DNA of 64,000 nucleotides, from contig CBDETK010000013.1 of the NCBI GenBank assembly GCA_965242865.1, positions 3,584,001 through 3,648,000 on the forward strand, written 5' to 3'. Made by a program: the position numbers and the translations under genes. Shown here piece after piece: positions 1-64,000 of this stretch. The DNA comes from Candidatus Latescibacterota bacterium. Its GTDB lineage: Bacteria; Latescibacterota; UBA2968; UBA8231. The first letter of the stretch is position 1. Every line of letters begins with the position of its first letter. The notes under the pieces were generated by a model that saw nothing but the letters and a program-made list of their open reading frames with translations, was not told the origin of the DNA and did no database searches.

Positions 1-240
1 GATCACCTCGCTTCCAAAGCAGACCTTGCTGAGTTGAGAGCGATCCTAAAGGACGATATTGCGCGAATTGAGAGCGAGTTCAAAGATGACATTGCGCGTG
101 TCGAGAGCAATGTCAAGAATGATATTGCGCGATTACAGGCCGAGATTGCCGAACTCAAGGGCAGTATCAAGGTGCTGCTCGTAGTGATGACTTCCGGTTT
201 AGCTCTACTCAATATCGTTTTGCGGTTCTGGCCCACCTAA
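1..240 (+). CDS. C-terminal part of coiled-coil repeat membrane-anchored protein (DUF1640/Bdr-like), 5' truncated
   Basis: Frame open from base 1 (DHLASKADLAEL...). Three 11-aa repeats K[DN]DIAR followed by a C-terminal hydrophobic helix. Confidence 0.6.
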   Translation, partial: DHLASKADLAELRAILKDDIARIESEFKDDIARVESNVKNDIARLQAEIAELKGSIKVLLVVMTSGLALLNIVLRFWPT

Positions 241-264
241 CGGAAGCGGGACGCTAGGCATGAG

Positions 265-302
265 AAGGCCCCACCGAGCGCAGCTTATCGGTGGGGCTTT
301 TT
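265..302 (+). terminator. Rho-independent terminator
   Basis: Stem AAGGCCCCACCGA / TCGGTGGGGCTTT followed by a T-run, between convergent genes. Confidence 0.7.
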
Positions 303-364
303 ATGACGCGGCCGCCGGTTGAGCAGTTCGCGCTGACGGCATCCACACTCCTGCCGCTCACCTG

Positions 365-1516
365 TTAGACCGCGTCTTGACGCCCCCAAAAAAGGGGCAG
401 CGGACACCACTGTTCGAGGGGAGCCGCGGCCGCAGGCAAGGGCATCACGAGCGTCGGTGGCAGGGAGCCGCAGAGCAGGCGCATGGCGGTGAAGGCGTCG
501 AGCTGCAGCGCGGGCGCGGCGTCGGTGCGCACGCACTGGGCGGCACCGCCTCGCACCGCCAGCTCGACCCGGCCGTATCCCGCAATCTCTACGACGACTG
601 CGCCGTCCAGCAGGGGCGCCAGCGCGGCGCGCGTCTTGAGCAAGGCGTTGAGCGTCGTCTCCCAATCAAAAATCTGCCAGTTGCCCGAACACGATGCGCT
701 CGCGCCTTCGCAGAGCTGGGCCAGCTTGGGCAAGAGGCGACTCCAAGGCGGCAGCTCAAAGCAGGTACTCCCGTGCTGCTGCACCCAAGCAGCGGCCAGA
801 GCCAATTCGGGCTCGCCCTCGTGGACCGCCAACAGTTCGGTGACGCACGTCCGGTCGGCTTGGGCCACGAGATAGCCGATCATGCGGCCGTCGCGCGACT
901 GGGCCACGTAGGGCCGGTGCCCCCAACTCAGGAGCAGGTCGTAGAAGCGGGGCGGGGCGCGCACTCCGCGAAACGGCTGGCCGTCGTGGAGGCCAATCGC
1001 CCCTTGCAGGTGCGTGCGGTCCGCGCGCCTGAGTGGGCGAAAGTCAATGCCGCGGTCGGCCGCCCCCAAGGCGTGGCGCACATTCGCCGGGTCCAGCGTG
1101 AGCCGATAATAAACGCCGCATCTTTCGTAGCCGAAGTAGCCGTAGCGCTGGCGCTGGCCCCCCAGCCAAGACAGGTGAAAACCCTCGGCGCGGGCCGCTT
1201 GGACGCAATGGACCATGAGCTTTTGCATGTAGCCGCGGCCGCGCGCATGCGGATGGCAGGAAACGCCGCCAATGCCAGCCACGCGCAACGTGACGCCGCC
1301 CCAGCGGCAGGCGAGGGGGAACAGCCCGACGATGGTGCGGATGCGACCGCCTTCGCACAAGGCAAAGTTCCAGCGCATCTCCTCTTCCCCGCGTCGGTAC
1401 AGGGCCGGCAAAATGGTCTCAAAGTCCCGGGGCGGTGCTTTGCCAAAGGCGAGGTTGAGGACGTCGAGGGCTTCCTCAAAGTCTGCGGCGCCCAGCTGGC
1501 GGATGGCGATCGTCAC
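365..1516 (-). CDS. GNAT (Eis-like) N-acetyltransferase
   Basis: VAGIGGVSCHPHARGRGYM acetyl-CoA motif, RYGYFGYE, SCP2-like C-terminus. GTG start overlaps the msrA stop (GTGA). Confidence 0.8.
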   Translation of the reverse strand: MTIAIRQLGAADFEEALDVLNLAFGKAPPRDFETILPALYRRGEEEMRWNFALCEGGRIRTIVGLFPLACRWGGVTLRVAGIGGVSCHPHARGRGYMQKLMVHCVQAARAEGFHLSWLGGQRQRYGYFGYERCGVYYRLTLDPANVRHALGAADRGIDFRPLRRADRTHLQGAIGLHDGQPFRGVRAPPRFYDLLLSWGHRPYVAQSRDGRMIGYLVAQADRTCVTELLAVHEGEPELALAAAWVQQHGSTCFELPPWSRLLPKLAQLCEGASASCSGNWQIFDWETTLNALLKTRAALAPLLDGAVVVEIAGYGRVELAVRGGAAQCVRTDAAPALQLDAFTAMRLLCGSLPPTLVMPLPAAAAPLEQWCPLPLFWGRQDAV

Positions 1517-2052
1517 GTCGGCTGGAGTTGCTCGGCAAACTGCCGGCGGAACGCCCGCATCTTGGGATCGATAACCACCGCGCAATAGGGCTGGTTGGGG
1601 TTGCGCCGATAGTAGTTTTGATGGTACGACTCGGCCGGCCAAAAGGGGCGGGCGGGCGCGATCTCGGTCACAATCGGATCGGCCCAAAGGTCGCTCTCGT
1701 CCGCAGCGGCTTTGGAGGCTGTAGCCTGCGCGTGTTGCTCGGGGCTGTGATAGAAAATCACCGAGCGGTACTGGGTGCCGCAGTCCGCGCCTTGGCGGTT
1801 GAGCGTGGTGGGGTCGTGGGTGCGCCAGAATACGTAAAGCAAGTCGGCAAAGCGAATGACCTCCGGGTCGAATTGCAGTTGGACGACCTCGGCGTGGTCG
1901 GTCTGGCCGCTGCAAACGGCTTCGTAGGTGGGATGCTCCAACGCGCCGCCCATATAGCCGGAGACCGCGCTTTCGACTCCTCGCAGGTCTTGGTATATGG
2001 CTTCGACGCACCAGAAACAACCCGCGCCCAAGGTGGCAGTTTCCCAATTCAT
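1513..2052 (-). CDS. msrA: Peptide-methionine (S)-S-oxide reductase
   Basis: GCFWC, HDPTTLNRQG, QYRSVIFY, AESYHQNYY. ATG at 2052. Confidence 0.95.
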   Translation of the reverse strand: MNWETATLGAGCFWCVEAIYQDLRGVESAVSGYMGGALEHPTYEAVCSGQTDHAEVVQLQFDPEVIRFADLLYVFWRTHDPTTLNRQGADCGTQYRSVIFYHSPEQHAQATASKAAADESDLWADPIVTEIAPARPFWPAESYHQNYYRRNPNQPYCAVVIDPKMRAFRRQFAEQLQPT

Positions 2053-2163
2053 CTGGCGTCCTCCATCCACCCTGTAAGGTAGGAATCCCGGCGGCCTCCG
2101 GCAACGCGCCCGCTTGACCGGCGCGGGCAGTCGCTTACCTTGAAGCGCAGAAAGGAGACTAAC

Positions 2164-3087
2164 ATGTTGTGCAGAGCATTTGGCCGGACGGGCTGGCAGG
2201 TCTCGGCCATCGGTTTGGGAACTTGGAACATCGGCAACCAATGGGGCGCCGTTGACGAAGCCACCGCTTGGAGCACCGTGCGCACGGCCTTTGACTGCGG
2301 CGTCAATCTCTTCGACGCGGCCGAGTCCTACGGCACGCCCAACGGGCTGTCTGAGGAGCGGTTGGGGCGCGCCTTGGCCGGCATCCGGCACCAAGTTCTC
2401 GTAGTCAGCAAAATCGGCAATTGGGGCGCTCGCACCGGGCAGGGCGTACCCAAAACCACGGTCGACATGATCCGCCTGTGTGCCCACGCCTCCCTGCACC
2501 GGCTGCGCACGGACTGGCACGACGTGCTGTTGTGTCACGAAGGCCACATCGCCGACCCGTCGATCTACTTGGACGCCTTTGCCGCGCTGGTCGAGGAAGG
2601 GCGGTTGCGGGCCTTCGGCATCTCGACCGACAGCCTAGCCGTGCTCCAGCGCTTCAACGCGCACGGCGACTGCTCGGTGGTGGAGGTGGATTACTCGTTG
2701 ATCAACCGCCAGCCCGAAGCCGAGTTTTTGCCCTATTGCCAAGAGCAGGGCATTGCCGTGCTGGTGAGGGGGCCGCTGGCCAAGGGGCTTTTGTCTGGGC
2801 ACTACACCAAGGAGTCGGTTTTTACCGACGAAGTGCGGCAACCCTTCAACGCGGGCGCGGCGCAACGCCCCGAATTCGAGGCCAATTTGGCGCAAGTCGA
2901 GCGTCTGGCCGAGGTCGTCGCGCCCGGAGCGGCCATGGTCGAGAAGGCCCTCCAGTACGTCATTTCCCATCCGGCCGCGCCCGTGGCCATCCCCGGCGCC
3001 AAGTCGGCCGCCCAAGCCCGCGCCAACGCCGCGGCTGGCACCCAGCTGTTGCCCGCCGACGAGTTGGAGCGGCTGCGAGGCGATTGA
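2164..3087 (+). CDS. Aldo/keto reductase
   Basis: VSAIGLGTW, FDAAESYG, SEERLG, VSKIG, AIPGAKS. RBS AAGGAG. Confidence 0.9.
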   Translation: MLCRAFGRTGWQVSAIGLGTWNIGNQWGAVDEATAWSTVRTAFDCGVNLFDAAESYGTPNGLSEERLGRALAGIRHQVLVVSKIGNWGARTGQGVPKTTVDMIRLCAHASLHRLRTDWHDVLLCHEGHIADPSIYLDAFAALVEEGRLRAFGISTDSLAVLQRFNAHGDCSVVEVDYSLINRQPEAEFLPYCQEQGIAVLVRGPLAKGLLSGHYTKESVFTDEVRQPFNAGAAQRPEFEANLAQVERLAEVVAPGAAMVEKALQYVISHPAAPVAIPGAKSAAQARANAAAGTQLLPADELERLRGD

Positions 3088-3112
3088 TCCCTAAATGAAA
3101 GAGGAGAGTCCC

Positions 3113-3973
3113 ATGACCTTAGTAGGCAGCGGAGCATTCACTTATGCAGTGCAGCAGGATTGGTTTGAGTTGCCGGAGGGCTGGTGCTTTGGCTGGGTTC
3201 CGGCCGTGGCCTGCGACTCCGAGGATCGGGTCTATGTGTACAGCCGCAGCGAGCATCCCATGGTCGTCTTCGACCGCGACGGGCACTTTGTCGCCTCCTG
3301 GGGCGACGAGGTGCTAAAGGACGCCCACGGCATCTTTATCGACGACCGCGACCAAGTCTGGTGCGTCGAGCGCGAAACCCACTGCGTGCGCCAGTTCACC
3401 CGCGATGGCGAGCTGCTGATGACCTTGGGGACGCCCGGCCAAGAAGGCGCCGACGGCCAGCCCTTCCGGCTGCCGACCGACTTGGCGCTCGATGCCGACG
3501 GCTGCATCTACGTATCCGACGGCTACGGCAACGCCTGCATCCACAAGTATTCACCCGCCGGCGACTGGATCAAGACCTGGGGCCGCCCGGGCACCGGCCC
3601 GGGGGAGTTCGATTTGCCCCACTGCGTGCGCGTAGATAGGCGCGGGCGGCTGATGGTGGCCGACCGCGCCAACAATCGCATCCAGTTCTTCGACCTCGAC
3701 GGCAACTACCTAGCCGAGTGGGGCGGTTTTCACCACCCCGATACGATCTTCCTCAACGGGGACACAGTCTATGTCGCCGAGCTCGACCAACGGGTGAGCA
3801 TCCTCAATCTCGACGGCGACTGGCTCGCCCAGTGGGGCTCGGGCGAGCGCAACGACCGCCCTGGGGAATTCCTCGGCTGCCCCCACGGGATATGGATGGA
3901 CTCCCGCGGCGACCTCTACGTCGGCGAAGTGCAGGCCGACCACCGCATCCAGAAGTTCGTGCGGCAGCCCTAG
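3113..3973 (+). CDS. NHL-repeat beta-propeller (peptidyl-alpha-hydroxyglycine amidating lyase-like)
   Basis: Repeats FRLPTDLALD, YVSDGYGN, GEFDLPH, VADRANNRIQFF, PHGIWMDSRGDLYVGE. Confidence 0.85.
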   Translation: MTLVGSGAFTYAVQQDWFELPEGWCFGWVPAVACDSEDRVYVYSRSEHPMVVFDRDGHFVASWGDEVLKDAHGIFIDDRDQVWCVERETHCVRQFTRDGELLMTLGTPGQEGADGQPFRLPTDLALDADGCIYVSDGYGNACIHKYSPAGDWIKTWGRPGTGPGEFDLPHCVRVDRRGRLMVADRANNRIQFFDLDGNYLAEWGGFHHPDTIFLNGDTVYVAELDQRVSILNLDGDWLAQWGSGERNDRPGEFLGCPHGIWMDSRGDLYVGEVQADHRIQKFVRQP

Positions 3974-4042
3974 CAGCGGTTGAGCCGCCGAGCTTCCACA
4001 CTTTACTTTGATTGCTTTCTGATATTCCCGACGCGTCTAGTG

Positions 4043-4065
4043 TCGAGGACGGGACGCCCTCGATA
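4043..4065. repeat. REP-like palindrome, family A (ATCGAGGGCGTCCCGYCCTC)
   Basis: Similar copies at 28418-28467 and 31324-31349, all intergenic. Confidence 0.6.
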
Positions 4066-4115
4066 CTTGGAAGGCGGGTCGCCGGGGTCGTATAGAAGGG
4101 GGAACAGACTAATCA

Positions 4116-5516
4116 CTATCCTCGATCTACGAACTGTTTACCGTCTATCTCGTATTGCTTGAGCTTCCGCTGTAGATTTCTGCGGGTCAATTGTATCGCC
4201 GTCGCGGTCTGGCTTACGTTGCCGTTGCCCCTTTCTAAGGCGCGGCGGATAAAGATCCGCTCAAACTGCTCGCGCGCCTCGTGGAAGTGCTGCTGCGGAA
4301 TATCGTAGTGCGAATCCTCGTCGCCATAGAGCTGTGCCGCGTCACCGGCCAAGGATGGGGGCAGATATTCGAGTTTGATCGCGTCGCCTTTGGCCACGGT
4401 CATCGCCCGCATGATCGCGTTTTCCAATTCGCGCACATTGCCGGGCCAGTTGTGTTCCTCCAAACGCTGCATGGCCTCGCTGGTAAACCCCTCAATGCGC
4501 TTGCCCAGCACTCCGTTGTAGCGGTTGACGAAGAAGGCGCACAAGAGCGGCAGGTCGCTCGTGCGATCCCGCAGCGGCGGGATTTCAATGGTCAGCGCGT
4601 TGATGCGGAAGTAGAGATCTTCGCGGAAAAGGCCCTCCGCAATGCGGGCTTCGAGGTTTTGGTGGGTGGCGGTGATCAGGCGCACATCCACTTGCCGGGT
4701 CTGTGTCGATCCCACCGGCTCAAACTCCCCTTCTTGGAGCACGCGCAAGAGCCGAATCTGCATATTGGTTTCGAGGTCGCCGATCTCGTCGAGGAGCAAG
4801 GTGCCGCCGTCGGCCTCGGCAAAACGACCGGCGCGGCCGCGGACCGCTCCGGTAAAGGCTCCCTTGACGTGGCCGAAAAGTTCGCTCTCCAGCACGCCCG
4901 GCGACAAGGCGGCGCAGTTGCAGCGCACAAAAGGCTTGTCCGCCCGGTCGCTGGTGCTGTGGATGGCGTTGGCAACCAGCTCCTTGCCGGTCCCGCTCTC
5001 GCCCCGGAGCAGGACAGTGACCGGCGTGGGTGCCACGTCCCGGATGAGCTGGTAGAGCTGTCTCATGCTCTCGCTCCGGCCCACTAAATTGCCGAACTCG
5101 CCCCGTTGCCCCTGCCGCAGGGCCTCGTTTTCGCGGCGCAGCACCTGCAACTCCAAGATGCGATCGAGATGCGCCAGCACTTCCCCGATGTCAAAGGGCT
5201 TGGACAGATAGCCGTAGGCCCCGAGCTTGACGGCTTTTACCGCGCTTTCCACGTCGGCATAGGCCGTCAAGATGACGACCTCTTCGCGGCGTTGCTGCTT
5301 TTTGAAGATCTCCAAGAAGCCGAGCCCATCCATGCCCGGCATCCTCAAATCGAGGAGGATGAGATCGAATTCCTCGTTGTTCAGTAGCGTTAGGGCCGCC
5401 TTTCCACTGACGCAGGTAGCAACCTCCAAGCCCTCGCGGCGCAACAGAATGGCCGATAAATCCAGCAAGTCCCGCTCGTCGTCTATCATGAGTATCCTGC
5501 CCTTGCGTTTGCCCAT
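4116..5516 (-). CDS. Sigma54-dependent response regulator (NtrC family bEBP)
   Basis: Receiver domain (LLDLRMP), GESGTGKE, GAFTGA, LDEIG, WPGNVRELEN, Fis-type HTH. Confidence 0.95.
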   Translation of the reverse strand: MGKRKGRILMIDDERDLLDLSAILLRREGLEVATCVSGKAALTLLNNEEFDLILLDLRMPGMDGLGFLEIFKKQQRREEVVILTAYADVESAVKAVKLGAYGYLSKPFDIGEVLAHLDRILELQVLRRENEALRQGQRGEFGNLVGRSESMRQLYQLIRDVAPTPVTVLLRGESGTGKELVANAIHSTSDRADKPFVRCNCAALSPGVLESELFGHVKGAFTGAVRGRAGRFAEADGGTLLLDEIGDLETNMQIRLLRVLQEGEFEPVGSTQTRQVDVRLITATHQNLEARIAEGLFREDLYFRINALTIEIPPLRDRTSDLPLLCAFFVNRYNGVLGKRIEGFTSEAMQRLEEHNWPGNVRELENAIMRAMTVAKGDAIKLEYLPPSLAGDAAQLYGDEDSHYDIPQQHFHEAREQFERIFIRRALERGNGNVSQTATAIQLTRRNLQRKLKQYEIDGKQFVDRG

Positions 5517-5517
5517 G

Positions 5518-7662
5518 TCAATCGTTCCTCTCAGAGTTCGTGGTTAGTGGCCGCTGGCCGCTGCTTATTGTCGTAGGTAGATGGAGCGAAAAGTGCGTAC
5601 CTCGACCGGGGACGCTTTCGACCTCAATCCGACCGCCGATTTCCCGTATTTGCCGGTGGGCGATGGCCAACCCCAGTCCGGTGCCCTGCCCCGGCGGTTT
5701 GGTCGAGTAAAACGGCTCAAATATGTGCCGGATATGCGCTTGGGGAATGCCCGTACCGGTATCGTCGATCCCCACCACCACCCAATCATCCCGCTGCTCG
5801 GCCAAAATTAGCAGCTTGCCGCCCTCGGGCATGGCCGCAAAGGCATTGCTGATCAGGTTGAGAAACACATCCTTGAGCATGTCCCGATTCACCCACACTT
5901 GCGGCACCTCGTGCAGCCGGGCCTCAATGGCTATGCCGAGGTGATCGGCGTGTTTTTGTTCGAGGTCGATCAGTTGCCGTAGGATGCCCGCGGGGTCAAC
6001 CCACTCCTGCGTCTGCTGGGCGGGTCGGGCAAAGTCGAGCAGATTGACTACTCGTTCGTCGATCCGGCCGATAGCCGCGCCGAGGGGCCGGAGCGCTTGG
6101 TCCCGCCCCTCCACTTCCGCCGGGACAATCTGCGCCAACAACTCGTAGGCGTGCCGGATGATCGCCAGCGGGTTCTTGATCTCGTGCGCCACGCCCGCGG
6201 CCATCTCGCCGAGGGAGGCCAGCTTCTCGGACTGGACGTAGTGGAGCTCCAGCAGCTTGTGCTGGGTCTGGTCGTCGATCACCAGCAATAGATGCCCCGG
6301 CAAGGCCCCGGCCAAGTCCACGACCTTCAGGTTCCAAAACCGGGTGCCGCCTTGGGGGGACTTGATCTCCAAGTTGTCGATCGGCCGCGCCTTGGGGTTG
6401 CTTTTGATCCAGTCCCAAAGCTGCTGGCCCTCGGCCGTGTGTTCCCAAGAGCCAGCCTCGTCTTCGCCAAAGAGTTGGTGCCAAGCCTTGTTCACCCGCA
6501 CGGTTCGCCACGGCTGGGCCACCACCGCGAGGGCGAGGGGATTGTCCTCAATCAGCCGGTCGTTGAAGTTCAACTCGGCTTCCAGCGCGGCCTTGCGGGT
6601 TTCGAGGGCTTGGTTCATTTCGGTGAACGCCTGCCCCAGCTCCCACAGTTCGTCCTTTATGGCCGGCAGCTCCAGTGCAAACTCCTCGCCGGCCTGCGCG
6701 GCTCGCACCGCCTGCATCAGGCGATTGATGGGCCGAGTGATCGACCGCAGCAACAACAAGCCTAGCAAAATGGCCCCCGCGACCGAGGCGACCGTGATCC
6801 AGTTGGCACGGTGCTGCATCATCGCCACCAGCCCGAACGCCTCGCGTGCCTCCTGCTGTACCACCACGGTCCAGCCCCAGTCCGCAATGTACGCAAAGCC
6901 CGCTACCCACTCGCGTCCGTCTATGTCGCGCCATTGCCGGGTGCCATTGCCGCTTAGACGGGGCACGAATTGCGGATGGGTGGCGTCGAGATACACGTCT
7001 TGGCGCGCGGGAAAGGCGATATAGTGGCCCCGTGCGTCCAACAGCACCCCGCGGCCGGTATCGCCCAGCCGAATTTGGTCCACCTGCTGCCAGATTTCGT
7101 ACAGGGCAAACCGGGTGATCAAGGCACCGACCACTTGGTCGCCCTCTTTGACCGCCAAGCCAATAAACAGGCTCGGTTGCCCTTCGCGCTGGACCACTTC
7201 CGAAGCGTAGAATTTCTCTCGCTTCACCTGCGCCCACAGCACCCGGGCATGGGGCAGGTAATTGGGCGGCAGCCGATCGCCGCGCTGGAGTGGGGCTTGG
7301 ACATCGAGCACATTGGTGGCTTGGATTGTGCCGGCCGTATCCACGAAGCAGAGTTCGGCTACCGCGCCCAATTCCAACCCGACCTGACTCAACAGGCTCT
7401 GCCGACGCCAAGGGTCGCGGACCACATTCATGCTCTGGGCCAGCACCTTGAGGCTGGCGATGGGCTGGTCGAGAAAATGGTGGACCTCCTTGGCCGCCCG
7501 CTGGGCCACCTGCTGATGGGTGTTGAGCACGGCCTGCTCTAGCGCACTGCGCGCCGTGTACACGAGTACGCCGGCCACCAACAGCACGGGCACCAGCCCG
7601 ACGATCAGGTGATTGCCCAGCAGCCGCACCCACAGGCGATGTATGTTGGCGATGAATGTCAT
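5518..7662 (-). CDS. Sensor histidine kinase (Cache, HAMP, PAS-like, HisKA, HATPase)
   Basis: Two TM helices, AHEIKNPL H-box, NLISNA, DTGTGIP, FEPFYSTK, GTGLGL. Confidence 0.93.
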   Translation of the reverse strand: MTFIANIHRLWVRLLGNHLIVGLVPVLLVAGVLVYTARSALEQAVLNTHQQVAQRAAKEVHHFLDQPIASLKVLAQSMNVVRDPWRRQSLLSQVGLELGAVAELCFVDTAGTIQATNVLDVQAPLQRGDRLPPNYLPHARVLWAQVKREKFYASEVVQREGQPSLFIGLAVKEGDQVVGALITRFALYEIWQQVDQIRLGDTGRGVLLDARGHYIAFPARQDVYLDATHPQFVPRLSGNGTRQWRDIDGREWVAGFAYIADWGWTVVVQQEAREAFGLVAMMQHRANWITVASVAGAILLGLLLLRSITRPINRLMQAVRAAQAGEEFALELPAIKDELWELGQAFTEMNQALETRKAALEAELNFNDRLIEDNPLALAVVAQPWRTVRVNKAWHQLFGEDEAGSWEHTAEGQQLWDWIKSNPKARPIDNLEIKSPQGGTRFWNLKVVDLAGALPGHLLLVIDDQTQHKLLELHYVQSEKLASLGEMAAGVAHEIKNPLAIIRHAYELLAQIVPAEVEGRDQALRPLGAAIGRIDERVVNLLDFARPAQQTQEWVDPAGILRQLIDLEQKHADHLGIAIEARLHEVPQVWVNRDMLKDVFLNLISNAFAAMPEGGKLLILAEQRDDWVVVGIDDTGTGIPQAHIRHIFEPFYSTKPPGQGTGLGLAIAHRQIREIGGRIEVESVPGRGTHFSLHLPTTISSGQRPLTTNSERND

Positions 7663-7704
7663 CCTTTTATGATTTCAAAGGGCAACCACGTCATTGATTC
7701 CAAA

Positions 7705-7729
7705 GGGCAACCACGAGGGTTGCCCCTAC
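7705..7729 (-). repeat. GTAG-type REP palindrome (family B) supplying the SBP stop codon
   Basis: GTAGGGGCAACCCTCGTGGTTGCCC, with a partial tandem duplicate at 7670-7690. Confidence 0.6.
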
Positions 7730-9306
7730 GGTGCCCAGTACCATGCGGGCAAACTGCGGAAAATTCCCATTGGCACGACCGATTCCAGGCCCCGCAGCGG
7801 CTGCCGCACCGCGTACATGACCGGCTCTCGACAAATAAAAATGGTGGGATGATCCGTTAGCAGATGGCGATGGATACTCCGGTAGATCGCTATGGACGCG
7901 GCCTCGTCGTAGGCCACCCGACCGGCTTCGATCAGCCGATCCACTTCGGCATTGACATAACCCGACTCATTGCGGGCGTCCTGCGAATGCCATTCAGACG
8001 CGGCTACATCGGGATCGAGGACATTGTATCCTCTCTCCAATACCATGTCGAACCGCGACCTCACGGAAGAGAGCACCTGCAGCGGCGCGGTCTGCATGAG
8101 CAGGTGAATCCCTACTTCTTCCAAGTCTTTCCGCAACTGGGCCGCGATGTCGTGCCGATGCGGCATCTCCTTGGCCATGACCAAGGTCAATTCCAACGCA
8201 TCCCGCTCGCGCAACCCATCCCCGGCCCCATCCACCCAGCCGGCCGCTTGCAGGATGGCCCGGGCGCGCCGCTGGTCTTTGACCGGCGTGGGCACCTGCG
8301 GATCGCCATAGACCGAGCCGGGCGGAAAAGGCCCGGCCACAAAGACCGAGTCCGCCGTTGCTTCCCCGCCGAGTAGGTGCCATATCGCTCGGCGATCAAT
8401 CGCGTAATGGAGCACCGCTCGCACGCGCGGATCGCTCAACACCGATTCCGAGCGACAGTTTAATTTTAAGGCTGCATAGGCCGGACTCGCCCCTTTGAGC
8501 ACCTTGAAGGCCGAGTTGTCGGCGATGCTTTTCAGATCGTCGAGCGCGGCGGACGGGGCCACATCGCTTTCGCCGCGCATAAACGCGGCCCATGCGTAGC
8601 GCGTGTCTGGGTAATCGCCGCGCACCTCCACGGTGTCTAGGTACGGACGCCCCCCGTAATAGCCCTCAAAGGCTACCAACCGCACGTGATCCTCGCCGAC
8701 CCAATTGGCAAAGCGGAACGGCCCCGACCCGATGGGATGCCGATTGAAGGGCAACTCGTCTAGCCCATAGCCGGCCGCCAACTGCGGCTCGACGAGGTGC
8801 TTGGGCAGAATGTGCAACCGCAAGGGCACTAGTGCCGACCCTTGCGGTGGAGCGGCGTAGTGCAGCCGCACAATGTCGTGGCTGAGTGCCTCAATCCGAT
8901 CAAAGCGCAAATCCTCCCCGCGCCGCTGCTCCTTCATCAACTGGAGCGTAAAGACCACGTCCGCAGCCGTCACTGGCCGACCATCGTGGAACTGGGCATC
9001 AGATCGCAGCAAGATGTCCCAAAACTTTTTCCTAGGGCTGAATGGCCAAGCTACGGCCAGGGCCGGGGTAAGCTGACCGGTGGGCTCTTCCGTGAATAGG
9101 CGTTCAAAGAGCAGGTCCAATACCTCCGTGCTCACGGTGTGAGAGGCCGTGAGTGGATTGATCGGCTCCATGCCCCCGGTTGCCCCAATTCGCACCCGGC
9201 CCCCATAGAAAGGCCCATCGCGGTCAGGCGCGCTGCACCCGAGGACGAGCAAAAACGCCCATATCGCGGTTGTGCCTGTGCTTGGGGGCCGGGCTGGCCG
9301 GACCAT
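7726..9306 (-). CDS. ABC transporter substrate-binding lipoprotein, family 5 (oligopeptide/OppA-like)
   Basis: LGC lipobox, FHDGRPVTAADVVFT, PIGSGPFRF, DPRVRAVLHYAIDR. No permease genes adjacent. Confidence 0.88.
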   Translation of the reverse strand: MVRPARPPSTGTTAIWAFLLVLGCSAPDRDGPFYGGRVRIGATGGMEPINPLTASHTVSTEVLDLLFERLFTEEPTGQLTPALAVAWPFSPRKKFWDILLRSDAQFHDGRPVTAADVVFTLQLMKEQRRGEDLRFDRIEALSHDIVRLHYAAPPQGSALVPLRLHILPKHLVEPQLAAGYGLDELPFNRHPIGSGPFRFANWVGEDHVRLVAFEGYYGGRPYLDTVEVRGDYPDTRYAWAAFMRGESDVAPSAALDDLKSIADNSAFKVLKGASPAYAALKLNCRSESVLSDPRVRAVLHYAIDRRAIWHLLGGEATADSVFVAGPFPPGSVYGDPQVPTPVKDQRRARAILQAAGWVDGAGDGLRERDALELTLVMAKEMPHRHDIAAQLRKDLEEVGIHLLMQTAPLQVLSSVRSRFDMVLERGYNVLDPDVAASEWHSQDARNESGYVNAEVDRLIEAGRVAYDEAASIAIYRSIHRHLLTDHPTIFICREPVMYAVRQPLRGLESVVPMGIFRSLPAWYWAP

Positions 9307-9425
9307 TATGCCTCATTTCTGTGACGAGATATACTGAATACCGTCAGATAATAAGGCGCGTCGCTTTAGGACAAAAGCACCGTCTATAAGGCATGGCCCT
9401 TGCTACACGACACTACCCGGCCTTT

Positions 9426-11345
9426 TTAAGCATCTTCGGCCACCGGCCGGCTCTCCGCGGCAAAATGGTTGACAACGACATCAACCATTCGCTGCTGCCC
9501 CTCCACGGCAACAATCGCCACGGCCGGCAAGCCGAACGAAGCCTCCAAGCGCTCCAAGTGCGCCTTTATCTCATCCTCGCTCATTTGGCGAGAAGAAACC
9601 CAAGTTTTGCCATAGACCGAGCGAGCGTGTTTCTCCTTGTCGCTCATCGCCAGTAATATAACCGGGGCTTTGCCCAATATGCGGATGCCATCAAGGGTGT
9701 CTTGGATATACGCATCCGAATCCGTGCTGTTGACCACCAGAATGCAGGCGTCCGGTTTGGTCCCCAACAAGAAGTGGATCGACGGCTCGGTATGGGAGTT
9801 GTGGTTGGCGACATCGTAGGGTATGGTGCCCGACTGGCAGCCGACCATCATGATATCCGGTTTTTTCGCCGCGTTAATCTCGCGCATCTTGTGGTCTAGG
9901 TACGGGCCGTAGTATTGCAACGGCAGGTCTCTGGGCACGGCGTAGCCCATGGGAAAGGAAAAATCCATCCCGAACAGGGCCGAATGATGCTCCGTACCAA
10001 GCTGACCAACCTTGTATCCTTGCTCAATCAGCTTCTGCCGCAATGCGAGTTGCAAGGTGAACTTGCCCTGTTGAGAGCTCGTGCCAAACACCCCGACCAC
10101 CGGCACATCCACGGCGCGCTCGGAACCTTGGGCCGCAAGGCACCGTTGGACATCGGCAAAATCGAAATCCGGGAACTCCAAGTGCAACCCCTTGCTCCGC
10201 GCCAAGTCGTACAGGTCGGCGTAGGTCTCTAAATCAACCGCTAAGAAGCTGAACACGTTGAGCCCCCGTTCCAACGCCGTTTGTATCGCCTCGCGCAGCA
10301 AGTCCTTTTTGCCCAACCGGGATAGCTGATCTACGTACCCCAACACGAGGGTATCGGCCCCTTCGAGAGCGTCCCCGAGTTTGGGGACAATGCGCACACC
10401 TAACGGTTCGACGCCAATGGCCGCGCCAGCGTCCTTGCCCACCAAGCCTTTGCCGACCGGGTCGGCAATGCCAGCGATGGTGAAACGCAAATGCTTCGCG
10501 TGGCGCACCAGCGCATGCATTTCCTTGTTGTACGGATACAGGGCCGCCCGGCCAATCCACTCGTAGCTGGGAAAACCCGGCCGCTCGACCGTGACCGGCC
10601 CAGGATCCTCCGACTCTAAGGCGTTTGCCGCCAAAATCTCCCGCACTGGAGTCAGCCCTGCTTTGGGAAAGTGCTGGCGGATCAGGGCGACAATCGCCGA
10701 TACGTGGGGCGCGGCAAAACTGGTTCCGCCGGTGATCGTCTCCCCTCCGTTTAGCCAGCACAGACGCTGCGGATCGCCCCGGGCCACGCACTCAATGGCC
10801 TGCCCGGGTCGGTAGTAGTACCCGTAGCGGTCGTAGATTTTTCCCCAAGTGACGCCTATTACGTCGGCCAACTCGGCTGGGTAGCTCTCCAAGCCCTCGT
10901 TGTGCTGGGAACCGACCAAGATCAGATTGGCTGCAACGGCCTTGCGGCAGATCTCGGCCAAGGGCCTCTTAGACGCGGGGTCAATCGTCCCCAAGCTGAG
11001 ATTGACCACGTCCATGCCTTCTTCTATGGCCCAAGCGATGGCCGCGACCAGCGACTGTCCATCCGTAGTCAGCGACTCGTCGAAAATGCGGATCCCGTAG
11101 AGTTCGGCTTCCGGGGCTAGTTTGCGGATAATGCCGGCGCAGGCCGTACCGTGACCGGCCTGGTCGGAAAAGTCTCCCTCGCGTTGGATACCGCCGTCGG
11201 CAAGCGCACACAACCCAACTCCGCCGGCAATAGTGCCGATCTTGGGGTGATTGGGTTCAATACCGCTATCGACTACCGCGACCTTGACTCCGCGTCCGGT
11301 CAATCGGGTAAAGTCGAGCGTCTGCAACTGCTCATTGGTTCTCAT
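9426..11345 (-). CDS. S8 (subtilisin-like) peptidase fused to DUF1611-like P-loop domain
   Basis: VAVVDSG, HGTACAG and GTSFAAP catalytic triad. C-terminal VGVFGTSSQQGKFTLQL. Confidence 0.85.
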   Translation of the reverse strand: MRTNEQLQTLDFTRLTGRGVKVAVVDSGIEPNHPKIGTIAGGVGLCALADGGIQREGDFSDQAGHGTACAGIIRKLAPEAELYGIRIFDESLTTDGQSLVAAIAWAIEEGMDVVNLSLGTIDPASKRPLAEICRKAVAANLILVGSQHNEGLESYPAELADVIGVTWGKIYDRYGYYYRPGQAIECVARGDPQRLCWLNGGETITGGTSFAAPHVSAIVALIRQHFPKAGLTPVREILAANALESEDPGPVTVERPGFPSYEWIGRAALYPYNKEMHALVRHAKHLRFTIAGIADPVGKGLVGKDAGAAIGVEPLGVRIVPKLGDALEGADTLVLGYVDQLSRLGKKDLLREAIQTALERGLNVFSFLAVDLETYADLYDLARSKGLHLEFPDFDFADVQRCLAAQGSERAVDVPVVGVFGTSSQQGKFTLQLALRQKLIEQGYKVGQLGTEHHSALFGMDFSFPMGYAVPRDLPLQYYGPYLDHKMREINAAKKPDIMMVGCQSGTIPYDVANHNSHTEPSIHFLLGTKPDACILVVNSTDSDAYIQDTLDGIRILGKAPVILLAMSDKEKHARSVYGKTWVSSRQMSEDEIKAHLERLEASFGLPAVAIVAVEGQQRMVDVVVNHFAAESRPVAEDA

Positions 11346-11360
11346 CTGGGTCGTCCTTTT

Positions 11361-13091
11361 TTAAGTATCCGCAAGCTGAGTTTTGAACAACTCCCAGTAG
11401 TGGCCTTTTTTCTCGATCAATTCGGCATGGGTGCCTTTCTCGACAATTTTTCCCTCGTCCATGCAGACGATCTCATCAACTTCTCGGATGGCACTGAGCC
11501 GGTGGCTAACGATGATGACCGTCTTGTCGTCGGCTTGGCCCTTGAGCCGGCGCAACAGCTTCTCCTCGCTCTCCGAGTCAAGGGCTGAGGTCGCCTCGTC
11601 CAGCACTACAATCTCAGGGTTTTTCAGCATCGCCCTCGCTAGTGCTATCCGCTGTTTCTGCCCACCCGACAGGTTGGCTTTAGAGTCGCATACCGTCGCC
11701 AAGGAGTCTTCGGGCGCGTGGATATCCGCGCCTTTGATCTCAAGTTCCGCCGCCGTGCGTTCAACCTCTTCTTTAGAACTATCCAACCGACCATAGCGTA
11801 TGTTTTCGAGCACCGAATCGCGAAAGAGCGGTGCTTCTTGCGACACCAAGCCGATGCGGTCCCGGTACTTGCCCAGACCAAAGGCCCTGCACGGCGCGTC
11901 GTCTATGGCGATCTCGCCTTTTTGCGGTTGGTAAAAACGACACAACAGATCGACGACCGTGCTTTTGCCGCAACCGCTCGCGCCGACGAGCGCGTACGTC
12001 TTGCCCTTTTCAATCTCTAAGTCAAAATGGCTGAGTACGGGGTGACCGTTGTAGGCAAACTCCACATCTTTGAACGCTATCTTCTCTTTGAACGAGAAGG
12101 GTTTGGCCTGCTTTGGCTCTACGTCAACCTCGGCTGGTACATCCATGAATTCCACAATCCGCCGCAGGGAAACCGACGCCCGTACGCAGTCTATGTACAG
12201 TTGGTTCAGGCTCTCTAAGGGGGCGAAGATGCGCATGAAGTACTGGAAAAAGGCGATGAGTGCCCCCAAACCGATCTCGCCCTGCATGACTTGATGCCCT
12301 CCCCAACCGAGGATGACGACAGGGGCCAAGGACATGATAAAGGACGCGATGGAACCAGCGGAAAGATTCAACGCGGTGCTGTGCATCTCCAGCTCGAACA
12401 ACTTCCCTTGTCGGCTGCCCAATTTGTCGCTCTCGTGCCTGTACGTGTTGTACGACTGGACGAGTTTGATGTTGTCGAATCGCTCAATAAAAAAACCTAG
12501 TATATCCGAAGTCGTGCGCTGGGTTGTCTCGGCCACCTTGCCTATTTTCGGCTGGAAGTACTTGAGATTCACGATGAAGCAGGGCACGAGCAGGCTCAGG
12601 CCGAGGAAGAGGGGAGCGTCCAGCCATATCAGCACCGCCCCCAAGCTGACCAGCGTCAGCACGCTGTTGACGAGCCTCAGTACGCTGGAGGTGAGCGTTT
12701 TCTGGACGACCTGCACATCGTTGTTGAGCCGATGGGCAATATCCCCGGTCTTGTTGCGTTTGAAGAAATTGAGCGGCAGGCGCAACAGGTGGCTGAACAA
12801 CTCGCTCCGCATCTCGAACACGACGCGATTGCCGACCCAGAGGTAGAGATAATTGGCGATGAAAGCACTGATGATGTTCAGGGCCATCATACCGAATAGG
12901 GTAGCCAGCAGGATGCCCAGCAGATAGTAATCTTCGTCGGGCAGCACTTCGTCAATGAGGATCATCAGGATATAGGGGAAGGCGAGTGAACTGGCTATCG
13001 CTAAAACCATGAAGACGAATACGATTGAACTTTGCCACCAGTACGGTTTGATGTACCGGGCGAAGCGCATTGCAAATTCTTTGAATACCAT
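11361..13091 (-). CDS. ABC exporter, fused permease/ATPase
   Basis: TM domain, GASGCGKST, LSGGQKQR, LDEATSALD. Confidence 0.93.
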   Translation of the reverse strand: MVFKEFAMRFARYIKPYWWQSSIVFVFMVLAIASSLAFPYILMILIDEVLPDEDYYLLGILLATLFGMMALNIISAFIANYLYLWVGNRVVFEMRSELFSHLLRLPLNFFKRNKTGDIAHRLNNDVQVVQKTLTSSVLRLVNSVLTLVSLGAVLIWLDAPLFLGLSLLVPCFIVNLKYFQPKIGKVAETTQRTTSDILGFFIERFDNIKLVQSYNTYRHESDKLGSRQGKLFELEMHSTALNLSAGSIASFIMSLAPVVILGWGGHQVMQGEIGLGALIAFFQYFMRIFAPLESLNQLYIDCVRASVSLRRIVEFMDVPAEVDVEPKQAKPFSFKEKIAFKDVEFAYNGHPVLSHFDLEIEKGKTYALVGASGCGKSTVVDLLCRFYQPQKGEIAIDDAPCRAFGLGKYRDRIGLVSQEAPLFRDSVLENIRYGRLDSSKEEVERTAAELEIKGADIHAPEDSLATVCDSKANLSGGQKQRIALARAMLKNPEIVVLDEATSALDSESEEKLLRRLKGQADDKTVIIVSHRLSAIREVDEIVCMDEGKIVEKGTHAELIEKKGHYWELFKTQLADT

Positions 13092-13118
13092 TTTGCCCTC
13101 CCTTGCGCTAGGGGCCGA

Positions 13119-13463
13119 TCAGTAGAGTAGGTGCTTGACCGAACTCAAATCGGCCTTGTTGGTGATGACATCGTAGTACTTCACGCCTTTGAAGTTGAAA
13201 GCGAGCGGCTCGACCAAGTCGAACCAAGGCTTCAACTCGTTGTAGAAGATGACCGAAAGATGCGGCTTCTCCTGCACGGGAATATGGACGTTGACGACCG
13301 TGTTGTTCTCATCAATTACAAACACGGCTGGGGTCGGTTCGCCAAAGGGCGTCTCGTTGAAGTATCCGGTCGTGTCCGACGCCACCGGAAACGCAATCTG
13401 AAAAGTCCGCACATAGTCCGAGAACTTCCGCTTGCTCATCCTCGCGATGCAGTAGATGGGCAT
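13119..13463 (-). pseudogene. C-terminal fragment of redoxin/thioredoxin-fold protein
   Basis: FPVASD...TPAVFVID pattern with no N-terminal part and no RBS. Confidence 0.45.
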
Positions 13464-13568
13464 CGGCTGATGACGGCAACCTGCGCGACGCGTACGATGC
13501 TGTGGGGTGCTGTCGATGGGAACGGTGGACGATGCGGGAAACTAATCTGCGAGTTGCGGAACCGCCGT

Positions 13569-14216
13569 TTACGAAGTGAAGTACCGATCCAGCCAGTCTC
13601 GGATACCCTGCTCCGTCGCCTCTTCGTCGTCTTGGTCGCTATAGTGCCAGTTGAGCACCTCAAAGGCGTCATCTACTACAAACCAGACCGGCACGGACGA
13701 CCGGGCGTCCGACTGGAACAGCAGGGCTTCGAGTTGCTGCTCGGCCACGAAGGTGAAGGCGAAGGGCACGATACCCACCTTGTTCTTGATGGCGATCTGC
13801 TGCTTGATGTGTTCGTTGGCGTCGCCTACGACCAACAGCAATTTGCCGTGAGAGACGCCCTGCTGCGCCATGGCCTGCTTCCACTGGTCGAGTTGGGCAA
13901 ACAGGCAGGCTCCACAGGTCCGGCTCGTCGATACAACTACGACAAAAGGCTGGCCGTCCTCGGCGGCCGACTCGTCGAACTGGGCGAAGCGGCCCAAGTC
14001 CACCGATTCGAGCAGCTTGCGGTGTAGTTTGTTCTTGAGGGCGGCGTTGACCTCGTAGTTCCACTGGACGGTTTCCAAGTGTTTTAGCCGCTCGTTGAGG
14101 GTCTCCAACTCGTCGAGTCTGTCGGTATTGTCTCGGTGCAGGGCCAAGGCGACTGAGCCGAGGCCGAGAGACAACAGTAGCAGGGCTTTGGTTAGCTGAG
14201 TGGCATTCATGGTCAT
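13569..14216 (-). CDS. Membrane-anchored thioredoxin-like protein (CxxC)
   Basis: N-terminal TM/signal, TCGAC motif, PVWFVVD. RBS AAGGAG. Confidence 0.6.
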   Translation of the reverse strand: MTMNATQLTKALLLLSLGLGSVALALHRDNTDRLDELETLNERLKHLETVQWNYEVNAALKNKLHRKLLESVDLGRFAQFDESAAEDGQPFVVVVSTSRTCGACLFAQLDQWKQAMAQQGVSHGKLLLVVGDANEHIKQQIAIKNKVGIVPFAFTFVAEQQLEALLFQSDARSSVPVWFVVDDAFEVLNWHYSDQDDEEATEQGIRDWLDRYFTS

Positions 14217-14228
14217 GGTCTCCTTATT

Positions 14229-15404
14229 CTACTGGCCGCCCCGCGAGCGGCTGAACGCACTCTTGCCAGCTCCCGTGCGATCGTTGATTCGATAGATGGC
14301 TACGTATGGATCGCTCGTCTCGCCGGTCGCTTCGTCGAGGGCATCCTCAACCACAAAATACAGTTCCATACCGTCAACCGTCAGCAGTCTATGGCTGGCG
14401 GGTAATCTGATGCCGTCGGCAACCGAATGGCCGTCCTTGTAAAAGAGATTTAGATAGTATTCCGGCTTACCGTTAACCACACGCCGGTATTGTGTAAGCA
14501 CCAGCAGGTCGGGACCGAATTCATAGAGTCGGGAACGGACAATGTGCTCGGCAAACCATTCGTTGTGCCGAGCGGTCCAATTGACCGGATCCAAGTCGGC
14601 GGGAAAAGGCTTGATCCGGTCCCGGTGCTTAGACTGGTACTCGCTAAACCAAGTCCGTTCCAACTGGCCCTGCTCGCTGTATTGGTGGATCTCGTAGGTC
14701 GTCGGGTAGATGAAGTAGAAGCCGCCTCCCCGCTTGGGAGTGAGCACGGTGTTATGATAGCGATTCAACGCCCGTCCGGTTCGTTTGTCTTCGACCGGAT
14801 ACAGGCCGGCAACTTTATTGAGGTTGTCGTCGAAGCGGAACAGCGCGTATTGGCCTTCCGCTCGCACCCCGGCCGAGCCGGCGTCAATGACGTCCACTTG
14901 TGCGCCATAAATATGGCCACCCGTGGTGAGCACAATATGGTCAATGAACTCAGGGTTGGGATCTGGCACCTGCCGCTTGAATTTATATGAATCGCCAGAG
15001 AAGAAGAGATATTTCCTACTTTCTCCCAAGCTGTAGAAATAGAAGTCTCCGTTAGGGGCCAACCGTGGTCTTAATGGATTGAAGTATTCGTCCTCGGCTC
15101 CTCCACGCACTCCAATTTGCCGCAGGTAATGGCCCTCGGCATCGGTCTGAAAAATCATATTCTGGATACCATCTAAAACAATGAGGTTGCCCTTAGCATC
15201 AACGAAGACGTAGCTAATCTGGCCCACAATGACATGCTCAGGCATTTGCAAATGGATGTCCCGATCCTTGACGAATGCCTCGTCAAACGTAAGGTCGGCT
15301 GCCGGTGGGGTGATTTCTATCCGGCCAGCAGGCTGGTCATCACCGCATCCGACCAGAGGCACCATAGTACCGACGATTGCGATGAACTGTATCCGATTTT
15401 TCAT
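14229..15404 (-). CDS. 6-bladed beta-propeller lipoprotein
   Basis: LVGC lipobox. GHYLRQIGVRGGAEDEY resembles the G-x-G-P-x-E-Y motif of this family. Confidence 0.7.
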   Translation of the reverse strand: MKNRIQFIAIVGTMVPLVGCGDDQPAGRIEITPPAADLTFDEAFVKDRDIHLQMPEHVIVGQISYVFVDAKGNLIVLDGIQNMIFQTDAEGHYLRQIGVRGGAEDEYFNPLRPRLAPNGDFYFYSLGESRKYLFFSGDSYKFKRQVPDPNPEFIDHIVLTTGGHIYGAQVDVIDAGSAGVRAEGQYALFRFDDNLNKVAGLYPVEDKRTGRALNRYHNTVLTPKRGGGFYFIYPTTYEIHQYSEQGQLERTWFSEYQSKHRDRIKPFPADLDPVNWTARHNEWFAEHIVRSRLYEFGPDLLVLTQYRRVVNGKPEYYLNLFYKDGHSVADGIRLPASHRLLTVDGMELYFVVEDALDEATGETSDPYVAIYRINDRTGAGKSAFSRSRGGQ

Positions 15405-15476
15405 AACATTTTCCTTGTGGATGGTTGGTGTTGAGCCACTATGTATTCATAAGGCTCAGTACCCGAAGATTCAGAG

Positions 15477-15512
15477 GAGTGGACCGGGGATCACTTTGAC
15501 CCCGGTCCACTC
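15477..15512. terminator. Strong hairpin downstream of peptide cassette 1
   Basis: GAGTGGACCGGGG / CCCCGGTCCACTC perfect arms. Near-identical copy at 20217-20248. Confidence 0.65.
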
Positions 15513-15598
15513 GCTCGTCAACGGCTCGGTGGTTGTTTAGCTACCCCTCCAGTGGCGATTCTATCGAATCAAGCAGGGCGGAAGGGCCTGCTGACTGA

Positions 15599-15742
15599 CT
15601 AGCCGCAGCAGCAGCAGAGGCGGCCCTCTCCAGAGCAATCAGCTTTCGGAGGACTGCTTTCGCAGATGGAGAGGGCGAATTCCAGCTGCGCCTCGACGGC
15701 CTGGCCGTAGGTGGCGCGTTGGGGTTTGTGCAGAGCGATCAT
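15599..15742 (-). CDS. Cys-rich RiPP-like precursor peptide (47 aa)
   Basis: RBS AAGGAG then MIALHKPQRATYGQAVEAQLEFALSICESSPPKADCSGEGRLCCCCG. Confidence 0.7.
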   Translation of the reverse strand: MIALHKPQRATYGQAVEAQLEFALSICESSPPKADCSGEGRLCCCCG

Positions 15743-15938
15743 GATTATGCTCCTTGAGTAAGTGAATGGTTCTATTGAACCAAAGGGGGACGCCAAGGGC
15801 GTCGCGAAAGGGCCTCCTTATGAGAACCCTTGATAGGGCTGATACAGGCAGCGTCATGTTACGAGAAGGAACGGCAGATGCCTGCGTGGCTTCAATGGCC
15901 GAGCCGTAGCTTGTATTTACGGATGGATGCAGGGACAT
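15639..15938 (-). CDS. Precursor-like ORF sharing the leader motif (probably degenerate at the 3' end)
   Basis: RBS GAGGAGG then MSLHPSVNTSYGSAIEATQ. The 3' part overlaps the next peptide out of frame. Confidence 0.4.
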   Translation of the reverse strand: MSLHPSVNTSYGSAIEATQASAVPSRNMTLPVSALSRVLIRRPFRDALGVPLWFNRTIHLLKEHNHDRSAQTPTRHLRPGRRGAAGIRPLHLRKQSSES

Positions 15939-15971
15939 GGCTTCAGACCTCCTCGACTGTGAACGCTAGCT

Positions 15972-16052
15972 TTACCAGCGCGCCCCGAAAAAGGGCCACT
16001 GCACAGACCGCCGAAAGCGGCGGCGGTAACGGCGGTTGATAACGCGGTTCAT
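15972..16052 (-). CDS. Short Arg-rich ORF (26 aa), first after the sigma54 promoter
   Basis: RBS GAGGAGG then MNRVINRRYRRRFRRSVQWPFFGARW. Confidence 0.35.
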   Translation of the reverse strand: MNRVINRRYRRRFRRSVQWPFFGARW

Positions 16053-16149
16053 TGTTCCCTCCTCTTATGGGGTGGATGGAAAGCCTGCCCGTCGGCCCCT
16101 ATTCCTTAGTGGCCAACAACAGCTTGCTTTCGTGTTCACTTACTATATA

Positions 16150-16165
16150 AGCATATTCCGTGCCA
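16150..16165 (-). promoter_or_regulatory. Sigma54 -24/-12 promoter (module 1)
   Basis: TGGCACGGAATATGCT with GG-N10-GC spacing. Confidence 0.8.
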
Positions 16166-16256
16166 AACTGATTCTTGATAAAAGATAAACTACTAATAAA
16201 CATATACTTATAAAAAATTAAGGCACTTCATGCCAAACGCTGAATCGCGCTTCAAT

Positions 16257-16344
16257 TGCACCCTTTCGACGCACCTAACCCCCCATTTGCTCTCTATTTC
16301 TATTTTTTACAACAGTTTAGAGCAAGTGCGTTAAAAAGGACGCA
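16257..16344. promoter_or_regulatory. Putative bEBP enhancer sites (module 1)
   Basis: TGCACCCTTTCGACGCA and TGCGTTAAAAAGGACGCA start 70 bp apart. Same arrangement in module 2. Confidence 0.65.
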
Positions 16345-16603
16345 GTGCGTCAAGGTCGACTTGGTCCACGACGAGTAGCGGAGTTAGAAACCAATCCTTT
16401 TTTAATGCGCTAACACCCATTCTCGCCTACTGCGTTCTGGCCGAGGCGTCCCCCTTAGTGTGCGTCTAAGACGGGAGGAGAATGGGGAGTGGAGGAATTG
16501 AAATTGAAACCGGACAACTTTACAGGTGAATGGACCGGACTGCGGATCTGGGCCTTAGAGCCTCTTTTCGTCCTCGCAATTTACGAGGTGGAGTAGCACC
16601 CTT

Positions 16604-17644
16604 TTATCTTAGAGATGAGAGATGCGAAAGCACCTCACCCAAGAGCGCGAACTCATCCTTTCTCAGGCGGCATAGTTCATCTTGGGCAAACGTTCGACCT
16701 TCCTTGGCCTTTTTGCCTCTCATCTGGTTTCTCAACACAACCATGCGGATCTGATTTGCGCGGCTGGCGATATCCGAGTATCTCCGGGCAAAACCGACCT
16801 CTTCGGGCAGGATCCCTTGGCCCTCCATGTACTCCAGCCGAGCGACCATGCACTTTTTGTGCTCCCAGAAAATACGCAAGGAGATAAGCAGCTCGTCCTC
16901 GGTCGCCTCCGGCTCATCAAGCAGCCCTGCGAGGAACTGGTAAGTATCCATCCCCCACAGGTCGCCGCGGTTTCTCGGTTCGGCGAGTATCCGCAACCGC
17001 GTTGAGGTGTTGCGAGACAGGTAGAGGTCGGTCAATTCCTCCCGGGCCTGCACTAAGTCAAAAGCACACTCAGCAGACGACCGGTAGTAGTAGAGCACAA
17101 CTTGAGGATTCTCAACCTTGTCCTGTAGCCAATCAGGGCCACCCTCCGGCCTAAACGCCGTGGATAACGCCCGCTCAAACTCGGCGAACCCCACGGCGAA
17201 ACGGCCGTAGCTCCCATCGCGGCCGTAGCCCGACGCAGTAAAAGTGCCTTGTCGCCAGTCAAAGCCGCTCAAAAGCAGTTCGTGAAGAAAATGAACCCGT
17301 TGGTAATACACGCCCTGTGGAATGTAAAAGTAGTCCACATCCAACTGCACGTAGTAATCCCTTTCGAGGCACTCCAAGACGAATTTTGTGACTTCATCCG
17401 GCTTGTCCCCGGCCAGTCGCCGGTCAACCCTATTGGATTCGAGCAAAGGGCAGGTGGAGAACTCTCGATAAAACGGATGGAGGTAGAAATTCAGCCCCCG
17501 TCCCTCAAACTGTCGCAACTGGATATAGTGACAATAGAACCACGGCCGGTACGCTGTGTCGCGGGCGAGGATCGAAAGCGGGTATAGATGGTGCATATAC
17601 CCGGTGATGGGCGGTTTGCCGATGGGCAAACACTTTTTCGTCAC
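16604..17644 (-). CDS. Hypothetical protein, possible BtrH-N/C39-like fold
   Basis: DYFYIP...HFLHELLLSGFD His/Asp motif. Translationally coupled to the glycosyltransferase. Confidence 0.5.
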   Translation of the reverse strand: MTKKCLPIGKPPITGYMHHLYPLSILARDTAYRPWFYCHYIQLRQFEGRGLNFYLHPFYREFSTCPLLESNRVDRRLAGDKPDEVTKFVLECLERDYYVQLDVDYFYIPQGVYYQRVHFLHELLLSGFDWRQGTFTASGYGRDGSYGRFAVGFAEFERALSTAFRPEGGPDWLQDKVENPQVVLYYYRSSAECAFDLVQAREELTDLYLSRNTSTRLRILAEPRNRGDLWGMDTYQFLAGLLDEPEATEDELLISLRIFWEHKKCMVARLEYMEGQGILPEEVGFARRYSDIASRANQIRMVVLRNQMRGKKAKEGRTFAQDELCRLRKDEFALLGEVLSHLSSLR

Positions 17645-18900
17645 GACGCGATCCTCGCTTTCGCGTCCGTGGTTCCTTGGAGGAGACGCATTAGCCGCCG
17701 TGCGGAAGCAGACCAGCTAAATCGAGGTCGATCCGGGGGGATTTGGGGCGGAAAACCAACCGTATAGGCTTGAGCCAATAGCCTCACCAGCGAATCAGCA
17801 TCGTCGAGTCCGTAATACCGCCCCTGCTTGCCTACCACCTCGTTCATTATCGGAATGTCGGGAACAATGACTTCCGTCCCGCAGGCCAACGCCTCCACCG
17901 CTGGCAGGCAAAAGCCCTCATCTACCGACGAGATCACCAGTGCTGCGGCACTGTGGTATAGAGCAGCCAGTTCGTCGTCGTCAACCCGACCGAGGAACCG
18001 GACTTGCTCCCCCAAGGCATTGGCTGCGACGGACCGTTCCAATTCGCTTTGGTACGCCCCGTAATCCCCCACCATCACCAACGGAGGACACAGCCCCCGC
18101 TCGGCCTTGAGCTCGGCCAACACCGAAAAGAGCCAGTCCAACCTTTTGCGCTTGTGTGCTAGCCCTACAAAGAGGAAGAACGGGGATTTTAGGCCGTGCT
18201 GGACCAGTACTCGGGCGATGGTTTCGCCATCCCGCTGGCCGCTGAAAATGCGCTCGTCAGCCGCCCCCGACACCACATCAATCTTCTCGTTGGAGATGCC
18301 GAGTATCTGTACAATGTCTTGCTTGACCGTATTGGAAACAGTGATCACCCCTTCGCATTGGGTCGCTAAACGTCTGTTCATAGCCCAGAAATAGTGGTGG
18401 AACACTTCTTTGCCTTCGGGCACATCCCCAAATCCAACTGTGTTGTGTCCAAGACGCTCACACGCCATCCTCATTTGCTCAAACTCCGACCGGCCGAATT
18501 TGGCTTGGAACGCCGCATCCGTATAGGTCGATAGATCGGGGTGCTTGAGCCGGATTAGGTCGTGGATAGTGAATATGTAGGGAACGGGCAGCAACGGATC
18601 AACGATATAATGGATTGAGTAGTACAAATTGACCCCTTCCCGGATAAGCCAATTCCGCAACCACGACGAATCGCGCACAAATCCACCGTCGTCCGGCACT
18701 TCCACGAAGCGGAGCCGACGAGTCAAACGCGGATTTTTCAGATCGGCTGCGATTTCACCACTGCGTCCCGGCCAAGCGATCACGGTCAGGCGGTAATCTC
18801 CATCGATTTCGTCGGCATCCAGCGCGTGCAACAGGGAAGTGCCATAGCGATAGATGCCGCTATAGTGGGTCGTGCGTAGGTCAAAGGCTAAATGGGTCAT
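17641..18900 (-). CDS. Glycosyltransferase family 4
   Basis: FTIHDLI, VITVSNTVKQDI, EGFCLPAVEALACG. Confidence 0.9.
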   Translation of the reverse strand: MTHLAFDLRTTHYSGIYRYGTSLLHALDADEIDGDYRLTVIAWPGRSGEIAADLKNPRLTRRLRFVEVPDDGGFVRDSSWLRNWLIREGVNLYYSIHYIVDPLLPVPYIFTIHDLIRLKHPDLSTYTDAAFQAKFGRSEFEQMRMACERLGHNTVGFGDVPEGKEVFHHYFWAMNRRLATQCEGVITVSNTVKQDIVQILGISNEKIDVVSGAADERIFSGQRDGETIARVLVQHGLKSPFFLFVGLAHKRKRLDWLFSVLAELKAERGLCPPLVMVGDYGAYQSELERSVAANALGEQVRFLGRVDDDELAALYHSAAALVISSVDEGFCLPAVEALACGTEVIVPDIPIMNEVVGKQGRYYGLDDADSLVRLLAQAYTVGFPPQIPPDRPRFSWSASARRLMRLLQGTTDAKARIAS

Positions 18901-18954
18901 GGTATCTCACTCCTTAGCAACGGGAATAGGGAAGCCTAGCAAGTTCTCATGTTG

Positions 18955-19392
18955 TTAGCGGTCGGCTGGAATTTCCCGCTCCTTCTGCACCAACAGCGTT
19001 GCAGCACCCCCAGCCAACAACAAACCGCGCAACAGTGCCCAACCCAGCGAAGCACCCTCGTCGCCACCAAAACAACCGCACGTCACCTCGTTGCCGCGGT
19101 ACATATTGATGCCGAGCGCCGCACTAAAAACCACCAGTAGCCCCAAGATGACCAAGGCGTTACTGCGCGACCAGATGCCCAAGAGCAGAAGGCCGCCGGC
19201 AATCAGTTCAACCCAGACGACCGACAGCGCAAACGGCGCAGCCCAATCCACCGGGAGCATATCAAAGGCCGCGACCGTCTCGACGAAAGACGGTATTTGC
19301 ACGAGCTTTGCACTCCCCGCCCAAACAAAGACACCGCCCAACACCAGCCGGACCGTCAGAGCCAGATAGGGCCTGAGTGCAAGTCTGTCCAT
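18955..19392 (-). CDS. MauE/DoxX family redox membrane protein
   Basis: RLVLGGVFVWAGSAK, ELIAGGLLLLG, TCGCFG. ATG overlaps the rhodanese stop. Confidence 0.85.
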   Translation of the reverse strand: MDRLALRPYLALTVRLVLGGVFVWAGSAKLVQIPSFVETVAAFDMLPVDWAAPFALSVVWVELIAGGLLLLGIWSRSNALVILGLLVVFSAALGINMYRGNEVTCGCFGGDEGASLGWALLRGLLLAGGAATLLVQKEREIPADR

Positions 19393-19868
19393 TAGAAAGG
19401 ACCCTCCGATTCCACGGGATAACCCGCTTCTTCCCATTGGGGAAATCCGCCCGCGAAGACGTAGATCTGCGTAAAATCCATCTCCGTTGCGAGCTTTTGC
19501 GCCAGTTTGGAGCCCAAGTTACACGTCGTCCCTGAACAGTAAACGACCAGCGCGGTATCCTTGGACAAGTCGGCCAATTCCGCGCCAAAAGCGGCGAGAA
19601 TCTCCGACGGTGGGACATTAAGAGCCCCGGGCACATGCCCCAACTGGTAGGGCCAAGAAGACCGAGCGTCCACGAACACAGCCGCCCTTTGGTCCAAGAG
19701 CCGTTTGGCCGTTGCTAAATCAATCAGATGCACACCATTTTCGGGCCGCTGGACCTCTTCTATTGCCAAGCTATGCAGTCCGCCGCTGGAGACGCCGATC
19801 GCCACTACCAGCAATGCCTTTCCAACAATTCGCTTCATCACAGCGAATCCCCTTTCTCCGGTAGTCAA
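19392..19868 (-). CDS. Rhodanese-like protein with N-terminal signal/TM
   Basis: FVDAR, GHVPGALN, VVYCSGTTC, FAGGFPQW. Confidence 0.85.
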   Translation of the reverse strand: MTTGERGFAVMKRIVGKALLVVAIGVSSGGLHSLAIEEVQRPENGVHLIDLATAKRLLDQRAAVFVDARSSWPYQLGHVPGALNVPPSEILAAFGAELADLSKDTALVVYCSGTTCNLGSKLAQKLATEMDFTQIYVFAGGFPQWEEAGYPVESEGPF

Positions 19869-20137
19869 ACCCCTATTGGCGGTACTTTGCCGCGCACGAA
19901 TTCGGCGATGGAACGCACCGACACAAACCGTTCCGCCCGCAGTTCCTCGTCTTCCACATCAATGGCAAAGTGCGTTTCCAAGGCCATGACGAGCTGTAGC
20001 ATGACTATTGAATCAGCCCCCAGACCATCACCCAACAGCAACTCGTCGTCCGCGATAGCCTCCGGTTCGATCTCCAGTTCAAGAGCTTGGACGATAACCT
20101 GTTTGATCTGTGCTTCGAGTTTCATCTCGATGTCCAT
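19865..20137 (-). CDS. Acyl carrier protein
   Basis: Acidic 90 aa protein with LGADSI phosphopantetheine motif. Confidence 0.85.
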   Translation of the reverse strand: MDIEMKLEAQIKQVIVQALELEIEPEAIADDELLLGDGLGADSIVMLQLVMALETHFAIDVEDEELRAERFVSVRSIAEFVRGKVPPIGV

Positions 20138-20216
20138 GATCGCCTATTCTTCCGTTTGCGGCGCACGAAACATGCTTCGTGAGGGCATGCTTTAGAAATA
20201 CCCGAAGATCAGCGGA

Positions 20217-20248
20217 GTGGACCGGGGATCACTTTGACCCCGGTCCAC
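20217..20248. terminator. Hairpin downstream of peptide cassette 2
   Basis: GTGGACCGGGG / CCCCGGTCCAC, duplicate of 15477-15512. Confidence 0.65.
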
Positions 20249-20269
20249 GCGCTCATCAACGGCTCCGTT

Positions 20270-20375
20270 CTACCGAACTAAGTCGTGCCAGCAAGACCGA
20301 CAAGGAACGATGGCGCCCTACGTGTCAACACAGGCCGGACCGTAGCTTGTATTTACGGATTGGATGCAGAATCAT
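20270..20375 (-). pseudogene. Degenerate precursor paralog
   Basis: Near-identical to the 5' end of the 15938 ORF. Removing one base gives MILHPSVNTSYGPACVDT*GAIVPCRSC (frameshift plus TAG). Confidence 0.55.
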
Positions 20376-20409
20376 GGCTTCAGACCTCCTCTACCTTGGC
20401 TACCCAGGG

Positions 20410-20475
20410 CTAGGCCAGCGGGGACTGTTCGTCGAGCCGACGATACCTGATTTCGGCTAAGGGGTGCAGAGTCAT
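20410..20475 (-). CDS. Short leader-motif ORF (21 aa)
   Basis: RBS GAGGAGG then MTLHPLAEIRYRRLDEQSPLA. Confidence 0.4.
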   Translation of the reverse strand: MTLHPLAEIRYRRLDEQSPLA

Positions 20476-20565
20476 GGCGGACCTCCTCTTTATAGGGTGG
20501 ATGGAAAGCCGGCCCTTCAGCAGGTGCGGCCAAACGGCTTGCTTTCGCGCTCACCTATACACCAT

Positions 20566-20581
20566 AGCACATTCCGTGCCA
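20566..20581 (-). promoter_or_regulatory. Sigma54 -24/-12 promoter (module 2)
   Basis: TGGCACGGAATGTGCT with GG-N10-GC spacing. Confidence 0.8.
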
Positions 20582-20670
20582 AACGGAGCCGCAAAGCCGT
20601 AATTGATTGTTATACAAAGGGTTATAGAAAATGGGGGCCTTTCGTCCAAGTCGCCGAGTCGCGCTTCCAT

Positions 20671-20758
20671 TGCACCCTTTTGACGCACCTAACGACCTGT
20701 TTTATTTGTATCTCACGTCTTTACAATGGCTTAGAGCAAGTGCGTCAAAAGAGCCGCA
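20671..20758. promoter_or_regulatory. Putative bEBP enhancer sites (module 2)
   Basis: TGCACCCTTTTGACGCA and TGCGTCAAAAGAGCCGCA start 70 bp apart. Confidence 0.65.
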
Positions 20759-20845
20759 GTGCGCTAAAAGTGACCGCGGGGGCCGTTGCGTGAGTTGCTC
20801 TCAATCGTTACGCTCAGGTTTATCCTTCGTTTGAGGAGTCGCGCC

Positions 20846-22582
20846 ATGCTTGGATCCTACCCCCGCATTCCCTACGGTTGGGCCGATTTCCGGGCCATCC
20901 GCTTGGAAAAGCGTCTCTACGTGGATAAGACGCGCTTTGTCCACGCCTTGGAAGAGGAGCGCTACGTCTTTTTCATTCGGCCGCGTCGCTTTGGCAAGTC
21001 CTGCTGGGTGTCCCTGCTGGCCAACTACTACGACCGCACCCGCGCCGACGACTTTGATGCCGTCTTCGGCGGCACGGACCTCGGCAATAATCCCACCGCC
21101 AACCGCCATCGCTACGTCGTCCTGCGCTTCAACTTTTCGACGTTCAAAAACGCCTTGGAAACCCTCGAACACTACTTTGGAGAGTATTGTCAACTGGTGG
21201 TTCGGCACGCGCTGGAGCGCAACCGAGATTTGTTTCCCGAGGCGGCACGGCGGCACATTCGCTCGTCGAGTTCGGTCAATGGCCAGCTCAACGAGCTATT
21301 CTTGTACGCCGGCGATCACGGCATTCGGCTGTACGTGCTCATTGACGAGTACGACAACTTTGCCAACACGGTGCTGGCGCACCACGGCGAGGCGGCCTAT
21401 CAGTCGTTCACGCACGGCGGCGGCTTCTACCGCAACTTTTTTGCCACGCTCAAGGGCGGCACGGAACAAAGTCGCGGCGGCTTGGAGCGGCTGTTCATCA
21501 CCGGGGTGTCGCCGATTACCATGGACGACGTCACCAGCGGCTTCAACATCGGCCGCAACATCAGCCTGCGGCCGGAGTTCAACGACCTGCTCGGCTTCAC
21601 CGAGGAGGAGGTGCGAAGCCTGCTGGAGCTGTACCTCGACCACGGCGTGTTCAATCAGGATGTCGAAGGCGCGCTGGCGGTGATGCGCGAGTGGTACAAC
21701 GGCTATCGGTTCGCCAAGAGTGCCCAAGGCGACCTCTACAACACCGACATGGTGCTCTATTTCCTCGCTGAATCCATTCCGAACAAACCCATGCCGGACG
21801 AATTGATCGACACCAATGTCCGCATCGACTACGGCAAGTTGCGCCACTTGCTGACGGTCAACCGCCAACTCAACGGCAACTTCGACCTGCTACGCCACAT
21901 CATCGGCGAGCAACAGGTAGATACCCCCCTCCAACTCAGCTTCCCCCTCGACCGACTCGACCGGCGCGAAAACTTCCTGTCCCTGCTGCATTACTTCGGT
22001 CTGCTCAGCATTCGGGGGGTGTCGCAGGGGGTGCCGCGGTTAGGCATTCCCAACCAAACGGTCAAGCGGCTGATGTACGGCTACCTGCGCGATGGATACG
22101 ATGATGTGGGGGTGTTTTCCGTCGATGGGTACACCTTCTCCCGCTTGGTGCGCGAGATGGCCTACGAAGGAGCTTGGCGACCGGTATTGGACTTTCTGCG
22201 CGACGCCCTCGCCGAACAAACCGGCATCCGCGACTACATGGACGGCGAAAAGGTCATCCACGGCTTTGTCGCCGCGCACTTGAGCATGGTCGCTCAGTTT
22301 CTGCTCCACTCCGAGTACGAACTGAACAAGGGCTATGCGGACCTGTACTTGGAGCCGTTCCTCGCCCGATACCCCGATATGCGGTTCGGCTATGTGCTCG
22401 AACTCAAGTATGTGAAACGAAGCGATCCCCTCGGCGAATCCGTCGCCGCGGCCAAGGTGCAGGAAGCCGTGCTTCAGTTGCGCGGCTACTTGGCGGACCC
22501 GTCCCTGCGCCGCGGCCACCCGGCGGTGCGGCACATTGGCTTGGCGGCGGTGTTTCACGGCTGGGAGTTGGTTGCCTACTAA
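20846..22582 (+). CDS. AAA-ATPase-like protein with PD-(D/E)XK nuclease domain
   Basis: YVDKT, RPRRFGKS, LIDEYD, WYNGYRF, GYADL...ELKY. Confidence 0.9.
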   Translation: MLGSYPRIPYGWADFRAIRLEKRLYVDKTRFVHALEEERYVFFIRPRRFGKSCWVSLLANYYDRTRADDFDAVFGGTDLGNNPTANRHRYVVLRFNFSTFKNALETLEHYFGEYCQLVVRHALERNRDLFPEAARRHIRSSSSVNGQLNELFLYAGDHGIRLYVLIDEYDNFANTVLAHHGEAAYQSFTHGGGFYRNFFATLKGGTEQSRGGLERLFITGVSPITMDDVTSGFNIGRNISLRPEFNDLLGFTEEEVRSLLELYLDHGVFNQDVEGALAVMREWYNGYRFAKSAQGDLYNTDMVLYFLAESIPNKPMPDELIDTNVRIDYGKLRHLLTVNRQLNGNFDLLRHIIGEQQVDTPLQLSFPLDRLDRRENFLSLLHYFGLLSIRGVSQGVPRLGIPNQTVKRLMYGYLRDGYDDVGVFSVDGYTFSRLVREMAYEGAWRPVLDFLRDALAEQTGIRDYMDGEKVIHGFVAAHLSMVAQFLLHSEYELNKGYADLYLEPFLARYPDMRFGYVLELKYVKRSDPLGESVAAAKVQEAVLQLRGYLADPSLRRGHPAVRHIGLAAVFHGWELVAY

Positions 22583-22617
22583 GCCGTAGAAGAGGCCTAG
22601 CCGCACGGAGAATCCCA

Positions 22618-22941
22618 ATGGCCAAAAATAGCCAGCTCGTGTATTCCTCGGATACCGGCCGCGTACCCCAGCAAAAAAAGCAGGCCGCGGCCCCCACTGG
22701 CGACGGCATCGCCCGCGTGCGCCGCGAGAAAAAGGGCCGCCGCGGCAAGACCGCGACCACGATCTCGGGCCTGCGGCTATCCCCAACCGAGCTCAAGGCC
22801 CTCGCCTCCGCACTCAAGCGCCACTGCGGCAGCGGCGGGTCGGTCGTCGATCGCGTAATAGAAATTCAGGGGGATAAGGTAGAAGTCGTGCTCGCCGAAC
22901 TGGCCAAGCGCGGCTATCGGGCCAAGCGCGCTGGCGGCTGA
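22618..22941 (+). CDS. yciH: SUI1/eIF1-like translation initiation inhibitor
   Basis: LVYSSDTG, EKKGRRGK, LKRHCGSGGSV, IEIQGD. Confidence 0.9.
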   Translation: MAKNSQLVYSSDTGRVPQQKKQAAAPTGDGIARVRREKKGRRGKTATTISGLRLSPTELKALASALKRHCGSGGSVVDRVIEIQGDKVEVVLAELAKRGYRAKRAGG

Positions 22942-22950
22942 TGAGGCCCT

Positions 22951-24228
22951 TCAATTTGAGGGCGGGATTTGCTTGCCCTGCGGGTCTTGCTCGTCGCTGA
23001 TTTGCGCGCCCAACTCGGCGGCCAGCTCGCCGCCAATAAAGTGTTCAATCGCGTCGGCCGGGGCGTGGACGTGGTCTTTGGGGAGGCCCAACTGGCTCAT
23101 ATAGGTCTCCCAAAGCCGGTGATTGCGCAGCAGGCGCAGCGCGGCTTGTTGGCCCTTGGCAGACAAGCCGACGAGGCCATTGGCCTCGCTCAGCAGGTGC
23201 CGCCGCCGCAGGTTGCCAACCGCCAGCCGCGCCAGCAGGCCCCAAACAGCCGCGACCGCCACGAGCTCGGCCGGCCGCAGCCCCGCGCGCTCAGCCCCGC
23301 TTTCCTCGCGTCGCACCAAGGCGAGCAGTATGTGGTCTTGCGCCACTTGCAGGGATAGCCGCACGCGCTGGTAGATCCGCGCCAGCACGCCCTGATTGGG
23401 CGAAAAAAGCAGGGAAAAGACAAAGACCGCGCCGATGACCACCACCATGGCCCCGGCGATGGAGCTATTCCACAGGCTGGCCAAAAAGTAGCCCGCCACC
23501 GCCGAGACCACGCCAAAGAACGCGGCCAACCCCAGCACCGCGATGAGCCGGTCGCTCCACAGGTACGCGGCAGCCCCGGGCACGATCAGCATGGCCACGA
23601 CTAAGATCGCGCCGACCGCCTCAAACGACGCCACCGTCGTCAGGGCGACCAACCCCATCAAGAGATAGTGCATCAGGGTGGCGTTGATCCCCACCGACAT
23701 GGCCATGGCCGGATCAAACGCGGAAATTTTGAATTCCTTGTACAAAAGCGCGACCACCGTCAGATTGATCGCGAGCACCGCGCCCAATATCCACACCGGG
23801 CGCGGCCCCAGCGACGTATCGCCCCACAGCAGCAGGTCCCAAGGGGTATAGGCGATTTCGCCGTAGAGCACGCACTCCTGATCGAGATCGACTTGGCCGG
23901 CATACGCGGTAATGATCACCACGCCCAGCGCGAACAGCGCGGTAAACACAATGCCGATGGCCGCGTCCTCCTGCACGCGCCACCGCCGGTGAAACGCCTC
24001 GACCAACAGCGCGGTCACCAAGCCTAAGACGGCCGCGCCCAAAAACATCGGCAGCACCGCCCGGCTGCCCGACAGCAGGAAGGCCACGGCGATCCCGGGC
24101 AGCACCGAGTGGCTCAACGCGTCGCCCAACAGTGCCATCTTGCGCAGCACCAAGAAGGTGCCCAACAAGCCACAAGACGCGGTGACCAACGCGCCAGTGA
24201 GCACGATCCAGAAAGCCCCTTCGCTCAT
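22951..24228 (-). CDS. Mn/Zn ABC permease with C-terminal DtxR-like domain
   Basis: GDALSHSVLPG. C-terminal RNHRLWETY...ADAIEH...DPQGKQIP. Confidence 0.9.
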   Translation of the reverse strand: MSEGAFWIVLTGALVTASCGLLGTFLVLRKMALLGDALSHSVLPGIAVAFLLSGSRAVLPMFLGAAVLGLVTALLVEAFHRRWRVQEDAAIGIVFTALFALGVVIITAYAGQVDLDQECVLYGEIAYTPWDLLLWGDTSLGPRPVWILGAVLAINLTVVALLYKEFKISAFDPAMAMSVGINATLMHYLLMGLVALTTVASFEAVGAILVVAMLIVPGAAAYLWSDRLIAVLGLAAFFGVVSAVAGYFLASLWNSSIAGAMVVVIGAVFVFSLLFSPNQGVLARIYQRVRLSLQVAQDHILLALVRREESGAERAGLRPAELVAVAAVWGLLARLAVGNLRRRHLLSEANGLVGLSAKGQQAALRLLRNHRLWETYMSQLGLPKDHVHAPADAIEHFIGGELAAELGAQISDEQDPQGKQIPPSN

Positions 24229-24419
24229 TCGCCCCCCCCCGGCGGCAGTGGCTCCATCCCCGTACCCGTGGGGGCGTCCCCCTGTGGACGCCCTCCCTTC
24301 CCTCGCTCATTCGCCCCCCCCCGGCAGTAATGGCTCCATCCCCGTACCCGTGGGGGCGTCCCCCTGTGGACGCCCTCCCTTCCCTCGCTCATTCGCGCCC
24401 TCCCCGGCGGTAGTGGCTG
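24221..24419. repeat. 82-bp tandem repeat (2 full copies + partial) containing a REP-like hairpin
   Basis: TCGCTCATTC recurs at 24221, 24303 and 24385. Each full unit holds GTGGGGGCGTCCCCCTGTGGACGCCC. Confidence 0.9.
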
Positions 24420-25723
24420 CCGGTGCCGTGGATATTGACGATCCGGGCCGGGTCCAACCCTTGCTCGCGCTTGAGGATGTCCTCTAGCTCGGCAATGATT
24501 TCCGGCGTCAGCAAGTGCTCCACCTCGTCGGCCGGCCGATCCACGTGATCCGCGTCGAGTATATCCCGATAATACAAGTAGTGTTCCCACAAGCGGTGCG
24601 ATTTAACCACGAACAGCCCTTCCTCCGCGCCGGTGGCCGTTAGGACGAAACGCCCGTCTCGGGGCGCGACCAGCCCCTTTTCGGCGAGCTGCCGCCCGAG
24701 GCGTTTGACCCGGTCGGGCGACAGGCCCATCTCAATGGCCAGTTCCTCCACGGCCCAGGGGCGGCTCGTTCTTAGCTTCTCTTGCAGCTCGACGCAGGCG
24801 CGCAAAAAGTGCTGCTGGCTCTCGCGGCGGCTGTTGTGCCGCTGCCGCCGCCACCGCGCCAACACCCCGCGCCGGGGCGCGAAAAGAGCCGAAACCACAA
24901 AGCACCAAGTGGCGATGAGCACCATCACCGGGCCGGTGGGAACCCGCGGCACCAAGGAGCTGATGAAGGTGCCGACCACGCCAGCCAACCCCCCGAACGC
25001 AGCCGCGAGCAGGACCATCTCGTGCAACCGCTCGGTCCAAAAGCGCGCTGCCACGGCCGGCGTGATGAGCATGGCCGCAATCAGCACCACGCCGACGGCC
25101 TGCAAGCCGACGATCACCGTCAGGGCAATAAGCCCCATGAGCAGGGCGTCGATCCAGCGGGATGAGTACCCGAGTGTCTGCAAGAAGTCCGCGTCGAAAA
25201 TCAGGGCCTTGAACTCCTTAAAAAACAGGGCCACTGCGAGGAGGATGAGGACCGCCAGTGCGCTCATGACGCGCAGGTCGTCTTCTACCAGCGAGGCCGC
25301 TTGCCCAAAGAGGAATTTGTCCAAGCCGCTCTGATTGCCCGTGCCGACCCGCTGAACGTGGGTCAACAGCACGATGCCCACGCCAAAAAACACGGACAGG
25401 ACAATGCCGATGGCTGAATCGGCCTTGACGCGGGTAAAGTTGATGATGAACTGCATCACCAACACCCCGAGCACCCCGGAAATCGCCGCGCCCGCCAGCA
25501 GCACCGGCAGGGCCTTGCTCCCAGTCCACAAGTAGGCCAACGCCACGCCCGGCAGGGCCGCGTGCGCCAGCGCGTCGCCGACGAGGCTCCGCCGCCGCAA
25601 CACGGCAAACGACCCCAGCAACCCGCCAGTCGCGCCGATCAGCAGGGCGCCGAAGAGCACGAAGCGCACGTTGGCGTCGGCCAAGCTCAAAAAGCGCAGG
25701 GCGTTTTCGGCGATCACGGTCAA
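24389..25723 (-). CDS. Mn/Zn ABC permease with C-terminal DtxR-like domain
   Basis: [18 protein letters not shown]...ADEVEH. TTG start overlaps the ATPase stop. Confidence 0.88.
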
Positions 25724-26490
25724 CTCTCGCGCCGCTGCTCCGCCATGGCTTGGGCGGCCTGCGAGAGCACGGTCAGCCGACCGCCGTAGGTCTTTTGCAG
25801 GTTGTCGTCGGTAAAGACTTCGCGGGTTGGGCCGGATGCCACGACCCGCATGTTGAGCATGATGACCCAGTCGAAGTATTCGGTCACCGTCTGCAAGTCG
25901 TGGTGAACCACTAAGATGGTTTTGCCCTGCTGGCGCAGGGCCACCAAGCTGGCGATGATCGCGCGCTCGGTGGCCGCATCCACCCCGGCAAAAGGCTCGT
26001 CCATGATGTAAATGCGGGCCTCTTGGGCCAAGGCGCGGGCGAGAAAGACTCGCTGCTGCTGGCCGCCCGACAGCTGGCTGATCTGCCGCTCGGCAAACGG
26101 GGCCATATCGACCTCGTCGAGGGCCGCCCAAGCGAGGCGGCGATCTTCCTTGCGCGGCCGCCGCAGCCATCCCACATGGCCATAGCGGCCCATGAGCACC
26201 ACGTCGAGCGCGCTGACCGGGAAGTCCCAATCCACGGATTCGCGCTGCGGCACATAGCCGATGATCTTGCGCATCTGGCTGTAGTCCTCGCCGTAGATTT
26301 TGACCCAGCCCGACGCCTTGGGCACGAGATCCATAATGGCCTTGATCATGGTGCTCTTGCCCGAGCCGTTGGGACCGATGATGCCGACGAGCTGCCCTTC
26401 GGGCACATCGAGGTCCACGTCCCACAGCACCGGCTTCTTGTGGTAGGCAATGGTCATGTCGTGGATTTGGATGGGATGGAGCGCGCTCAC
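25720..26490 (-). CDS. Mn/Zn ABC ATP-binding protein (MntB/TroB-like)
   Basis: [31 protein letters not shown]. Confidence 0.93.
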
Positions 26491-27389
26491 CGCAAGGCTC
26501 CCACCAGGGTATTGACGTTGCTTTCGACCATGCCCACGTACGTGTCGGCGCCGCTGCCGGCCACCCCCATTGCGTCCGAGTATAGGGTGCCGCCGATTTC
26601 CACTTGGAAGCCGCGCTCCAAGCACCCTTCGCGCACCGCCTCAATCGAGCGCGCCGGCACGCTGCTCTCGACGAATATGGCCTTGACCTCGCGCTCCACG
26701 ATCAGATCGACGAGCCGAGTGACGTCGTTGACCCCGTACTCGGCCACCGTGGAAATGCCTTGCAGGCCGACGACCTCCACGCCGTAAGCCCGACCAAAAT
26801 AGCCAAAGGCATCGTGGGCCGTAATCAGCACCCGGCGGGCCTCCGGCAGCAGCGCGACCTGCTCGACGACCCATTGGTGCAGCGAGTCGAGGCGCGCTCG
26901 GTAGCGGGCGCCGTTCTGGCGATAGACCGCGGCCCCGTCCGGGTCCAGCGCGCTCAGGCGGGCCACGACCGGCTCAATCGTCTGCGCCCACAGCGATACG
27001 TCGAACCAGATGTGGGGATCAAAGTGGCCCTCAAACTCCGGGGGACGCAGCAAGCGCTCTTTCGGTAGGTGCTCGGCCACGGCCAACACCTGCTTGCGGC
27101 GGGCCATTTTGGCGAACACATCTTCGAGCTTGCCTTCGAGGAAAAGGCCGTTGAAGAGAATCAAATTCGCGGCCGTTAGCTTGGCCAAATCGCCCTGCGA
27201 TGCCTTGTAGTAATGCGGATCAACGCCCGGGCCCATCATCCCGACAACCGCGATGCGATCGCCGCCGATGTTCCGAGCGAGGTCGGCCACCATTCCCGTG
27301 GTACACACCACCTCGATCTGTTGGTCGCCGCGCTCGGGTGCGCCGCACCCCAACGCGCACGACAAAATGAAAATGAAAATCCAGCGCAT
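26487..27389 (-). CDS. Mn/Zn ABC substrate-binding lipoprotein (TroA/MntA-like)
   Basis: [29 protein letters not shown]. Confidence 0.93.
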
Positions 27390-27425
27390 AGTTCCTTACT
27401 CGTTTAACCGCCGCTCCGCCTCGTC

Positions 27426-27464
27426 GCTTGAAGATGCAGCTTGAAGATGCAGCTTGAAGATGCA
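27426..27464. repeat. 13-bp tandem repeat x3 (GCTTGAAGATGCA)
   Basis: Three perfect copies upstream of the metal-uptake operon. Confidence 0.9.
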
Positions 27465-27552
27465 GAGCGCAGTATGCAGTTGATTGGTGATATAGCCGTC
27501 CTAAATGACTTGAAAGCATGAAATGTTCATCGGCCCTGTTTTTTGCGTAGAG

Positions 27553-27782
27553 AGGTCATTTGTATGTTGCAGTCGGGTTTCCGATTGGCCACTCTGAAAG
27601 GGCGGGGTGAGGGGCGCGTCGTGCGTCACTGGGTGCGCGGCCTGGTTTGGGCGGCGGCACCGTGCGGGAGTACGACCACCCCTCACCCACCTATCTCGTT
27701 GTCGCTCCGAACGGATACAGGGGCCCAAGGCCCGCATTACAAGTGTGGAGGACAGCATCATTATAACCAGGAGGCTATTCGT
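27553..27782 (+). ncRNA. Candidate IS110 left-end non-coding (bridge) RNA region
   Basis: ~230-nt segment with pairing arms (GGGGTGAGGGG / CCCCTCACCC; GGGCCC / GGGCCC) directly upstream of the IS110 ORF. Boundaries approximate. Confidence 0.4.
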
Positions 27783-28410
27783 ATGAAAGTCATTGCCGGT
27801 ATGGACGTAGGCAAGACGAGTTTGGACGTGTCGGTGTCGGCGGGTCCGGTGCGTCGGTTTGAGAACACCCCGGCGGGCTTTGCGGTCTTGGGGGCGTGGT
27901 TGACCCGTCAGGGGGCAACCGAGGTCGTGTGCGAACCGACGGGGGGCTATGAGCGGGCGGCGGTGCGGTGGTTGCAGCGCACGGGGGTGTCGGTCCACGT
28001 AGCGCACCCCAACCGCGTGCGAAGCTTCGTGCGGGCAGCTAGGCACCAGGCCAAGACCGACGCTTTGGACGCCCAGATGCTGGCGCGGTATGGGGCGGTC
28101 TTCCCGATGCCGCGCTGGCTGGCCAAGGAAGCCGATCGGGAGGAACTACAGGACCTGCTGCGCCGGCGTAAGCCGTTGGTTCAACAGCGGGTGCAGGAAA
28201 GCCAGCGGCTGGACAAAGGGCTGACCGAAGGGGCTACACCTCCATTGAGCGCCATCTCCAGTGGCTCGACGAAGAGATTGCACAGGTGGAGGAAGCCCAC
28301 CGGGCGGCGGTGAAAAACAACGCCTCGCTGGAGTGTACCGGGCGTCGGGGAACGGACCGCCGCGACACTGGTGGGGTATCTGCCGGAGTTAGGGCAATGG
28401 GGTACTTTAC
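27783..28410 (+). mobile_element. IS110-family transposase pseudogene (frameshifted, truncated)
   Basis: AGMDVGK, VCEPTGGYE and AKTDALDA DEDD motifs. A shifted frame continues PGVGERTAATLVGYLPELG, then the similarity ends. Confidence 0.85.
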
Positions 28411-28417
28411 TACACAA

Positions 28418-28467
28418 GGGTCGAGGGCATCTTGCCCTCGTCGAAGGCGGGACGCCCTCGATCCCGG
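28418..28467. repeat. Inverted dimer of REP-like family A
   Basis: TCGAGGGCATCTTGCCCTCG followed by TCGAAGGCGGGACGCCCTCGATCCCGG. Confidence 0.65.
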
Positions 28468-28610
28468 CCGCAACGGCAACGTTTCCAAGCTCTTGATCTG
28501 TATATCGCCTCCATGTCTAAGTATATTTGACGCACAACTCACTCATCTCCAGATCGAATACGGCCCGTCTATACTGGGCGGGCAATTCCACTCATTTTAA
28601 GGAGGTCGAA

Positions 28611-31184
28611 ATGACACTGCACACGCTCGCTATGCTACGGTGGCCGACAGCCCTCGCGCTCGGCATCGCCGTGGCCCTTTCCCTCGACGCCGTGGCCCAA
28701 GAGGATAAGACCGCAGCAGAGGAGAGCCCTGCCGACGCGGAAATGCTCGAAGGGGTCGTAGAGCTCGAAGAGCAGGTGGTGACCGGGGCGCGGCAACCGC
28801 GCTCGGTAACGGATTCGGCCGTGCCGGTCGACGTCGTCCGCGGCGAAGATTTCGTCAAGCAAGGGGGCACAGACCTGCCTGACCTGCTGAGAAACGTCGT
28901 CCCCTCGTACAACGTCTCGTTCCAGCCGATCAGCGATGCGGCCACAGTCGTCCGTCCTCCCAATCTGCGGGGGCTGGCACCGGACCATGCGCTCGTGCTG
29001 GTCAACGGCAAGCGTCGCCACCGCGCCTCGGTGATCTACTGGCTGGGCAATGGCTACTCTGATGCGGCGCAGGGGCCGGACATTTCCCCGATCCCGGCCA
29101 TCGCGCTCAAGCGGGTAGAAGTGCTGCGCGACGGGGCCTCGGCTCAGTACGGGTCCGACGCCATTGCCGGGGTGCTGAACTTTCAACTCAAGGACAGGTA
29201 CCAAGGCGGGTCTCTCGAGATCAAGCCCGGCATTTTCCAAGAAGGCGATGGGTTCACGTACAGTGCTGCGGGCAATATCGGCTTGGGCAGCGAGCGGGCT
29301 TGGGCCAACCTCAGCCTAGAGTACGGCAACGCCGATGAGACCGACCGATCGGTGCAACGAGCGGATGCTACGGCCCTGAGAGAGGTCGGCAATACCGATG
29401 TGGCCGACCCGGCCCAACCTTGGGGTCAACCCATCATCAGGAACGACCTAAAGTTCTTTGCCAACTACGGCGCGAATCTCAACGACAACCTCGGGCTGTA
29501 TGGTCACGCCAACTATGCCAGCAAGGAGGTCGAAGGCGGATTCTACTTCCGCAACCCCAATACGCGGCCGGCCGTATTTAGCATCGACGAAGGGGCGACC
29601 TTGCTCGTGGGCGATCTGGACGGTTTGGACGACGAGGGCAATAGCGATTGTCCCACGGTGCCCATAACCGACAACGTGCCAGAATCCGGTGCCCTGCAGC
29701 AGGTTTTTGACGACGACAATTGCTTCACCTTCCAAGAGGTTTATCCGGGTGGGTTCACGCCCCGCTTTGGCGGCAACACCACCGATCGCGCCGTTTTGCT
29801 GGGCATAAAAGGCACGGTTCCCAACCCGACGGTTACTTGGGATCTAAGTGCCTCCTATGGCCGCCATCACTCCGACTTCTTCATTTTCAACACCGTAAAC
29901 GCCTCGCTGGGGCCTGACTCGCCGACATCGTTTGAGCCGGGCGACTACATCCAGACCGATACCAACGTCAACTTTGACGTTACTCTTCCGGTCAACCAGC
30001 AGCTATTCCTCGCGGCGGGCCTTGAATACCGCACGGAAGCCTTTGAAATCGTGCAGGGACAAGAAGAATCTTTTGCCGTCGGCCCCTTAGCGTCTCAAGG
30101 CTTTAGCTCCGGTTCCAATGGTTTTCCGGGTTTCGGGGAGATTGCGGCCGGCCGCTGGGATCGGTCCAACGTTGCTGCATACCTAGAAGCGGAAGTTAGC
30201 CCGCTCGAAAACTGGTTGCTGGCCGGTGCGGTGCGCTACGAAAACTTCGACGACTTTGGCAGCACCACCAACTACAAGCTGGCGACCAACTACGGCTTTA
30301 CCGACCAGCTAAAAGTGCGCGGCAGCTACAGCACCGGGTTCAGAGCACCGACCCCCGGCCAGCAAAACGCCTTCAACGTGACGACCGAATTCGGCCAAGA
30401 CAGCGAAGGCAATTTCATCCTGATCAATAAGGGCACGATTCCTTCTACGCATTCAGCGGCCGAACTGGTCGGCGGCAAGGGACTCGAGCCTGAAAGGTCG
30501 AAGAATTTCACGATGGGTGCTGTTGTTGGTAATGATGCGCTGAGCCTGACGATCGACTACTTCAACATCGAAGTGGAGGATCGCATGACGGTCTCCAGCG
30601 ACAAGCAGCTTACGCCCGAGCAGATCGAGCAGTTGGAGGCTACGGGCATAAACGCACGCAACCTACAGGAGTTTCGCTTTTTTACCAATGACTTTGCAAC
30701 GAAAACCCAAGGCATCGACTTGGTCGTCACGGCGCCCGTGGCTGCGGGTGAACTGAGCTACACGTATAACTTCACGAGCACCGAAGTTACCCAGTACGAC
30801 ACGCTCCTGCTCGACGACCAACGCATCACCTTGTTGGAGAAGGGGCTTCCCAGACACCGCTGGAATTTGACCCTGACCCAAGCCCTGAGCGATAATTTGG
30901 CTGCCCTCGGGCGCGTCAGTTATTACGAGTCTTGGAATGAGTGGGCCTTTGGGCCTGCGGCCCAAGTCTTTGGTCACGCCTTCTTGCTCGACCTAGAGGC
31001 CAGTCTCTCGCTAGCTCCTCGCTCAACGGTCGCTGTTGGCGTCCACAACCTCCTCAACGTCGAGCCGGATAATCGCACCGCTGGGCCGGACTGGGGGCCG
31101 GCAGTCGGTCGGCCTTTCGGCGAGTACAGCCCTTATGGCTTTGGCGGCGCATTCTGGTACACAAAGTATAGCTACAACTTCTAG
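28611..31184 (+). CDS. TonB-dependent outer membrane receptor
   Basis: Signal peptide, VVTGAR, LVLVNGKR, RVEVLRDGASAQYGSDAIAGVLN, terminal Phe. RBS AAGGAGG. Confidence 0.93.
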   Translation: MTLHTLAMLRWPTALALGIAVALSLDAVAQEDKTAAEESPADAEMLEGVVELEEQVVTGARQPRSVTDSAVPVDVVRGEDFVKQGGTDLPDLLRNVVPSYNVSFQPISDAATVVRPPNLRGLAPDHALVLVNGKRRHRASVIYWLGNGYSDAAQGPDISPIPAIALKRVEVLRDGASAQYGSDAIAGVLNFQLKDRYQGGSLEIKPGIFQEGDGFTYSAAGNIGLGSERAWANLSLEYGNADETDRSVQRADATALREVGNTDVADPAQPWGQPIIRNDLKFFANYGANLNDNLGLYGHANYASKEVEGGFYFRNPNTRPAVFSIDEGATLLVGDLDGLDDEGNSDCPTVPITDNVPESGALQQVFDDDNCFTFQEVYPGGFTPRFGGNTTDRAVLLGIKGTVPNPTVTWDLSASYGRHHSDFFIFNTVNASLGPDSPTSFEPGDYIQTDTNVNFDVTLPVNQQLFLAAGLEYRTEAFEIVQGQEESFAVGPLASQGFSSGSNGFPGFGEIAAGRWDRSNVAAYLEAEVSPLENWLLAGAVRYENFDDFGSTTNYKLATNYGFTDQLKVRGSYSTGFRAPTPGQQNAFNVTTEFGQDSEGNFILINKGTIPSTHSAAELVGGKGLEPERSKNFTMGAVVGNDALSLTIDYFNIEVEDRMTVSSDKQLTPEQIEQLEATGINARNLQEFRFFTNDFATKTQGIDLVVTAPVAAGELSYTYNFTSTEVTQYDTLLLDDQRITLLEKGLPRHRWNLTLTQALSDNLAALGRVSYYESWNEWAFGPAAQVFGHAFLLDLEASLSLAPRSTVAVGVHNLLNVEPDNRTAGPDWGPAVGRPFGEYSPYGFGGAFWYTKYSYNF

Positions 31185-31207
31185 GAACGGCTGTCCGAGG
31201 AGTCCAT

Positions 31208-31246
31208 GCAAAAGGCTGAGTACCCAAGTGGTACTCAGCCTTTTGC
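31208..31246. terminator. Bidirectional terminator
   Basis: GCAAAAGGCTGAGTACC / GGTACTCAGCCTTTTGC perfect stem. Confidence 0.85.
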
Positions 31247-31323
31247 GGTTTCTGATTTAGACACTAACCTCTAAGTACGCGATACTTGCTTTGCGTCCGC
31301 CTTTTCTGGTGTTCCCGTTGCAT

Positions 31324-31349
31324 CCGGGATCGAGGGCGTCCCGCCCTCA
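31324..31349. repeat. REP-like palindrome family A
   Basis: CCGGGATCGAGGGCGTCCCGCCCTC. Confidence 0.6.
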
Positions 31350-31372
31350 ACGTTTGTTCAGTTTAAAAAATG

Positions 31373-31561
31373 CTATCGAGCACTATCAGCCACAACACGC
31401 AAGAAAGGATGATTGGCTTTATTATGTCCCGTCTCTTCTTCCCTCCTTTTGGATTTTCCAATACATATATTGATCGCTTCCATTTTGTCAAGAACTTCGG
31501 CAACCTTTTCGTATCCATCAGGTTGGTTCTTGATCTTGATATGAGATTTATTCGTTGTCAT
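31373..31561 (-). CDS. Small hypothetical protein (62 aa)
   Basis: RBS AAGGAG. Lies directly downstream of the SDH protease gene. Confidence 0.5.
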   Translation of the reverse strand: MTTNKSHIKIKNQPDGYEKVAEVLDKMEAINICIGKSKRREEETGHNKANHPFLRVVADSAR

Positions 31562-31580
31562 AACTAGTCTCCTTTTTCAA

Positions 31581-32474
31581 TTAAATTAGATTCTTACTCT
31601 GAATAAAACTGCGAAACCCGTTACGATTACAATAGTCCATCAAAAACCAGAAATGATCCCGAATAAGCTGCCATTGCTTTGGGTCCTGTTCTAGGTCTTC
31701 TATCTTCAACTCCAGTTCATCCCTTAAAACTTTACTACTAATTCCTCTTCCATGAGACCCCCATCGCTGCTGGTCGTTTAAAGCCTCTGCAATCTTATTT
31801 GCCCGTTCTTCACGCATCTTATCACTCACTGCAATTTTTTGATCCTCTGTCTCTTTCCAATTCCGAAATTTATACTGAACAAGCCATTTCTTTAGTAGAT
31901 CTATAGTAAGATCCTTCGCTAAACGATACATATCTAGCTCTGCAAGATCCAATTTCTGAAGTAGTATCATCTCGGCTGGCGTTATTCCAGGACCTTTCTT
32001 TTTTAACTCTTCATACTGATTTAAATAAGATAGTCCAGAAATATAGCGAGAACTATCAGGAGAAAGTATCTGCGGATCAATAGGGCCTAGTCTCGAAAAA
32101 GAATCCATGAGAATACTATCTCCTGATAATACCAAGACAGTACCCGCAGACATTGCCTTATCTGGAACAGCAAAATGGACCTCTTTATATCTATTACGCA
32201 GAACATCAACTATTCGTTCAACAACCTCTACACTACCACCCCCAGTATCCACAATAAATAAAGCTGTATCTCTATGGTTCTCTATCCGTTCTACGGCCTC
32301 ACGAATCCCAACATCAACTCCTTCCTGGATTGGGCCATAAAGAACAATCACATCTTTATCTACATGCTCCTCAATAGCTTTTAACTTCTCCCCAAGAAGA
32401 TCACGAGCAACAGTATCTACACTAGACGGTGGAGTAAATCTAAGAGCTGATTTATCGCTGGATTCATTCGTCAT
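31581..32474 (-). CDS. SDH-family ClpP-fold serine protease
   Basis: DTGGGSV, AMSAGT, LGPIDPQI, WGSHGRGI. AT-rich gene. Confidence 0.85.
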   Translation of the reverse strand: MTNESSDKSALRFTPPSSVDTVARDLLGEKLKAIEEHVDKDVIVLYGPIQEGVDVGIREAVERIENHRDTALFIVDTGGGSVEVVERIVDVLRNRYKEVHFAVPDKAMSAGTVLVLSGDSILMDSFSRLGPIDPQILSPDSSRYISGLSYLNQYEELKKKGPGITPAEMILLQKLDLAELDMYRLAKDLTIDLLKKWLVQYKFRNWKETEDQKIAVSDKMREERANKIAEALNDQQRWGSHGRGISSKVLRDELELKIEDLEQDPKQWQLIRDHFWFLMDYCNRNGFRSFIQSKNLI

Positions 32475-32820
32475 CTCTATCGTTGTACTTTCTTTTAATG
32501 ATTATACGATACGCACATTGTACGCGCAAAAACTACGGTCAGAGGTCATATCTGTCAACCGTTTTTCATTTTACGTCTTGTTTTACTAGAAGGAATTTCC
32601 CTATCTTTTAGGCGATCCAACGTCTTGTGCAGATCCCGCTTAGTCGGGTCATCTGCTGAATAAAACAGCCAGACCCGGCGAAGGGTAGCTCCCTTCTGCC
32701 TTGGCAAATAGGTAGAGCGTACGATGCAGATGGACAACCAACTGCGCCTACTGCACGAGACGTTGGACTGGCCCGGCCCTTTCGAGGGCTTTCCCATTTC
32801 TCCCGTCCAAGGAGAACGTC

Positions 32821-33177
32821 ATGTCTCGTCTCGTCGCTTTCGCAGGGAGTCTGCTTTTTTGTCTGTCCTGCTCTAATCATCAAGCTCCGCTAGCTCCCCA
32901 AGAAGTTTCTACGGAGTCAGGCCCCGCCATACGGTTGTCGTATGTAGCCAAGCCCGCGACCAATGGTACACGCTGCATGTACGACCGGCCTAGACTGCTC
33001 TATTGGTCGTCTCAAGGACTGACGGCGACAGTGCTGTCAAAAGGCCAATGGGTGTACCACACCTATACTTGGGATTACATCGGCATTGAGCCGGCTGCTG
33101 GCGAAGTCTTCTACGGCATCAATAATGGTCGCCTGATCTTTCCCGGAGACCTTCGCGCCATCTGGACACCTCAATAG
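32821..33177 (+). CDS. Hypothetical lipoprotein
   Basis: RBS AAGGAG and LSC lipobox. Confidence 0.55.
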   Translation: MSRLVAFAGSLLFCLSCSNHQAPLAPQEVSTESGPAIRLSYVAKPATNGTRCMYDRPRLLYWSSQGLTATVLSKGQWVYHTYTWDYIGIEPAAGEVFYGINNGRLIFPGDLRAIWTPQ

Positions 33178-33482
33178 GCGGGTGAAGGGTAGGTCGCCAG
33201 ATGGAAAGGACTTAGGTTGAAGGCGAGAGACTATAACCTGCTGCGCGACCTACCCTTCTAAAAAATGAGAGTGCTTCTCTGCCTAAAAATTTCAAAATGA
33301 AAGTGATATTCGCCCAAGAGGAACAAGCCGCTTGAGGCATCCCATGCGTACGAGCCGCCCACAAGGGCCTTGAGCACCGCCGCACCCCCTGCGAATGTGC
33401 CCGTAGAGCCGCCAAGCGAATCATTTGCGCCCAACCGCAGCACGGGCCATTATTCAATCGTCTGCTCAACCAAGGAGATGCC

Positions 33483-34655
33483 ATGATCATCCGACCCAAA
33501 GTTCGCGGCTTTATATGCACTACGGCCCATCCCGACGGCTGCGCTCGCGCTGTCCAAGACCAGATCGACTGGGTCAAACGCCAGCCCCCCTTCAACGGCC
33601 CCAAGAAAGTCCTCGTCGTCGGTGCTTCTACCGGCTACGGGCTAGCGTCGCGCATCGCCACCTGCTTTGGCGCGGGTGCGGCCACGCTCGGGGTCTTTTT
33701 CGAGCGGCCAGCGGCCGGCAACCGCACGGCAACGGCCGGGTGGTACAATAGCGCGGCCTTTCACGAGGCCGCACGCAACGCTGGCCACTACGCCCGCAGC
33801 ATCAACGGCGATGCCTTCTCCAGCGCGATCAAGGCCGAGACAATCGCCGCCATCCGCGAGGACCTGCAAGCCGTTGATTTGGTCGTTTACAGCCTAGCGT
33901 CGCCGCGGCGGACTCATCCGCGCACCGGCGAAAACTTCAGCTCCGTCCTCAAGCCCATCGGCCGCTCCTATACCAGCAAGACCGTCCACGTCCAAACCGG
34001 CGAGGTTTCCGACATCGCCATCAGCCCGGCGAGCGAAGAAGAGATCGCCCATACCACCGCGGTGATGGGGGGGGAAGACTGGCAGATGTGGATCGAAGCC
34101 CTCGACGAGGCGGGGGTGCTCGCCGACGGCGTTCGCACGGTCGCTTATACCTATATCGGCCCGGCAATGACCCACCCGGTCTATCGCGACGGGACCATCG
34201 GCCAAGCCAAGAATCACCTAGAAAAGACAGCCAAAACGCTCGACAAGTATCTACAAGCTAAAAGCGGCAGTGCCCACATCTCCGTCAACAAGGCCATGGT
34301 GACCCAATCGAGCGCGGCTATCCCGGTCGTGCCGCTCTATATCTCGCTGCTGTACAAGGTGATGAAAGGAAAAGGCTGCCACGAAAGCTGCATCGAGCAG
34401 ATGCACCGCCTCTTCGCCGATGGCCTCTATGCAGACGCCTCCACCGACGCCGAGGGGCGCATCCGCATGGACGACCGAGAAATGCGCGAGGATGTGCAGG
34501 GGGAAGTCGCGGTGCTGTGGGAGCAAGTCAACACCGACAACCTCGCGGCACTGTCGGATATCGAGAGTTATCGCACGGAGTTTCTGGGGCTTTTCGGCTT
34601 TGGCCTTGCGGGCATCAACTACGCGGCAGAGGTCGATCCCGACAGGCCGCTATAA
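33483..34655 (+). CDS. fabV: Enoyl-ACP reductase / trans-2-enoyl-CoA reductase
   Basis: RGFICTTAHP, GASTGYGLASR, TAGWYN, YSLASP, YRDGTIGQAK, LFGFG. Confidence 0.95.
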   Translation: MIIRPKVRGFICTTAHPDGCARAVQDQIDWVKRQPPFNGPKKVLVVGASTGYGLASRIATCFGAGAATLGVFFERPAAGNRTATAGWYNSAAFHEAARNAGHYARSINGDAFSSAIKAETIAAIREDLQAVDLVVYSLASPRRTHPRTGENFSSVLKPIGRSYTSKTVHVQTGEVSDIAISPASEEEIAHTTAVMGGEDWQMWIEALDEAGVLADGVRTVAYTYIGPAMTHPVYRDGTIGQAKNHLEKTAKTLDKYLQAKSGSAHISVNKAMVTQSSAAIPVVPLYISLLYKVMKGKGCHESCIEQMHRLFADGLYADASTDAEGRIRMDDREMREDVQGEVAVLWEQVNTDNLAALSDIESYRTEFLGLFGFGLAGINYAAEVDPDRPL

Positions 34656-34667
34656 GAAGCGTCAGCA

Positions 34668-37637
34668 ATGGTTTTGCTGGTGCTGATGCTGGCGGCATGG
34701 ACGCCCGGGCACGCGAGCGAGTGGCTGCAATTGCGCGGCGACCGCCAGATGAGCGGCCGGGCCTCGGGGATCGGTCAAATGCGCCACGGCCCGCCGCAAG
34801 AACGCTGGCGTTACGACATCGCCGCTTGGGAGGGCTATGTGGAAGTAGCCCAGCAGGAGGGCGACGCCTCGGTGGCCTTGCCCTTTGCCGCCCCAGTAGC
34901 TCCCAATTACATCGGCACCCAAGGGCGAGCTTGGGGGGTCGGGCCACCGATTTTTGACCTCGGCGGCGTCGAGGTCGCCATGCCGCTGGACAATGGCTTC
35001 AAAGTGGCCCAGATACTGCCCGGGGAGGCGGGCTTGCAGCGCTTTGAGATGGGAAATTCTTTCAGCGATGGCGGGGCCGCGCCCAAGCAGGGCCGACTGC
35101 TCGCGTACGACCACGGCGAGCCCTGGGTCGTGTGGGAGACCGAGTTCTTTGCCAACACTTGGGATCCCAATGTCTTGGTGGTGGACGTCGATGCAGACGG
35201 CCAACTCGACATCGTCGTGGCCACCCACTACCGCATCCTCGTCTTCGACGGGGCCACCGGAGAAACCAAAATGCAGTTGCAGTACCACGGGTATCGCAAC
35301 TACGGCTGGTTCGGGGCCGCCAACATCGACGACGATCCGTATCCCGAGTTCGGGGTGGTGGCCGATTTTAGCATGCACACCGAGGTCATTGACAACGACG
35401 GGACGGAATTGACCCTGCGCTGGCTGCGCGACATTCAGCCCGACCCAGCGCAATCAACCAAGGTCGTGCGGCCCAAACCGCAGGCCCTAGTGGATGTGGA
35501 CGGCGATGGTCGCTTTGAGCTGGTGTACAGCATCTACAACGATCAAGGCGATGGGCAGTGGCACGTGGTCGGCGTCGATGCGCTCAGCGGCGAGACCCGT
35601 TTTGATTTCCCGCAGCACCATTTGCACGGTATGGCCGATGTGGATGGCGACGGGCGTTTGGAGCTGTTCGTCTCGGCTACGACTGGCGAAGCCCTGCCAA
35701 CGTATGCGCCGCTGGCGGTCTGGTCCTTGACGGCGGGAGCGGCAACCGTGCGCTGGAGCCACGAGCGAGGCCGCTTCAGTACGGTACTGCTGAACCAATT
35801 GCCCCTAGCGGTGAGCACCGGCGCGGCCGACGGACTGCGCACGGTGTCAACCGGCGACGTAGATGGCGATGGCCGGCGCGATTTCTTCGCGCTCGCGCCG
35901 GACGGGGCCGGCGAAGTGTTAGCCGCTTGGGGCAGCGATCACACGGGACGCATCGGACCGCGCTGGTCGGTGCGCGGTCCGGCCGGGATGGCCCTAGAAG
36001 CAGCGGCGGTGGCGGACAACGGGGCGGCCCTGCTGTATCTCAAGGGACGGGGGCTTCCCAGTCAGACGCTGATGCTGGAGCAGGCCTCGGGCGAGTTGCA
36101 CCAGTGGAGCCGCCAAGCATTTACCCCGGCCGGCACACCCGTAGTAGCTGATTTGGAGGGCGATGGCCGGGTGGAGGTGGTCGTGCAGACCGCGACCCAA
36201 GAAGTGCTGTGTCTGCAAGACTGGGGCGAGGGCGAGCCTCAACGGCGGTGGCAGGTGTCAGGTTACGGCCAGACCAACAACGCGCCCCACCACTGGGGCG
36301 TGGTCGCCGCCGATGTAGATGGCGATGGGCACCGGGAAGTACTGGCGGCGCGGGAGGCGGCCAGCGGCAACGCCAGCTTGGTGGCACTCGCGGCCGATGG
36401 CTCCATCCGCTGGCAGACCGAGTTCGTTGGCTTTGACGGCAGCATGCCGATATGGAATTTCAGCGGCCTGTCCTACTGGAGTGCTGGGTACTTTCGCAGC
36501 AACGAGTACATGGATGTATTCGCCAGTCTGCGGCGCGGCAAGTTGGGCAGCGAAGTGGGCTTTTTGCTCGACGGGCGCAGCGGTGAAATCGTCTGGGAAT
36601 CCAATGGTTTCGTCCTGCCCGAGGACGGCAGCGGTCGCAGTCTGGGGGGCCATCCCAGCGCGGCCGGGGATGTGGACGGCGACGGCTTAGACGAGATCGT
36701 GGTGATGTGGCCCGACCGACTACACATCGTCGACGGAGTCACGGGCACGGCGCAGGTGGTGCGCCAAGCTTATGGGTATTCCAACGGCCTCAATCCGCTG
36801 TTTGAGAGCGATTCCTTTGTCGGCTATGCCTTCCCAGCGGTGGTCGATTTATTTGGCGACAGCCGGCCCGAGCTCCTCTGGGGGCACTGCGGCTATTTGA
36901 ACGCCGTTTTGGACAGCCATGGCCAGCGCATCTGGCAGACCCCGTACCGCAACAATACCGAAGTGCAATCGCTGATGGGAGTGGGCGACAGCGATGGCGA
37001 TGGGGCCGCGGAACTACTCGCTTCCACCGCCGAGGGCGTCCGTCTTTTCCAAGCGGCGGATGGCGCGGTTTTGCTGGAGTTCGACGATGGGGTGCGGGCC
37101 TATACAGACGTGGTCTCCGGCGATGTGGACGGCGATGGGCGCGACGAGTTCCTGTTTGGCAGCGGCACCCAGTTGATCTGCGTGGAACAGGCCGAAGGCA
37201 CCCTGCGCCGGGCTTGGACGCTCGAGGTGGAGGGTCGCAGCAGCGACATTGCCTTGGCCGATGTGGATAGGGACGGTTTTCTGGACATCGTGGTGACGAC
37301 CGCGGATGGCTATGTAAAGGTGTATGTGGGGGAAGAGGACGCCACCGCGGTACAGGCTGCGGAGCGGACGCCGCAGAAAACCGATTTACATTTGCCCTAT
37401 CCCAACCCCTTCAACAGTCAAGTGCATATCGATTTCAGCGTGGGACGAGCCGGGATGGTGCGGCTGGAGGTTTTCGGCCCAACGGGACAGCGGGTGAAAA
37501 CGCTCGTGGCGGCGTGGCGCAAACGCGGGGCTTACCGGGTGCGTTGGGACGCGGGCGAACTCGCCAGTGGGGTGTATGTCGTGCGCTTGCAAGCGGGCGA
37601 TACCGTGCAGGAACGCAAGGTGTCGTTGGTCAAGTGA
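34668..37637 (+). CDS. Secreted FG-GAP/VCBS repeat protein with T9SS/FlgD-like C-terminal domain
   Basis: Many DVDGDG repeats. C-terminal YPNPFN...LASGVYVVRL. Confidence 0.85.
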   Translation: MVLLVLMLAAWTPGHASEWLQLRGDRQMSGRASGIGQMRHGPPQERWRYDIAAWEGYVEVAQQEGDASVALPFAAPVAPNYIGTQGRAWGVGPPIFDLGGVEVAMPLDNGFKVAQILPGEAGLQRFEMGNSFSDGGAAPKQGRLLAYDHGEPWVVWETEFFANTWDPNVLVVDVDADGQLDIVVATHYRILVFDGATGETKMQLQYHGYRNYGWFGAANIDDDPYPEFGVVADFSMHTEVIDNDGTELTLRWLRDIQPDPAQSTKVVRPKPQALVDVDGDGRFELVYSIYNDQGDGQWHVVGVDALSGETRFDFPQHHLHGMADVDGDGRLELFVSATTGEALPTYAPLAVWSLTAGAATVRWSHERGRFSTVLLNQLPLAVSTGAADGLRTVSTGDVDGDGRRDFFALAPDGAGEVLAAWGSDHTGRIGPRWSVRGPAGMALEAAAVADNGAALLYLKGRGLPSQTLMLEQASGELHQWSRQAFTPAGTPVVADLEGDGRVEVVVQTATQEVLCLQDWGEGEPQRRWQVSGYGQTNNAPHHWGVVAADVDGDGHREVLAAREAASGNASLVALAADGSIRWQTEFVGFDGSMPIWNFSGLSYWSAGYFRSNEYMDVFASLRRGKLGSEVGFLLDGRSGEIVWESNGFVLPEDGSGRSLGGHPSAAGDVDGDGLDEIVVMWPDRLHIVDGVTGTAQVVRQAYGYSNGLNPLFESDSFVGYAFPAVVDLFGDSRPELLWGHCGYLNAVLDSHGQRIWQTPYRNNTEVQSLMGVGDSDGDGAAELLASTAEGVRLFQAADGAVLLEFDDGVRAYTDVVSGDVDGDGRDEFLFGSGTQLICVEQAEGTLRRAWTLEVEGRSSDIALADVDRDGFLDIVVTTADGYVKVYVGEEDATAVQAAERTPQKTDLHLPYPNPFNSQVHIDFSVGRAGMVRLEVFGPTGQRVKTLVAAWRKRGAYRVRWDAGELASGVYVVRLQAGDTVQERKVSLVK

Positions 37638-37770
37638 GCCGGCGCGGAGCAGAGATCCCAAAGACCCGTCTGAAACCGATAGCAAGCGGCGCATTGACAA
37701 CTCAGATGGAGGAAATGTGTGGCCCCGTATCTTATGAAGGGACACGACAGGCGAGTGGGGGCAACGGGGC

Positions 37771-37799
37771 TTGACCCGATGCGAGGGATACGATACACT
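37771..37799 (+). promoter_or_regulatory. Sigma70-like promoter of the PT-like operon
   Basis: TTGACC-N17-TACACT. Confidence 0.5.
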
Positions 37800-37916
37800 G
37801 AGTCTAACAGCTTACTTGGATGAGACGGCATCGGTTTCCTTGGTTGGTAAGCCATGCCTCCTTTACTAAGGGCCTGTCTTTATTTAGCCGCTTTACGGAA
37901 AAACGATCTCCGACTC

Positions 37917-39146
37917 ATGTATCCCGTTTATTTGGACTATGCCGCAACGACGCCTGTCGACCCGCAGGTCATCGCGGTGATGACCCAGTACCTAGGGCTG
38001 GATGGGACGTTCGGCAACGCAGCGTCGCGTTCACATCGCTTTGGACAAGAAGCCGGGGCGGCAGTGGAGAAGGCACGGAATCAGGTGGCCCAACTCATCA
38101 ACGCTGACCCGTCCGAGATCGTTTGGACATCGGGAGCCACCGAATCCGTCAATTTAGCTATCAAGGGCGTAGCGCATGGATATGCCCATCGAGGCAAACA
38201 TATCGTAACCTCAAGTCTGGAGCACAAAGCGGTTCTGGCTTCATGCGATAAACTAGCTCGTGAAGGATTCAAAATTACCTATATCAGCCCTAATCAGGAC
38301 GGTCTAATCTCCCCAGAACTCGTGAAGGAAGCGATGAGAGACGACACCATCCTCGTCTCCCTTATACACGTGAACAACGAAGTCGGGACCATCACCGACG
38401 TCAATGCGATCAGCGAAATAACTCGCACTCAGGGGATACCACTCCATGTGGACGCTGCTCAAAGCGTCGCTCGTTTATCGCTTGATACACGCTCTGTGAA
38501 AGCGGATCTTATTTCACTTAGCGGCCACAAGATGTACGGGCCAAAGGGCGTCGGAGCACTCTACGTGCGACGCTGCTGGCCCCGTGTCCAAATCGAACCT
38601 CAAATACATGGCGGCGGCCAAGAACAGGGCATCCGCTCGGGGACATTGGCAACACATCAACTAGTCGGCATGGGCGAGGCCGCACAATTGATATGTGAAC
38701 GTCGAAACCGCGATGTTGAAGCTATCGCCGAACTCGATCGCCGCTTGCTTGATCGTCTTGCAGATATTGAGCATACCTTCATAAACGGCAACAGTGCGAA
38801 CCGCGTTTCAGGAATCGTGAACGTAGGATTCGCTTGTGTCGAGAGTGAGTCCCTGATGATGTCGTTGAAGGACGTTGCTATCTCATCCGGCTCGGCCTGT
38901 ACGTCATCCCGCGTTGAGCCTTCCCATGTATTGCGGTCTTTAGGCTTGCCCGAGGATCTCGCAAGCTGCTCAGTCCGCTTCAGTCTCGGACGATTCACGA
39001 CTGAAGAAGAAGTCGACTTTGCTGTGTCATGCGTCCGGAACTCCGTTGACGCCTTGCGCCAATTGTCCCCCCAATGGCGAGCACTTCGCCGAAGGGACCA
39101 TGGCACCAACCCGTACTCTCTGGTACGGCCGGCAGTGATGACATGA
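37917..39146 (+). CDS. dndA: Cysteine desulfurase (IscS/DndA-like)
   Basis: YLDYAATTP, SGHKMYGPKG, SSGSACTS. ATGA overlap with dndC. Confidence 0.85.
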   Translation: MYPVYLDYAATTPVDPQVIAVMTQYLGLDGTFGNAASRSHRFGQEAGAAVEKARNQVAQLINADPSEIVWTSGATESVNLAIKGVAHGYAHRGKHIVTSSLEHKAVLASCDKLAREGFKITYISPNQDGLISPELVKEAMRDDTILVSLIHVNNEVGTITDVNAISEITRTQGIPLHVDAAQSVARLSLDTRSVKADLISLSGHKMYGPKGVGALYVRRCWPRVQIEPQIHGGGQEQGIRSGTLATHQLVGMGEAAQLICERRNRDVEAIAELDRRLLDRLADIEHTFINGNSANRVSGIVNVGFACVESESLMMSLKDVAISSGSACTSSRVEPSHVLRSLGLPEDLASCSVRFSLGRFTTEEEVDFAVSCVRNSVDALRQLSPQWRALRRRDHGTNPYSLVRPAVMT

Positions 39147-40333
39147 ACGAGCACACCCAACAGAGATCCGGCGCAAGCGATAGCCATAGTGTCGTCGAGC
39201 GGCTCGACGACACTATGGACATCATTCGGAGGGAGTACTTGCGTAAGCATCTCGACCCGTGGGTAGTGGCCTATTCTGGTGGAAAAGATTCGACCTTGCT
39301 TCTCCAACTGATATGGGAGGTGTTGGCACCGCTTCCTGCCCATTCGCGGCGGCGCAAGGTCTATATAGTAGGCAATGATACGCTAGTCGAGTCGCCGCTG
39401 GTCATCCGACATCTCAAAACTACCATATCGACGATCAGCACCGCTGCCGCCGCGAACGAACTGCCGATCGAGACGCAGATCACGAGGCCGCATATCGATC
39501 AAACTTTCTGGGTCAACGTGATTGGACGTGGCTACATTCCCCCGACACGAAATTTCCGATGGTGTACCGATCGAATGAAAATTGTCCCAACTAGCCAATT
39601 ACTCGAAAATCTTGTTCGTACGCACAAGCGTACTGTGCTATTGGTGGGAACGCGCAAGAGTGAGTCCGAGAACCGCCGCCGCAACATGGCAAAGCACGGC
39701 GTTTCGGCAACCAAGATGAATCCTCACAGTTCTGTCGAGGGGTGCCGTATCTTCGCACCGCTCGCCGAATTCAAAGACGAGGATGTGTGGCTGATCCTAA
39801 TGCAACGAAGGCCACCATGGGGAGGCTCGCATCGCGATCTAATCACTCTGTATCGGAACGCTGGTGGAGGGGAATGCCCGCTGGTACTGACCAAGGACGA
39901 TGCACCCTCATGTGGAACAACCTCACCTAGGTTCGGTTGCTGGACATGTACCGTCGTCAGTAAAGATCGGAGCTTGCGCGGCTTAATCGATTCTGGCCAC
40001 GAAGATGCAGAGGTTTTCACACGTCTCTTCGACTTCCGTGAGCGGCTGGTCCAACTCCGCGAAGACGATGCAAACCGTCAGCGCGTACGGCGAGATGGAA
40101 ACTTGAAATCCCGTGCCGACGGAACTCCTGTCATGGGACCTTTCAAACTCGATGTCCGCAAGCGTATTCTGAGTGAATTGCAGGCTTTGCAACAAGAAAT
40201 AGCACAACAGCTAATTACCGAATCAGAACTCGACGTCATCGAGGACATCTGGCGTCGAGACCAAATTCGCCAAGACTGTCGTTCGGCCCTAGACGAAGCG
40301 ATTACTCCTAATCCTGAAGGAGCTTCGGCTTGA
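39143..40333 (+). CDS. dndC: DNA phosphorothioation sulfurtransferase (PAPS-reductase fold)
   Basis: AYSGGKDST, RWCTDRMKI, GTRKSES, GECPLV, SCG...RFGCWTCTVV. Confidence 0.9.
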   Translation: MNEHTQQRSGASDSHSVVERLDDTMDIIRREYLRKHLDPWVVAYSGGKDSTLLLQLIWEVLAPLPAHSRRRKVYIVGNDTLVESPLVIRHLKTTISTISTAAAANELPIETQITRPHIDQTFWVNVIGRGYIPPTRNFRWCTDRMKIVPTSQLLENLVRTHKRTVLLVGTRKSESENRRRNMAKHGVSATKMNPHSSVEGCRIFAPLAEFKDEDVWLILMQRRPPWGGSHRDLITLYRNAGGGECPLVLTKDDAPSCGTTSPRFGCWTCTVVSKDRSLRGLIDSGHEDAEVFTRLFDFRERLVQLREDDANRQRVRRDGNLKSRADGTPVMGPFKLDVRKRILSELQALQQEIAQQLITESELDVIEDIWRRDQIRQDCRSALDEAITPNPEGASA

Positions 40334-42126
40334 CAAAGCAATCTCAGACTGTTATCGGGGCAGAAGCGATGTTGTTTTCGGATCTGTTCCAACAGGGCCG
40401 TTTCGATGTCCCGTGGCATCAGCGCTATTACGATTGGCAGCAGAGCGATGTCCATGCACTACTCCACGACATCAATGATGCGATCAAGGAAAGCCGCGAC
40501 TGCTACTTCCTAGGTGCCATCATGCTCGTAACGGTTGGACAACGACGGTGGGAGATAAACGATGGCCAACAACGAATGGTAACGATATCGTTGATTTGCG
40601 CCGCGCTTTGCCGCCGGTTCGTACATAAAGCAAAGGGTTCGCAACGGGAAGGACTCGCGTTAAGGATGCTGTTCGACCTTGATGCCCAAAGGACATGGAT
40701 CATAGACAACACAGATCGTTACACCCCTCGGATTTTTCCGGCGAAGAATGACGCTATGCCATATCGCCAAATGATTCGTGGGAACCCGATTAGGGCCAAC
40801 GGTCCACTCACTGCCGCATGGACAGAGATCGAGAGCTTCTTCTCTCCCATGAGTTACGAGGAATCAGAACGGTATTTCGACTTTCTTCTTGAGAAGCTCG
40901 AAGTAGCATGTCTGCGGGTTCCACCGCACATCGATCCGAACGCCGTATATGAGACAATCAACTGTAGAGGTAAGCAACTAGACGACTTGGACCTCATCCG
41001 CAATTATCTATATTCGCATTTTAACTCGGAAAGCGATTCCGAGAGAAAAAATTCGGTGCATGAAAATCTAGAGAAAATCCGAACAATTATTCCTAGCTCT
41101 AAGAAAGCATCCGAATACATGCGGTGCCACCTACAGTGCAAATTCGGCTTTCTACGCAAGGATCACTTCTACCGCGACGCACGGGACGCTATCCGTACCC
41201 AGAGGGACAGAAGACACGGAACGACTGAGCTTTTAGCGGATTATACGTTCAACTTGATTGAACAAATCACCTCTCCCGAGTCTTTGGAACTCTTCCGAAC
41301 GCTAGCGGCGGCGACTCCCGACCCTGACTTTATCCGCGAATTCAGAGTGGCTTCAGGCACAACTAACTCTCCTAGGAATTTGGCGGTTTTTCTTCGAGAA
41401 TTGCGCAGATATACAATTACTCAGCCCTTGATATTTGCCATGTTGACTCGGTGGGTTCAAGAATCGGATGGCCGCAAAAAGAAACGGATTGCGCGAATTG
41501 CCAATAGAAATCTGAGTCGTCTAGCGACTTTCGTCCTCAGAACAGCGTTCATTACACCCAAGTTTGAGCCGTCTCACTTTGAATCTGAGTTCTCGAACTA
41601 TGCAAAGAATATCGCAGCAGCCGACGATATTCCTGATGACGAATTCGCTAATTTCTTACAGAGTTGCGATCGGTCGGCGCATGCACATGGAGTGCTAGAC
41701 GACTCCAAATTTCTGGACGAGATGGTTGAGGCTAGAATGACCGCTCACCCGAAAATCAAGCAGCTCCTACTCGGGATCAACGGTGCCATACAGGGCGACG
41801 CACAGCTATTCATTGAACGAGATTGCAATGTGGAGCACATACTTCCAAAGTCTCCGCAGCATTGGAGTGGCTGGAGTAGCTTCAATGACGTCGATAGATC
41901 CGAATGGGTCCACCGGATCGGAAACTTGACACTAATGGGACCGGCGGACAATAGGCCCGGGGAGAAATATAACGGTAATTTCGCGAAGAAACGTGAGAGC
42001 TATCAAGACAGTAGTATCATGCTTACACGTAGCCTAAGCCAATATGATGACTGGAGTCCGGCTAATATCGAAATCAGGCAGCGAGAAATGGCAAAACTGG
42101 CAGTTCGTGTATGGAAGTTTGTTTGA
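40330..42126 (+). CDS. DUF262-DUF1524 (GmrSD/SspE-like) nuclease
   Basis: QRYYDW, DGQQR, ETINCRG; HNH-type VEHILP...IGNLTL...N. Confidence 0.88.
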   Translation: MTKQSQTVIGAEAMLFSDLFQQGRFDVPWHQRYYDWQQSDVHALLHDINDAIKESRDCYFLGAIMLVTVGQRRWEINDGQQRMVTISLICAALCRRFVHKAKGSQREGLALRMLFDLDAQRTWIIDNTDRYTPRIFPAKNDAMPYRQMIRGNPIRANGPLTAAWTEIESFFSPMSYEESERYFDFLLEKLEVACLRVPPHIDPNAVYETINCRGKQLDDLDLIRNYLYSHFNSESDSERKNSVHENLEKIRTIIPSSKKASEYMRCHLQCKFGFLRKDHFYRDARDAIRTQRDRRHGTTELLADYTFNLIEQITSPESLELFRTLAAATPDPDFIREFRVASGTTNSPRNLAVFLRELRRYTITQPLIFAMLTRWVQESDGRKKKRIARIANRNLSRLATFVLRTAFITPKFEPSHFESEFSNYAKNIAAADDIPDDEFANFLQSCDRSAHAHGVLDDSKFLDEMVEARMTAHPKIKQLLLGINGAIQGDAQLFIERDCNVEHILPKSPQHWSGWSSFNDVDRSEWVHRIGNLTLMGPADNRPGEKYNGNFAKKRESYQDSSIMLTRSLSQYDDWSPANIEIRQREMAKLAVRVWKFV

Positions 42127-43526
42127 CGTCTGACTTGCGATACCTTCGCCGTTTCGCAGAAAGCCAACTCGGCGTTCCCGCGACGCTCCACAATTACCAG
42201 TGGGAGGGTATCGCGTTTTTGTATCGATCTCGCTCTGCCCTCCTCGCTGACGAGATGGGGCTGGGGAAAACTGTCCAGACTGCGGTAGCACTAGCACTTC
42301 TCTTGAACGGACAGAGCGAGGTACGCCGGGCCTTGATCGTCGCACCCGCATCGCTGACGACGAACTGGATGATGGAGATCTCGACTTGGGCACCATCAGT
42401 GGCGACGCGGCGCGTACAGGGTACTGTACGCGACCGTAAAGCGTTTTACCTACTGCCAATCCCTGTCCTCGTGAGTTCTTACGAGCAAATTCGATTCGAT
42501 GGCTTGGACCGGATTCCCTCGGATACCTTCGATCTCGTGATTCTTGATGAGGCCCAACGAATCAAAAACAGGGATTCCACTACTGCATTAGCCTGCCGGC
42601 TCCTGCCGCGCAAACGTGCTTGGGCGTTGTCTGCTACACCTCTCGAAAACGACGAAAATGATATTGTATCTATTCTCCGTTTCCTCGACCCGTCGGTTGG
42701 ACGAGAGCTTTCTAAATCGTACTTGGTCAAAAAATTGGAGTCGATGATGCTTCGCCGGCGAAAGTCTGGCGTTCGTACTGAACTGCCGCCAGTTATATTC
42801 CAAGACTTGAAAATCGAACTCTCAGTACCGCAGAGAACAAGGTACGACGAACTATGGGTAAATCGCACCCAGACCATCATTAAAAACTCATCTGACGGAG
42901 ATCGCAGCACCGCGTTGCTTGGGCTCATCACACGACTGAAGATTATCTGTAATTTCGATGCACCCGCGAACGCCTCGTCAAAATTGGACGCTCTGAAGAC
43001 GATTAGCGAAGGGGTCGGAAATTCTGCTCGCATTCTTGTATTCTCGCAGTTCGTCGAAACTCTACGATGGATTTCGGATAGGATTGAACTTCCGCACGAC
43101 CTCTTGACAGGATCAATGTCGCTTGCCGAGAGGCAGATTGCCATAAACCGGTTTAGGACCGGGGCTACGCCTCGGGGACTTATGGTATCTCTTCGGGCAG
43201 GAGGCGTGGGCTTGAACTTGGGAGAGGCGACGCACGTCGTGCTCTTCGACAGGTGGTGGAATCCCGCAGTCGAGGTCCAAGCGATCTATCGAGCTCATCG
43301 CTTTGACCGAGAGGAGCCATTACACGTTATTCGTTTCCTCGTAGCCGATTCGATCGAGGAGCGCATCGAAACGATACTTGAACAAAAGAAATGTCTGTTC
43401 GATGAAGTAATCGAATCCGCGGAAACACCTACTCATCGCTTCACAAAGGAGGAACTGATGCAGATTTTGGAACTTACAACCGGAGACATCTTTCTGGCGC
43501 ACACACACAAAAAAGAGGAGATCTAA
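42111..43526 (+). CDS. Stand-alone SNF2-family helicase/ATPase
   Basis: LADEMGLGKT, DEAQRIKN, SATPLEN, AGGVGLNL, WWNPAVEVQA. Confidence 0.92.
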   Translation: MEVCLTSDLRYLRRFAESQLGVPATLHNYQWEGIAFLYRSRSALLADEMGLGKTVQTAVALALLLNGQSEVRRALIVAPASLTTNWMMEISTWAPSVATRRVQGTVRDRKAFYLLPIPVLVSSYEQIRFDGLDRIPSDTFDLVILDEAQRIKNRDSTTALACRLLPRKRAWALSATPLENDENDIVSILRFLDPSVGRELSKSYLVKKLESMMLRRRKSGVRTELPPVIFQDLKIELSVPQRTRYDELWVNRTQTIIKNSSDGDRSTALLGLITRLKIICNFDAPANASSKLDALKTISEGVGNSARILVFSQFVETLRWISDRIELPHDLLTGSMSLAERQIAINRFRTGATPRGLMVSLRAGGVGLNLGEATHVVLFDRWWNPAVEVQAIYRAHRFDREEPLHVIRFLVADSIEERIETILEQKKCLFDEVIESAETPTHRFTKEELMQILELTTGDIFLAHTHKKEEI

Positions 43527-43530
43527 AGTC

Positions 43531-44355
43531 ATGGCAAAGATCGTTGAGTATAAAGATATTCCGCTCGATAACCTGACCATTGGAAAAGGGCAGGCACGGG
43601 TCCAAGACGTCGGCAAGGAAATTGAAGACTTGGCCGAAAGCATCAAAGTGCAAGGACTGCTACAGCCGATTGTAGTCTGTCCAGCGAGGGATGCGGGTAA
43701 GTGGGAGATTCTCACAGGCCAGCGGCGGTTCTTGGCACATAAGGATCTGAGCCGGGAAAGCATCACGGCAGCCATTCTTGACGAACGAGTTGAAGAGCAC
43801 GAAGCCAAGGCCATCTCGATTACCGAGAATCTTATTCGGCGAAAGCTCTCCGGAAAAGATCTTATCGACGGAGTCACTTACCTGTACAACGCCTATGGAG
43901 GAAATGCAAAGGCTGTAACGGAAGCTACGGGCTTGTCCTACAAAAACGTGCGGGATTACGTGAAGTACCCGCGGTTGGCATCCAAGTTGAAAGAGATGGT
44001 TGATGAAGGGCAAATCGGTGTCAATGTCGCCCTAAAGGCGCAAGATGCTGCCACTAAGGACGACGGAGAGACAGACATTGATGTCGCTACTAAATTAGCC
44101 CAAGAAATGGAACAAATGACGGGCCCCCAACGCACAAAATTTTCTGAGGAATTTAAGAAAAACCCTGCCAAACCAATTGACGACAAAATTGAGGATGCGA
44201 GAACTGGGGCTAGAGTAACGCAGGTAACGGTGACCCACGACACACACAGGGCTATCCGAAGGTTTGCACAAGAAGAAGGTACCAACCAAGACGAGGCGAT
44301 TTCTGCCCTCATCGAAGAAGCACTGATTGGGCGCGGCCTCTTAGAGGAGGAGTAG
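43531..44355 (+). CDS. ParB/Spo0J-family protein
   Basis: LAESIKVQGLLQPIVV, TGQRRFLA, ENLIR, followed by an HTH. Confidence 0.88.
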   Translation: MAKIVEYKDIPLDNLTIGKGQARVQDVGKEIEDLAESIKVQGLLQPIVVCPARDAGKWEILTGQRRFLAHKDLSRESITAAILDERVEEHEAKAISITENLIRRKLSGKDLIDGVTYLYNAYGGNAKAVTEATGLSYKNVRDYVKYPRLASKLKEMVDEGQIGVNVALKAQDAATKDDGETDIDVATKLAQEMEQMTGPQRTKFSEEFKKNPAKPIDDKIEDARTGARVTQVTVTHDTHRAIRRFAQEEGTNQDEAISALIEEALIGRGLLEEE

Positions 44356-44360
44356 AGTCG

Positions 44361-45083
44361 ATGCTGGCCGGGTTGAGCACCTTGGAACTTGCACGCCTTC
44401 GGATGTCCGTGGGTTACGGGACACACAAGAAGGGGCGCCCGTACTCTCCCATAGAGGTGGGATCACTTTTCCGCAAAGCTCGCGACTCAGGTGCATCTCT
44501 CAGGGACTGTGCAACCGAGGCCCGCATCGACGGAACAGGCGTCGGTCGTTTTTTACGAATTCTCGACCTACCGCACGATCTTCGACATCTAGTTGATTGG
44601 GGATCTGGCAAGGACGCTATCGGCTTTTCGTCCGCTATTGAGTTGGTACGGCTTCAGGATCTTGACGATCAGCGTATCGTCGCTAGTTCGATCCTCGCAG
44701 ATGGCCTCAATGGAAAAGAGGTCCGACAGGTCGTACAACTTAGAATGCGTTCGGAGCGTCCTATTTGCACATGCCTAAAGGAAATCTTAGGTATGCGTCC
44801 AGTAATCGAAAGACGCTACGTCTTCATCGGTTCGGTTGTTGATCAGAATGTCGAGGACGCTCTCATAGAACTCACGCAGACGGAGAGAGATTCGATTCTT
44901 GAGTCGGGTATCAAACTTCTCAACATCCGAGGAGCGTCTGGTCGGCTCGGAAAGCGATTCTTCACACTAGTCGGAAACGAGGGCTTTGATGCGTCAATGA
45001 AGAGCATTGGCAAGGAGAGCATTGAGGCGCGGCTTCGAACCCACATCTCGGAGACTGTTGAGAATGCCCGACCCCATTGTTGA
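44361..45083 (+). CDS. Hypothetical protein (possible HTH, ParB C-terminal-like)
   Basis: RBS GAGGAG. SPIEVG...CATEARIDGTGVGRFLRILDLP helix-turn-helix-like segment. Confidence 0.6.
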   Translation: MLAGLSTLELARLRMSVGYGTHKKGRPYSPIEVGSLFRKARDSGASLRDCATEARIDGTGVGRFLRILDLPHDLRHLVDWGSGKDAIGFSSAIELVRLQDLDDQRIVASSILADGLNGKEVRQVVQLRMRSERPICTCLKEILGMRPVIERRYVFIGSVVDQNVEDALIELTQTERDSILESGIKLLNIRGASGRLGKRFFTLVGNEGFDASMKSIGKESIEARLRTHISETVENARPHC

Positions 45084-46095
45084 CGTTCTTGAGAGTGGTG
45101 CCGTCTGCCTCGGGTCAAAAGTAGTGTGTGATGGTTTCGCCGAAGGATACCCTTTCCGCGTCCAGACACATATCCACGATGACCACATGGGCGAGTTCGA
45201 CAAGAGCAAGGGCTTTCAGGATTTTCTGATGAGTCCAGAAACGTATGCACTTCTGGTAGAGGAACGCAATGCAGACCTTGAGTTCCGTGACAATATTCAC
45301 CGAGTAAATCGAGGCGACGAGCGTGTGCTCGACGACGGCTCGAAGCTATCCCTTCTTCCCTCCAACCACATGCTCGGCTCATGTCAAGTCGCACTGGAAT
45401 TACCCGACGGCCTCCGAGTCGGCTATTCAAGTGACTTCGGCTGGCCCCTCAATGAGGTTATTCAAGTCGACGAGCTCGTTGTGGACAGCACCTATGGGAG
45501 TCCCAGAAGCGTACGCCGCTACACCCAAGCGGAAGCGGAGGAGTGTCTGTTAAACCTCGTATGCGAGCGATTGCGACATGGTTCTGTGCATGTCAAAGCT
45601 CACAGAGGAACTATCGAGCGCGTGTTGCATGTACTCGGGGTCAACGTAGGGGTTCCGATTTTGGCCAGCGAACGACTCATTGGGGAAGTGAAGGTCTATC
45701 AGAATCACGGATCCGCTATCGGGGACCTATACGCACTCGACTCGGACGCAGGTCAATCTGCCATGAGGGAACGAGCCTATATTCGACTGTATTCAAAGGG
45801 AGATGGTTTAGGCAACGAACCAATCGGCGAAACGAGCGTCACATGCAGCGCGTACATGGCCAATGCCGATGATCCGCTGGTGACATATTCTGATCGGGCT
45901 TATAGGGTGGCGTTATCTAATCATGCGGACTTCAATGAAACGCTTGAGTACGTTAAGGCGACGAGGGCCAAGAAAATTGTCACGGATAACACACGAAACC
46001 ACGGAGTGGATTTGGCCACCGCCATCAATGAGCGTCTCCCGGGCGTACAGGCTCATCCATCAACGAATAACCCCGGACATAATCCATATCGTTGA
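45064..46095 (+). CDS. Metallo-beta-lactamase-fold (beta-CASP-like) nuclease
   Basis: THIHDDH, NHMLGS, YSSDF, VDSTYG, SNHADF. Confidence 0.8.
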   Translation: MPDPIVDVLESGAVCLGSKVVCDGFAEGYPFRVQTHIHDDHMGEFDKSKGFQDFLMSPETYALLVEERNADLEFRDNIHRVNRGDERVLDDGSKLSLLPSNHMLGSCQVALELPDGLRVGYSSDFGWPLNEVIQVDELVVDSTYGSPRSVRRYTQAEAEECLLNLVCERLRHGSVHVKAHRGTIERVLHVLGVNVGVPILASERLIGEVKVYQNHGSAIGDLYALDSDAGQSAMRERAYIRLYSKGDGLGNEPIGETSVTCSAYMANADDPLVTYSDRAYRVALSNHADFNETLEYVKATRAKKIVTDNTRNHGVDLATAINERLPGVQAHPSTNNPGHNPYR

Positions 46096-46177
46096 AGACC
46101 GAAGGTAATTAAGACGCGGACATGGCCTACAGCAATTCACATGGCCCGTCTATGTACCTTCCTCAAAGGAGCGATGC

Positions 46178-49126
46178 CTAGTCCGCATCCGCCGGTCCTA
46201 CGGCGGCCTCATGGTGCTCTCTGAGCAGTTCGTCAAGGGCCTTGGAGGTATCCAAGTAATTGGACCATTCGTACGGCGTGATGCCAAAGCGCAGATCCCC
46301 TACCAATGGGTTCGCGCCCCGCGCCAAGAGCAGGCGAGCCATCGCTAGCTGATCGGCCATGACGGTTTTGTGCAGCGGCGTACTGCCGCGATCGTACCGG
46401 CTAAACCCACCGGCCAACCCGTTAATATCCGCGCCGCGATCCAACAAAAACTCCGCCGCTTCCAACGCGCCACTATAAGCCGCAAAATTGAGTGCTTCCA
46501 CCATAATCTGATCGGCGGTGAGCACGGTGTCCGGGTCCGGGTGGTAGAGGTGTCCGGTTCCTTCTTTCAACTTGTCCTCTGGGTCGAAGAACTCGGCCAT
46601 CAGGTCAATGCGGTTGACGCCCGCGGCAAAGCGCAAATCCACGGTCGCTCCCTCGGCTACCAACATGTGCGCCAAATCTAGGTCCCTCTCCCTAAGCGCG
46701 TTCCATAACATTCGGCCCCGGTTGCGGTTCACATCCACGCCGTTGGACACTAGGAGCTGGATCATTTCGGGCTTGCTCTCGGCCCATTCGAGCTGATCGC
46801 TTTCTACGAACAGATCCAGCACGGCGACCGAGTCGTACGTGGCGGCGTTGGGGTCGGCTCCTGCTGCGAGTAACGCCGCGGCGAGTTCAACCGCGTTTGC
46901 CGGCAACGGCACTCGCTGTGGCTCGCCGGCTAGGTGGTGCAAGAGCGTGGCCCCGCGAAAGTGCGGGTATTCGTAATACTCGTCGAAATAGCCGCGGGCT
47001 GTCGTTAGCTTGGGGTGTTCTGCCAGCAACTTTTGCAGGGCCTCGGCGTCGCCGGCATCAATGGCTGCTACCGCCTCGTAATAGGCGTTGTAGTTGGCAT
47101 CGCCGCGGTCTCGGCCTTGGGGCGGCAGTCTTTCTCCCTCGCGGGGAATGGCCAAGGCGACCAATTCGGGCGGACGCCTTCGGTTGCCCAGCGGCACGAC
47201 CACGAACTGACGACCGCCAGCCGTGTAGCTCATCGGCGCACCGTAGGCGTTGCTAGGCAATTCGACGCGGCCAATCTGTTCGCCGGACGCCAAATCGTAT
47301 CCCCGCAGTGACGCATCGCGATCGACGAAGTAATCCTCGCCCGCGTCGGCTAGGCCGTGGGGGTCTTCGGAAGTGGCCAACAGAAGGTTCGGCGTGGCCA
47401 AGACGAAGGTGCGGTTGGCCCAGCCCATATACGGCAGGTCGAGGTCCTTGAGAGCCGGATGATCGACCGGACCTTTGCCCACCGTCGTCCGCCAGATATG
47501 CTCGCCGCTGTTGAGGTCAATCGCCGTGATGCTGCCGTAGGGCGGCTTGACCAGCGGCAGACCCCGAGGGCCAGCGACATACTCGTCAACGCGAGCAGAA
47601 AACGCCGAGTGTGCTTCTGGGTTCTCTACCGGGCGCAACTCCACGGTGGTGATGGCCTTATGCGACGGCACGTACAGGACGCCGGTGCGCGGATCGGCCG
47701 CACCGCCCGCCCAGTCCGCACCACCCCTTTGACCGGGGACTGACAAGACGCCCTTCTCGGTCGGCGGCGTGTAGAGCGGACCGTAGTCATACTCAGCGAG
47801 AATGGCCTTAGCCTCCTCCCGCAACTCCGGCGTGAAGTCAATCAGATCGTCCTCGCTGATGCCTTGATGTTCAAAGGCCGCCGGTTTGGTCGGAAAGGGC
47901 TGCGTCGGCGCGGTCTGTTCGCTTGGCACCTGCGACTGCGGCACCGGCTTTTCGACAATCGGCCAAATCGGTTCGCCGGTGACGCGGTCAAAGACGAAGC
48001 AGAAAGCCTGTTTAGTCAGTTGGACGACGACCTTGCGCGCTTGACCATCGACGACCACGTCCAACAGAAGGGGCGCAGCCGGCGGGTCGTAATCCCACAG
48101 GCCGTGGTGAACCAACTGATAGTGCCACACCCGCTCGCCGGTCGCGGCCTTGAGACAGACCACCGACTCGCTGAATAGGTTGTCGCCGGGGCGCTCGCCG
48201 CCGTAGTAGTCGTGGCTGGCCGTGCTCACCGGCAGGTAGAAGTAGCCCAATTCCTCGTCGGCGGTCATCGTCGCCCATACATTGGCCGCACCGTATTTCT
48301 TCCACGCCTCGTTTTCCCACGTTTCGTTGCCGTATTCGCCCTCTAACGGAATCGTGTGAAACTCCCACACCTTCGCGCCGGTCCGCACGTCAAACGCTTG
48401 CACATCGCCGGGAGGCGTGTACTCGGCCGGCGGCCGACCACGCACATCTAAGATCGCCGAGCCAACAGCCACCACATCGCGACACACCACGGGCGGTGCC
48501 GTAACTCCGTAGCCTCTGCGCTCTCTTTCGCCCAGCGGCCGACGCAGCAAGGCACCCAAATCGACGCGCCCGCCCTCGCCAAAATTCGGATCTGGGACGC
48601 CGGTCTTGGCGTCGATGGAATACAGATGGGCGGTCGAAGTGGCCAGAAACACCCGCTCAACCTCGCCATCGGTCCAATAGCTCACCCCGCGCGAATTGCC
48701 CAAGAAAAAGGAACCAGCCTTCCAAGCCTCTGGGTCGAAAGCCCATAGCTCCTCGCCACTTTGGCCGTCAATGGCCGAGAGGATGTTGAAGGGCGAGCCA
48801 TAGTAGAGCACGCCGTTCACGGCCAGCGGCGTGGCGCGGTGATTGTCGAAACGGAGGCGGGAACGACCGCGCCGCCGACCACCCCGGCCCCGATCCCGGC
48901 TTCGGCTAGCATTGGCCGCCTCATAGATCTGCTGATCGCGGGGGCGATAACGCCAGATTACGCGCAACTGATCGAAGTTGTCGCGATTGATCTGATCGGC
49001 CGGAGTGTAGCGGGTGCCGCCTCGGTCAGCAGCGTAGTACGGCCAATCAACCTCACCGGCAAACGCCGCGAGTGCGAACGACAGCGACAACAAGATCGAC
49101 GAGGTCCTACAGGCGCGTTTATTCAT
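46178..49126 (-). CDS. PQQ-dependent (glucose/quinate-type) dehydrogenase fused to ankyrin repeats
   Basis: RYTPADQIN, HHGLWDYD, PPYGSITAIDL; C-terminal GADPNA, GADIN, TPLHK, GANP. Confidence 0.85.
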   Translation of the reverse strand: MNKRACRTSSILLSLSFALAAFAGEVDWPYYAADRGGTRYTPADQINRDNFDQLRVIWRYRPRDQQIYEAANASRSRDRGRGGRRRGRSRLRFDNHRATPLAVNGVLYYGSPFNILSAIDGQSGEELWAFDPEAWKAGSFFLGNSRGVSYWTDGEVERVFLATSTAHLYSIDAKTGVPDPNFGEGGRVDLGALLRRPLGERERRGYGVTAPPVVCRDVVAVGSAILDVRGRPPAEYTPPGDVQAFDVRTGAKVWEFHTIPLEGEYGNETWENEAWKKYGAANVWATMTADEELGYFYLPVSTASHDYYGGERPGDNLFSESVVCLKAATGERVWHYQLVHHGLWDYDPPAAPLLLDVVVDGQARKVVVQLTKQAFCFVFDRVTGEPIWPIVEKPVPQSQVPSEQTAPTQPFPTKPAAFEHQGISEDDLIDFTPELREEAKAILAEYDYGPLYTPPTEKGVLSVPGQRGGADWAGGAADPRTGVLYVPSHKAITTVELRPVENPEAHSAFSARVDEYVAGPRGLPLVKPPYGSITAIDLNSGEHIWRTTVGKGPVDHPALKDLDLPYMGWANRTFVLATPNLLLATSEDPHGLADAGEDYFVDRDASLRGYDLASGEQIGRVELPSNAYGAPMSYTAGGRQFVVVPLGNRRRPPELVALAIPREGERLPPQGRDRGDANYNAYYEAVAAIDAGDAEALQKLLAEHPKLTTARGYFDEYYEYPHFRGATLLHHLAGEPQRVPLPANAVELAAALLAAGADPNAATYDSVAVLDLFVESDQLEWAESKPEMIQLLVSNGVDVNRNRGRMLWNALRERDLDLAHMLVAEGATVDLRFAAGVNRIDLMAEFFDPEDKLKEGTGHLYHPDPDTVLTADQIMVEALNFAAYSGALEAAEFLLDRGADINGLAGGFSRYDRGSTPLHKTVMADQLAMARLLLARGANPLVGDLRFGITPYEWSNYLDTSKALDELLREHHEAAVGPADAD

Positions 49127-49274
49127 CGGATTTTCCTTTTCCGTGCTGGGTGCCGCTTCAAGGCTTCGCGCAGTTACCGTAGGGCGTGAGGCGTCTCGCC
49201 CCAGCGCACGGTGCCGATCAAGGAGCCGCGCTCCGACGGTCAAGTAGCGGCATCCTAGCGGGTGCCCGCCTTCT

Positions 49275-49905
49275 CTACTGCGGCCTTCATGGTGCGCTCT
49301 AAGCAACTCGTCGAGGGCCTTAGAGGTATCTCAACTGGGCCATCTCTAGCTGATTGGCCATGAAGGTTTTGTGCAGGGGTTTAGTAACTAATGGTGCTAG
49401 TATGTTGACCGTGGTCAAAGTAGTTCCTACGCTGAGGGTATCTCACCTTTCAGCCAAGGAGCGTCCTGATGACCACGGCCGAGTTTATAATAGCCCTGTT
49501 TTACCGAATCGACAATCAGATGCTTGCCGTGCCCAAACACCCGCAAGCGTCCTTATATCCGAGTGAGGTAGTCACTTTAGGGGTGTTGTATGCGCTCAAA
49601 GGCGGGGGTAAACGGGCATTTTACCACGGGCTGGTGCGGGACTGGCAGGCTTGGTTCCCGCGCCTGCCGTCGCGCACCCGCTTGTTCCGCCTCTTCGCCG
49701 CTCATGCCGATTGGACCGACCGCTTCCGAGCGGAGCCGACGACATTGGGAGTGGTCGACAGCTATGGCATTGAGTTGCGCCATCCGGTGCGTCAAGGCCG
49801 GGCGCAGCACGCCATTGGGAAGAAAGGGCTATCCAATCACCGTTGGATCAAAACACTAGCACCATTAGTTAGTACAGTGGTCGAAGCGGTGGAACCCAGT
49901 AGCAA
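49275..49905 (-). pseudogene. Relic 3' end of a paralog of the PQQ-ankyrin gene, interrupted by an IS
   Basis: With the IS removed it reads FATGFHRFDHCTKPLHKTFMANQLEMA, versus LAGGFSRYDRGSTPLHKTVMADQLAMA in the intact gene. Confidence 0.7.
49387..49869 (+). mobile_element. Internally deleted IS (IS982/IS5-like DDE) with 15-bp TIRs and 5-bp TSD
   Basis: TIRs ACTAATGGTGCTAGT / ACTAGCACCATTAGT. TAGTA at 49382-86 and 49870-74. Transposase N-terminus starts at 49469. Confidence 0.85.
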
Positions 49906-50097
49906 AGAGGGCTCGACGTCCAAAACTTCGATGCAGCCGGCCGAGGACATCTGCGGCCAGAACAGGCCTTTGAGGGATCCCTTTGGCTTGGATCATTTGG
50001 GGAGACTTTATACGGTTTAAACAGGTTACTCACTTTGATGATCGATGTTTCCCTCTCCTTTCTGGAAGTGGAAAATTTGAAAAGCAAGTAGCGCGGC

Positions 50098-52287
50098 TCA
50101 AAAGTTTGACATATAGCTAATTTTCGTCAGCAACACGCGCTCCACGGCCTCGTCCTTGGCCCGGTGTTCGTTATACGCGATGTAGAACCGGCTGTCGTTG
50201 ACGCCGAACCTGTAGCTCAAAAGGAGATTGAGATCGAGGGTGTCCTCGTGGAAGCTGCGCTGAAAAAAGCTGCGGACGAACACGTCGCGCTGGAAGAAGT
50301 ACGTCGTCCGCAGCAACAGGACGCGCTTGACTTCGTCCAACTCCCCGGAAGGGAAATACTCCCACACGGATTCGGTGCTAGAATCAAAAAAGAACCCCTT
50401 CCCCAAGTTGAATCGCAGTACGCCCGCTACGCGACGTATGTTGCCCAAATACTCGTCTTGAAAATCATATTGGTCTCGTAGTTGGCCGAAGACCTGGATC
50501 CGGTATCTGCGCCCGTTGCCGGTGTCAAAGCTAGCTTCAAACGAGTCGCCCTTGTACGTGTTTCGCTGCCACCGCATTTGCCAGTTCTTGTGATTGAACC
50601 ACGCGGACGAGTCATCCCATCGCCGCACAGACAGATCGACGTTGGTCCACTGCCATTCCCAGCCCTCTTCGTTGGTCCGCTGCTCGGCGACAAGCTCTTG
50701 GCCCAAGTAGATTTTTTGGATGCCGAGAAAATCGGGACGGAAGCTGTAGCTGCCATCAATGCCGAACTCTCGCTCGCCGACATCGGCGTCGTGCGGGATA
50801 AAGCCGATTTGATCGACGTTGAACCCCGGGTCAATCCAAGACGCCCAAGCCCGGAAGGGCCAGCGGTCGGAATTTCGCGTCAGGCGGCCGGTGTGCATTT
50901 TGTTTTGCTCGCCGACGTCCGCGCCAAAGCTCATGGCCGAACCGAGGAAGAGCTTGGCGTTTTCAGTCAGGCTCAACACGAGGTCGCTGCCGATGGCCTG
51001 CTGCCCTAGACTGTCATCCCTGCCGACCGCCAACGCGCCGATAGAGGAGTTGACCCCGAGGTCGCGCTTGAGGCGCAAGACGCCAAAATGCGGCTTGGTG
51101 CCATCCTCTTGGCGGTTGCGCGCCGCGATCAGGCCGAGGCTGTTCTTGCCGATCTTACCCGTTATTTTGCTGCCGACATCTGGGTCGCTAATCCGGCGAC
51201 TGTAAAAGAGATCCATCGGCGTAAAGAGCGTTTGCCCTTCGAGGAAGAAGGGCCGCTTCTCTCTAAGGTAGAGTTCAAACCGCGTCAGGTTGATTTGGCT
51301 TTCGTCGGCTTCGATGTGGGCAAAGTCTGGGTTGAGGGTGGCGTCGAGGGTGAGGTTGGAGGCGATGCCGTACTTCAGGTCGAGTCCCAAGTCGCCGGTC
51401 CACCCTTCGGTGGGCTGATCGCGCCGCTTTTCGTAACGCCCGGTCACATAAGGCCGGGTCTCTAAATGCAGCCCCTGTTTGATGCGGCCAATGCCGTGGA
51501 GGTGGCCGGCCTTGGACACCGTTAAGAGGTAGCGGACGTCTCTGGAGATAAACGCCCAGTTGCTGTTCTCGGTCCCGGTCCGGGCGATGCGTTGGACGTT
51601 GAGCCCCCACGTGTGCTGTTCGGATTCGGGGAAGCGCAGGGTCTTGAACGGGATGGCGAGCTCGGCACTCCAGCCGCGGTCGTGAAGGTGGGTCTCGGCC
51701 TGCCAGACGCCGTCCCAGTTCTGGTCGATGCCGCCCCAGCCGCCCGCCCCGTCGTCTTGGACGCGAAAATCGTTTTGGATGCCATAAGCGTTTATGTAGA
51801 AGCCGTAGGCGTTTTGGTGATCGTGATAGGTGTCTAGCACGAGGCCGACTAAGTCCAGCGGCGCGAACCGGCCATCTCGCTCCACCATGCGTCCTTCTAT
51901 GTTACTGGGTTCCTCGTCTAGCATGTCGAGGCCGATGTACAGGTAATCGGCGTCGTATAAGACGCGGATGAAGGTTTGGTTGGTGGCGGCGACGCCCTCA
52001 TGGGGGTCGATCAAAATGAAGCCGGTCGAAGGGGTGGCGATCTTCCAGCATTCGTCGTTTAGGGCACCATCTACTTTCGGTGGGATGTGCGTCTTGAAGG
52101 CGTCCATCTCTTTGTCGCTCTCGTGAGCCGGTGCGGACGGTGCGACGACGAGCATGGCCCAAGAGAGTAGAACCGCGAGGATGCGCTTGGTTGCATAAGC
52201 TGGGTTCGCTGTCATACTGGCCCTAATGCCGGGTGGCAGCCCTGAGCCATCCGTGGTGCTAAGCAGACATCCACTGTTCACAACCAT
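50098..52287 (-). CDS. CBM9-like + DUF5916 outer membrane protein
   Basis: VDGALND, WSAELAIPFKTLRF, LNPDFAHIEAD, EKRPFFLEG, terminal Phe. Confidence 0.85.
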   Translation of the reverse strand: MVVNSGCLLSTTDGSGLPPGIRASMTANPAYATKRILAVLLSWAMLVVAPSAPAHESDKEMDAFKTHIPPKVDGALNDECWKIATPSTGFILIDPHEGVAATNQTFIRVLYDADYLYIGLDMLDEEPSNIEGRMVERDGRFAPLDLVGLVLDTYHDHQNAYGFYINAYGIQNDFRVQDDGAGGWGGIDQNWDGVWQAETHLHDRGWSAELAIPFKTLRFPESEQHTWGLNVQRIARTGTENSNWAFISRDVRYLLTVSKAGHLHGIGRIKQGLHLETRPYVTGRYEKRRDQPTEGWTGDLGLDLKYGIASNLTLDATLNPDFAHIEADESQINLTRFELYLREKRPFFLEGQTLFTPMDLFYSRRISDPDVGSKITGKIGKNSLGLIAARNRQEDGTKPHFGVLRLKRDLGVNSSIGALAVGRDDSLGQQAIGSDLVLSLTENAKLFLGSAMSFGADVGEQNKMHTGRLTRNSDRWPFRAWASWIDPGFNVDQIGFIPHDADVGEREFGIDGSYSFRPDFLGIQKIYLGQELVAEQRTNEEGWEWQWTNVDLSVRRWDDSSAWFNHKNWQMRWQRNTYKGDSFEASFDTGNGRRYRIQVFGQLRDQYDFQDEYLGNIRRVAGVLRFNLGKGFFFDSSTESVWEYFPSGELDEVKRVLLLRTTYFFQRDVFVRSFFQRSFHEDTLDLNLLLSYRFGVNDSRFYIAYNEHRAKDEAVERVLLTKISYMSNF

Positions 52288-52382
52288 TGTGTTTCTCCTC
52301 TTACCTTATTGTCCACCACTGGGAAACCCGTACGAGCCGCCCAGATCAAGACCCTTGTCTCCGTGTAGGTACCTTCCCCGTT

Positions 52383-54206
52383 CTATTTATATCTATCGGC
52401 CTGCATTTTGAACATTGAAGCGTACTTCCCATCCGCCGCCATGAGTTCCGCGTGACTGCCGTCTTCGGCAATACTCCCTTTGTCCAGAACGATAATGCGA
52501 TCGGCCATTTTGACGGTGGAAAGCCGGTGGGATATGAGCAATGTTATCTTGCCCTGCGTCAGTCCTTTGAACCGAAGATACATAGAATACTCTGCCTCGG
52601 CATCTAAGGCAGATGTAGGTTCATCGAGAATGAGTAAACCCGCATCGCTTCTGACGAAGGCTCTCGCCATCGCAACTTTCTGCCATTCTCCTTCAGATAG
52701 GTCAACGCCGCCAGCAAACTGTCTGCCTAATAGGGTGGAGTAGCCGTTAGCTAGCTTGGCAATAAGAGGGGTAGCCATACCCTTCTCGGCAGCTTCCTTT
52801 ATTAAGGCCAGATCGTCCACATTTTCTACTTTTCCGATTCCTATATTCTCGCGTACCGTCAGACTGAAACGCGAGAAGTCTTGAAAAATAGCTGAAATAT
52901 TGTTCCTCCAAGAATCGACTTCGTATTGTCTCAAATCAACTCCATTGATAAGGATACATCCGCTCGTCGGATCGTAGAAGCGACACAACAATTTGACAAT
53001 AGTGCTCTTTCCGGCTCCGTTGTCGCCTATCAAGGCGACAGTCTCGCCGGCGTTTATGGTGAAAGATACCCCTCCTAAAATTTCAGTCGCGCTTTCGGGA
53101 TAAGAGAAGTGGACATTCCTAAATTCAATAGTGGCCAGAGGTTTTTGGTGCTCGTGTGCTTCCAGTTCAGCCTTGGTCAATACAGGTTTGAGATTCAAAA
53201 ATTTCATAAAATCTCTATACTGAAAAGCCACCTCGGATAATTGGCCGCTCATCAAGGTGAACATCCAAAGAGTTTCCTGAACGGTTGTAACTGCTGAAAA
53301 ATAAAGCGCGATATCACCCGGTGTTATATCTCCTCTGGTGACGAGGTAGGTCACATAGACATACATACTAGCTAGCCCAATTCCACTCAACAAGGCAAAT
53401 TTTGACGTTAAGTGAGCGTGATCTATTTTTACAACCTTTACTGTTTTTAGGATTTTGTCGAACCCCGTGCTATATCGGTTTATGAAATACTTTCCGATAT
53501 TTAATGTCTTTATTTCTTTGATGGTCTTGGGATCGACCATTATCTGGAAGTAATAGTCGAGCTTACGAGATTCCGGCACATTGCTCCACATGACATCGTA
53601 CGATTTTTTATAATGGCGAAGCTGGACAATCAGGTGAGGGATAGAAACAATCACTAGTACCAAAGGTATAACCCAGTCTATTTTGAATAAGAGAAACAAA
53701 ATAAAAATCAGTGTGACGAAATTGCGAATTGAGGCTGAGATGAGCCAGAGCATAGTTTCAGGTAGAAACGTATGACGTTGCAGATATTGAAGGCGGTCGT
53801 AGAATTTAGGGGTTTCAAAGTAAAAAAGTCCGGGTAAAGAGGCTGAAGTCTCCATAATCATTTGATCGACTTTTCTTTGCAAACGATCGCACAGAGTTGT
53901 TCTAATCGCTTCACTTGCCGGGTTTATAATGAAATAGGCTACTTGAGAAAAAATAAAAATACCTCCCCAAAAAATGTGGCGATACGTAGCACCATCTTCC
54001 TGCGCTTGGTTGGTATCTATAATCGAGTACGAGATTTGATCGACGACGTACTTGACGACTAAAGCCGATAGCCCCGGTAGGATGCTTGCTAAAGTAAGCA
54101 AAAGAATAAACGCGATTGTCAGAAAGGCATCAGCTTTCCATGCTAAGTAAATAATACTACCACTAGCTCTTACCAGTTGTTTCGTTTGACTGATTAGCCG
54201 GTTCAT
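52383..54206 (-). CDS. ABC exporter (lasso cluster)
   Basis: GDNGAGKST, LSEGEWQK, LDEPTSALD. Confidence 0.9.
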   Translation of the reverse strand: MNRLISQTKQLVRASGSIIYLAWKADAFLTIAFILLLTLASILPGLSALVVKYVVDQISYSIIDTNQAQEDGATYRHIFWGGIFIFSQVAYFIINPASEAIRTTLCDRLQRKVDQMIMETSASLPGLFYFETPKFYDRLQYLQRHTFLPETMLWLISASIRNFVTLIFILFLLFKIDWVIPLVLVIVSIPHLIVQLRHYKKSYDVMWSNVPESRKLDYYFQIMVDPKTIKEIKTLNIGKYFINRYSTGFDKILKTVKVVKIDHAHLTSKFALLSGIGLASMYVYVTYLVTRGDITPGDIALYFSAVTTVQETLWMFTLMSGQLSEVAFQYRDFMKFLNLKPVLTKAELEAHEHQKPLATIEFRNVHFSYPESATEILGGVSFTINAGETVALIGDNGAGKSTIVKLLCRFYDPTSGCILINGVDLRQYEVDSWRNNISAIFQDFSRFSLTVRENIGIGKVENVDDLALIKEAAEKGMATPLIAKLANGYSTLLGRQFAGGVDLSEGEWQKVAMARAFVRSDAGLLILDEPTSALDAEAEYSMYLRFKGLTQGKITLLISHRLSTVKMADRIIVLDKGSIAEDGSHAELMAADGKYASMFKMQADRYK

Positions 54207-56044
54207 CTTTTATATTGCTTCGCTTGCATATTATACAATTCTGAGTAAACTCCTCGGAGATTGATCAGGGCACTATGGTTGCCTTCTTCTACGATACGGC
54301 CCCCTTCCAAGACTATGATTCTATCCACTACATGGGCTGTGGATAGCCGGTGGGATATGATCAGCGTGACCTTGTTCTTCGTTAAATCGCGAAAGTGGAG
54401 ATACGTTTCGTATTCGCTTTGCACATCTAGTGCTGCCGTGGGTTCATCCAGAATCAAAATCCGTGCATCTCTAAAAAAAGCACGGGCGATAGCCAGTTTT
54501 TGCCATTGGCCAATGGACAATTCAGTGCCTCCCTCAAACTGTTTTCCGAGGAGGGTGGCAAATTTATTTGGAAGTTTTTTAATAAAATCAGCTCCTGCTT
54601 GGTCTGCGGCCTCTTTTATCTTCTTCTTTTTTATAAGGCTTAGATTCCCCAACCCTATGTTTTCTTCGACCGTCAATTGATATCGGTTATAGTCTTGAAA
54701 AACAATTCCTATATTCTTTCGCAGTTCATCGAGGTCAAAGTGGCTGATTGGAATCCCATTGATCAGAATCTGTCCGCTGTGCGGATCGTACAAACGGACC
54801 AAGAGTTTGACAATAGTGGTCTTGCCAGCACCGTTTCTTCCCACTAGGGAAACTGATTCGTTGAAACTGATCGAAAAGGATACCTGATTTAATATCAGAC
54901 GGTCTGTTCTAGGGTATCTAAAACTCACCTCCTTAAAGTCAACGCGCTCGATAAAATCTGGGAAGGATCTCATTTTTTGATTGGAAATTATTTTAATAGC
55001 AGGTTTGGCTTGCAGAAGTGCAAAAAGATGAGAGAGCAACCTACCTCTTTGGAAAAGCATAGCAACGCCGAACATGCACTCGTTTGAATACATCCACAAC
55101 TGTATCGCTGCCGTTAGATAAGCGACTAAAGATCCGACAGTTAGCAATCCTTCCGTGGCTTGATGGACTAGATGGCTATAGACTGCATATAGGCCCACGC
55201 TACCAAATACGGTACACAAGGACAGCCAGAGAAACTCTCTGAAACGGACATTCCACAGAGTCGCCGTTATCTTCTTGAAAGTCTCATCGTACCGCAATAA
55301 AAAGAAACGGTACAGTCCCAGTAATTTTACATCCTTAGCGACTTCATACGAAAGCATCTGATTGCGGTAATAATCGAGCTTCCTCGCTTCAGGAGCCTGA
55401 TGTTGTATAGCAATGCCGGCCCTATTGGTGAAGACGTAATTCACTAAAGCATACGGTATTATTGTTAAAAGAAAAAAACCAGCAAAAATAAAATCGAGGG
55501 TGCTTAAAAACATGGCAATAAATACTATTTGCAATACATATTTACATGTATCAAAACCAAATATAACCACATCCGCAACGTTGGGCTGAATCCTTTGAAT
55601 TTGCCGTAATTGGTCGTGAAATTTCGGGTTTTCAAAATGCACCAGATCGGGCAACCCATCAACCGCATCCATCGTCAAGGTCGCGATATAACCTTTCATT
55701 TTATCCGCTAAAATACTTTGAAGGGCTAACGCTATAGGGGAAGTAATCGCGGTTAAGACAATGATGCACACCAATGCTATAAGATATAATAAAATGGAGT
55801 CGATGTCTCTATTTTCCATCTTGGATATTTTGATAGCATCATCGATCACAAATTTCATCAAATAAAGTTTCAAGGCCGGTAATATACTTTGTATGAGGGT
55901 CAGAGTGGCCATGCCAGACAATAAAGACAGTGGTGCCACCTGCCATATCATTACCGCAGTTTTACCTATCGCCGTACTAGCACTTTTTAACTCTTTGATA
56001 GAAGGCCACCAAGATTCGAGTTCTATTTTTTTATTTTTGTCCAT
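54203..56044 (-). CDS. ABC exporter (lasso cluster)
   Basis: GRNGAGKTT, LSIGQWQK. ATG overlaps the methyltransferase stop (TAATG). Confidence 0.9.
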   Translation of the reverse strand: MDKNKKIELESWWPSIKELKSASTAIGKTAVMIWQVAPLSLLSGMATLTLIQSILPALKLYLMKFVIDDAIKISKMENRDIDSILLYLIALVCIIVLTAITSPIALALQSILADKMKGYIATLTMDAVDGLPDLVHFENPKFHDQLRQIQRIQPNVADVVIFGFDTCKYVLQIVFIAMFLSTLDFIFAGFFLLTIIPYALVNYVFTNRAGIAIQHQAPEARKLDYYRNQMLSYEVAKDVKLLGLYRFFLLRYDETFKKITATLWNVRFREFLWLSLCTVFGSVGLYAVYSHLVHQATEGLLTVGSLVAYLTAAIQLWMYSNECMFGVAMLFQRGRLLSHLFALLQAKPAIKIISNQKMRSFPDFIERVDFKEVSFRYPRTDRLILNQVSFSISFNESVSLVGRNGAGKTTIVKLLVRLYDPHSGQILINGIPISHFDLDELRKNIGIVFQDYNRYQLTVEENIGLGNLSLIKKKKIKEAADQAGADFIKKLPNKFATLLGKQFEGGTELSIGQWQKLAIARAFFRDARILILDEPTAALDVQSEYETYLHFRDLTKNKVTLIISHRLSTAHVVDRIIVLEGGRIVEEGNHSALINLRGVYSELYNMQAKQYKR

Positions 56045-57003
56045 TACCTTGGAATCCATTGCCAAAGGGTCGAGTGGTTGAACTTAGTTATCTGCTTAGT
56101 CCCCAATTCAAATCCTTTGTAGAGAACTTCGACATCCCACTTCCAAATACAACCAGATGCTCCCGGACTAGCAATTAACCGGACGTCAACTCTGTCGTTT
56201 TCGTTGATGGGTAATGGCTTATAAATGGGTAAAAATATATTGTCCCAAGATGCCGTCTTTGAAGGAGGTGCATTAGTAATATATATGTCGTCAAATAGAC
56301 ACGCTCTAAACCATCCGCAAAGCCCTTGAAGTGTACCTTCTCTTTTTATTTTAAATGAAAATTTTGGACTTGCAAATCCAGATTTCTTTTTAGTATGGAA
56401 ATTGATCTGATGCACTGTTTGAGGTTCACTTAAGAAGTAAGACGGTTTTGCTCTAGTGCTATACACTTCATTCAGAGCCATTTCTCTTACACAAGAAAAA
56501 TCTATTCCGTACACATCTATACTCCATATATCTACTTCGCCATATAGTTGGTCATCTTCGACAGGTACGAGTATCATTTGTAAGCTAGTTGGTACTATCT
56601 TGCCGTTCTTCTTTAGAAATCTGTCACGGGCATCTGATATTGTCTCCACCACATTTTGGCCGAGCCCAAATTTTGAAATTAATTCAGAGATTATGACATC
56701 TGCCTTTTGTGGAATTTCGACATTTTGAGATTCGTCATTAATAAAAGTGATCTGTCTTGTGAAATTATTGCATTTAGCAATCTTTTCCGCCACTTTTACC
56801 ATTGCTGTCCTTTCAATCGCGTAAACTCGCTTTGCGCCAGCTTGGCACGCGAAGAAGGCCAATAATCCACTGCCCGTCCCAATATCGACAACAACGTCTC
56901 CTGGATTAACGCTACGCATTATTGCTTCTCTGTATAGCTGGTTGCGTAATGTATCTCCGACTAATAGTCGATGAAACGAGACACTGCTGAAATCTTCTGA
57001 CAT
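56044..57003 (-). CDS. PRMT-like SAM-dependent methyltransferase
   Basis: DTLRNQLYREAI, VVDIGTGSGLL, DVIISE, ARDRFLK, GLCGWF, TASW. Confidence 0.8.
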   Translation of the reverse strand: MSEDFSSVSFHRLLVGDTLRNQLYREAIMRSVNPGDVVVDIGTGSGLLAFFACQAGAKRVYAIERTAMVKVAEKIAKCNNFTRQITFINDESQNVEIPQKADVIISELISKFGLGQNVVETISDARDRFLKKNGKIVPTSLQMILVPVEDDQLYGEVDIWSIDVYGIDFSCVREMALNEVYSTRAKPSYFLSEPQTVHQINFHTKKKSGFASPKFSFKIKREGTLQGLCGWFRACLFDDIYITNAPPSKTASWDNIFLPIYKPLPINENDRVDVRLIASPGASGCIWKWDVEVLYKGFELGTKQITKFNHSTLWQWIPR

Positions 57004-57176
57004 TTTGTACCCTCGTTAATCTTAATCTCTTAAAAATAACAAATCTGCCTCAAATCAGGCTATGCTTCTACCTCGATAGGAGAGTTTTGGATAATATGCT
57101 CTTTTCCCGCGAAAACGGGAATCCAGCCGGTATCGTTTAGACGCAAAGGACAACCATCAGAGTTTTCAGACAGCTT

Positions 57177-57288
57177 TGCTCTGTTGAAAAGGCTTATTTA
57201 TTAGCTTGGTTCGCTCCATTATTCTATAATAACATCGTAGGAGCAAGCTATACAAGAAGCCTCCTTAACTCTGCTTTTCAACAGAGCA
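57177..57288. mobile_element. MITE with 15-bp TIRs and 9-bp TSD
   Basis: TGCTCTGTTGAAAAG / CTTTTCAACAGAGCA, flanked on both sides by AGACAGCTT. Confidence 0.8.
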
Positions 57289-57297
57289 AGACAGCTT

Positions 57298-57464
57298 CTA
57301 AGAAGCGTTCTTAAATAGGTATTCGGGGTCTCCGGGGTCTCAATCGGCTCAGGCTATTTAGGGCCGCGGCCATCTTCGCCCTATGAAAAACGCTGGACGC
57401 CAAGGCCGCTCGACAGCCTCGCCAAGCACCAAGCGTCCAACAGGGATTTTAAAAAGGCTTCTTA
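57298..57464. mobile_element. Second MITE-like element
   Basis: Imperfect IRs CTAAGAAGCGTTCTTAAA / TTTAAAAAGGCTTCTTAG with a GC-rich interior. Confidence 0.55.
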
Positions 57465-58517
57465 GTTTTCTATTTTTAAAACTTCCAATTTTCTAGTTCC
57501 GCTCATAGCGGCCGATTTAACGCCAGCATAAATCTCACCTTGGCTACCTTCTACTAAGCGGTATATTTCTCCATATTCTCTGTCTTTCTCCAGTTCGATC
57601 CAAACCTCTCTACATTTCCCATTCTCTCTCATCAACAGGAGTTTTACTCCACCTTTTCTCTGGAAATATGGAAGAGATATCAACATATCGCTGTCCCTTT
57701 GTAAAATCGATTGAGTAAAGCTTTTTCCAGCTTTAAGGTACTCGTCATCTATCTTACCATAAGTTACAACTCTATCTTCTCGAGTAAACAAGTGTATTGT
57801 ACCTGTAGCATCCCGGATAATGCGGCTTCCATCTTTCATAATTCCGACACACCTGCCCTCAGACTCTGTAGGCAAGCGGGCAACTTCGATTTCTTTTTTT
57901 TCTTCCAAAGTATAGATGGTCCCTTCTCTTCCCAACCATAAAATCTTACTATTTTGCCACCAGATGCTGTAAGGAGGCTTTGTACAGCCCCATACCTCAG
58001 CAACGCATTCTGATTCATTTGTACTGACATCAACTCGGTAGACTTGGTCATGTGGATATGCTATAGCGTAGAAGATAGGCTCTCTTGGCACCTTCGCCAG
58101 AGATCTAATCCCTTGTCTTTCTGCTACAAATCCCAATCTTCGGGGTTTCCACTCAGGGGATGAGCAGCTAAAAATGTACCCACCTTTATACTCATAACTA
58201 GGATCTTGGGTGATATTGGGCGTGGGACCATGGTGGGTAGCTCCGTATAAAATGCCATCTTCTCGCAGCAGAGACATATACACTTTAGAGTGAAATCTGG
58301 GTTCTGAAGCCAGATCTAGATCCGATGCGAGCATGACTCTCTTACTAATGTGGGATAGCGTATTGATTGCATACATCTGACAAGCCCGTTGTTTAAAACC
58401 CCACGTCGACAATGGAACAAAAAGAGTCTCATCAATGCATTCCATGTCCCAGATAACGGCTAACTGATTTTCTTTATCCACATACGAAGCGATTATATTT
58501 GCCTTCCAACGTTCCAT
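57462..58517 (-). CDS. Hypothetical protein, probable beta-propeller
   Basis: Beta-rich segments (GILYGATH, GIRSLA, GEIYAG). In the operon. Confidence 0.6.
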   Translation of the reverse strand: MERWKANIIASYVDKENQLAVIWDMECIDETLFVPLSTWGFKQRACQMYAINTLSHISKRVMLASDLDLASEPRFHSKVYMSLLREDGILYGATHHGPTPNITQDPSYEYKGGYIFSCSSPEWKPRRLGFVAERQGIRSLAKVPREPIFYAIAYPHDQVYRVDVSTNESECVAEVWGCTKPPYSIWWQNSKILWLGREGTIYTLEEKKEIEVARLPTESEGRCVGIMKDGSRIIRDATGTIHLFTREDRVVTYGKIDDEYLKAGKSFTQSILQRDSDMLISLPYFQRKGGVKLLLMRENGKCREVWIELEKDREYGEIYRLVEGSQGEIYAGVKSAAMSGTRKLEVLKIEN

Positions 58518-58526
58518 TTTTTCCTC

Positions 58527-59795
58527 TTAAGATGGGTGTAGGTCACGTGGGGACTTTATTTTTACTTTTTCTTTTTTCTCTTTAGCACTCGCTACTTTAG
58601 CGGCGATTATCTGACCGATCTCTCCATTTCTTATAACTACCCCGTTTGCCGTTAATAGATGCACTCCATTCAACCATCTGTTCGGATTGCACAGTCGGCC
58701 TGATATGTCTTGATGAGGTATTCTTATCTCTCTTTTCCCAGGTACAATCTGACCCTCGGAATTTACGTCCAATACTAATATATCATCTTTGCTGTCGCTC
58801 TCAGAAGTTCCAATTACTCTTATCAGGGCATCCAAGCTATCGCCTTGGAAAAGAGCATTCATCTTTCTAAAAAAATAGCCCATCGGGACCTGTAACTGAT
58901 GTTCGAATATTCTTTCTGCTATAATTTCTATACCTTCTTCGCTACTCACTACCTGATCTAACAGGATGTTGAGATTAGCGAAACGCCCCAGTTCCAAGTC
59001 GCTACCTATGATAGAAGCCGTCAAGCTCTGCATGAACACGGCTGCTTCATTCGCCAAGAGGAGGAAAGAATCGATAAGGTCTGGAACCCGGAGAGGTAAG
59101 CCCAATAAATCTGTTGTTATGGCGCGGTCATTCGCGCTTTTCCAAAGACCCATGGGTTGGGGGCCATTATCTTTATACGGCCTAATCGTCATTAGTGGTC
59201 TCGAGCCATCAGTCGAAAGAGACTGCGCCATTCGCTGAATAAAAGGATAAAGTCTATCAATAACTGGATCGGCTAAATCACTATATGGATCGTCGAAACT
59301 TTTAAATAGGTTCAAGCGCGGTAAAGAGAAAAGCTTGTATTCTGTGGCTAGTATATCTTTAACCTCGTCTACTGCTTTTTCGTTGACTAAGATTTCTACC
59401 GAACGGGAGCGCCCAAAGGAATCCTCGCCATAAATCCTTCGTCCCAACCCCATAGTCGGCCATATGGTAAAATCAACTCCTCGTTTCAGCAACATGCTGC
59501 CAAACTGGCGTAGCAGCGCGAGTTGATATCTCTCCAGATTGGCCAGTTCCGCACGAAAAAACAGACACTCTGGATCTATCGGATTCAAAGTTTCCTCCGG
59601 GGGCCGCATAGTGTACTGGAACCGGTATCTCAGCATATGGGGCAACACACGCTGTTGCAGCAGCACAGATAGTAGCGGCCTATTTTCGCTCTGGAGTATA
59701 TCGGGCGGTTTGAGGGAGTCTATATAAGCCAGATCGAATTTGGGTTTAGCCAATTCAACCATTATCTCCCATACATCTTCTTTCAATTCTTCCAT
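58527..59795 (-). CDS. Divergent nucleotidyltransferase-family protein
   Basis: IYGEDSFGRSRSVEILV resembles the R..D.D.LV motif. Lasso-cluster context. Confidence 0.5.
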   Translation of the reverse strand: MEELKEDVWEIMVELAKPKFDLAYIDSLKPPDILQSENRPLLSVLLQQRVLPHMLRYRFQYTMRPPEETLNPIDPECLFFRAELANLERYQLALLRQFGSMLLKRGVDFTIWPTMGLGRRIYGEDSFGRSRSVEILVNEKAVDEVKDILATEYKLFSLPRLNLFKSFDDPYSDLADPVIDRLYPFIQRMAQSLSTDGSRPLMTIRPYKDNGPQPMGLWKSANDRAITTDLLGLPLRVPDLIDSFLLLANEAAVFMQSLTASIIGSDLELGRFANLNILLDQVVSSEEGIEIIAERIFEHQLQVPMGYFFRKMNALFQGDSLDALIRVIGTSESDSKDDILVLDVNSEGQIVPGKREIRIPHQDISGRLCNPNRWLNGVHLLTANGVVIRNGEIGQIIAAKVASAKEKKEKVKIKSPRDLHPS

Positions 59796-59810
59796 TTCCA
59801 GTCACTTCTA

Positions 59811-60464
59811 TCAATTGTGGTTCTGTTTTTTGTCTTGAATTAGTTTCGCTCCGACCTCCAAAAGTGCTTGGGGGCCATTTCGTCGCAATCCTTTAATGTA
59901 CATCTCAGGCTTATTAGCTCGATATTGGACTTCTTCAGCGAAGAAATAGGCAATGTCGGTGTTGGCCTTGATCCACCTTTCTTTTTGAACTAGATTTTGG
60001 ATAGCTCTTCGGATAGCGAGTGGGTCAGTCCAGTTTGCTTTGAAAACCACCTTACCCTCTTTGTCAATTATCCAACTCATATTGGGTCGGGACCCGTAAA
60101 GCTTGTGAGCTTTTTCATCAAACCTATCGACCCATATATCGCGCTTTACACCATATAATCTCTTGAATGCCCATGCGTGATCTATTTTCTGTTCAATTGA
60201 GCGGTGTTCAGGCCAGTATTCTCCTGGATGTGCCTCGGATGTATATACAAAAACTAGTTCAAAACCAAATTCTGAAAACTCTACATTTAAATATTCCATC
60301 GCTGGAATGACATCGACACAGTAGGGACAAGTAATACTTCCAAATTCGAGGACCACATGTTGTCGGCCGATATAGTCCGATAAGTTGGCTTCTCCCTTTC
60401 CCAGATTAATAGCGCAGAAATCTGGAGCTTGCTCAAGCAGTTTTATCCTGTCTGTGAAACTCAT
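59811..60464 (-). CDS. Deiodinase-like/AhpC-TSA thioredoxin-fold protein
   Basis: VLEFGSITCPYC, VYTSEAHP, YGSRPN. Confidence 0.8.
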   Translation of the reverse strand: MSFTDRIKLLEQAPDFCAINLGKGEANLSDYIGRQHVVLEFGSITCPYCVDVIPAMEYLNVEFSEFGFELVFVYTSEAHPGEYWPEHRSIEQKIDHAWAFKRLYGVKRDIWVDRFDEKAHKLYGSRPNMSWIIDKEGKVVFKANWTDPLAIRRAIQNLVQKERWIKANTDIAYFFAEEVQYRANKPEMYIKGLRRNGPQALLEVGAKLIQDKKQNHN

Positions 60465-60511
60465 AACAGCGATCTTAAGTTTAACTGTAGGTCTACTAGT
60501 CTTACCGAAAA

Positions 60512-60552
60512 GTGCAATGAGCCTTAATTTTCATCATTAAGGCTCATTGCAC
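60512..60552. terminator. Hairpin after the lasso precursor genes
   Basis: GTGCAATGAGCCTTAAT / ATTAAGGCTCATTGCAC perfect 17-bp stem. Confidence 0.75.
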
Positions 60553-60610
60553 AGACTCAGGAGGGGTGTCTCAAACCTTAACCATCAGGTTATTTGGTTT
60601 GGATTGAGGG

Positions 60611-60754
60611 TTAGCAATTGACTTTCCGAGTACAATTGGCATCATAGGCCTGGCTACCGCCAGCAGTGACTAGCCCCACGGCATTGCCGAACCTAACCAC
60701 GACGGGAATGACATATTCCTTTTTCGCGGTCTTTGCCTGTTCTTCCTTACTCAT
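60611..60754 (-). CDS. Lasso peptide precursor A2 (47 aa; not in ORF track)
   Basis: RBS AAGGAGG then MSKEEQAKTAKKEYVIPVVVRFGNAVGLVT-AGGSQAYDANCTRKVNC. Confidence 0.85.
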   Translation of the reverse strand: MSKEEQAKTAKKEYVIPVVVRFGNAVGLVTAGGSQAYDANCTRKVNC

Positions 60755-60792
60755 GATTTATCACCTCCTTCCTTCTAGGTTTCATCTTGTGT

Positions 60793-60954
60793 CTAACCGC
60801 AGTGTTGACGGGTCCCTCCTGTTTCGAACTGGCAGTTGCCATTACCAGCGGCGAGCGTGGCAACATTGCCGAAATTGACTAGTACAGGGGACTGATAGTT
60901 CTTCTTTTTTGGAGGAACCTGTCCCTGCTCGTGAGGTTGGTGCTTCTTGTGCAT
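60793..60954 (-). CDS. Lasso peptide precursor A1 (53 aa)
   Basis: RBS AAGGAG; YQSPVLVNFG leader motif; core GNGNCQFETGGTRQHCG. Confidence 0.88.
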   Translation of the reverse strand: MHKKHQPHEQGQVPPKKKNYQSPVLVNFGNVATLAAGNGNCQFETGGTRQHCG

Positions 60955-61012
60955 TTTCAGTCTCCTTTCACTCCAGTGGCTAAAGTTGTATTGACACCGA
61001 CTCCTGAGTCGA

Positions 61013-62974
61013 TTAGATGCCATATTTTCTATGCATTCTATCGAGCCATAGCTCGATAGAAAGAGCATTTAGAAGATTCCCCAGATGTGTCCAATTACCT
61101 TGCATCCAATGAGATAGACTTCGTGTAAATTTATCGTGATCTAAATAGCCTCTCCTAACCGTTTCAAATCCTCTCGTCTGGCCCTTCTCTATGAGACGGG
61201 GCAATTCTTGCTGTAAGCCTCTAAGAGCTGGACGACCGAAATCAGGGCCTCTTCGACGCGTCCTCACTTCTTCAGGTAGTATATCTTTTAGTGCCTCCCG
61301 CATAATTACTTTTCTATGACGTCTACCTGAAGGCACTTCAATATAGGTCTTCAAGCCCATAGGTACACCTAGCATATATTCAAGAAGACGCTTATCATAG
61401 TATGGCATACGTATTTCGATAGATTGAGGCGACGCGACATATTCATCCATCCAACAGTATCCTGTGTCTTCATATAACGACCGATACTCAATCCGCATAG
61501 ACTGAACTGGGAAATGACGATCTGGAAGTAATTCTCGGAGTCTTTTACGGGCACCCATTTTTTTGGCAAAATCGGGATTCACCCAGTCTACCATAACAGG
61601 GCCTCCAAAGGAATCGAAATAATGCCAGTATTCAGGCTTGACGTGTAAAATAGGACTCAAGATAGTTTGCCAAAACTCGGGAACGAGGGGTTTAATAGCA
61701 AAATTTATTAAAGCATGTAGGTACGTCTGGTTCCTTGCATATGACCACATTTTAAGCTCACGCGTTAGCTCTTTGAACCTTCCCTTACGTAATAGATCGG
61801 CTAGATATAAGGGATTACCTTGTAGAATGGCATCTCCACCATCCCCCCTAAGCCAAACTCGTGCGCCAAATCTATATACAGCCGAAACAGTACGTAATAC
61901 CTGATCATAAGCTGAGAATCCACCACTCGGCTCATCTGTAAGGGGAGCATGTTGAAGCTGATTCTGAAAAAGGAAAAAGTCGTCCGACGGAATTTCAATG
62001 GTATTTTTGATTTGGTATTTATCTACTACTTGCCGTTGAAAATACCGCTCATCTGACTCAGGAAAGTCATCAAAGACCATTGAGCAGGTTGTAAAGCCGT
62101 TAGAAGGAATCTCGCCTTGATTATATATCTCTTGTGCCATAGACACAATCGAGGACGAGTCCAAACCACCGCTGAGGTCTGAGACCACGGGTTTCATACA
62201 ACGCAACCGGCACCTAACCGCCTCGCGAAAAAGTTCCCGTAGCCGTTCTTGATAGTCTTCGGTTTTCTGATAGCGAACCTCAGAAACTTCACGCGGGTCC
62301 CAATAAGCAATAGGGTCACTTACCCCATGCCGATCTACTTTTATATAATGAGCCGGTGGTAATCTCAATATATCCTCAAATACAGTAGTTGGAGTAGATA
62401 GCGGTCCAACTGCACAATATAACAGATAGTCAAGGATATAGTTATCATTTATTTTCATCGGAAAGGATGGTTCCTGAAAAATCTGTCTAATCGAAGACCC
62501 CCATATCAAAGTATTCTTGAACTTAGTATAATAAAACGGACGGATCCCCATAAAATCACGTGCACAGAGCAGTGTTTCCGTTTTCGCATCCCAGATGGAA
62601 AATGCGAAATCCCCAACTATTTTTTTTAAGCATTCAATATTCCATTTTTCGTAAGACAGCAAAATTAACTCTGCATCTGTCGGGGAAAATTGAGGGGTTT
62701 TATCTTTTTTTAATAGAGAGATCAGCTCATCCCGATTATCTACGCGCCCATCGCAGACTATCCAGATATTGGAACCCCTAATCGACAAGGGCTGGATCTC
62801 CCTGTAGGATTCTTCGGTCGTATGAAATTGGCAATGAGCCATACCTATATGGTATAGTACAGTCTGATTTACCCGTTCAGCACCCCGATGAGAAATTTGC
62901 ATAATCATATTTTTCAGCATATTCTCATCAATCGGTTTTTTGTCTAGGTTTAATATCCCCGCAATACCAGCCAT
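61013..62974 (-). CDS. Lasso cyclase (asparagine synthetase-like, C protein)
   Basis: N-terminus MAGIAG lacks the AsnB Cys; DLSGGLDSS, GDGGD. Adjacent to B1/B2 and the precursors. Confidence 0.9.
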   Translation of the reverse strand: MAGIAGILNLDKKPIDENMLKNMIMQISHRGAERVNQTVLYHIGMAHCQFHTTEESYREIQPLSIRGSNIWIVCDGRVDNRDELISLLKKDKTPQFSPTDAELILLSYEKWNIECLKKIVGDFAFSIWDAKTETLLCARDFMGIRPFYYTKFKNTLIWGSSIRQIFQEPSFPMKINDNYILDYLLYCAVGPLSTPTTVFEDILRLPPAHYIKVDRHGVSDPIAYWDPREVSEVRYQKTEDYQERLRELFREAVRCRLRCMKPVVSDLSGGLDSSSIVSMAQEIYNQGEIPSNGFTTCSMVFDDFPESDERYFQRQVVDKYQIKNTIEIPSDDFFLFQNQLQHAPLTDEPSGGFSAYDQVLRTVSAVYRFGARVWLRGDGGDAILQGNPLYLADLLRKGRFKELTRELKMWSYARNQTYLHALINFAIKPLVPEFWQTILSPILHVKPEYWHYFDSFGGPVMVDWVNPDFAKKMGARKRLRELLPDRHFPVQSMRIEYRSLYEDTGYCWMDEYVASPQSIEIRMPYYDKRLLEYMLGVPMGLKTYIEVPSGRRHRKVIMREALKDILPEEVRTRRRGPDFGRPALRGLQQELPRLIEKGQTRGFETVRRGYLDHDKFTRSLSHWMQGNWTHLGNLLNALSIELWLDRMHRKYGI

Positions 62975-63022
62975 CTTATTTTCCTTAATCGGTCAATCGG
63001 TCGTTTTATCCGTAATCGTGGA

Positions 63023-63463
63023 TCAGCAAACAGATATTACCGAATACCTATCTCTAAGATCCACAGAATCATTTACTACTTTGCCATAGCACTCAACCCA
63101 AGCATGAAAAACTAGCGGAGGGAACTTCGTATATCCGATACACAACTCAGCCGGAAACCTATACTTTCTAAGCAAGGAACAGATAACCAAAGACCTTTCA
63201 AGGCACTTTACGCGCCTTACATAAATTCGTGCGGCCTGCTTACCAATTTCTGAGATAAGGTCTACCAAATCAACTTCAGAAACCATTTGGTTTTCGTTCC
63301 TTGGCTTCGTAATAACGTGCTGCTTCACTAGGCTCTGGGCACATTTTCCAAAGCCGAACAGTCGCAGATATATATCGGTTTTTACATAGAGCGTGTACGC
63401 CTGTAAAAAAATGTAGAAATACTTTAGCCGCTTTTCAGGGGCCATTAAATTGGTGTCAGTCAT
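63023..63463 (-). CDS. Lasso leader peptidase B2
   Basis: KCLERSL...FHAWVE transglutaminase-like motifs. Confidence 0.92.
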   Translation of the reverse strand: MTDTNLMAPEKRLKYFYIFLQAYTLYVKTDIYLRLFGFGKCAQSLVKQHVITKPRNENQMVSEVDLVDLISEIGKQAARIYVRRVKCLERSLVICSLLRKYRFPAELCIGYTKFPPLVFHAWVECYGKVVNDSVDLRDRYSVISVC

Positions 63464-63746
63464 TTCGTATATCTAACACTCCGTTTTTATTTAACTCAGT
63501 TATCAGAGCTAATATATCTCCCCGTAACTGATCTTCGCCGACATCGTATTCCTCCATTAAATCTCTCAATATCTGCTCTATGGCTATACCGTCTTTTTTA
63601 TGATTCGCCAGTTCCCAGAAACTTTTACCGACAGCTACCAACCCATAGAACTCGCCGCTTTCAAAATTCAGGATCACCACATTTTCGCCATCTATTGTCG
63701 ATTCAACATGGTCTGGAATCGAAATCTTAGTTGAGGGATCTATCAT
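63456..63746 (-). CDS. Lasso RRE protein B1 (PqqD family)
   Basis: VILNFESGEFYGL, FWEL, EYDV...DILALITEL..GVL. Confidence 0.92.
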   Translation of the reverse strand: MIDPSTKISIPDHVESTIDGENVVILNFESGEFYGLVAVGKSFWELANHKKDGIAIEQILRDLMEEYDVGEDQLRGDILALITELNKNGVLDIRND

Positions 63747-64000
63747 TATTTCTTTTTTTAAAGTAACGTTAAGTAAGGTTAGGTATAGTGTGAAGGCTCC
63801 TGAGCATAAATGGCTTGGGTTCTCACCCCGAACTTTGCTGTTATACCGCTATAGGAGATAGAGATATCGATCGTATGTTTTGGACTTGGGACTTGGATAT
63901 ATTTAGTATAGTATTAGATATTTGTCAAGCGAAAAATGGACTTGTCTCAAGTATTACCGGCAGGCCAACCCCGACGGGAGCGGCAATGTCCGTCTTGACG

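Follow-up and report, generated by a model that had tools for sequence, protein, structure and literature searches.

What does this locus make, and what signal switches it on? A sequence-only reading of the window (the whole 64,000-nucleotide stretch of DNA analysed) had proposed a self-inducing circuit, in which a modified Cys-rich peptide is exported, bound by a solute-binding protein (SBP) and, via a histidine kinase (HK) and a sigma-54 enhancer-binding response regulator (bEBP), feeds back on two promoters. Our gene calls, together with Pfam and NCBIfam matches, agree with that reading in gene content, gene order and strand, every gene from 4116 to 20137 lying on the minus strand. We regard the locus as, rather probably, a RiPP-type cluster whose products are small disulfide-rich peptides of a new family, with dedicated sigma-54 control and a maturation pathway as proposed below. 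The control of this new cluster is a dedicated three-component sigma-54 system. Peptide production, the two sigma-54 modules and the dedicated triad survive from the earlier interpretation; a peptide ligand closing the loop is a conjecture, against which it counts that the sensors do not co-vary with the hypervariable peptide cores, and autoinduction is unproven.

The layout is that of two paralogous sigma-54 promoter/enhancer modules, each followed by short ORFs, a strong hairpin and an operon:

20671-20765, minus strand: enhancer of module 1, with the same two inverted elements as module 2
20566-20581, minus strand: sigma-54 promoter of module 1, TGGCACGGAATGTGCT
20325-20475, minus strand: short ORFs of module 1, with MTLHPLAEIRYRRLDEQSPLA at 20410-20475 and a frame-shifted leader-like relic at 20325-20375
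20215-20250, minus strand: second hairpin copy, module 1, 5′ of the ACP operon, 93% identical to the module 2 copy
16257-16351, minus strand: enhancer of module 2, in which an 18-nt element of the TGCGTC-N6-GACGCA type stands twice, as inverted copies
16150-16165, minus strand: sigma-54 promoter of module 2 (-24 GG / -12 GC), TGGCACGGAATATGCT, one mismatch to consensus
15972-16052, minus strand: initial 26-aa small ORF downstream of promoter 2, with a strong ribosome-binding site; whether it codes is doubtful
15639-15938, minus strand: leader-like upstream ORF (MSLHPSV..YGSAIEA..), N-terminus similar to the precursor leader
15599-15742, minus strand: 47-aa precursor peptide gene, MIALHKPQRATYGQAVEAQ leader followed by a 6-Cys core with C-terminal CCCCG
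15477-15512, minus strand: GC-rich hairpin of module 2, 3′ of the precursor gene, conserved, no U tract

Both modules and both hairpins are upheld by our analysis. A loose sigma-54 consensus scan of the whole window gives no enrichment (24 matches against 31 expected); the exact promoter block occurs at two places in the 6.0-Mb genome, which are the two modules, and the 15-nt enhancer block ACGCACTTGCTCTAA is found in the genome only there. Enhancer, AT-rich block and -24/-12 elements form a common architecture in 11/11 aligned promoter regions from four genomes, and the module 2 enhancer elements, which lie roughly 100 and 175 nt 5′ of the promoter, are conserved in this alignment. The genome has an rpoN gene. 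The hairpins (-41.2 kcal/mol, z -4.75 in module 2; -44.1 kcal/mol, z -5.30 in module 1) are far more stable than shuffled sequences, none of 200 being as stable in either case. Their 13-bp stem carries compensatory changes at 4 pairs among 13 aligned copies, and the precursor gene is followed by the hairpin in 12/12 cases; this is a putative attenuator or transcript-stabilising element.

Short ORFs had been claimed as products of both promoters. Judged from sequence, the 47-aa precursor gene, in module 2 only, is the sole well-supported gene among them, and no other short ORF is conserved as a protein. The precursor gene is preceded by a conserved AAGGAG ribosome-binding site, and its family consists of 53 database cluster representatives, every one unnamed, in which mean identity is 89% over the 19-aa leader and 33% over the core. 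The leader has no Cys; the Cys count is 4 or 6 in 49/53 members, and 48/53 end in CC plus 0-1 residue. An NCBIfam search with the precursor gave no match at E up to 1. On one contig of a related strain the promoter and leader are kept, the sequence is replaced exactly from codon 20, and the propeller gene there has diverged. The leader-like upstream ORF, its frame broken after the first few codons in 5/11 copies examined, is probably the relic of a duplicated precursor gene. The first small ORF keeps its start and ribosome-binding site after 6/6 peptide-type promoters, with varying frame and length (26, 29, 46, 64, 66 and 140 aa). Module 1 has no Cys-rich precursor within 20325-20475; its 21-aa ORF also occurs in two other genomes, there 5′ of an RND efflux pump. 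Such an unnamed family of small, Cys-rich, highly variable peptides, from a tightly regulated cluster in an uncultured Latescibacterota bacterium, suggests a peptide natural product of a new kind.

The genes for modification, leader removal and export are:

19865-20137, minus strand: acyl carrier protein (ACP) with GADS phosphopantetheine site (Pfam PP-binding 1.8e-08)
17641-18900, minus strand: family-4 glycosyltransferase, GT4 (Pfam Glycos_transf_1 4.3e-23, Glyco_transf_4 1.3e-09)
16604-17644, minus strand: 346-aa distant BtrH_N/DUF4872-like protein (profile methods)
11361-13091, minus strand: exporter of ABC type with transmembrane and ATPase domains in one chain (Pfam ABC_membrane 4.6e-43, ABC_tran 1.8e-31)
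9426-11345, minus strand: S8 subtilisin-like protease fused to a DUF1611/TIGR04066-like P-loop domain (Pfam, NCBIfam)

The S8-DUF1611 protein matches S8 (2.5e-25), DUF1611 (2.5e-16) and DUF1611_N (5.7e-09) in Pfam and, below cut-off, QhpE (139 bits, cut-off 165) and TIGR04066 (122.8 bits, cut-off 200) in NCBIfam. Its Asp26/His65/Ser209 triad and GTSxxQGKxT loop are invariant in 7/7 paralogues and an N-terminal hydrophobic segment is absent; the S8 domain is likely a cytoplasmic leader peptidase. The exporter has no C39 peptidase domain. Within 5 kb of S8-DUF1611 an ABC exporter is found in 28, and an ACP in 33, of 37 related loci. The label 'BtrH-like' for the 346-aa protein holds by profile methods only: its own Pfam match reaches only 13.7 bits, 9/14 homologues match BtrH_N (best E 2.7e-06), an hhalign comparison with canonical BtrH_N+DUF4872 proteins encoded beside other S8-DUF1611 genes reaches a probability of 95.4% (E 2e-08), and the Atlas score is 0.98. 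BtrH/CtaG relatives are carrier-protein-dependent transacylases (PMC7183216), and the 346-aa protein is a candidate for such an activity. The usual catalytic Cys is not conserved, no Cys being invariant, while Ser24, His121 and Asp129 are; with its canonical nucleophile missing the protein may be non-catalytic. It travels together with GT4 in two other genomes, and at one orthologous locus GT4 is absent and the BtrH-like paralogue is a different one (32% identity).

The rhodanese, MauE and thioredoxin-like genes are:

19392-19868, minus strand: rhodanese, secreted or membrane-anchored, gene overlapping that of MauE (Pfam Rhodanese 1e-16)
18955-19437, minus strand: MauE/DoxX-type membrane protein with CGCFG motif (Pfam MauE 4.5e-29, 101.8 bits, cut-off 27)
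13569-14216, minus strand: membrane-anchored thioredoxin-like protein, 215 aa, CGAC motif, MauD/TlpA-like (alignment)
13119-13463, minus strand: TlpA/ResA-like thioredoxin gene of membrane-anchored type, 5′-truncated remnant (orthologue comparison)

The MauE protein has three hydrophobic segments, and a role in disulfide formation has been proposed for MauE (PMC7794033). The rhodanese, presumably periplasmic, has an N-terminal hydrophobic segment and a below-cut-off NCBIfam match to rhodanese/DsbD-like TsoB (5.7e-16). The CGAC protein, which is the CxxC protein of the sequence-only reading, has one N-terminal hydrophobic segment and no match in Pfam or NCBIfam; it aligns over 162 residues with a TlpA-like orthologue (E 8e-06), CGAC facing CQPC, and genes of its type come after the propeller gene in several cassettes of orthologous loci. 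Intact TlpA-like orthologues have 238 aa, a membrane anchor, a CQPC motif and a Redoxin match of 31.3 bits; the remnant keeps only the last 114 codons, the N-terminal half having been lost with a third sigma-54 promoter and a small ORF. Because half of this gene and one promoter are gone, the copy in the window may be impaired.

One further gene accompanies the precursor:

14229-15404, minus strand: NHL-type six-bladed beta-propeller lipoprotein (Pfam DUF5128 7.8e-05, 22.4 bits, cut-off 22.9)

It has a lipobox (LVGC) and resembles, among PDB entries, the NHL domains of TRIM2/3 (E 1.3e-05). A propeller gene follows the precursor gene in 11/12 cases examined, and no other gene of a peptide cassette has diverged as much (propeller identity between cassettes 60-91%); similarity of propellers and cores correlates weakly (Spearman 0.38 over 55 non-independent pairs). 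Propeller arrays reach 9 copies, propellers outnumber precursors in some genomes, and propellers and triad persist in genomes without exporter/protease or without any precursor. Since propellers are so diverged, stand in arrays and persist in this way, self-protection is their most likely role, a folding or handling partner being the alternative; the product is possibly a bacteriocin with protection genes. Propellers are present in other S8-DUF1611 loci too, which is compatible with processing as well as protection.

In the pathway that we propose, phosphorylated bEBP would activate sigma-54 RNA polymerase after binding the pair of inverted 18-nt sites that lies 5′ of each promoter. Most transcripts would end, or gain stability, at the hairpin 3′ of the peptide gene, with read-through into downstream genes. 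The core would be modified in the cytoplasm by GT4 and an ACP-dependent step in which the DUF1611 domain and the BtrH-like protein take part; the S8 domain would then cut off the leader and the ABC exporter would deliver the core to the periplasm. There MauE, the rhodanese and the membrane-anchored thioredoxin-like proteins would form 2 or 3 disulfides, and the propeller lipoprotein paired with each precursor would bind the variable core.

The triad of SBP, kinase and bEBP consists of:

7726-9306, minus strand: orphan family-5 (peptide/nickel/opine type) solute-binding lipoprotein (Pfam SBP_bac_5 1.8e-57)
5518-7662, minus strand: sensor histidine kinase with periplasmic dCache_1, HAMP, HisKA and HATPase domains (Pfam)
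4116-5516, minus strand: bEBP, sigma-54 enhancer-binding response regulator with REC, AAA+ and Fis-type HTH domains (Pfam)

The SBP has an N-terminal lipobox (LVLGC), and no importer permease or ATPase genes for it lie in the locus. The kinase (dCache_1 54.4 bits, cut-off 45; HATPase_c 1e-25; HisKA 3e-08) has its Cache domain between two hydrophobic segments, and the bEBP (Sigma54_activat 3.4e-69, Response_reg 1.7e-28, HTH_8 1.3e-09) shows a GAFTGA loop, a Walker A motif and the receiver Asp. The triad adjoins the cassettes in 8/8 related loci examined in full. SBP orthologues occur in 10 of the 31 genomes of the genus, with peptide and SBP together in 8, peptide only in 1, SBP only in 2 and neither in 20; the triad is dedicated to the peptide locus.

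The ligand of the SBP and Cache kinase is, we infer, periplasmic, and our best guess, offered tentatively and as somewhat short of probable, is a peptide of the precursor family, the cell's own or a neighbour's, recognised via constant features. A closed loop goes further: the exported mature peptide would be a quorum-type autoinducer acting through SBP, Cache kinase and bEBP on both promoters, for signalling and not for killing. Many modified peptides, such as nisin and subtilin, do induce their own synthesis, and the co-located, dedicated triad, an SBP of a peptide-binding lipoprotein family without a permease, and a regulon confined to the two module promoters would fit. We nevertheless consider it unlikely: receptor divergence is usual in pherotype systems, whereas here variability in the SBP (78-82% identity) and dCache domain (84-89%) does not exceed that of the kinase core, and no co-diversification with the 33%-identical precursor cores is observed. 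Moreover, a complete genome without a precursor (G009) retains promoters, propellers and triad, and the tandem arrays of diverged propellers, like the RND pump driven by a promoter of the same type, suggest defence. Sensors conserved whatever the core sequence, and a triad kept where a precursor is not found, would suit a triad that senses some unrelated periplasmic cue (nutrient or cell-wall peptides, a metal-chelate or envelope stress) and times production without product feedback. Family-5 SBPs bind many ligands, and the best NCBIfam matches of this one (nickel, oligopeptide, opine and glutathione binders) are all far below cut-off. This is a serious possibility, if a somewhat unlikely one, as at E 1e-30 the 21 genomes of the genus without the locus yield no SBP paralogue, and the SBP is never away from cassettes in the loci examined.

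It might also be that the peptide is not released, and is a small cross-linked partner of the periplasmic propeller in a functional complex like that of amine dehydrogenases, for whose small subunits MauE/MauD or a QhpE protease and an ABC exporter are required. QhpE is the nearest match of the S8 domain, the locus encodes MauE and a MauD-like thioredoxin, and a propeller is paired with each precursor. Hypervariable cores devoid of conserved Trp/acidic cross-link partners are unlike an enzyme subunit, however; a QhpD-type radical SAM enzyme and other dehydrogenase subunits are absent, and some genomes have more propellers than precursors, so that we hold this to be highly improbable. A last reading is that the copy in the window is degenerating, makes no product and is retained solely for protection or sensing. 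The deletion at the TlpA-like gene, a module 1 with relic ORFs only and reduced loci in related genomes speak for it; yet all other genes are open and full length, catalytic residues are intact, the precursor is intact with its 6 Cys, and the second thioredoxin-like gene is still there, making it improbable. A RiPP-type cluster under dedicated control remains our preferred reading.

The S8-DUF1611 and ACP module extends across Latescibacterota, Gemmatimonadota and Bacteroidota-type genomes; BtrH-like proteins, MauE, redoxins, propellers and glycosyltransferases of other families recur in other S8-DUF1611 loci. Intact precursors without a close S8-DUF1611 are found in two complete genomes (in G107 nothing matches at E 1e-20; the sole match in G019, at 27-35%, has an internal stop), so the protease/exporter module may not be obligatory, or these genomes may be non-producing. 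A likeness to clostridial systems had been claimed, to be checked with TIGR models. Membership of the TIGR04065/04068 system was rejected, and both TIGR04066 and, for the ACP, TIGR04069 (19.2 bits, cut-off 70) fall under their cut-offs. The Firmicutes/clostridial system has a radical SAM enzyme (PMC4573289), whereas the Latescibacterota locus, as claimed earlier, has none: none of the genome's 20 PF04055 matches is inside the window, the nearest lying about 190 kb off. What the two systems have in common is the set of S8 protease, TIGR04066-like protein, ACP and ABC exporter (PMC4573289).

The locus is probably a RiPP cluster, and as such of a known kind; an unnamed precursor family, an uncharacterised combination of enzymes and an unusual regulatory design come together in it. 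All credible genes from 4116 to 20137 lie on the minus strand, and Pfam and NCBIfam scans of 14 ORFs of the locus gave the assignments listed here.

Genes of the locus in order of transcription (Pfam/NCBIfam assignments unless otherwise stated)
19865-20137, minus strand: ACP, first in transcription order
19392-19868, minus strand: rhodanese
18955-19437, minus strand: MauE
17641-18900, minus strand: GT4 glycosyltransferase
16604-17644, minus strand: 346-aa protein, no match above threshold
14229-15404, minus strand: propeller, weak DUF5128 match
13569-14216, minus strand: 215-aa protein, no Pfam/NCBIfam match
13119-13463, minus strand: 114-aa ORF, weak ResA match
11361-13091, minus strand: ABC exporter
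9426-11345, minus strand: S8 + DUF1611 fusion
7726-9306, minus strand: family-5 SBP
5518-7662, minus strand: dCache-HAMP histidine kinase
4116-5516, minus strand: NtrC-type bEBP

The borders proposed in the sequence-only reading are right, because the flanking genes (encoding an aldo-keto reductase, an NHL protein and an AAA-ATPase_like protein with PDDEXK_9) are unrelated and on the opposite strand. The NHL-repeat protein, at 3095-3973 on the plus strand just past the bEBP gene, matches DUF5128 at 36 bits and adds a second gene of propeller type at the border of the locus. By hydropathy and reading of the sequences, propeller and SBP each have a lipobox, the 215-aa protein has an N-terminal anchor and a CGAC motif, and MauE has a CGCFG motif with three membrane segments; the rhodanese has a hydrophobic segment at its N-terminus (hydropathy), and the same two approaches found no export signal in S8-DUF1611, the 346-aa protein or GT4. 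The attachment site of the ACP is GADS. On these localisation features the locus thus has three parts: a cytoplasmic group, the exporter, and a redox/propeller group outside the cytoplasm.

The precursor gene is a 47-aa ORF at 15599-15742 (MIALHKPQRATYGQAVEAQLEFALSICESSPPKADCSGEGRLCCCCG) with AAGGAG ahead of it, and orthologous loci carry 1 to 4 such genes each. A profile search of 5.8 billion proteins gave 53 precursor cluster representatives, none of them named and none with a Pfam domain; nor did the precursors match any NCBIfam model at E up to 1. Mean identity over the 53 is 89% in the first 19 residues (the leader), which hold no Cys, and 33% in the rest (the core). Four Cys are present in 39 and six in 10, the other 4 looking frame-shifted, and the C-terminus is CC plus 0-1 residue in 48 of the 53. 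This pattern is, on the alignments, the signature of a predicted RiPP precursor with two or three disulfides; and the locus has what the general definition of a RiPP cluster asks for, a short precursor with conserved leader and variable core, lying beside a peptidase, predicted tailoring enzymes and an exporter. Among the 132 genomes searched in the class, the family is confined to this genus, where 9 of 31 genomes have it; the only further match, a weak one over 21 residues, lies in a different genus.

The sequence-only reading has short ORFs driven by both modules; of these, the 47-aa ORF is well supported and conserved, and the others are doubtful. A leader-like ORF at 15639-15938 was rejected as a second precursor (frame lost in 5 of 11 copies, none with a Cys-rich end), as were the first small ORFs after the promoters as conserved proteins: their starts are kept, but their frames differ. 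Module 1, the regulatory region ahead of the ACP operon, holds no Cys-rich precursor; a 21-aa ORF (MTLHPLAEIRYRR...) and a frame-shifted relic are found there instead. These ORFs all start M-x-(A)-L-H, which suggests that promoter and leader start were duplicated as a unit.

Module 1 and module 2, the latter ahead of the precursor/propeller operon, are paralogous (20138-20800 and 15405-16420, respectively). Both consist of two inverted 18-nt elements of TGCGTC-N6-GACGCA type, an AT-rich block that is conserved, a predicted sigma-54 promoter, a short ORF behind a strong ribosome-binding site, and a GC-rich hairpin.

Predicted promoter and enhancer features of the two modules
16257-16351, minus strand: enhancer elements of module 2, 18-nt inverted copies, ~100 and ~175 nt upstream of the promoter
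16150-16165, minus strand: sigma-54 promoter of module 2, TGGCACGGAATATGCT
20671-20765, minus strand: enhancer elements of module 1, 18-nt inverted copies
20566-20581, minus strand: sigma-54 promoter of module 1, TGGCACGGAATGTGCT

A scan of the window with a loose sigma-54 consensus showed no enrichment (24 matches, 31 expected), and the promoter motif by itself is therefore no proof. The exact promoter block and a 15-nt enhancer block each occur at only these two sites in the 6.0-Mb genome, and the same architecture is seen in 11/11 aligned promoter regions from the window and three related genomes. The GG/GC pair spaced as TGGCAC-N5-TTGCW, the inverted repeats, the single rpoN of the genome and a bEBP carrying receiver Asp, Walker A, GAFTGA and a Fis-type helix-turn-helix together identify these as probable sigma-54 promoters with bEBP enhancers. 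A sigma-70 promoter scan of 3900-20900 returned 4 sites (6.6 expected); the gap ahead of the SBP gene held none.

The folding energies of the two hairpins are -41.2 and -44.1 kcal/mol (z -4.75 and -5.30; 0/200 shuffles equally stable). One lies 3′ of the precursor gene in 12/12 cases examined, and over thirteen aligned copies the stem is 13 bp with compensatory changes at 4 pairs. No U tract follows; the hairpin would act as an attenuator or a stabiliser, both of which are common after precursor genes. Its outer stem (GAGTGGACC...GGTCCACTC; 15471-15510 and 20209-20250, in both modules) is kept in sequence far beyond the needs of pairing, and public assemblies break or form loops there (as at a joint in sequencing run X1); a protein may bind this stem, or it may serve in processing. 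No Rfam family matched 15300-20900 at E up to 1, and a consensus structure of the 5′ untranslated regions had just 4 weak pairs (-1.5 kcal/mol).

Among the maturation proteins, homology of the 346-aa protein to the BtrH_N family is detectable by profile methods. The protein itself scores 13.7 bits against BtrH_N (PF14399; cut-off 29.7), and a PDB sequence search gave 0 matches at E up to 1. It has 29 relatives; 9 of 14 aligned members match BtrH_N (best E 2.7e-06), it falls beside BtrH_N clusters in the Atlas (0.98), and hhalign aligns its residues 88-339 with three canonical BtrH_N+DUF4872 proteins, which adjoin other S8-DUF1611 genes, at 95.4% probability (E 2e-08), the figure being 20% only for a single canonical BtrH protein and 95% for the three-sequence profile. 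His121 and Asp129 are conserved in the family, as is an invariant Ser24 in YPLSI, and there is no invariant Cys; the protein may be a Ser-type transacylase or a non-catalytic relative. MauE (PF07291) scores 101.8 bits, above a cut-off of 27, and would have a role in disulfide formation; the propeller matches NHL domains in the PDB at E 1.3e-05.

The 215-aa protein found nothing below E 0.9 in the PDB by sequence search, and aligns over 162 residues (E 8e-06) with a TlpA-like protein of the orthologous loci, its CGAC opposite CQPC. That TlpA-like protein is intact in orthologues (238 aa, membrane anchor, Redoxin 31.3 bits); only its last 114 codons survive in the window (13119-13463), which, compared with three relatives, has also lost a third sigma-54 promoter/enhancer and the small ORF preceding the TlpA-like gene. 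The deletion, at 13119-13569, removed the N-terminal half of the CQPC protein, its promoter/enhancer and a conserved 31-33-aa ORF (MTLHPLVQIRYIFG...); at its junction a related strain (run X6) has 270 letters and the window 140. Expression of the exporter and S8-DUF1611 now relies on read-through from promoter 2.

The S8-DUF1611 fusion belongs to a wider family. In a one-genome-per-species scan, 79 S8-DUF1611 loci were found, 46 with the full-length fusion, in genomes titled Latescibacterota, Gemmatimonadota, Bacteroidetes, Melioribacteraceae and Rosettibacter, and the rest with a match to the S8 part only or a partial fusion. At the 37 full-length loci whose sequence extends 5 kb or more to each side, an ACP lies within 5 kb in 33, an ABC exporter within 5 kb in 28, and a relative of the 346-aa protein is detectable by tblastn in 15. 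Pfam analysis of 136 ORFs around 13 diverse loci (five long edge ORFs of 141 left out) placed a radical SAM gene beside the fusion in 4 (one Latescibacterota, three Bacteroidota/Ignavibacteria-type loci) and found none in the other 9, which have BtrH_N+DUF4872, several glycosyltransferase families, MauE, rhodanese, redoxins, DUF5128 propellers and RND/MacB pumps. By its predicted gene content, the window locus belongs to a subtype without radical SAM. The distant loci L061, L073 and L074 (of Bacteroidetes, Melioribacteraceae and Rosettibacter) share a fixed set: an ABC exporter, HlyD, a 130-aa ORF, radical SAM, a 520-aa protein with no Pfam match, the fusion, an ACP and a streptomycin-adenylyltransferase-like protein; they are a separate subtype, radical SAM included.

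The window's own genome has three S8-DUF1611 copies, and the Asp-His-Ser triad and P-loop are invariant in 7/7 paralogues. The second copy (L024, G000:C13:2911000-2930999; ~60% identity) is accompanied by GT4, a histidine phosphatase, a BtrH-like protein, an ACP, an HTH protein, TPR proteins, two CAAX-type proteases and HlyD, and simple scans found no sigma-54 promoter and no Cys-rich ORF there. The third (L025, G000:C13:3221000-3240999) is distant, at 36% identity; it has its own divergent bEBP, two sigma-54-like promoters (TGGCATACATCTTGCT, TGGCACACATTTTGCT) and a protein kinase-like gene. A 58-aa ORF there, ending ...CVYSTDKCCDPD, might be a precursor of another type.

Precursor and propeller form cassettes. 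Of the genes in them the propellers have diverged most (60-91% identity from cassette to cassette); where two cassettes share an identical core, their propellers are 91% alike. Over all 55 pairs, which are non-independent and omit the one precursor that lacks a propeller, propeller similarity follows core similarity weakly (Spearman 0.38). In a contig of run X6, from a related strain (one contig, likeness threshold 85), enhancer, promoter and precursor codons 1-19 are retained, 1167 other letters run from codon 20 through the hairpin, and the propeller gene has mostly diverged; the contig points toward propeller-core pairing, in the same direction as the propeller divergence. Runs X6-X9, labelled sponge metagenome, contain close relatives of the window stretch, and in X6 the flanks are 90-99% alike with a different cassette. 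The AAA-ATPase_like + PDDEXK_9 gene at the locus edge (20786-22582, plus strand) has three counterparts between the cassettes of the related genome G019 (L122/L123); such genes may be markers or mediators of cassette shuffling.

Several related genomes have reduced loci. In G107, a single contig at 96% completeness, 2 precursors are intact and 9 propeller genes are present along with ACP-MauE-rhodanese and the triad of SBP, kinase and bEBP; S8-DUF1611 was not found there at E 1e-20. Its nine propeller genes stand in tandem (L124/L125, ~15400-35300 of the joined stretch), six of them spaced by ~1.1 kb of repeated sequence without a clear same-strand ORF, and only the two intact precursors and a decayed one accompany them. 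G019 has one precursor and an S8/DUF1611 match of only 27-35% with an internal stop; G004 keeps a 69-residue fusion remnant inside the locus; and in G009 no precursor is found, though enhancers, promoters, two propellers and the triad are present. In G007, G019 and G004 a split AcrB-like RND pump lies behind the promoter type with the 21-aa ORF. Propeller arrays and pump, persisting under the same control without production genes, look like protection and sensing, an arrangement known from bacteriocin systems. These reduced loci weaken any claim that S8-DUF1611 is indispensable for the peptides.

The sequence-only reading proposed an autoinducing circuit in which the product peptide, sensed by the triad, induces its own promoters. 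Synteny agrees with part of this: SBP, kinase and bEBP adjoin the cassettes, at their downstream end, in 8/8 loci examined in full (the window, six precursor genomes and one without a precursor), and two fragmented genomes have the SBP and S8-DUF1611 neighbours on one contig. Peptide and SBP also co-occur in the genus, where 8 genomes have both, 1 fragmented genome the peptide only, 2 the SBP only and 20 neither, and no SBP paralogue was found at E 1e-30 in 21 genomes without the locus; the relatives are non-independent, and this distribution is therefore a pattern and not a test. Against a strict self-induction loop, the sensors are conserved: relative to the window, identity is 78-82% for the SBP and 84-89% for the dCache domain, near that of the kinase core (83-86%; bEBP AAA+ domain, 85-87%), so that the sensors, unlike the cores, are not hypervariable. 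This counts against a specific receptor-ligand pair, and we regard the strict loop as unlikely. That the periplasmic ligand is a peptide of the family recognised via its constant features has better prospects, though we put it at somewhat short of an even chance.

From the anatomy, the family signatures and the conservation we infer the following steps, which go beyond family membership. The bEBP, phosphorylated by the kinase, would bind the two 18-nt elements and open sigma-54 complexes at both promoters, the hairpin setting a high ratio of peptide transcript to enzyme transcript. The core could be decorated by GT4 and by an ACP-dependent step involving the DUF1611 domain and the BtrH-like protein; the nearest named NCBIfam relative of the DUF1611 domain is the N-acetyltransferase DgcN, a weak match on which a literature search gave nothing relevant. 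The S8 domain would cut the leader somewhere after the invariant EAQ and the ABC exporter carry the core into the periplasm, where MauE, the rhodanese and anchored thioredoxins may form 2-3 disulfides and the propeller lipoprotein may bind the variable core for protection or handling. SBP and Cache kinase would sense a periplasmic ligand.

An unnamed 53-cluster precursor family and an uncharacterised maturation set, S8-DUF1611/ACP/BtrH-like, are thereby defined, and the set is widespread in phyla almost entirely uncultured; the organism itself is known from assemblies only. Our literature search found nothing linking DUF1611, TIGR04066, BtrH or sigma-54 control of precursors to a RiPP system of this kind, and the locus is not described in the literature searched on Latescibacterota biosynthetic clusters, including the sections covered of PMC9426513. 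MauE in a RiPP context is not new in itself, because the sections covered of the decRiPPter paper report Streptomyces candidates for RiPP families in which homologues of MauE and MauD occur (PMC7794033). The conserved leader, single protease domain and compact operons make heterologous reconstitution feasible; the enhancer/promoter modules offer a testable case in which a sigma-54 three-component system would control a peptide natural product; and the cassette pattern (core and propeller replaced together, propeller arrays, genomes that sense without producing) gives a handle on strain competition in Latescibacterota. We give little credence to a wider reading in which this would be a new RiPP class of the FCB group: a glycosylated, disulfide-knotted peptide bearing an ACP-borne acyl or aminoacyl group, attached via DUF1611 and a Cys-less BtrH-like transacylase without radical SAM, the hypervariable cores, each paired with a propeller of its own, being strain-specific weapons or identity tags among symbiont populations and the triad detecting a constant moiety. 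On this reading, cells would step up production and protection in response to such peptides from kin or rivals.

Among known systems, a 'sactipeptide-like' five-gene cluster of Firmicutes, for example in Roseburia intestinalis L1-82, has radical SAM TIGR04068, TIGR04066, ACP-related TIGR04069, a subtilase and an ABC transporter (PMC4573289, in the sections covered); to that extent it has in common with the window a subtilase, a DUF1611/TIGR04066-like protein, a small carrier protein and an ABC exporter. The proposed check against the models of this system came out negative: TIGR04066 and TIGR04069 score under their cut-offs, and there is no TIGR04065 precursor (no whole-genome match at E up to 1). 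The DUF1611 part matches the full TIGR04066 profile at 1.6e-35 and 122.8 bits, below the cut-off of 200, which by score makes it a relative and not an equivalog; its nearest Atlas clusters are TIGR04066/DUF1611 (0.95). The ACP scores 19.2 bits against TIGR04069 (cut-off 70) and higher against generic ACP models. The absence of radical SAM at the locus, noted earlier, is borne out: 0/20 genome matches to PF04055 fall in the window, and no genome match to TIGR04068 exceeds the cut-off (best 86.1 bits against 500, far from the window). Unlike the Firmicutes system, the window has protease and DUF1611 domain fused, and adds BtrH-like, GT4, MauE, rhodanese and thioredoxin-like proteins and the propeller. 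It shares the Firmicutes core in diverged form, below every curated cut-off.

In quinoprotein amine dehydrogenases, small-subunit maturation uses the QhpE protease, QhpF exporter and QhpD radical SAM, and methylamine dehydrogenase uses MauE/MauD. By analogy, the window has a probable cytoplasmic subtilisin-like leader protease (QhpE 139.1 bits, cut-off 165), an ABC exporter, MauE with a thioredoxin-like partner, and a small Cys-rich polypeptide that would meet a periplasmic propeller protein. In contrast to those systems it has no radical SAM, flavoprotein or dehydrogenase subunits (no QHNDH subunit family among 14 proteins by Pfam/NCBIfam), and its hypervariable cores have no conserved Trp, so the precursor is unlikely to be a quinone-cofactor subunit. 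A role of MauE in disulfide formation has been proposed (PMC7794033, in the sections covered). The window may also follow a glycocin-like logic, with a glycosyltransferase, disulfide-forming proteins, an exporter and a protection protein for a peptide with two or more disulfides. Glycocins such as sublancin comprise a precursor, an S-glycosyltransferase, thiol-disulfide oxidoreductases, an exporter and an immunity protein. Here, however, the glycosyltransferase is of family 4 and not SunS type, and glycosylation is putative; the leader peptidase is the S8 domain and not an exporter C39 domain; and ACP, DUF1611 and BtrH-like protein have no glycocin counterpart.

BtrH and CtaG (butirosin, closthioamide) are carrier-protein-dependent transacylases with a Cys-His-Asp triad, Cys11-His128-Asp144 in CtaG (PMC7183216, in the sections covered). 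As there, an ACP gene lies beside a BtrH_N/DUF4872-like protein and the His/Asp region of the triad aligns; unlike them, the 346-aa family has no invariant Cys, and the acceptor would be a ribosomal peptide, of which the literature searched gave no example for a BtrH-type enzyme. For the regulation, AioX-AioS-AioR of arsenite oxidation is a three-component sigma-54 system of periplasmic binding protein, kinase and bEBP, and the window likewise has an orphan periplasmic binding protein, a sensor kinase and an NtrC-type activator encoded beside sigma-54 targets; it differs in that the SBP is of family 5, the kinase has its own dCache and the targets are peptide cassettes.

Follow-up and report, generated by a model that had tools for sequence, protein, structure and literature searches.

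Do the small open reading frames (ORFs) at this locus encode precursors of processed peptides? All of the small-peptide features lie on the minus strand of the 64-kb stretch of DNA analysed here (the window), which comes from an uncultured Latescibacterota bacterium, and every other feature located below is on the same strand. A preliminary description reported four short peptides, and re-reading the sequence bears out their positions and strand, their ribosome-binding sites (RBSs), and the frameshift and TAG codon that it noted. It held that only the 47-residue copy is intact. We agree that this ORF, sORF C, is the only convincing gene among the small ORFs of the window; the other copies (A, A′, B and B′) look degenerate.

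A duplicated sigma-54 promoter cassette

The A- and B-type ORFs lie in two copies of one duplicated cassette (about 15471–16349 and 20209–20763; 70–90% DNA identity) and so do not represent independent events. Each copy contains a sigma-54 promoter and an enhancer-like block together with its small ORFs and a conserved hairpin. The sigma-54 promoter motif occurs twice in the window, where 0.02 matches would be expected, namely TGGCACGGAATATGC in copy 1 (16151–16165; GG-N10-GC) and TGGCACGGAATGTGC in copy 2 (20567–20581), and the copy-1-type element is also present 5′ of the cassettes in the related loci L001–L004 and L065. The conserved upstream block of copy 1 (16197–16349; repeat family D1, 74% identical to 20611–20763) is a candidate enhancer for a sigma-54 activator, and upstream blocks are kept in nine cassettes. 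The cassettes end in stem-loops at 15477–15512 (13 bp; z −4.7) and 20215–20250 (z −5.7); 94.9% of cells in this hairpin are paired, with compensatory changes at two pairs. The sORF C unit opens with a sigma-54-type promoter and conserved upstream blocks and closes with a conserved stem-loop.

The preliminary description overlooked a fifth member of the group, the arginine-rich, 26-residue sORF A (MNRVINRRYRRRF...; 15972–16052). It aligns codon for codon with its homologue A′ (MTLHPLAEIRYRRLDEQSPLA; 20410–20475, RBS GAGGAGG), having lost the original ATG so that its start codon is displaced; its counterpart in L003 has 29 residues. A′ has counterparts in L001–L004 and L065, with conservation limited to about 11 N-terminal residues. 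sORF B (15639–15938, ATG at 15938; RBS GAGGAGG) starts with the leader-like MSLHPSVNTSYGSAIEA..., remains open for 99 residues to 15639, contains no cysteine, and overlaps sORF C in a different frame. In B′ (20318–20375, ATG at 20375) one extra A after MILHP causes a +1 frameshift into SVNTSYGPACVDT followed by TAG. sORF B is probably a degenerate paralogue. Nevertheless, about 30 of its codons are conserved relative to L003 and L001_a, including a TCC/AGC serine replacement and an in-frame 12-nt indel, and because it retains these marks of coding constraint it is a putative rather than an established relic.

Several of these features would also fit a reading in which the small ORFs are not genes at all. 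The conserved DNA would then act as promoter, enhancer, RNA structure or upstream ORFs in the regulatory 5′ region of operons under sigma-54 control, and duplication of this DNA would have produced the leader motif incidentally. The features in question are the DNA identity of the cassette copies, the broken frame in two of five B copies, the short conserved stretch of the A/A′ peptides, and the hairpin and promoter on either side of the ORFs. The coding-type changes in B speak against this reading, as does the recurrence of the leader type, in 46 of 79 sources, on DNA that is unrelated. It fails for sORF C, since 14 relatives preserve the frame, start, stop and four cysteine codons in spite of unconstrained variation in the intervening core. 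We therefore consider it very improbable. A, A′, B and B′ would instead be decayed or decaying paralogues retained in the duplicated 5′ region.

A near-invariant leader and a hypervariable core

sORF C (MIALHKPQRATYGQAVEAQLEFALSICESSPPKADCSGEGRLCCCCG; 15599–15742, from the ATG at 15742 to the stop at 15599) has the RBS AAGGAG 7 nt upstream. Its leader spans approximately residues 1–21, and its core carries C27, C36, G40 and C44–C45 together with two extra cysteines. The 14 relatives share the near-invariant leader MIALHKPQRATYGQAVEAQ. Across the 15 C-type sequences the leader (19–21 residues) has a mean pairwise identity of 0.93 and the remaining, hypervariable part of about 26 residues only 0.37 (105 pairs). 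The core scaffold is nonetheless fixed as C-x6-8-C-x3-4-G-x3-CC, and the residues invariant in all 15 members are M1, A3, L4, H5, K6, R9, Y12, Q14, V16, A18, Q19, E21, C27, C36, G40, C44 and C45. At the DNA level, four leaders that we compared differ by 1–5 synonymous and 1–5 non-synonymous codons. L001 has two C-type genes and L003 one, in the same cassette and adjoining S8–DUF1611 proteins that are 90–91% identical. The peptides match no Pfam or NCBIfam model, and none of the 69 scanned matches a RiPP precursor model.

The proposal of a conserved, RiPP-precursor-like leader with variable cores is upheld by these 15 sequences, with the relatives supporting it more strongly than the window alone. 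The variability of the cores holds across the relatives but not inside the window, where the copies are degenerate paralogues in a duplicated promoter cassette. The near-invariant leader, the variable four-cysteine tail and the neighbouring protease-based maturation and export system lead us to read sORF C as the precursor of a processed peptide, and it is likely that this peptide is secreted, leader-cleaved and cysteine-rich.

It had also been suggested that the cysteine run binds metal. A metallophore or metal buffer would suit the CCCCG terminus of the window peptide, the weak match of the neighbouring MauE/DoxX protein to the HvfX copper-binding RiPP maturation family (23.1 bits; cut-off 80), the NikA-like matches of the SBP_bac_5 protein in the cluster, and the Zn/Mn-type uptake genes 3–10 kb away. 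However, the relatives do not keep the CCCC run, and the invariant cysteines are limited to C27, C36 and the final CC, which argues against metal binding. Furthermore, the cysteine count is exactly four in 12 of the 15 members, no potential His, Met, Asp or Glu ligand is conserved in the core, and the metal genes belong to other transcription units and are missing from related loci. This role is accordingly highly doubtful.

The leader type accompanies S8–DUF1611 proteins

The signature LH-x6-Y by itself is common, with 233 six-frame matches in 1.50 Mb (window and loci), whereas the full motif LH-x5-7-Y-[GAS]-x-[AS]-[VIL]-[ED] has only six in the same DNA, each of them a C- or B-type ORF from the window, L001 or L003. 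The motif first described, LH-x6-Y-G-x-A-[VI]-E-A, is one form of a wider leader pattern, L-x-K-P-x-R ... [VIL]-x-A-[YQ]. The preliminary description had called for a search near S8–DUF1611 homologues; leaders of the type M-x-x-L-x-K-[PKR]...[VIL]-x-A-[YQ], searched for in combination with an RBS, adjoin these genes in 46 of 79 sources, compared with 5 sources in the reversed-sequence control. All 54 matches of this search fell on the S8–DUF1611 strand (5 matches in the reversed control). An iterated leader profile identified 28 ORFs in 26 sources, and an exhaustive profile search of 1.84 billion proteins identified 31 representatives at E ≤ 1e-3. Next to S8–DUF1611 the leader type is found in Latescibacterota, Gemmatimonadota and a few Bacteroidota/Ignavibacteriota-like records. 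The cargos behind it differ widely, and include long Gly/Ala-rich sequences without cysteine scaffolds that are paired with CPBP-type putative immunity proteins. In loci with short cysteine cargos the conserved partners include a propeller lipoprotein and thiol-redox proteins.

The S8 protease of the window is fused to DUF1611 (9426–11345), as in every relative listed. It has an invariant D-H-S triad and neither a signal nor a propeptide, for which there is no room. The DUF1611 part matches TIGR04066 (1.6e-35; 122.8 bits, below the curated cut-off of 200) and the N-acetyltransferase DgcN (1.6e-8). Of 78 sources, 66 have an acyl carrier protein (ACP) homologue and 61 an ABC protein alongside S8–DUF1611. 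The ACP of the window (19865–20137; PP-binding, 1.8e-8) has the DS motif and scores only 19.2 bits against TIGR04069 (cut-off 70), and the ABC exporter (11361–13091) has no C39 peptidase domain. U346 (16604–17644) has no Pfam match; profile and fold comparison identify it as a BtrH/CcbD/CtaG-like papain-fold transacylase (hhalign against the BtrH_N/DUF4872 family, 73.6%, E 2.9e-5; Foldseek probability 1.0, TM about 0.5; Atlas 0.98). Its fold matches include PDB 9dks and 9dkr, in which CcbD is bound to a carrier domain, and at the BtrH-like nucleophile position Ser apparently replaces Cys, according to the A4 and A5 consensus. U346 (28 loci) and BtrH_N/DUF4872 proteins (18 loci) fill the same slot and occur together in no locus.

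Directly after sORF C lies a six-bladed NHL-like propeller lipoprotein (14229–15404; lipobox LVGC). Of 30 short Cys-type precursors, 22 have a propeller gene next to them, but for long precursors such a gene is within 600 nt downstream in 1 of 22 and within 600 nt upstream in 0 of 22. The thiol-redox proteins are the MauE/DoxX membrane protein (18955–19437; MauE, 4.5e-29), a rhodanese with a signal-like N terminus (19392–19868; domain match), the membrane-anchored U215 (13569–14216) and U114 (13119–13463). U215 has no Pfam, NCBIfam or PDB match and is probably thioredoxin-like, its translation containing a CGAC (CxxC) motif. U114 is a truncated remnant comprising the C-terminal 114 residues of a 238-residue Redoxin/ResA-like protein (93% identity to residues 125–238 of L003:7512–8228). 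Domain matches further identify a GT4 glycosyltransferase (17641–18900) and, at 4116–9306, the SBP_bac_5 binding protein, a Cache/HAMP histidine kinase and an NtrC-type sigma-54 response regulator.

No radical SAM, lanthipeptide or other class-defining, core-modifying RiPP enzyme is found among window ORFs of at least 110 residues. Together with the four-cysteine scaffold, the redox genes (MauE, the CxxC protein, the redoxin remnant and the rhodanese) and the sharing of the leader with scaffold-free Gly/Ala-rich cargos and their putative immunity proteins, this would suit a simple secreted peptide like the class II bacteriocins or pheromones, with disulfide bonds but no modification. Its leader would serve only cleavage and export, and the ACP, DUF1611, BtrH-like and GT4 proteins would act elsewhere, for example on lipid or sugar. 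We judge this unlikely, because a peptide-unrelated role is hard to reconcile with the frequent company of the ACP, the fixed slot of the BtrH-like protein in 46 loci and the fusion of DUF1611 to the leader protease in every relative listed.

Comparison with known systems

The nearest described system to the sORF C locus is the Firmicute CLI_3235/CcpM cassette. According to the available portions of its descriptions (PMC10731318, PMC4573289), it comprises a TIGR04065 precursor, the TIGR04068 radical SAM enzyme CcpM, TIGR04066, a TIGR04069 ACP-related protein, an S8 protease and an ABC protein, and one product, SacP23, has been expressed. Both systems combine a cysteine-rich precursor bearing a short N-terminal leader with a DUF1611/TIGR04066-like protein, an ACP, an S8 protease and an ABC exporter. 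Compared by eye, the leader of SacP23, MRKLVKRSTNVGDTIEAF, as it appears in the available part of PMC10731318, has L4, K6, G13, [VI]16, E17 and A18 in common with MIALHKPQRATYGQAVEAQ; given this resemblance, the peptides described as new are new as a family but not in kind. The window differs in having no radical SAM enzyme, in the fusion of its S8 and DUF1611 parts, in precursors without a TIGR04065 match (0/69) and in TIGR04066 and TIGR04069 scores under the cut-offs, and it adds genes for BtrH-like, GT4, propeller and thiol-redox proteins as well as control through sigma-54. Distant L077-type loci, which have the fusion and the leader type, still contain a CcpM/PapB-like radical SAM enzyme.

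Other likenesses are partial. QhpE, a cytoplasmic subtilisin-like protease that removes the leader from a small cysteine-rich subunit during quinohemoprotein amine dehydrogenase maturation (the QhpC/QhpE system), is the best NCBIfam match of the S8 domain (1.3e-40; 139.1 bits, cut-off 165), but the window has no QhpD radical SAM enzyme or dehydrogenase subunits and the core is hypervariable. MauE and MauD carry out disulfide maturation of the methylamine dehydrogenase small subunit; the MauE-family protein of the window likewise stands next to thioredoxin-like proteins and a predicted exported cysteine-rich peptide, but without methylamine dehydrogenase genes. With prochlorosins, cyanobactins and double-glycine-leader bacteriocins the system shares a near-invariant leader, a diversifying core, a dedicated ABC exporter and the presence of more than one precursor gene at a locus (L001 has two), but not LanM, PatA/PatG, a GG motif or a C39 domain in the transporter. 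U346 resembles BtrH, CcbD and CtaG in fold and profile and is encoded alongside an ACP; the available part of PMC12865890 describes CtaG as a papain-like ligase that forms amide bonds with carrier proteins. The known members, however, serve non-ribosomal small-molecule pathways rather than ribosomal peptides, and U346 differs in its lack of a Pfam match and its putative Ser nucleophile.

A model for maturation and export

We propose that both cassettes are activated by the cluster's NtrC-type regulator, and that the cytoplasmic S8 domain would recognize the leader and cut it off close to the A-Q/A-Y junction. Together with the ACP and the BtrH/CtaG-like ligase, the DUF1611 domain could form a carrier-protein-dependent acyl-transfer module that places an acyl or aminoacyl group on a core amine, possibly the new N terminus; folds and gene neighbourhood point to this step. 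The mature N terminus of SacP23 is blocked to Edman degradation, according to the available part of PMC10731318. GT4 might attach a sugar. After leaving the cell through the ABC transporter, the peptide would have its four conserved cysteines converted into two disulfides by the periplasmic thiol-redox set (MauE, U215 and rhodanese), and the propeller lipoprotein may be the cognate partner of the precursor, in immunity or folding.

Our verdict is that the sORF C family would be a RiPP-like precursor family, for which a related system has been catalogued with its chemistry unsolved. Its product would most likely be a bacteriocin-like or signalling peptide.

Small peptide ORFs in two copies of one cassette

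The four peptides listed in the preliminary description are all present, on the minus strand, and are joined by a fifth member. Every copy falls within one of two copies of a single cassette (about 15471-16349, copy 1, and 20209-20763, copy 2), which runs from conserved upstream blocks through a sigma-54-type promoter, sORF A and sORF B to a 13-bp stem-loop. sORF C, the 47-aa precursor, is present in copy 1 only, between sORF B and the stem-loop (15742 to 15599, with AAGGAG 7 nt before its ATG). sORF B (ATG at 15938, MSLHPSVNTSYGSAIEA) is preceded by GAGGAGG and has a frame that stays open for 99 aa, overlapping C in another frame. Its counterpart in copy 2, sORF B' (ATG at 20375), starts MILHP and then carries one extra A; beyond this insertion the new frame encodes SVNTSYGPACVDT and meets a TAG. 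sORF A' of copy 2 (20475-20410) encodes MTLHPLAEIRYRRLDEQSPLA, and the fifth member, sORF A of copy 1 (16052-15972, MNRVINRRYRRRF...), aligns with it codon for codon, its original start having been lost.

sORF B is conserved for about 30 codons with its counterparts in L003 and L001_a, from loci fetched for comparison because they encode S8-DUF1611 homologues; within the conserved stretch there is a Ser TCC/AGC replacement as well as a 12-nt insertion that keeps the frame. The 3' part of B lies in differing frames between genomes, B has no Cys, and in two of the five B copies, L001_b and B' of the window, the frame is already broken inside the leader. In A and A' only M-x-LHP...IRY is kept, or it is lost. 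We read A, A', B and B' as probable decaying paralogues held inside the 5' region, for which an upstream-ORF or decoy role is possible. Immediately ahead of sORF C, a stretch of DNA (15780-15830, minus strand) is also conserved between genomes (window, L001 and L003). It contains an AAGGAGG that is followed by no usable start, together with a small GACGCC-CTT-GGCGTC hairpin, and the region folds only weakly better than shuffles (z -2.1).

Predicted regulatory signals of the cassette

The cassette element TGGCACGGAAT[AG]TGC, with GG at -24, GC at -12 and 10-nt spacing, has two matches in the window versus 0.02 expected, and an enhancer-binding activator is encoded nearby (4116-5516, Sigma54_activat domain at 3.4e-69). 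By its sequence the element qualifies as a predicted sigma-54-dependent promoter. A candidate second site upstream of sORF C (TTGGCGTCCCCCTTTGG) was dropped, its spacing being off by one. Scans for sigma-70 promoters and intrinsic terminators gave background levels, and Rfam returned no match in 15300-20900 at E<=1.

The stretches holding the two stem-loops have fold z-scores of -4.7 and -5.7. Across the six cassette-end hairpins of the window, L001, L002 and L003, 94.9% of cells are paired, compared with 28-50% in slid controls, and two base pairs show compensatory changes (5 cells) in what is a small sample of related sequences. The hairpin lacks a following U-tract and is thus not a canonical terminator; a stabiliser or partial terminator is the more likely role. 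We rejected a genome-wide REP-like element, as there are only two copies in 64 kb and none in 76 of the 78 loci.

A conserved leader joined to a variable core

The preliminary description had proposed a shared leader, LH-x6-Y followed by G-x-A-[VI]-E-A. LH-x6-Y alone is common, with 233 six-frame matches in the 1.50 Mb of window and fetched loci, versus 6 for the full motif in the form LH-x5-7-Y-[GAS]-x-[AS]-[VIL]-[ED]; each of the 6 lies in an ORF of the C or B type, from the window, L001 or L003. In every copy it begins two or three codons past an RBS-preceded ATG.

Relatives of sORF C (C-type genes) occur twice in L001 and once in L003, each within the same cassette type, and a profile search of a protein collection yielded unnamed proteins of 43-48 aa, of which eleven were used. 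The resulting alignment has 15 sequences, a member that came to light later, P0155, being left out. Invariant throughout are M1, A3, L4, H5, K6, R9, Y12, Q14, V16, A18, Q19 and E21, and, within the core, C27, C36, G40, C44 and C45. Mean pairwise identity (105 pairs) is 0.93 over columns 1-19 versus 0.37 over the remainder, which upholds the proposal of a conserved leader with variable cores, as in RiPP precursors. Secreted peptides that diversify show it too: the leader stays fixed, and the core varies freely around a scaffold of Cys. The Cys run of the window's copy (CCCC), for which metal binding had been offered as an alternative, is not conserved: exactly four Cys are found in 12 of the 15 members. 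For the four leaders whose DNA is available, a test at the level of codons gave no information, and querying the Atlas with the peptide gave scores all below 0.9, a lead at most.

Searched exhaustively with a profile, a set of 1.84 billion representatives yielded 31 proteins at E<=1e-3, two of which match over about 20 residues only and were not fetched, and 6 at E<=1e-10. The family is either rare or seldom called as a gene.

A wider leader type with several cargos

Clustering the small RBS-preceded ORFs of the loci brings out further Cys peptides with a similar N-terminus, and an iterated leader profile gathers 28 ORFs from 26 sources. With a regular expression for the leader (M-x1-4-L-x-K ... 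[VILM]-x-[AGT]-[YQCF], plus an RBS) we obtain 54 matches in 46 of 79 sources, all on the S8-DUF1611 strand, versus 5 matches in 5 sources for reversed sequences; at least four of the 54 are false by eye (L002, L010, L029:9705 and L056). The leader type does recur near S8-DUF1611 homologues, where the preliminary description had proposed to look for it. Several leader sub-types have 'LHKPQR' in common, for example MKITLHKPQREAANAVLAY in L027. The genome OZ247580.1 contains two systems (L001 and L013) whose leader sub-types differ, which suggests that each fusion protease has its own cognate leader.

The cargo classes comprise peptides of 40-85 aa with three to six Cys and Gly/Ala-rich proteins of 120-140 aa, some cargos having no Cys; Gly/Ala-rich or acidic cargos of 120-140 aa without the Cys scaffold share the leader type (L017 959-1360, L022 4498-4914, L012 6453-6836 and L049 6826-7203, among others). 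The classes differ in their neighbours. A six-bladed propeller gene lies within 600 nt of 22 of the 30 short Cys-type precursors, a set that includes two probable false matches. Of the 22 long precursors, one has a propeller gene within 600 nt on its downstream side and none has one within that distance upstream; they usually adjoin genes for CPBP/Rce1-like membrane proteases or TPR proteins, not propellers. The propeller encoded in the window is a lipoprotein whose fold is NHL-like; a fold search matched it to NHL-type propellers and to a Bacteroides protein that is itself uncharacterised, so that no function could be assigned.

The S8-DUF1611 fusion and its partners

The S8-DUF1611 fusion (9426-11345, minus strand, 639 aa) is 90-91% identical to the proteins of L001-L003. 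Its S8 domain (Peptidase_S8, 2.5e-25), in which D26, H65 and S209 are invariant, begins about ten residues ahead of the Asp block, so that there is no room for a signal or propeptide; the best named relatives are QhpE (1.3e-40) and subtilisins. The DUF1611 part fused to it matches TIGR04066 (E 1.6e-35 over 364 residues, 122.8 bits versus a cut-off of 200), and also DgcN (1.6e-8) and PDB 2g0t. Of 8000 candidates scored in a protein search, 603 were relatives, and in the genomes of species representatives 124 places were confirmed, from which 78 loci were kept: mostly Latescibacterota, with some Gemmatimonadota and a few records of KSB1, Melioribacteraceae, Bacteroidetes and Rosettibacter. Two to six copies occur in several of the genomes.

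Homologues of the window's ACP and ABC exporter are found in 66 and 61, respectively, of 78 sources. The ACP passes the generic PP-binding model (34.9 bits versus a cut-off of 20.8), and the exporter (576 aa) consists of ABC_membrane and ABC_tran only. HlyD (44 loci), CPBP/Rce1-like proteins (23 loci) and propellers are partners in subsets of loci, and the Cys-type loci also hold a MauE protein, a rhodanese, a membrane-anchored CxxC protein (U215 in the window, 13569-14216) and a redoxin family.

The slot after the ACP is occupied by the family of U346, a 346-aa protein of the window (16604-17644), in 28 loci, by a BtrH_N/DUF4872/Peptidase_C39_2 family in 18, and by both in none. U346 has no Pfam match, and PDB sequence searches with U346 and U215 found nothing. 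Profile-profile comparison relates its family to the BtrH_N/DUF4872 family (73.6% probability, E 2.9e-5, 218 columns), language-model features group it with BtrH_N clusters (0.98), and its predicted structure (pLDDT 73) matches AziU3, CtaG and CcbD with probability 1.0 and a TM of about 0.5. The nucleophile position appears to be Ser, versus the Cys-His dyad of BtrH-like transacylases. PDB entries from the structure search include CcbD crystallised with a carrier domain, and CtaG is described as a papain-like ligase using carrier proteins (PMC12865890).

What we find, a conserved leader and variable core beside protease and exporter genes, matches one part of the general definition of a RiPP precursor. 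For the other part, post-translational modification of the core by enzymes of the cluster, we infer DUF1611, the ACP, U346, GT4 and the redox set as candidates.

Comparison with known systems

Among described systems, the Firmicute CLI_3235/CcpM cassette comes closest. There the gene for a Cys-rich precursor is accompanied by genes for a radical SAM enzyme, a subtilase, an ABC transporter, TIGR04066 and an ACP-related protein (PMC10731318, PMC4573289); its subtilase and ABC exporter both have counterparts in the window. The precursor of SacP23, its expressed product, is given as beginning MRKLVKRSTNVGDTIEAF (PMC10731318) and, compared by eye only, has L4, K6, G13, [VI]16, E17 and A18 in common with the window's leader. 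The mature SacP23 is reported to have a blocked N-terminus (PMC10731318), which would fit N-terminal acylation.

Three defining features of that cassette do not carry over. None of 69 peptides matches the TIGR04065 precursor model at E<=10, and Pfam and NCBIfam scans of the peptides are also negative; no Radical_SAM match, such as CcpM (TIGR04068) would give, occurs among 45 window ORFs scanned; and the window's ACP scores 19.2 bits against the TIGR04069 ACP-related model, versus a cut-off of 70. Two profile searches for a link to named CLI_3235 proteins (23 matches among 49 candidates, and 17 among 91) recovered none that is named. Since the precursor, radical SAM and ACP-related models all fail, the window's system is, as judged from its genes, best described as a distinct variant that resembles CLI_3235/CcpM in outline. 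Five distant loci of the L077 type do carry a radical SAM enzyme, as CLI_3235/CcpM does and the window does not. In L077 itself, from Bacteroidetes, MKPLKKPIKLLNYG... stands ahead of a Cys-rich 137-aa ORF, a putative precursor, and 6417-13135 holds a CcpM/PapB-like radical SAM enzyme alongside an S8-DUF1611 fusion and an ACP, with an ANT(6)-like nucleotidyltransferase at 12269-13135.

Class-defining enzymes of sacti-, ranthi- and lanthipeptides (rSAM/SPASM, LanB/C/M/KC/L) have no Pfam or NCBIfam match in the window, and of the traits of double-glycine-leader bacteriocins, there is no GG in the leader and no C39 peptidase domain on the ABC protein. A literature search found no paper on a DUF1611-associated RiPP, and papers on Latescibacterota biosynthetic clusters may include clusters of this kind under generic names.

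Gene order and other genes of the window

The window's gene order departs from that of L003 and L001, the A' cassette and an AAA-ATPase gene now lying ahead of the ACP operon. Between the CxxC protein and the redoxin is where L003 has its AAA-ATPase/PD-(D/E)XK gene and the A' cassette (window 20150-22582 versus L003 5255-7500), and the redoxin gene follows the A' cassette. The window retains a remnant of this gene (13119-13463, minus strand), the last 114 codons, which encode the C-terminal half of a membrane-anchored redoxin of 238 aa and show 93% identity to residues 125-238 of L003:7512-8228; missing are codons 1 to 124 and the promoter cassette that stands ahead of the gene in L001-L004. 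The change of gene order probably arose by recombination between the repeated cassettes.

A second peptide-type cluster lies at 52383-63463 (minus strand), with genes for a PRMT-like methyltransferase (56044-57003), an AhpC/deiodinase-like protein (59811-60464), an asparagine-synthase-like protein (61013-62974) and a transglutaminase-like protein (63023-63463), all on the minus strand, along with two ABC ATPase/permease genes and two ORFs without matches; its make-up is reminiscent of a lasso-peptide locus. The gene run at 37854-46095 (plus strand), of a sort typical of DNA-modification and defence islands, encodes a class-V aminotransferase resembling cysteine desulfurases, a protein with a PAPS-reductase domain, GmrSD, an SNF2 helicase and a ParB_N protein, and includes two ORFs without matches. 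In two neighbouring genes (22951-24228 and 24389-26644) an ABC-3 permease is fused to the C-terminal domain of an iron-dependent repressor; genes for a TonB-dependent receptor and a binding protein of the ZnuA type adjoin them (22951-31184). A 1042-aa PQQ-dependent dehydrogenase propeller with ankyrin repeats at its C-terminus is encoded at 46178-49306 (minus strand).

Possible chemistry and significance

One speculative reading, which we think unlikely, is of a new RiPP class in which a DUF1611-fused leader protease, an ACP and a papain-fold (BtrH/CtaG-type) ligase would graft a carrier-borne acyl or aminoacyl group onto a ribosomal peptide, making a thiotemplated-ribosomal hybrid without radical SAM. 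The leader would then be a universal tag for unrelated cargo classes, each with its own partner, the propeller lipoprotein pairing with Cys knots and CPBP proteins with Gly/Ala-rich cargos.

To our knowledge, no member of the Latescibacterota has been cultured and studied chemically, and we know of no peptide natural products from them. The analysis defines a precursor family that carries no annotation but can be recognised by its leader, with a freely varying core on a fixed four-Cys scaffold. It occurs with a conserved enzyme set, S8-DUF1611, ACP and BtrH-like ligase; the chemistry of this set has yet to be solved, even for the Firmicute CLI_3235 cassettes that are already catalogued. The leader motif provides a mining handle for small ORFs missed by gene callers and current family libraries, and lets the function of DUF1611/TIGR04066 be tested directly on a defined substrate.

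Follow-up and report, generated by a model that had tools for sequence, protein, structure and literature searches.

The window analysed here, a stretch of 64,000 nucleotides from Candidatus Latescibacterota bacterium, harbours seven co-oriented and tightly packed open reading frames (ORFs) on the plus strand, which fill positions 37854-46095 (Table 1). From g1 to g7, neighbouring genes overlap by 4, 4 and 16 nucleotides, are separated by 4 and 5 nucleotides, and overlap again by 20 nucleotides, and the co-orientation with overlapping or few-base junctions described in the initial annotation was recovered by the ORF analysis. All domain calls of that annotation are present, including beta-CASP for the last gene, and the genes of the island are less GC-rich (0.489-0.543 per gene) than the flanking genes (0.642 and 0.624), as it had stated. 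The sigma70-like promoter placed in front of the genes did not hold up, because four sites of the same type (9/12 matches) were observed in the region against 6.3 +/- 2.2 in shuffled sequences, so that the pair TTGACC-17-TACACT is not above chance. The start of g1 was set at the ATG at 37917; in the longer ORF, residue 25 is the first that the Aminotran_5 match covers. For g2, a start at M24 of the ORF gives an ATGA overlap with the stop codon of g1, and 93% identity extends across an entire 400-aa homologue (P0001). Gene g3 starts with TTG at 40330, the alternative being ATG at 40369, and the start of g7 at M20 was taken from an alignment with six orthologues; an identical called protein of 343 aa exists in the collection.

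Table 1. Features of the island and their coordinates in the window.
Feature	Coordinates	Strand	Description	Basis
Whole island	37647..46195	.	8549-base stretch, present in the window, missing from a closely related strain	
Promoter-like hexamer pair	37771..37799	+	TTGACC-17-TACACT; weak, putative	9/12 match
g1	37917..39146	+	Dedicated IscS/DndA-type cysteine desulfurase (PLP, class V)	Aminotran_5
g2	39143..40333	+	Short DndC, PP-loop sulfurtransferase, 396 aa	TIGR03183
g3	40330..42126	+	GmrSD family (DUF262 NTPase + DUF1524 HNH nuclease), DndI/HEC-06-like	GmrSD_N, GmrSD_C
g4	42111..43526	+	SNF2-family ATPase, motor core only, 471 aa	SNF2-rel_dom, Helicase_C
g5	43531..44355	+	ParB/Noc-like, ParB N-terminal NTPase domain + HTH	ParB_N, TIGR00180
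g6	44361..45083	+	ParB-type HTH DNA-binding protein without ParB N-terminal domain	Weak HTH_ParB, model fold
g7	45064..46095	+	Beta-CASP metallo-beta-lactamase-fold nuclease, 343 aa	HxHxDH, profile and structure matches

As a discrete unit, the island is either present or absent. In a contig of depth 327 from sequencing run X4, position 37646 is joined to 46196, with 8549 bases skipped and 84 other letters between them. This island-free contig differs from the window at 60 letters across 2647 flank bases, and the island-bearing contigs of the same run have a depth of about 13. Two same-genus genomes (G007 and G015) possess the same flanking genes around a different segment of ~3.1-3.7 kb. A close copy of the island was not found among 24 same-genus genomes, direct repeats bounding the island were not found, and the window contains no tRNA.

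The product of g1 matches Aminotran_5 (E 6.9e-84) and the IscS subfamily model NF010611 (571 bits, cut-off 548), and scores 416.6 bits against the DndA model TIGR03235, under the cut-off of 480. The corresponding PADLOC matches are SspA (519 bits) and DndA (514 bits). Two more IscS/NifS-like genes (493 and 427 bits) are encoded in the genome, and g1 is therefore an extra desulfurase copy. Of 24 close genome loci, 15 have a DndA-like gene upstream of DndC. The g2 protein matches the DndC model TIGR03183 with 346.5 bits (cut-off 290.4; profile positions 8-362 of 447), and in PADLOC it reaches 388 bits for DndC and 26.6 bits for SspD. The SGGKDS motif and Cys141, 245, 257, 266 and 269 are invariant across 25 sequences; g2 would be a PP-loop ATP pyrophosphatase, and its conserved cysteines are predicted to be of the Fe-S type. 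The alignment with a long DndC (P0129, 483 aa) covers residues 6-374 only, all Cys motifs being shared, and g2 is without the ~105-aa C-terminal tail of long DndC. A solved relative of g2 was not found by sequence.

In agreement with the initial annotation, the locus lacks DndB, DndD, DndE and SspB, and searches of the window's genome (93.6% complete, 6.8% contamination) found none of the four; for SspB (DUF4007), the controls of the same search likewise gave no match. No SspC is present in the locus. Gene g2 is the sole DndC of this genome, and dndD or dndE residing elsewhere in it, as had been considered, were not found. DndD is also missing from eight of nine chromosome-level carrier genomes. 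Neither DndD nor DndE was found in G001-G003, with the positive control G005 detected, and none of the five genomes G046-G050 has a DndD above cut-off. In genome G004, a canonical DndC-DndD-DndE set is encoded separately, at a distance of 43 kb, and could act in trans in that genome.

The initial annotation proposed that a minimal DndA+DndC writer is paired with a GmrSD-like nuclease, and this pairing proved to be conserved. Among 24 genome loci with a DndC identity of at least 57%, spread over at least eight phyla by record title, GmrSD directly follows DndC in 23, and the same neighbourhood was found in three of three metagenome loci of that type (L091, L092 and L116). DndD/E do not lie beside the GmrSD-linked DndC clade in any of the 24 genome loci. 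A maximum likelihood tree, for which only a quick search was run, places the GmrSD-linked DndC rows in one clade (26 rows, SH-aLRT 99) nested within a short-DndC clade (SH-aLRT 99). Their sister group comprises 52 rows, 45 of them with DndD/E, and retains DndD and a DndE-HerA fusion; GmrSD occupies the same place as DndD/E of this sister clade.

Against PT synthesis by g1-g2, published work (PMC12914056, PMC10853773) regards DndD, SspC or BrxC as a required ATPase partner. According to Rakesh et al. (PMC10853773), DndD/CxC and DndE form an obligate core, otherwise the system is non-functional, and Yuan et al. 2026 (PMC12914056) describe no phosphorothioation (PT) in isolates without minimal sets and no PT signals in PAPS-reductase isolates without dndD. 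A short DndC lacking DndD/E and the long C-terminal tail could then perform no DNA phosphorothioation, having another thiolation substrate or being a decaying dnd remnant. We consider this improbable, the least probable of the alternatives discussed here. More than 100 clusters of ~400-aa g2 homologues share 67-93% identity, and the mean column identity across phyla is 67% in the alignment of 25 sequences. Reading frames and motifs are intact, a dedicated desulfurase is kept, and tdpC is reported as a single-gene writer that alone suffices for PT synthesis (PMC12914056). The shortness of g2 is not decay, because an equally short sister clade works beside DndD/E.

The g3 protein possesses both GmrSD_N (2.5e-21) and GmrSD_C (5.6e-23) domains, and its DGQQR, E502-H503, G531-N532 and N548 are invariant in 25 sequences. 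In PADLOC, g3 matches HEC-06 best (PDLC04157; 243 bits, E 1.2e-72), over the full length, with residues 16-596 on profile positions 14-556 of 558; 'Orf5' (166 bits) and SspE (51 bits, N-terminus only) also matched. Its closest relative of solved structure is DndI (9JFL; E 7.6e-11, 44.5 bits), described as a 596-aa DUF262+DUF1524 PT-sensing nickase and partner of DndBCDE (PMC11662687). The PT-sensing Tyr25 of DndI aligns with His30 of g3. Both the missing tyrosine and the full-length HEC-06 match would suit an independent type IV (modification-dependent) or HEC-06-like stand-alone restriction enzyme embedded in the operon, with no PT reading and no help to DndC, and both the tyrosine replacement and the far higher score against HEC-06 than against DndI count against the PT-linked role that we prefer for g3. 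HEC-06 shares the DGQQR and EH-type nuclease motifs, needs both, and is described as embedded in Hma systems and defending alone, without a PT writer (10.1101/2024.01.29.577857), and embedding in other systems is common among GmrSD-like genes (10.1101/2024.01.29.577857; PMC12839542). Unlike HEC-06, g3 and its orthologues are tied to the DndC clade. This near-obligate linkage, the few-base junctions, the position of GmrSD exactly at that of DndD/E in the sister clade, and the correlated divergence of DndC and GmrSD (Mantel r 0.70 between distance matrices, reached by 0 of 2000 permutations) make a stand-alone g3 unlikely. Its corollary, in which the writer needs another partner or PT serves redox or epigenetic control, is given equally little weight.

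Downstream of this core, g4 encodes SNF2-rel_dom (1.7e-42) and Helicase_C (1.8e-19) domains with the motifs GLGKT (residue 50) and DEAQ (residue 146), and its PADLOC matches are confined to the helicase-core parts of the models for DpdE, ZorD and DrmD. The g5 protein matches ParB_N (1.6e-14) and TIGR00180 (76 bits, cut-off 58.45), as well as the Noc/ParB CTPase clamps 7ol9 (7.8e-17) and 7bnk (4.3e-15). Its GQRRFLAH and ENLIRR, corresponding to GxxRxxA and ENLxR of ParB, are invariant in seven sequences. The HTH_ParB match of g6 lies below the cut-off (E 0.0057), that of its orthologue in locus L022 reaches 27.2 bits (cut-off 22.6), and profile comparison gave weak ParB matches (E 0.039). The nearest Atlas cluster to g6 is 'ParB HTH domain-containing protein' (score 0.94). 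The structure model of g6 (pLDDT 88.6) resembles Spo0J (1vz0_A; Z 12.1, rmsd 2.2 over 105 residues) and the DNA-binding domains of ParB (Z 11.6) and KorB (Z 9.7), and its C-terminal 90 aa (residues 150-240) gave structure matches with Z of at most 6.1 and were assigned to no known fold.

In g7, the HxHxDH motif (THIHDDHM) is invariant in the alignment with six orthologues. The closest NCBIfam match is the ligase-associated exonuclease TIGR04122 (E 4e-14, below the cut-off), and profile matches include aCPSF1 (1.8e-9), FttA, CPSF3, SNM1A, RNase J and Cas14. Foldseek returned 129 matches at E <= 1e-3, and the best 50 of the 129 are all beta-CASP nucleases; the model has a pLDDT of 63, with residues 1-102 below 50. 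In Atlas, MBL/RMMBL clusters score 0.97 and ligase-associated exonuclease-type clusters 0.95. The family does not fix the nucleic-acid target of g7, because beta-CASP enzymes include RNases. The PADLOC search suggested in the initial annotation gave the SspA/DndA, DndC and HEC-06 matches for g1, g2 and g3, and PADLOC v2 has no model at all for g6 and g7.

The four genes g4-g7 form a complete cassette, with the SNF2 ATPase as first gene, in 45 of 80 metagenome loci. PT-writer genes are present in 33 of the 35 full-cassette loci in which the flank on one side reaches 3 kb or more, and in all 16 with flank on both sides. No writer gene was found in the available sequence around the full cassettes of L112 and L166, where the flank is short on one side in both cases. 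The 35 assessable loci include 26 writers of the DndD/E type, three of the DndC-GmrSD type and two of the Ssp type (DUF4007 + PAPS_reduct, SspBCD). A co-oriented PT gene lies within 700 bp of the cassette in 22 of the 45 loci, and in five loci the cassette is inserted between dndE and dndA. The cassette is not special to the minimal writer, being mostly found beside canonical DndC-DndD-DndE. DndA-DndC-GmrSD is a constant core, and SNF2-ParB-HTH-beta-CASP is one of two alternative add-ons to it; the other, GIY-YIG with a DndB-like protein, occurs in 14 of the 24 genome loci, and the four-gene cassette is lacking in 14 of the 24 core loci. The interpretation in the initial annotation is partly supported: synteny is conserved for g1-g3 and, separately, for g4-g7, which also joins other writers, but not for all seven genes as a unit. 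The locus consists of two separable modules, A (g1-g3) and B (g4-g7), and is not one seven-gene system.

Module B might alternatively maintain or control PT-bearing DNA instead of restricting other DNA. The proximity of g7 to the ligase-associated DNA damage response exonucleases and the five cassettes inside a writer operon agree with such a role, as do the DndB-like protein in the alternative add-on of sister loci and the description of the ParB-superfamily protein DndB as a dnd regulator (PMC10853773). Nevertheless, a motor, a nuclease and DNA-binding proteins are the usual make-up of a restriction effector, and the cassette is optional and belongs to a strain-variable island. It also moves among three unrelated writer types, like known PT restriction modules (PMC8092258, PMC6459918). 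Maintenance or control is thus an unlikely function, and its variants, processing of nicks or oxidised PT sites, or tuning of writer access or expression like DndB, are each doubtful to the same degree.

The proposed restriction by both modules has a parallel in IscS-DndBCDE-DndI of Salmonella enterica Cerro 87, where a desulfurase and DndC are likewise combined with a ~600-aa DUF262 (DGQQR)/DUF1524 (HNH) protein, and where one writer is reported to serve two restriction modules, DndI and DndFGH (PMC11662687). By analogy, one writer may serve g3 and g4-g7 here. In contrast to the Salmonella system, the island is without DndB, DndD and DndE, its DndC is ~105 aa shorter, g3 is only distantly related to DndI, with His in place of the PT-sensing tyrosine, and g3 directly follows dndC, whereas dndI lies within the dndFGH operon (PMC11662687). 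SspABCD-SspE similarly combines a desulfurase and a PAPS-reductase-family writer with a DUF262/DUF1524 PT-sensing nickase (PMC11662687, PMC8092258). However, g2 fits DndC and not SspD, and the match of g3 to SspE models is limited to the N-terminus. TdpA and TdpB of TdpABC are presumably a ring ATPase and a nuclease that belong to none of the GmrSD, SNF2, ParB and beta-CASP families. This system, likened here by description alone, also possesses a DndC-type PT writer without DndD/E and a separate restriction pair alongside (PMC12914056).

Yuan et al. 2026 (PMC12914056) noted in silico that some dndC genes adjoin a DUF262 gene and may constitute an undescribed PT system; their screen required a P-loop NTPase neighbour and named one Sulfurimonas example. 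In the available text of that paper, neither a clade devoid of DndD/E nor alternative add-ons nor the four-gene cassette are mentioned. The initial annotation did not recognise the gene combination as a named system. This still applies to the SNF2-ParB-HTH-beta-CASP cassette, on which a literature search found no paper, but a DUF262/DUF1524 reader accompanying Dnd is known from DndI (PMC11662687), and on the writer side the dndC-DUF262 neighbourhood had already been noted (PMC12914056).

Like the cassette, DndFGH, SspFGH and PbeABCD are described as multi-gene sets of a motor ATPase and nuclease-type proteins beside PT writers, patchily distributed and exchangeable between them (PMC8092258, PMC6459918, PMC10853773). 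In these accounts, PbeA is a PLD + ResIII helicase protein, PbeC is SMC-like, PbeB and PbeD are small, DndH and SspH are FtsK/HerA-like, and no ParB/Noc-type, ParB-HTH or beta-CASP member is listed. The g5-g7 proteins gave no match to the PADLOC models of DndFGH, SspFGH and PbeABCD. Their folds and nucleotide- or metal-binding motifs match those of ParB/Noc/KorB clamps and SNM1A/CPSF/RNase J nucleases. Such proteins participate in chromosome and plasmid segregation, transcription control, DNA repair and RNA processing. To our knowledge, none of them has been placed within a PT system.

Taken together, the stretch is probably a horizontally acquired PT-type restriction-modification island with two modules, and we consider PT production, phage restriction by either module and each step of the following mechanism somewhat likelier than their opposites. 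Module A would be a minimal writer with its own reader, in which g1 would take sulfur from cysteine and g2 would transfer it to the DNA backbone with no need of DndD or DndE. In the manner of DndI and SspE, the g3 protein would use the PT mark to spare self DNA and would nick incoming DNA that lacks the mark, and it may also provide the NTPase and nicking roles held elsewhere by DndD/E or SspB/C. Module B would be a second, portable PT-linked effector cassette following the logic of DndFGH, SspFGH or TdpAB: the predicted NTP-dependent DNA clamp g5 and the ParB-HTH protein g6 would find or scan DNA, the SNF2 motor g4 would translocate, and the beta-CASP nuclease g7 would break down mark-free DNA. 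Because a minimal writer-GmrSD unit is joined here to a cassette found with every kind of PT writer, the island can be put to the test as a candidate new module of anti-phage restriction.

Seven open reading frames on the plus strand occupy positions 37854-46095 in the ORF scan of the window (table). Four of the junctions are overlaps, of 4, 4, 16 and 20 nt, and the others are gaps of 4-5 nt. The GC content of the island genes lies at 0.49-0.54, compared with 0.64 and 0.62 for the genes that flank them. The initial annotation, which described seven tightly packed, co-oriented genes with a GC content below that of the flanks, was borne out in this respect. It also placed the genes behind a sigma70-like promoter. 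The site at 37771-37799 matches at 9 of 12 positions, and four such sites were found where 6.3 ± 2.2 are expected from shuffles; being no commoner than in shuffled sequence, it was rejected as evidence.

Predicted genes of the island (window coordinates)
Gene	Predicted product	Position	Strand	Basis of the start
g1	Cysteine desulfurase	37917-39146	+	sequence reading and beginning of the Pfam match
g2	Short DndC	39143-40333	+	400-aa homologue, 93% identical
g3	GmrSD protein	40330-42126	+	
g4	SNF2 protein	42111-43526	+	
g5	ParB protein	43531-44355	+	
g6	ParB-type HTH protein	44361-45083	+	
g7	Beta-CASP protein	45064-46095	+	343-aa called protein of identical sequence, and six orthologues

These genes lie on a discrete island. 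In sequencing run X4, a contig of depth 327 fuses position 37646 to 46196, omitting 8549 bases, with 84 other letters in between, and differs from the window at 60 letters across 2647 flank bases. The island-bearing contigs of this run have a depth of about 13. Across window positions 35000-48000, the depth of the island-free variant is about 25-fold that of the island-bearing one, so that a minority strain carries the island there. Two genomes of the same genus (G007 and G015) possess both flanking genes, but 3.1-3.7 kb of different sequence lies between them, encoding a TauD-like dioxygenase and an HD-domain protein. A search of 24 genomes of the genus gave no close DndC copy, and three of them encode a long DndC at 40-42% identity; a genome of the same class (G030) has a copy at 65%. 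Two runs labelled as sponge metagenome (X6, X7) were covered in 29 out of 30 bins across the stretch examined, with about two thirds of the aligned records at least 95% alike. The window has no tRNA, and neither an integrase nor direct repeats bounding the island were found. No Rfam family was detected within 37000-46600, and no RNA run was among the 22 runs listed for the stretch.

Other genes around the island were also recorded. The flanking gene at 46178-49306 encodes a PQQ-dehydrogenase beta-propeller fused to ankyrin repeats; it has many paralogues in genomes of the same genus (G006-G017), and the paralogue set at 51-57% identity shows a recurrent, usually single in-frame TGA. One flank gene of the island carries a Por_Secre_tail domain. 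On the minus strand, an isolated gene with a GC content of 0.398 (31581-32474), adjoining a TonB-dependent receptor gene, encodes a ClpP-like SDH-type serine protease/NfeD-like protein. A second GC-poor block on the minus strand (52383-63463, gene GC 0.40-0.45) includes two ABC-transporter ATPase-type genes, a PRMT-like methyltransferase, an asparagine-synthase-like gene, and two ORFs of 351 and 422 aa with no Pfam match, and may represent a peptide-modification and export cluster.

The first gene of the island, g1, encodes a class-V PLP cysteine desulfurase of the IscS subfamily (NF010611, 571 bits, cut-off 548); against the DndA equivalog TIGR03235 it scored 416.6 bits, under the cut-off of 480. 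The genome of the window possesses two further IscS/NifS-like genes, so that g1 is a dedicated extra copy. The product of g2 is a DndC sulfurtransferase (TIGR03183, 346.5 bits, cut-off 290.4), with a match that spans only profile positions 8-362 of 447. Compared with a long DndC of 483 aa (P0129), to which residues 6-374 were aligned, g2 is missing about 105 C-terminal residues. The PP-loop and all cysteine motifs are common to both proteins and invariant in 25 sequences. The search by sequence found no solved relative of g2. A near-perfect palindrome at 39179-39223 (22-nt arms, 91% complementary, 1-nt spacer), beginning 36 nt inside dndC in the variable N-terminal part, could act as an operator or translational hairpin.

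Genes for DndB, DndD and DndE are absent from the locus, as the initial annotation had stated, and profile searches of the genome of the window (93.6% complete) gave no match either. For DndD (or CxC), the best match in the genome reached 20.4 bits, against a cut-off of 245.85. The DndE profiles TIGR03184 and PF08870 did not match in this genome, while PF08870 does match in genomes G004 and G005. The DndB profile PF14072 was not found in the genome, and g5 matches ParB_N and not DndB. In the available text of Rakesh et al. (PMC10853773, section 12), missing DndD/E are ascribed to poor assemblies. For the present clade, chromosome-level genomes lacking these genes argue against that explanation: the three with the SNF2 form of the locus (G001-G003) possess neither DndD nor DndE, for both of which the control genome G005 was positive, and DndD exceeded the cut-off in none of five chromosome-level genomes with the GIY-YIG/DndB form. 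In genome G004, a long DndC forms a cluster of its own with DndD and DndE, at a distance of 43 kb from the short DndC.

The third gene, g3, encodes both GmrSD_N and GmrSD_C (DUF262 with DGQQR and DUF1524 HNH, about 600 aa), which is the architecture of the DndI family, and its closest solved relative is DndI 9JFL (E 7.6e-11). The DGQQR motif and the EH/GN/N nuclease residues are invariant in 25 orthologues. Against the HEC-06 model PDLC04157 of PADLOC, g3 scored 243 bits over residues 16-596, its full length. The PT-sensing (phosphorothioate-sensing) Tyr25 of DndI is replaced in g3, where it aligns with His30 next to Trp29 in the HMMER alignment to 9JFL. Both W29 and H30 are nearly invariant in the 25 orthologues, and a residue other than the Tyr25 equivalent could serve PT sensing in g3. 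The divergence of DndC and GmrSD is correlated (r 0.70), which would fit co-inheritance and is not proof of contact.

A scan of one genome per species revealed 566 DndC relatives, and the best 80 of the 566 were analysed. In all 79 measurable loci among these 80, DndC is short, ending at most 24 residues past the match. The close clade consists of 24 loci (L003-L026) with 57-71% DndC identity. GmrSD directly follows DndC in 23 out of the 24 (L022 has no GmrSD match), DndD or DndE occurs in none, and a DndA-like gene lies upstream of DndC in fifteen. Two alternative gene sets were found downstream of GmrSD. The first, a GIY-YIG gene (about 110 aa) and a DndB-like gene (about 425 aa), is present in 14 of the 24 loci. 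The second is the set found in the island, SNF2-ParB-HTH-beta-CASP (g4-g7, hereafter the cassette), detected in eight of the 24, complete in six, cut by the contig end in L014 and incomplete in L020. Locus L006 has the cassette plus a DndB-like match, and L007 has other genes. The initial annotation had treated all seven genes as one system; by comparison they fall into two modules, a DndC-GmrSD core that is kept, and a cassette that accompanies it in a third of the loci. Locus L020 is nearly a twin of L021; its ParB gene is shortened to 130 aa (14377-14769), and the HTH and beta-CASP genes were not found despite a 10-kb flank; this locus looks like a decayed cassette copy.

The distant set comprises 54 loci (L029-L082) with 43-52% DndC identity. 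Of these, 45 encode an ABC ATPase of about 690 aa resembling DndD/PbeC, a fusion of DndE to HerA/FtsK of about 510 aa, or both, and GmrSD takes the place of the DndD/E-type genes in L055. Around positions 10000-15000 of L033, L037, L041, L045, L053, L062, L070 and L073, the order in this sister clade is short DndC, the ABC ATPase, then the ATPase fusion. The DndC tree was obtained by a quick maximum-likelihood search only, with 21 long DndC representatives as outgroup and L028, a 1.8-kb contig, omitted. The short DndC rows group in a single clade (SH-aLRT 99). Within it, a clade of 26 unites the rows linked to GmrSD (SH-aLRT 99), or one of 28 including L055 and L074 (94), and the DndD/E-linked rows form a sister group of 52 (93). 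At least 3-4 switches between the two downstream gene sets were counted in the GmrSD clade, whose phyla are mixed, which points to horizontal spread. In L027, an early branch of the clade lacking DndD/E, DndC is followed by an HNH_4 protein of 377 aa instead of GmrSD (11134-13373), and the opposite strand encodes a protein that weakly matches nucleoside 2-deoxyribosyltransferase.

Among the cassette proteins, g4 is an SNF2 motor core with the motifs GLGKT and DEAQ. The protein g5 belongs to the ParB/Noc type, with a ParB N-terminal domain, GxxRxxA and ENLxR boxes and an HTH; the motifs of boxes II and III are invariant, and in the PDB the g5 profile matches CTPase clamps. A ribbon-helix-helix-like C-terminus of g5 was dropped, as no PDB sequence match supported it. 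The protein g6 stays under the Pfam cut-off. One of its orthologues passes HTH_ParB, and its Atlas neighbour belongs to the HTH_ParB family. The g6 model (pLDDT 88.6) superposes on the DNA-binding domains of Spo0J (Z 12.1), ParB (Z 11.6) and KorB (Z 9.7). By these matches, g6 is a ParB-type HTH DNA-binding protein. Foldseek gave no match for g6 at E <= 1e-3, and the last 90 residues (C-terminal domain, 150-240) had no clear match, with Z 6.1 or less. Longer, fused forms of g6 were not found in a search that counts as weak evidence by the rating of the tool itself. The profile comparison between g5 and g6 was weak (E 0.057, probability about 1%), and the two are not claimed as paralogues.

The g7 protein is a beta-CASP metallo-beta-lactamase nuclease, having both the MBL motif and the beta-CASP insertion fold. 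Its HxHxDH motif is invariant, and its profile matches beta-CASP families only (aCPSF1/FttA, CPSF3, SNM1A, RNase J and Cas14). With a mediocre model (pLDDT 63), Foldseek returned beta-CASP enzymes in 50 out of 50 among the matches listed. The family of g7 has 1034 members at E <= 1e-3, in which the sole names given by the sources are 'putative mRNA 3-end processing factor'. The protein was absent from the plasmid, phage and viral-contig collections searched.

The association of the cassette with PT genes extends to metagenomes. A scan with the beta-CASP alignment revealed 134 relatives, and 80 of the 134 were analysed. All four cassette genes were found in order in 45 of the 80 loci, the remainder being mostly short contigs. 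Thirty-five of these 45 have a flank of at least 3 kb on one side, and PT-writer genes were present in 33 of the 35, as well as in 16 out of 16 full-cassette loci flanked on both sides. The writer is of DndD/E type in 26 of the 35 loci, DndC-GmrSD in three (L091, L092, L116) and of Ssp type in two (L148, L150); DndC alone was seen in two, and no writer gene in two (L112, L166). A co-oriented PT gene lies within 700 bp of the cassette in 22 of the 45 full-cassette loci, and in L093, L094, L097, L098 and L099 the cassette sits between dndE and dndA. Judged by these gene neighbourhoods, the cassette is a PT-linked module in its own right. In L148 and L150 (about 1700-11000), the Ssp-type writer directly upstream of the cassette consists of DUF4007, a 1152-aa protein and a 282-aa PAPS reductase.

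Among the described PT systems compared (DndI with DndBCDE, SspE, SspFGH, PbeABCD, DndFGH, BREX type 4 and Tdp), none shares the make-up of the cassette. In contrast to Ssp, the g1-g7 locus has no SspB (DUF4007) or SspC ATPase gene; g2 scored 388 bits on the DndC model and 26.6 bits on that of SspD, which separates it from the SspD type, and g3, whose match to the 766-aa SspE models is confined to about 90 residues at the N-terminus, is not an SspE. The SspB profile PF13182, which scores 286.8 bits on L148, did not match in the genome of the window, in a search whose controls gave no match either. For BREX type 4, g2 scored 48.5 bits on BrxP, and no BrxC, PglZ or BrxL match was found among the 12 proteins scanned. 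PbeABCD is described, in the part of PMC6459918 available, as PbeA (PLD and ResIII helicase), the SMC-like PbeC, a small PbeB and PbeD; the island locus has no PLD or SMC-like gene, and no Pbe model appeared for g3-g7 among the PADLOC matches listed (for g4, 25 of 39). With regard to the 7-deazaguanine system Dpd, which comprises the transglycosylase DpdA, the ParB-like DpdB and the helicase DpdE, g4 matches DpdE models in the helicase core only (e.g. positions 697-1172 of 1176), and the locus has no TGT-type (DpdA) gene.

In the literature, the DndA-DndC-GmrSD core has been noticed only in passing: the accessible portion of Yuan et al. (PMC12914056) notes, in silico, that dndC with a DUF262 neighbour may constitute a new system. 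The nuclease account in section 17 of Rakesh et al. (PMC10853773) names HKD, HNH, REase, URI/GIY-YIG, HEPN and PIN in Dnd neighbourhoods; an MBL/beta-CASP or ParB-SNF2 set is absent from that section. In the PT literature, as far as the accessible excerpts go, 'SNF2' occurs in a BREX paper (PMC12839542) and, in the context of DndH, in PMC10853773. We found no publication on SNF2-ParB-HTH-beta-CASP beside PT genes, and the supplements of PMC10853773 and PMC12914056 may list such sets; the cassette is apparently undescribed.

Judging from gene content, the island would be a variant of PT-based defence, joining a DndA-DndC-GmrSD core lacking DndD/E with the four-gene cassette. The pairing of DndA and DndC with GmrSD proposed in the initial annotation is retained; its single seven-gene system and its promoter are not. 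In the core, sulfur would pass from cysteine via g1 and g2 to the DNA backbone. The protein g3 may read PT like DndI and SspE, both of which do so according to the consulted part of PMC11662687, or may also replace the missing NTPase/nickase partner. By composition, g5 of the cassette would be a clamp that scans DNA, g6 a DNA-binding protein, g4 the motor and g7 the nuclease, and the gene company of the cassette suggests that it is PT-dependent. We favour restriction of unmarked DNA as its role; the main rival is a role in repair or control.

We tentatively propose a joint reading, which we hold to be possible and rather less than probable, that DndC, a DndI-like GmrSD and the desulfurase form a self-sufficient PT writer-reader pair and that the cassette represents an undescribed class of PT-dependent restriction modules. 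With its ParB-fold NTPase and its HNH nickase, GmrSD would then stand in place of the DndD/DndE scanning apparatus. The cassette would read the backbone mark regardless of the writer, be it Dnd, Ssp or DndC-only, and may couple a sliding ParB-type clamp to an exonuclease halted by PT linkages. Several points weaken the main interpretation, in which the core writes and reads PT and the cassette restricts unmarked DNA: g3 resembles the stand-alone HEC-06 more closely than DndI, the Tyr25 of DndI is replaced by His, and beta-CASP enzymes may cut RNA. It is further weakened by the published view, as given in the accessible parts of PMC10853773 and PMC12914056, that an ATPase partner is required. 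PT systems are held there to need both an ATPase and a DNA binder beside the sulfurtransferase.

The presence of the island varies between near-identical strains of one run, which offers natural material on its gain and loss. A widely transferred DndC clade without DndD/E, in which GmrSD is kept, provides a three-gene test of the minimal needs for writing and reading PT. For most PT writers no restriction partner is known; according to the available text of PMC8092258, this applies to 83.9% of sspBCD modules. Accompanying Dnd, Ssp and DndC-only writers, the cassette is a candidate for the missing restriction partner of orphan writers and, if this holds true, would add a ParB/Noc-type clamp and a beta-CASP nuclease to PT biology.
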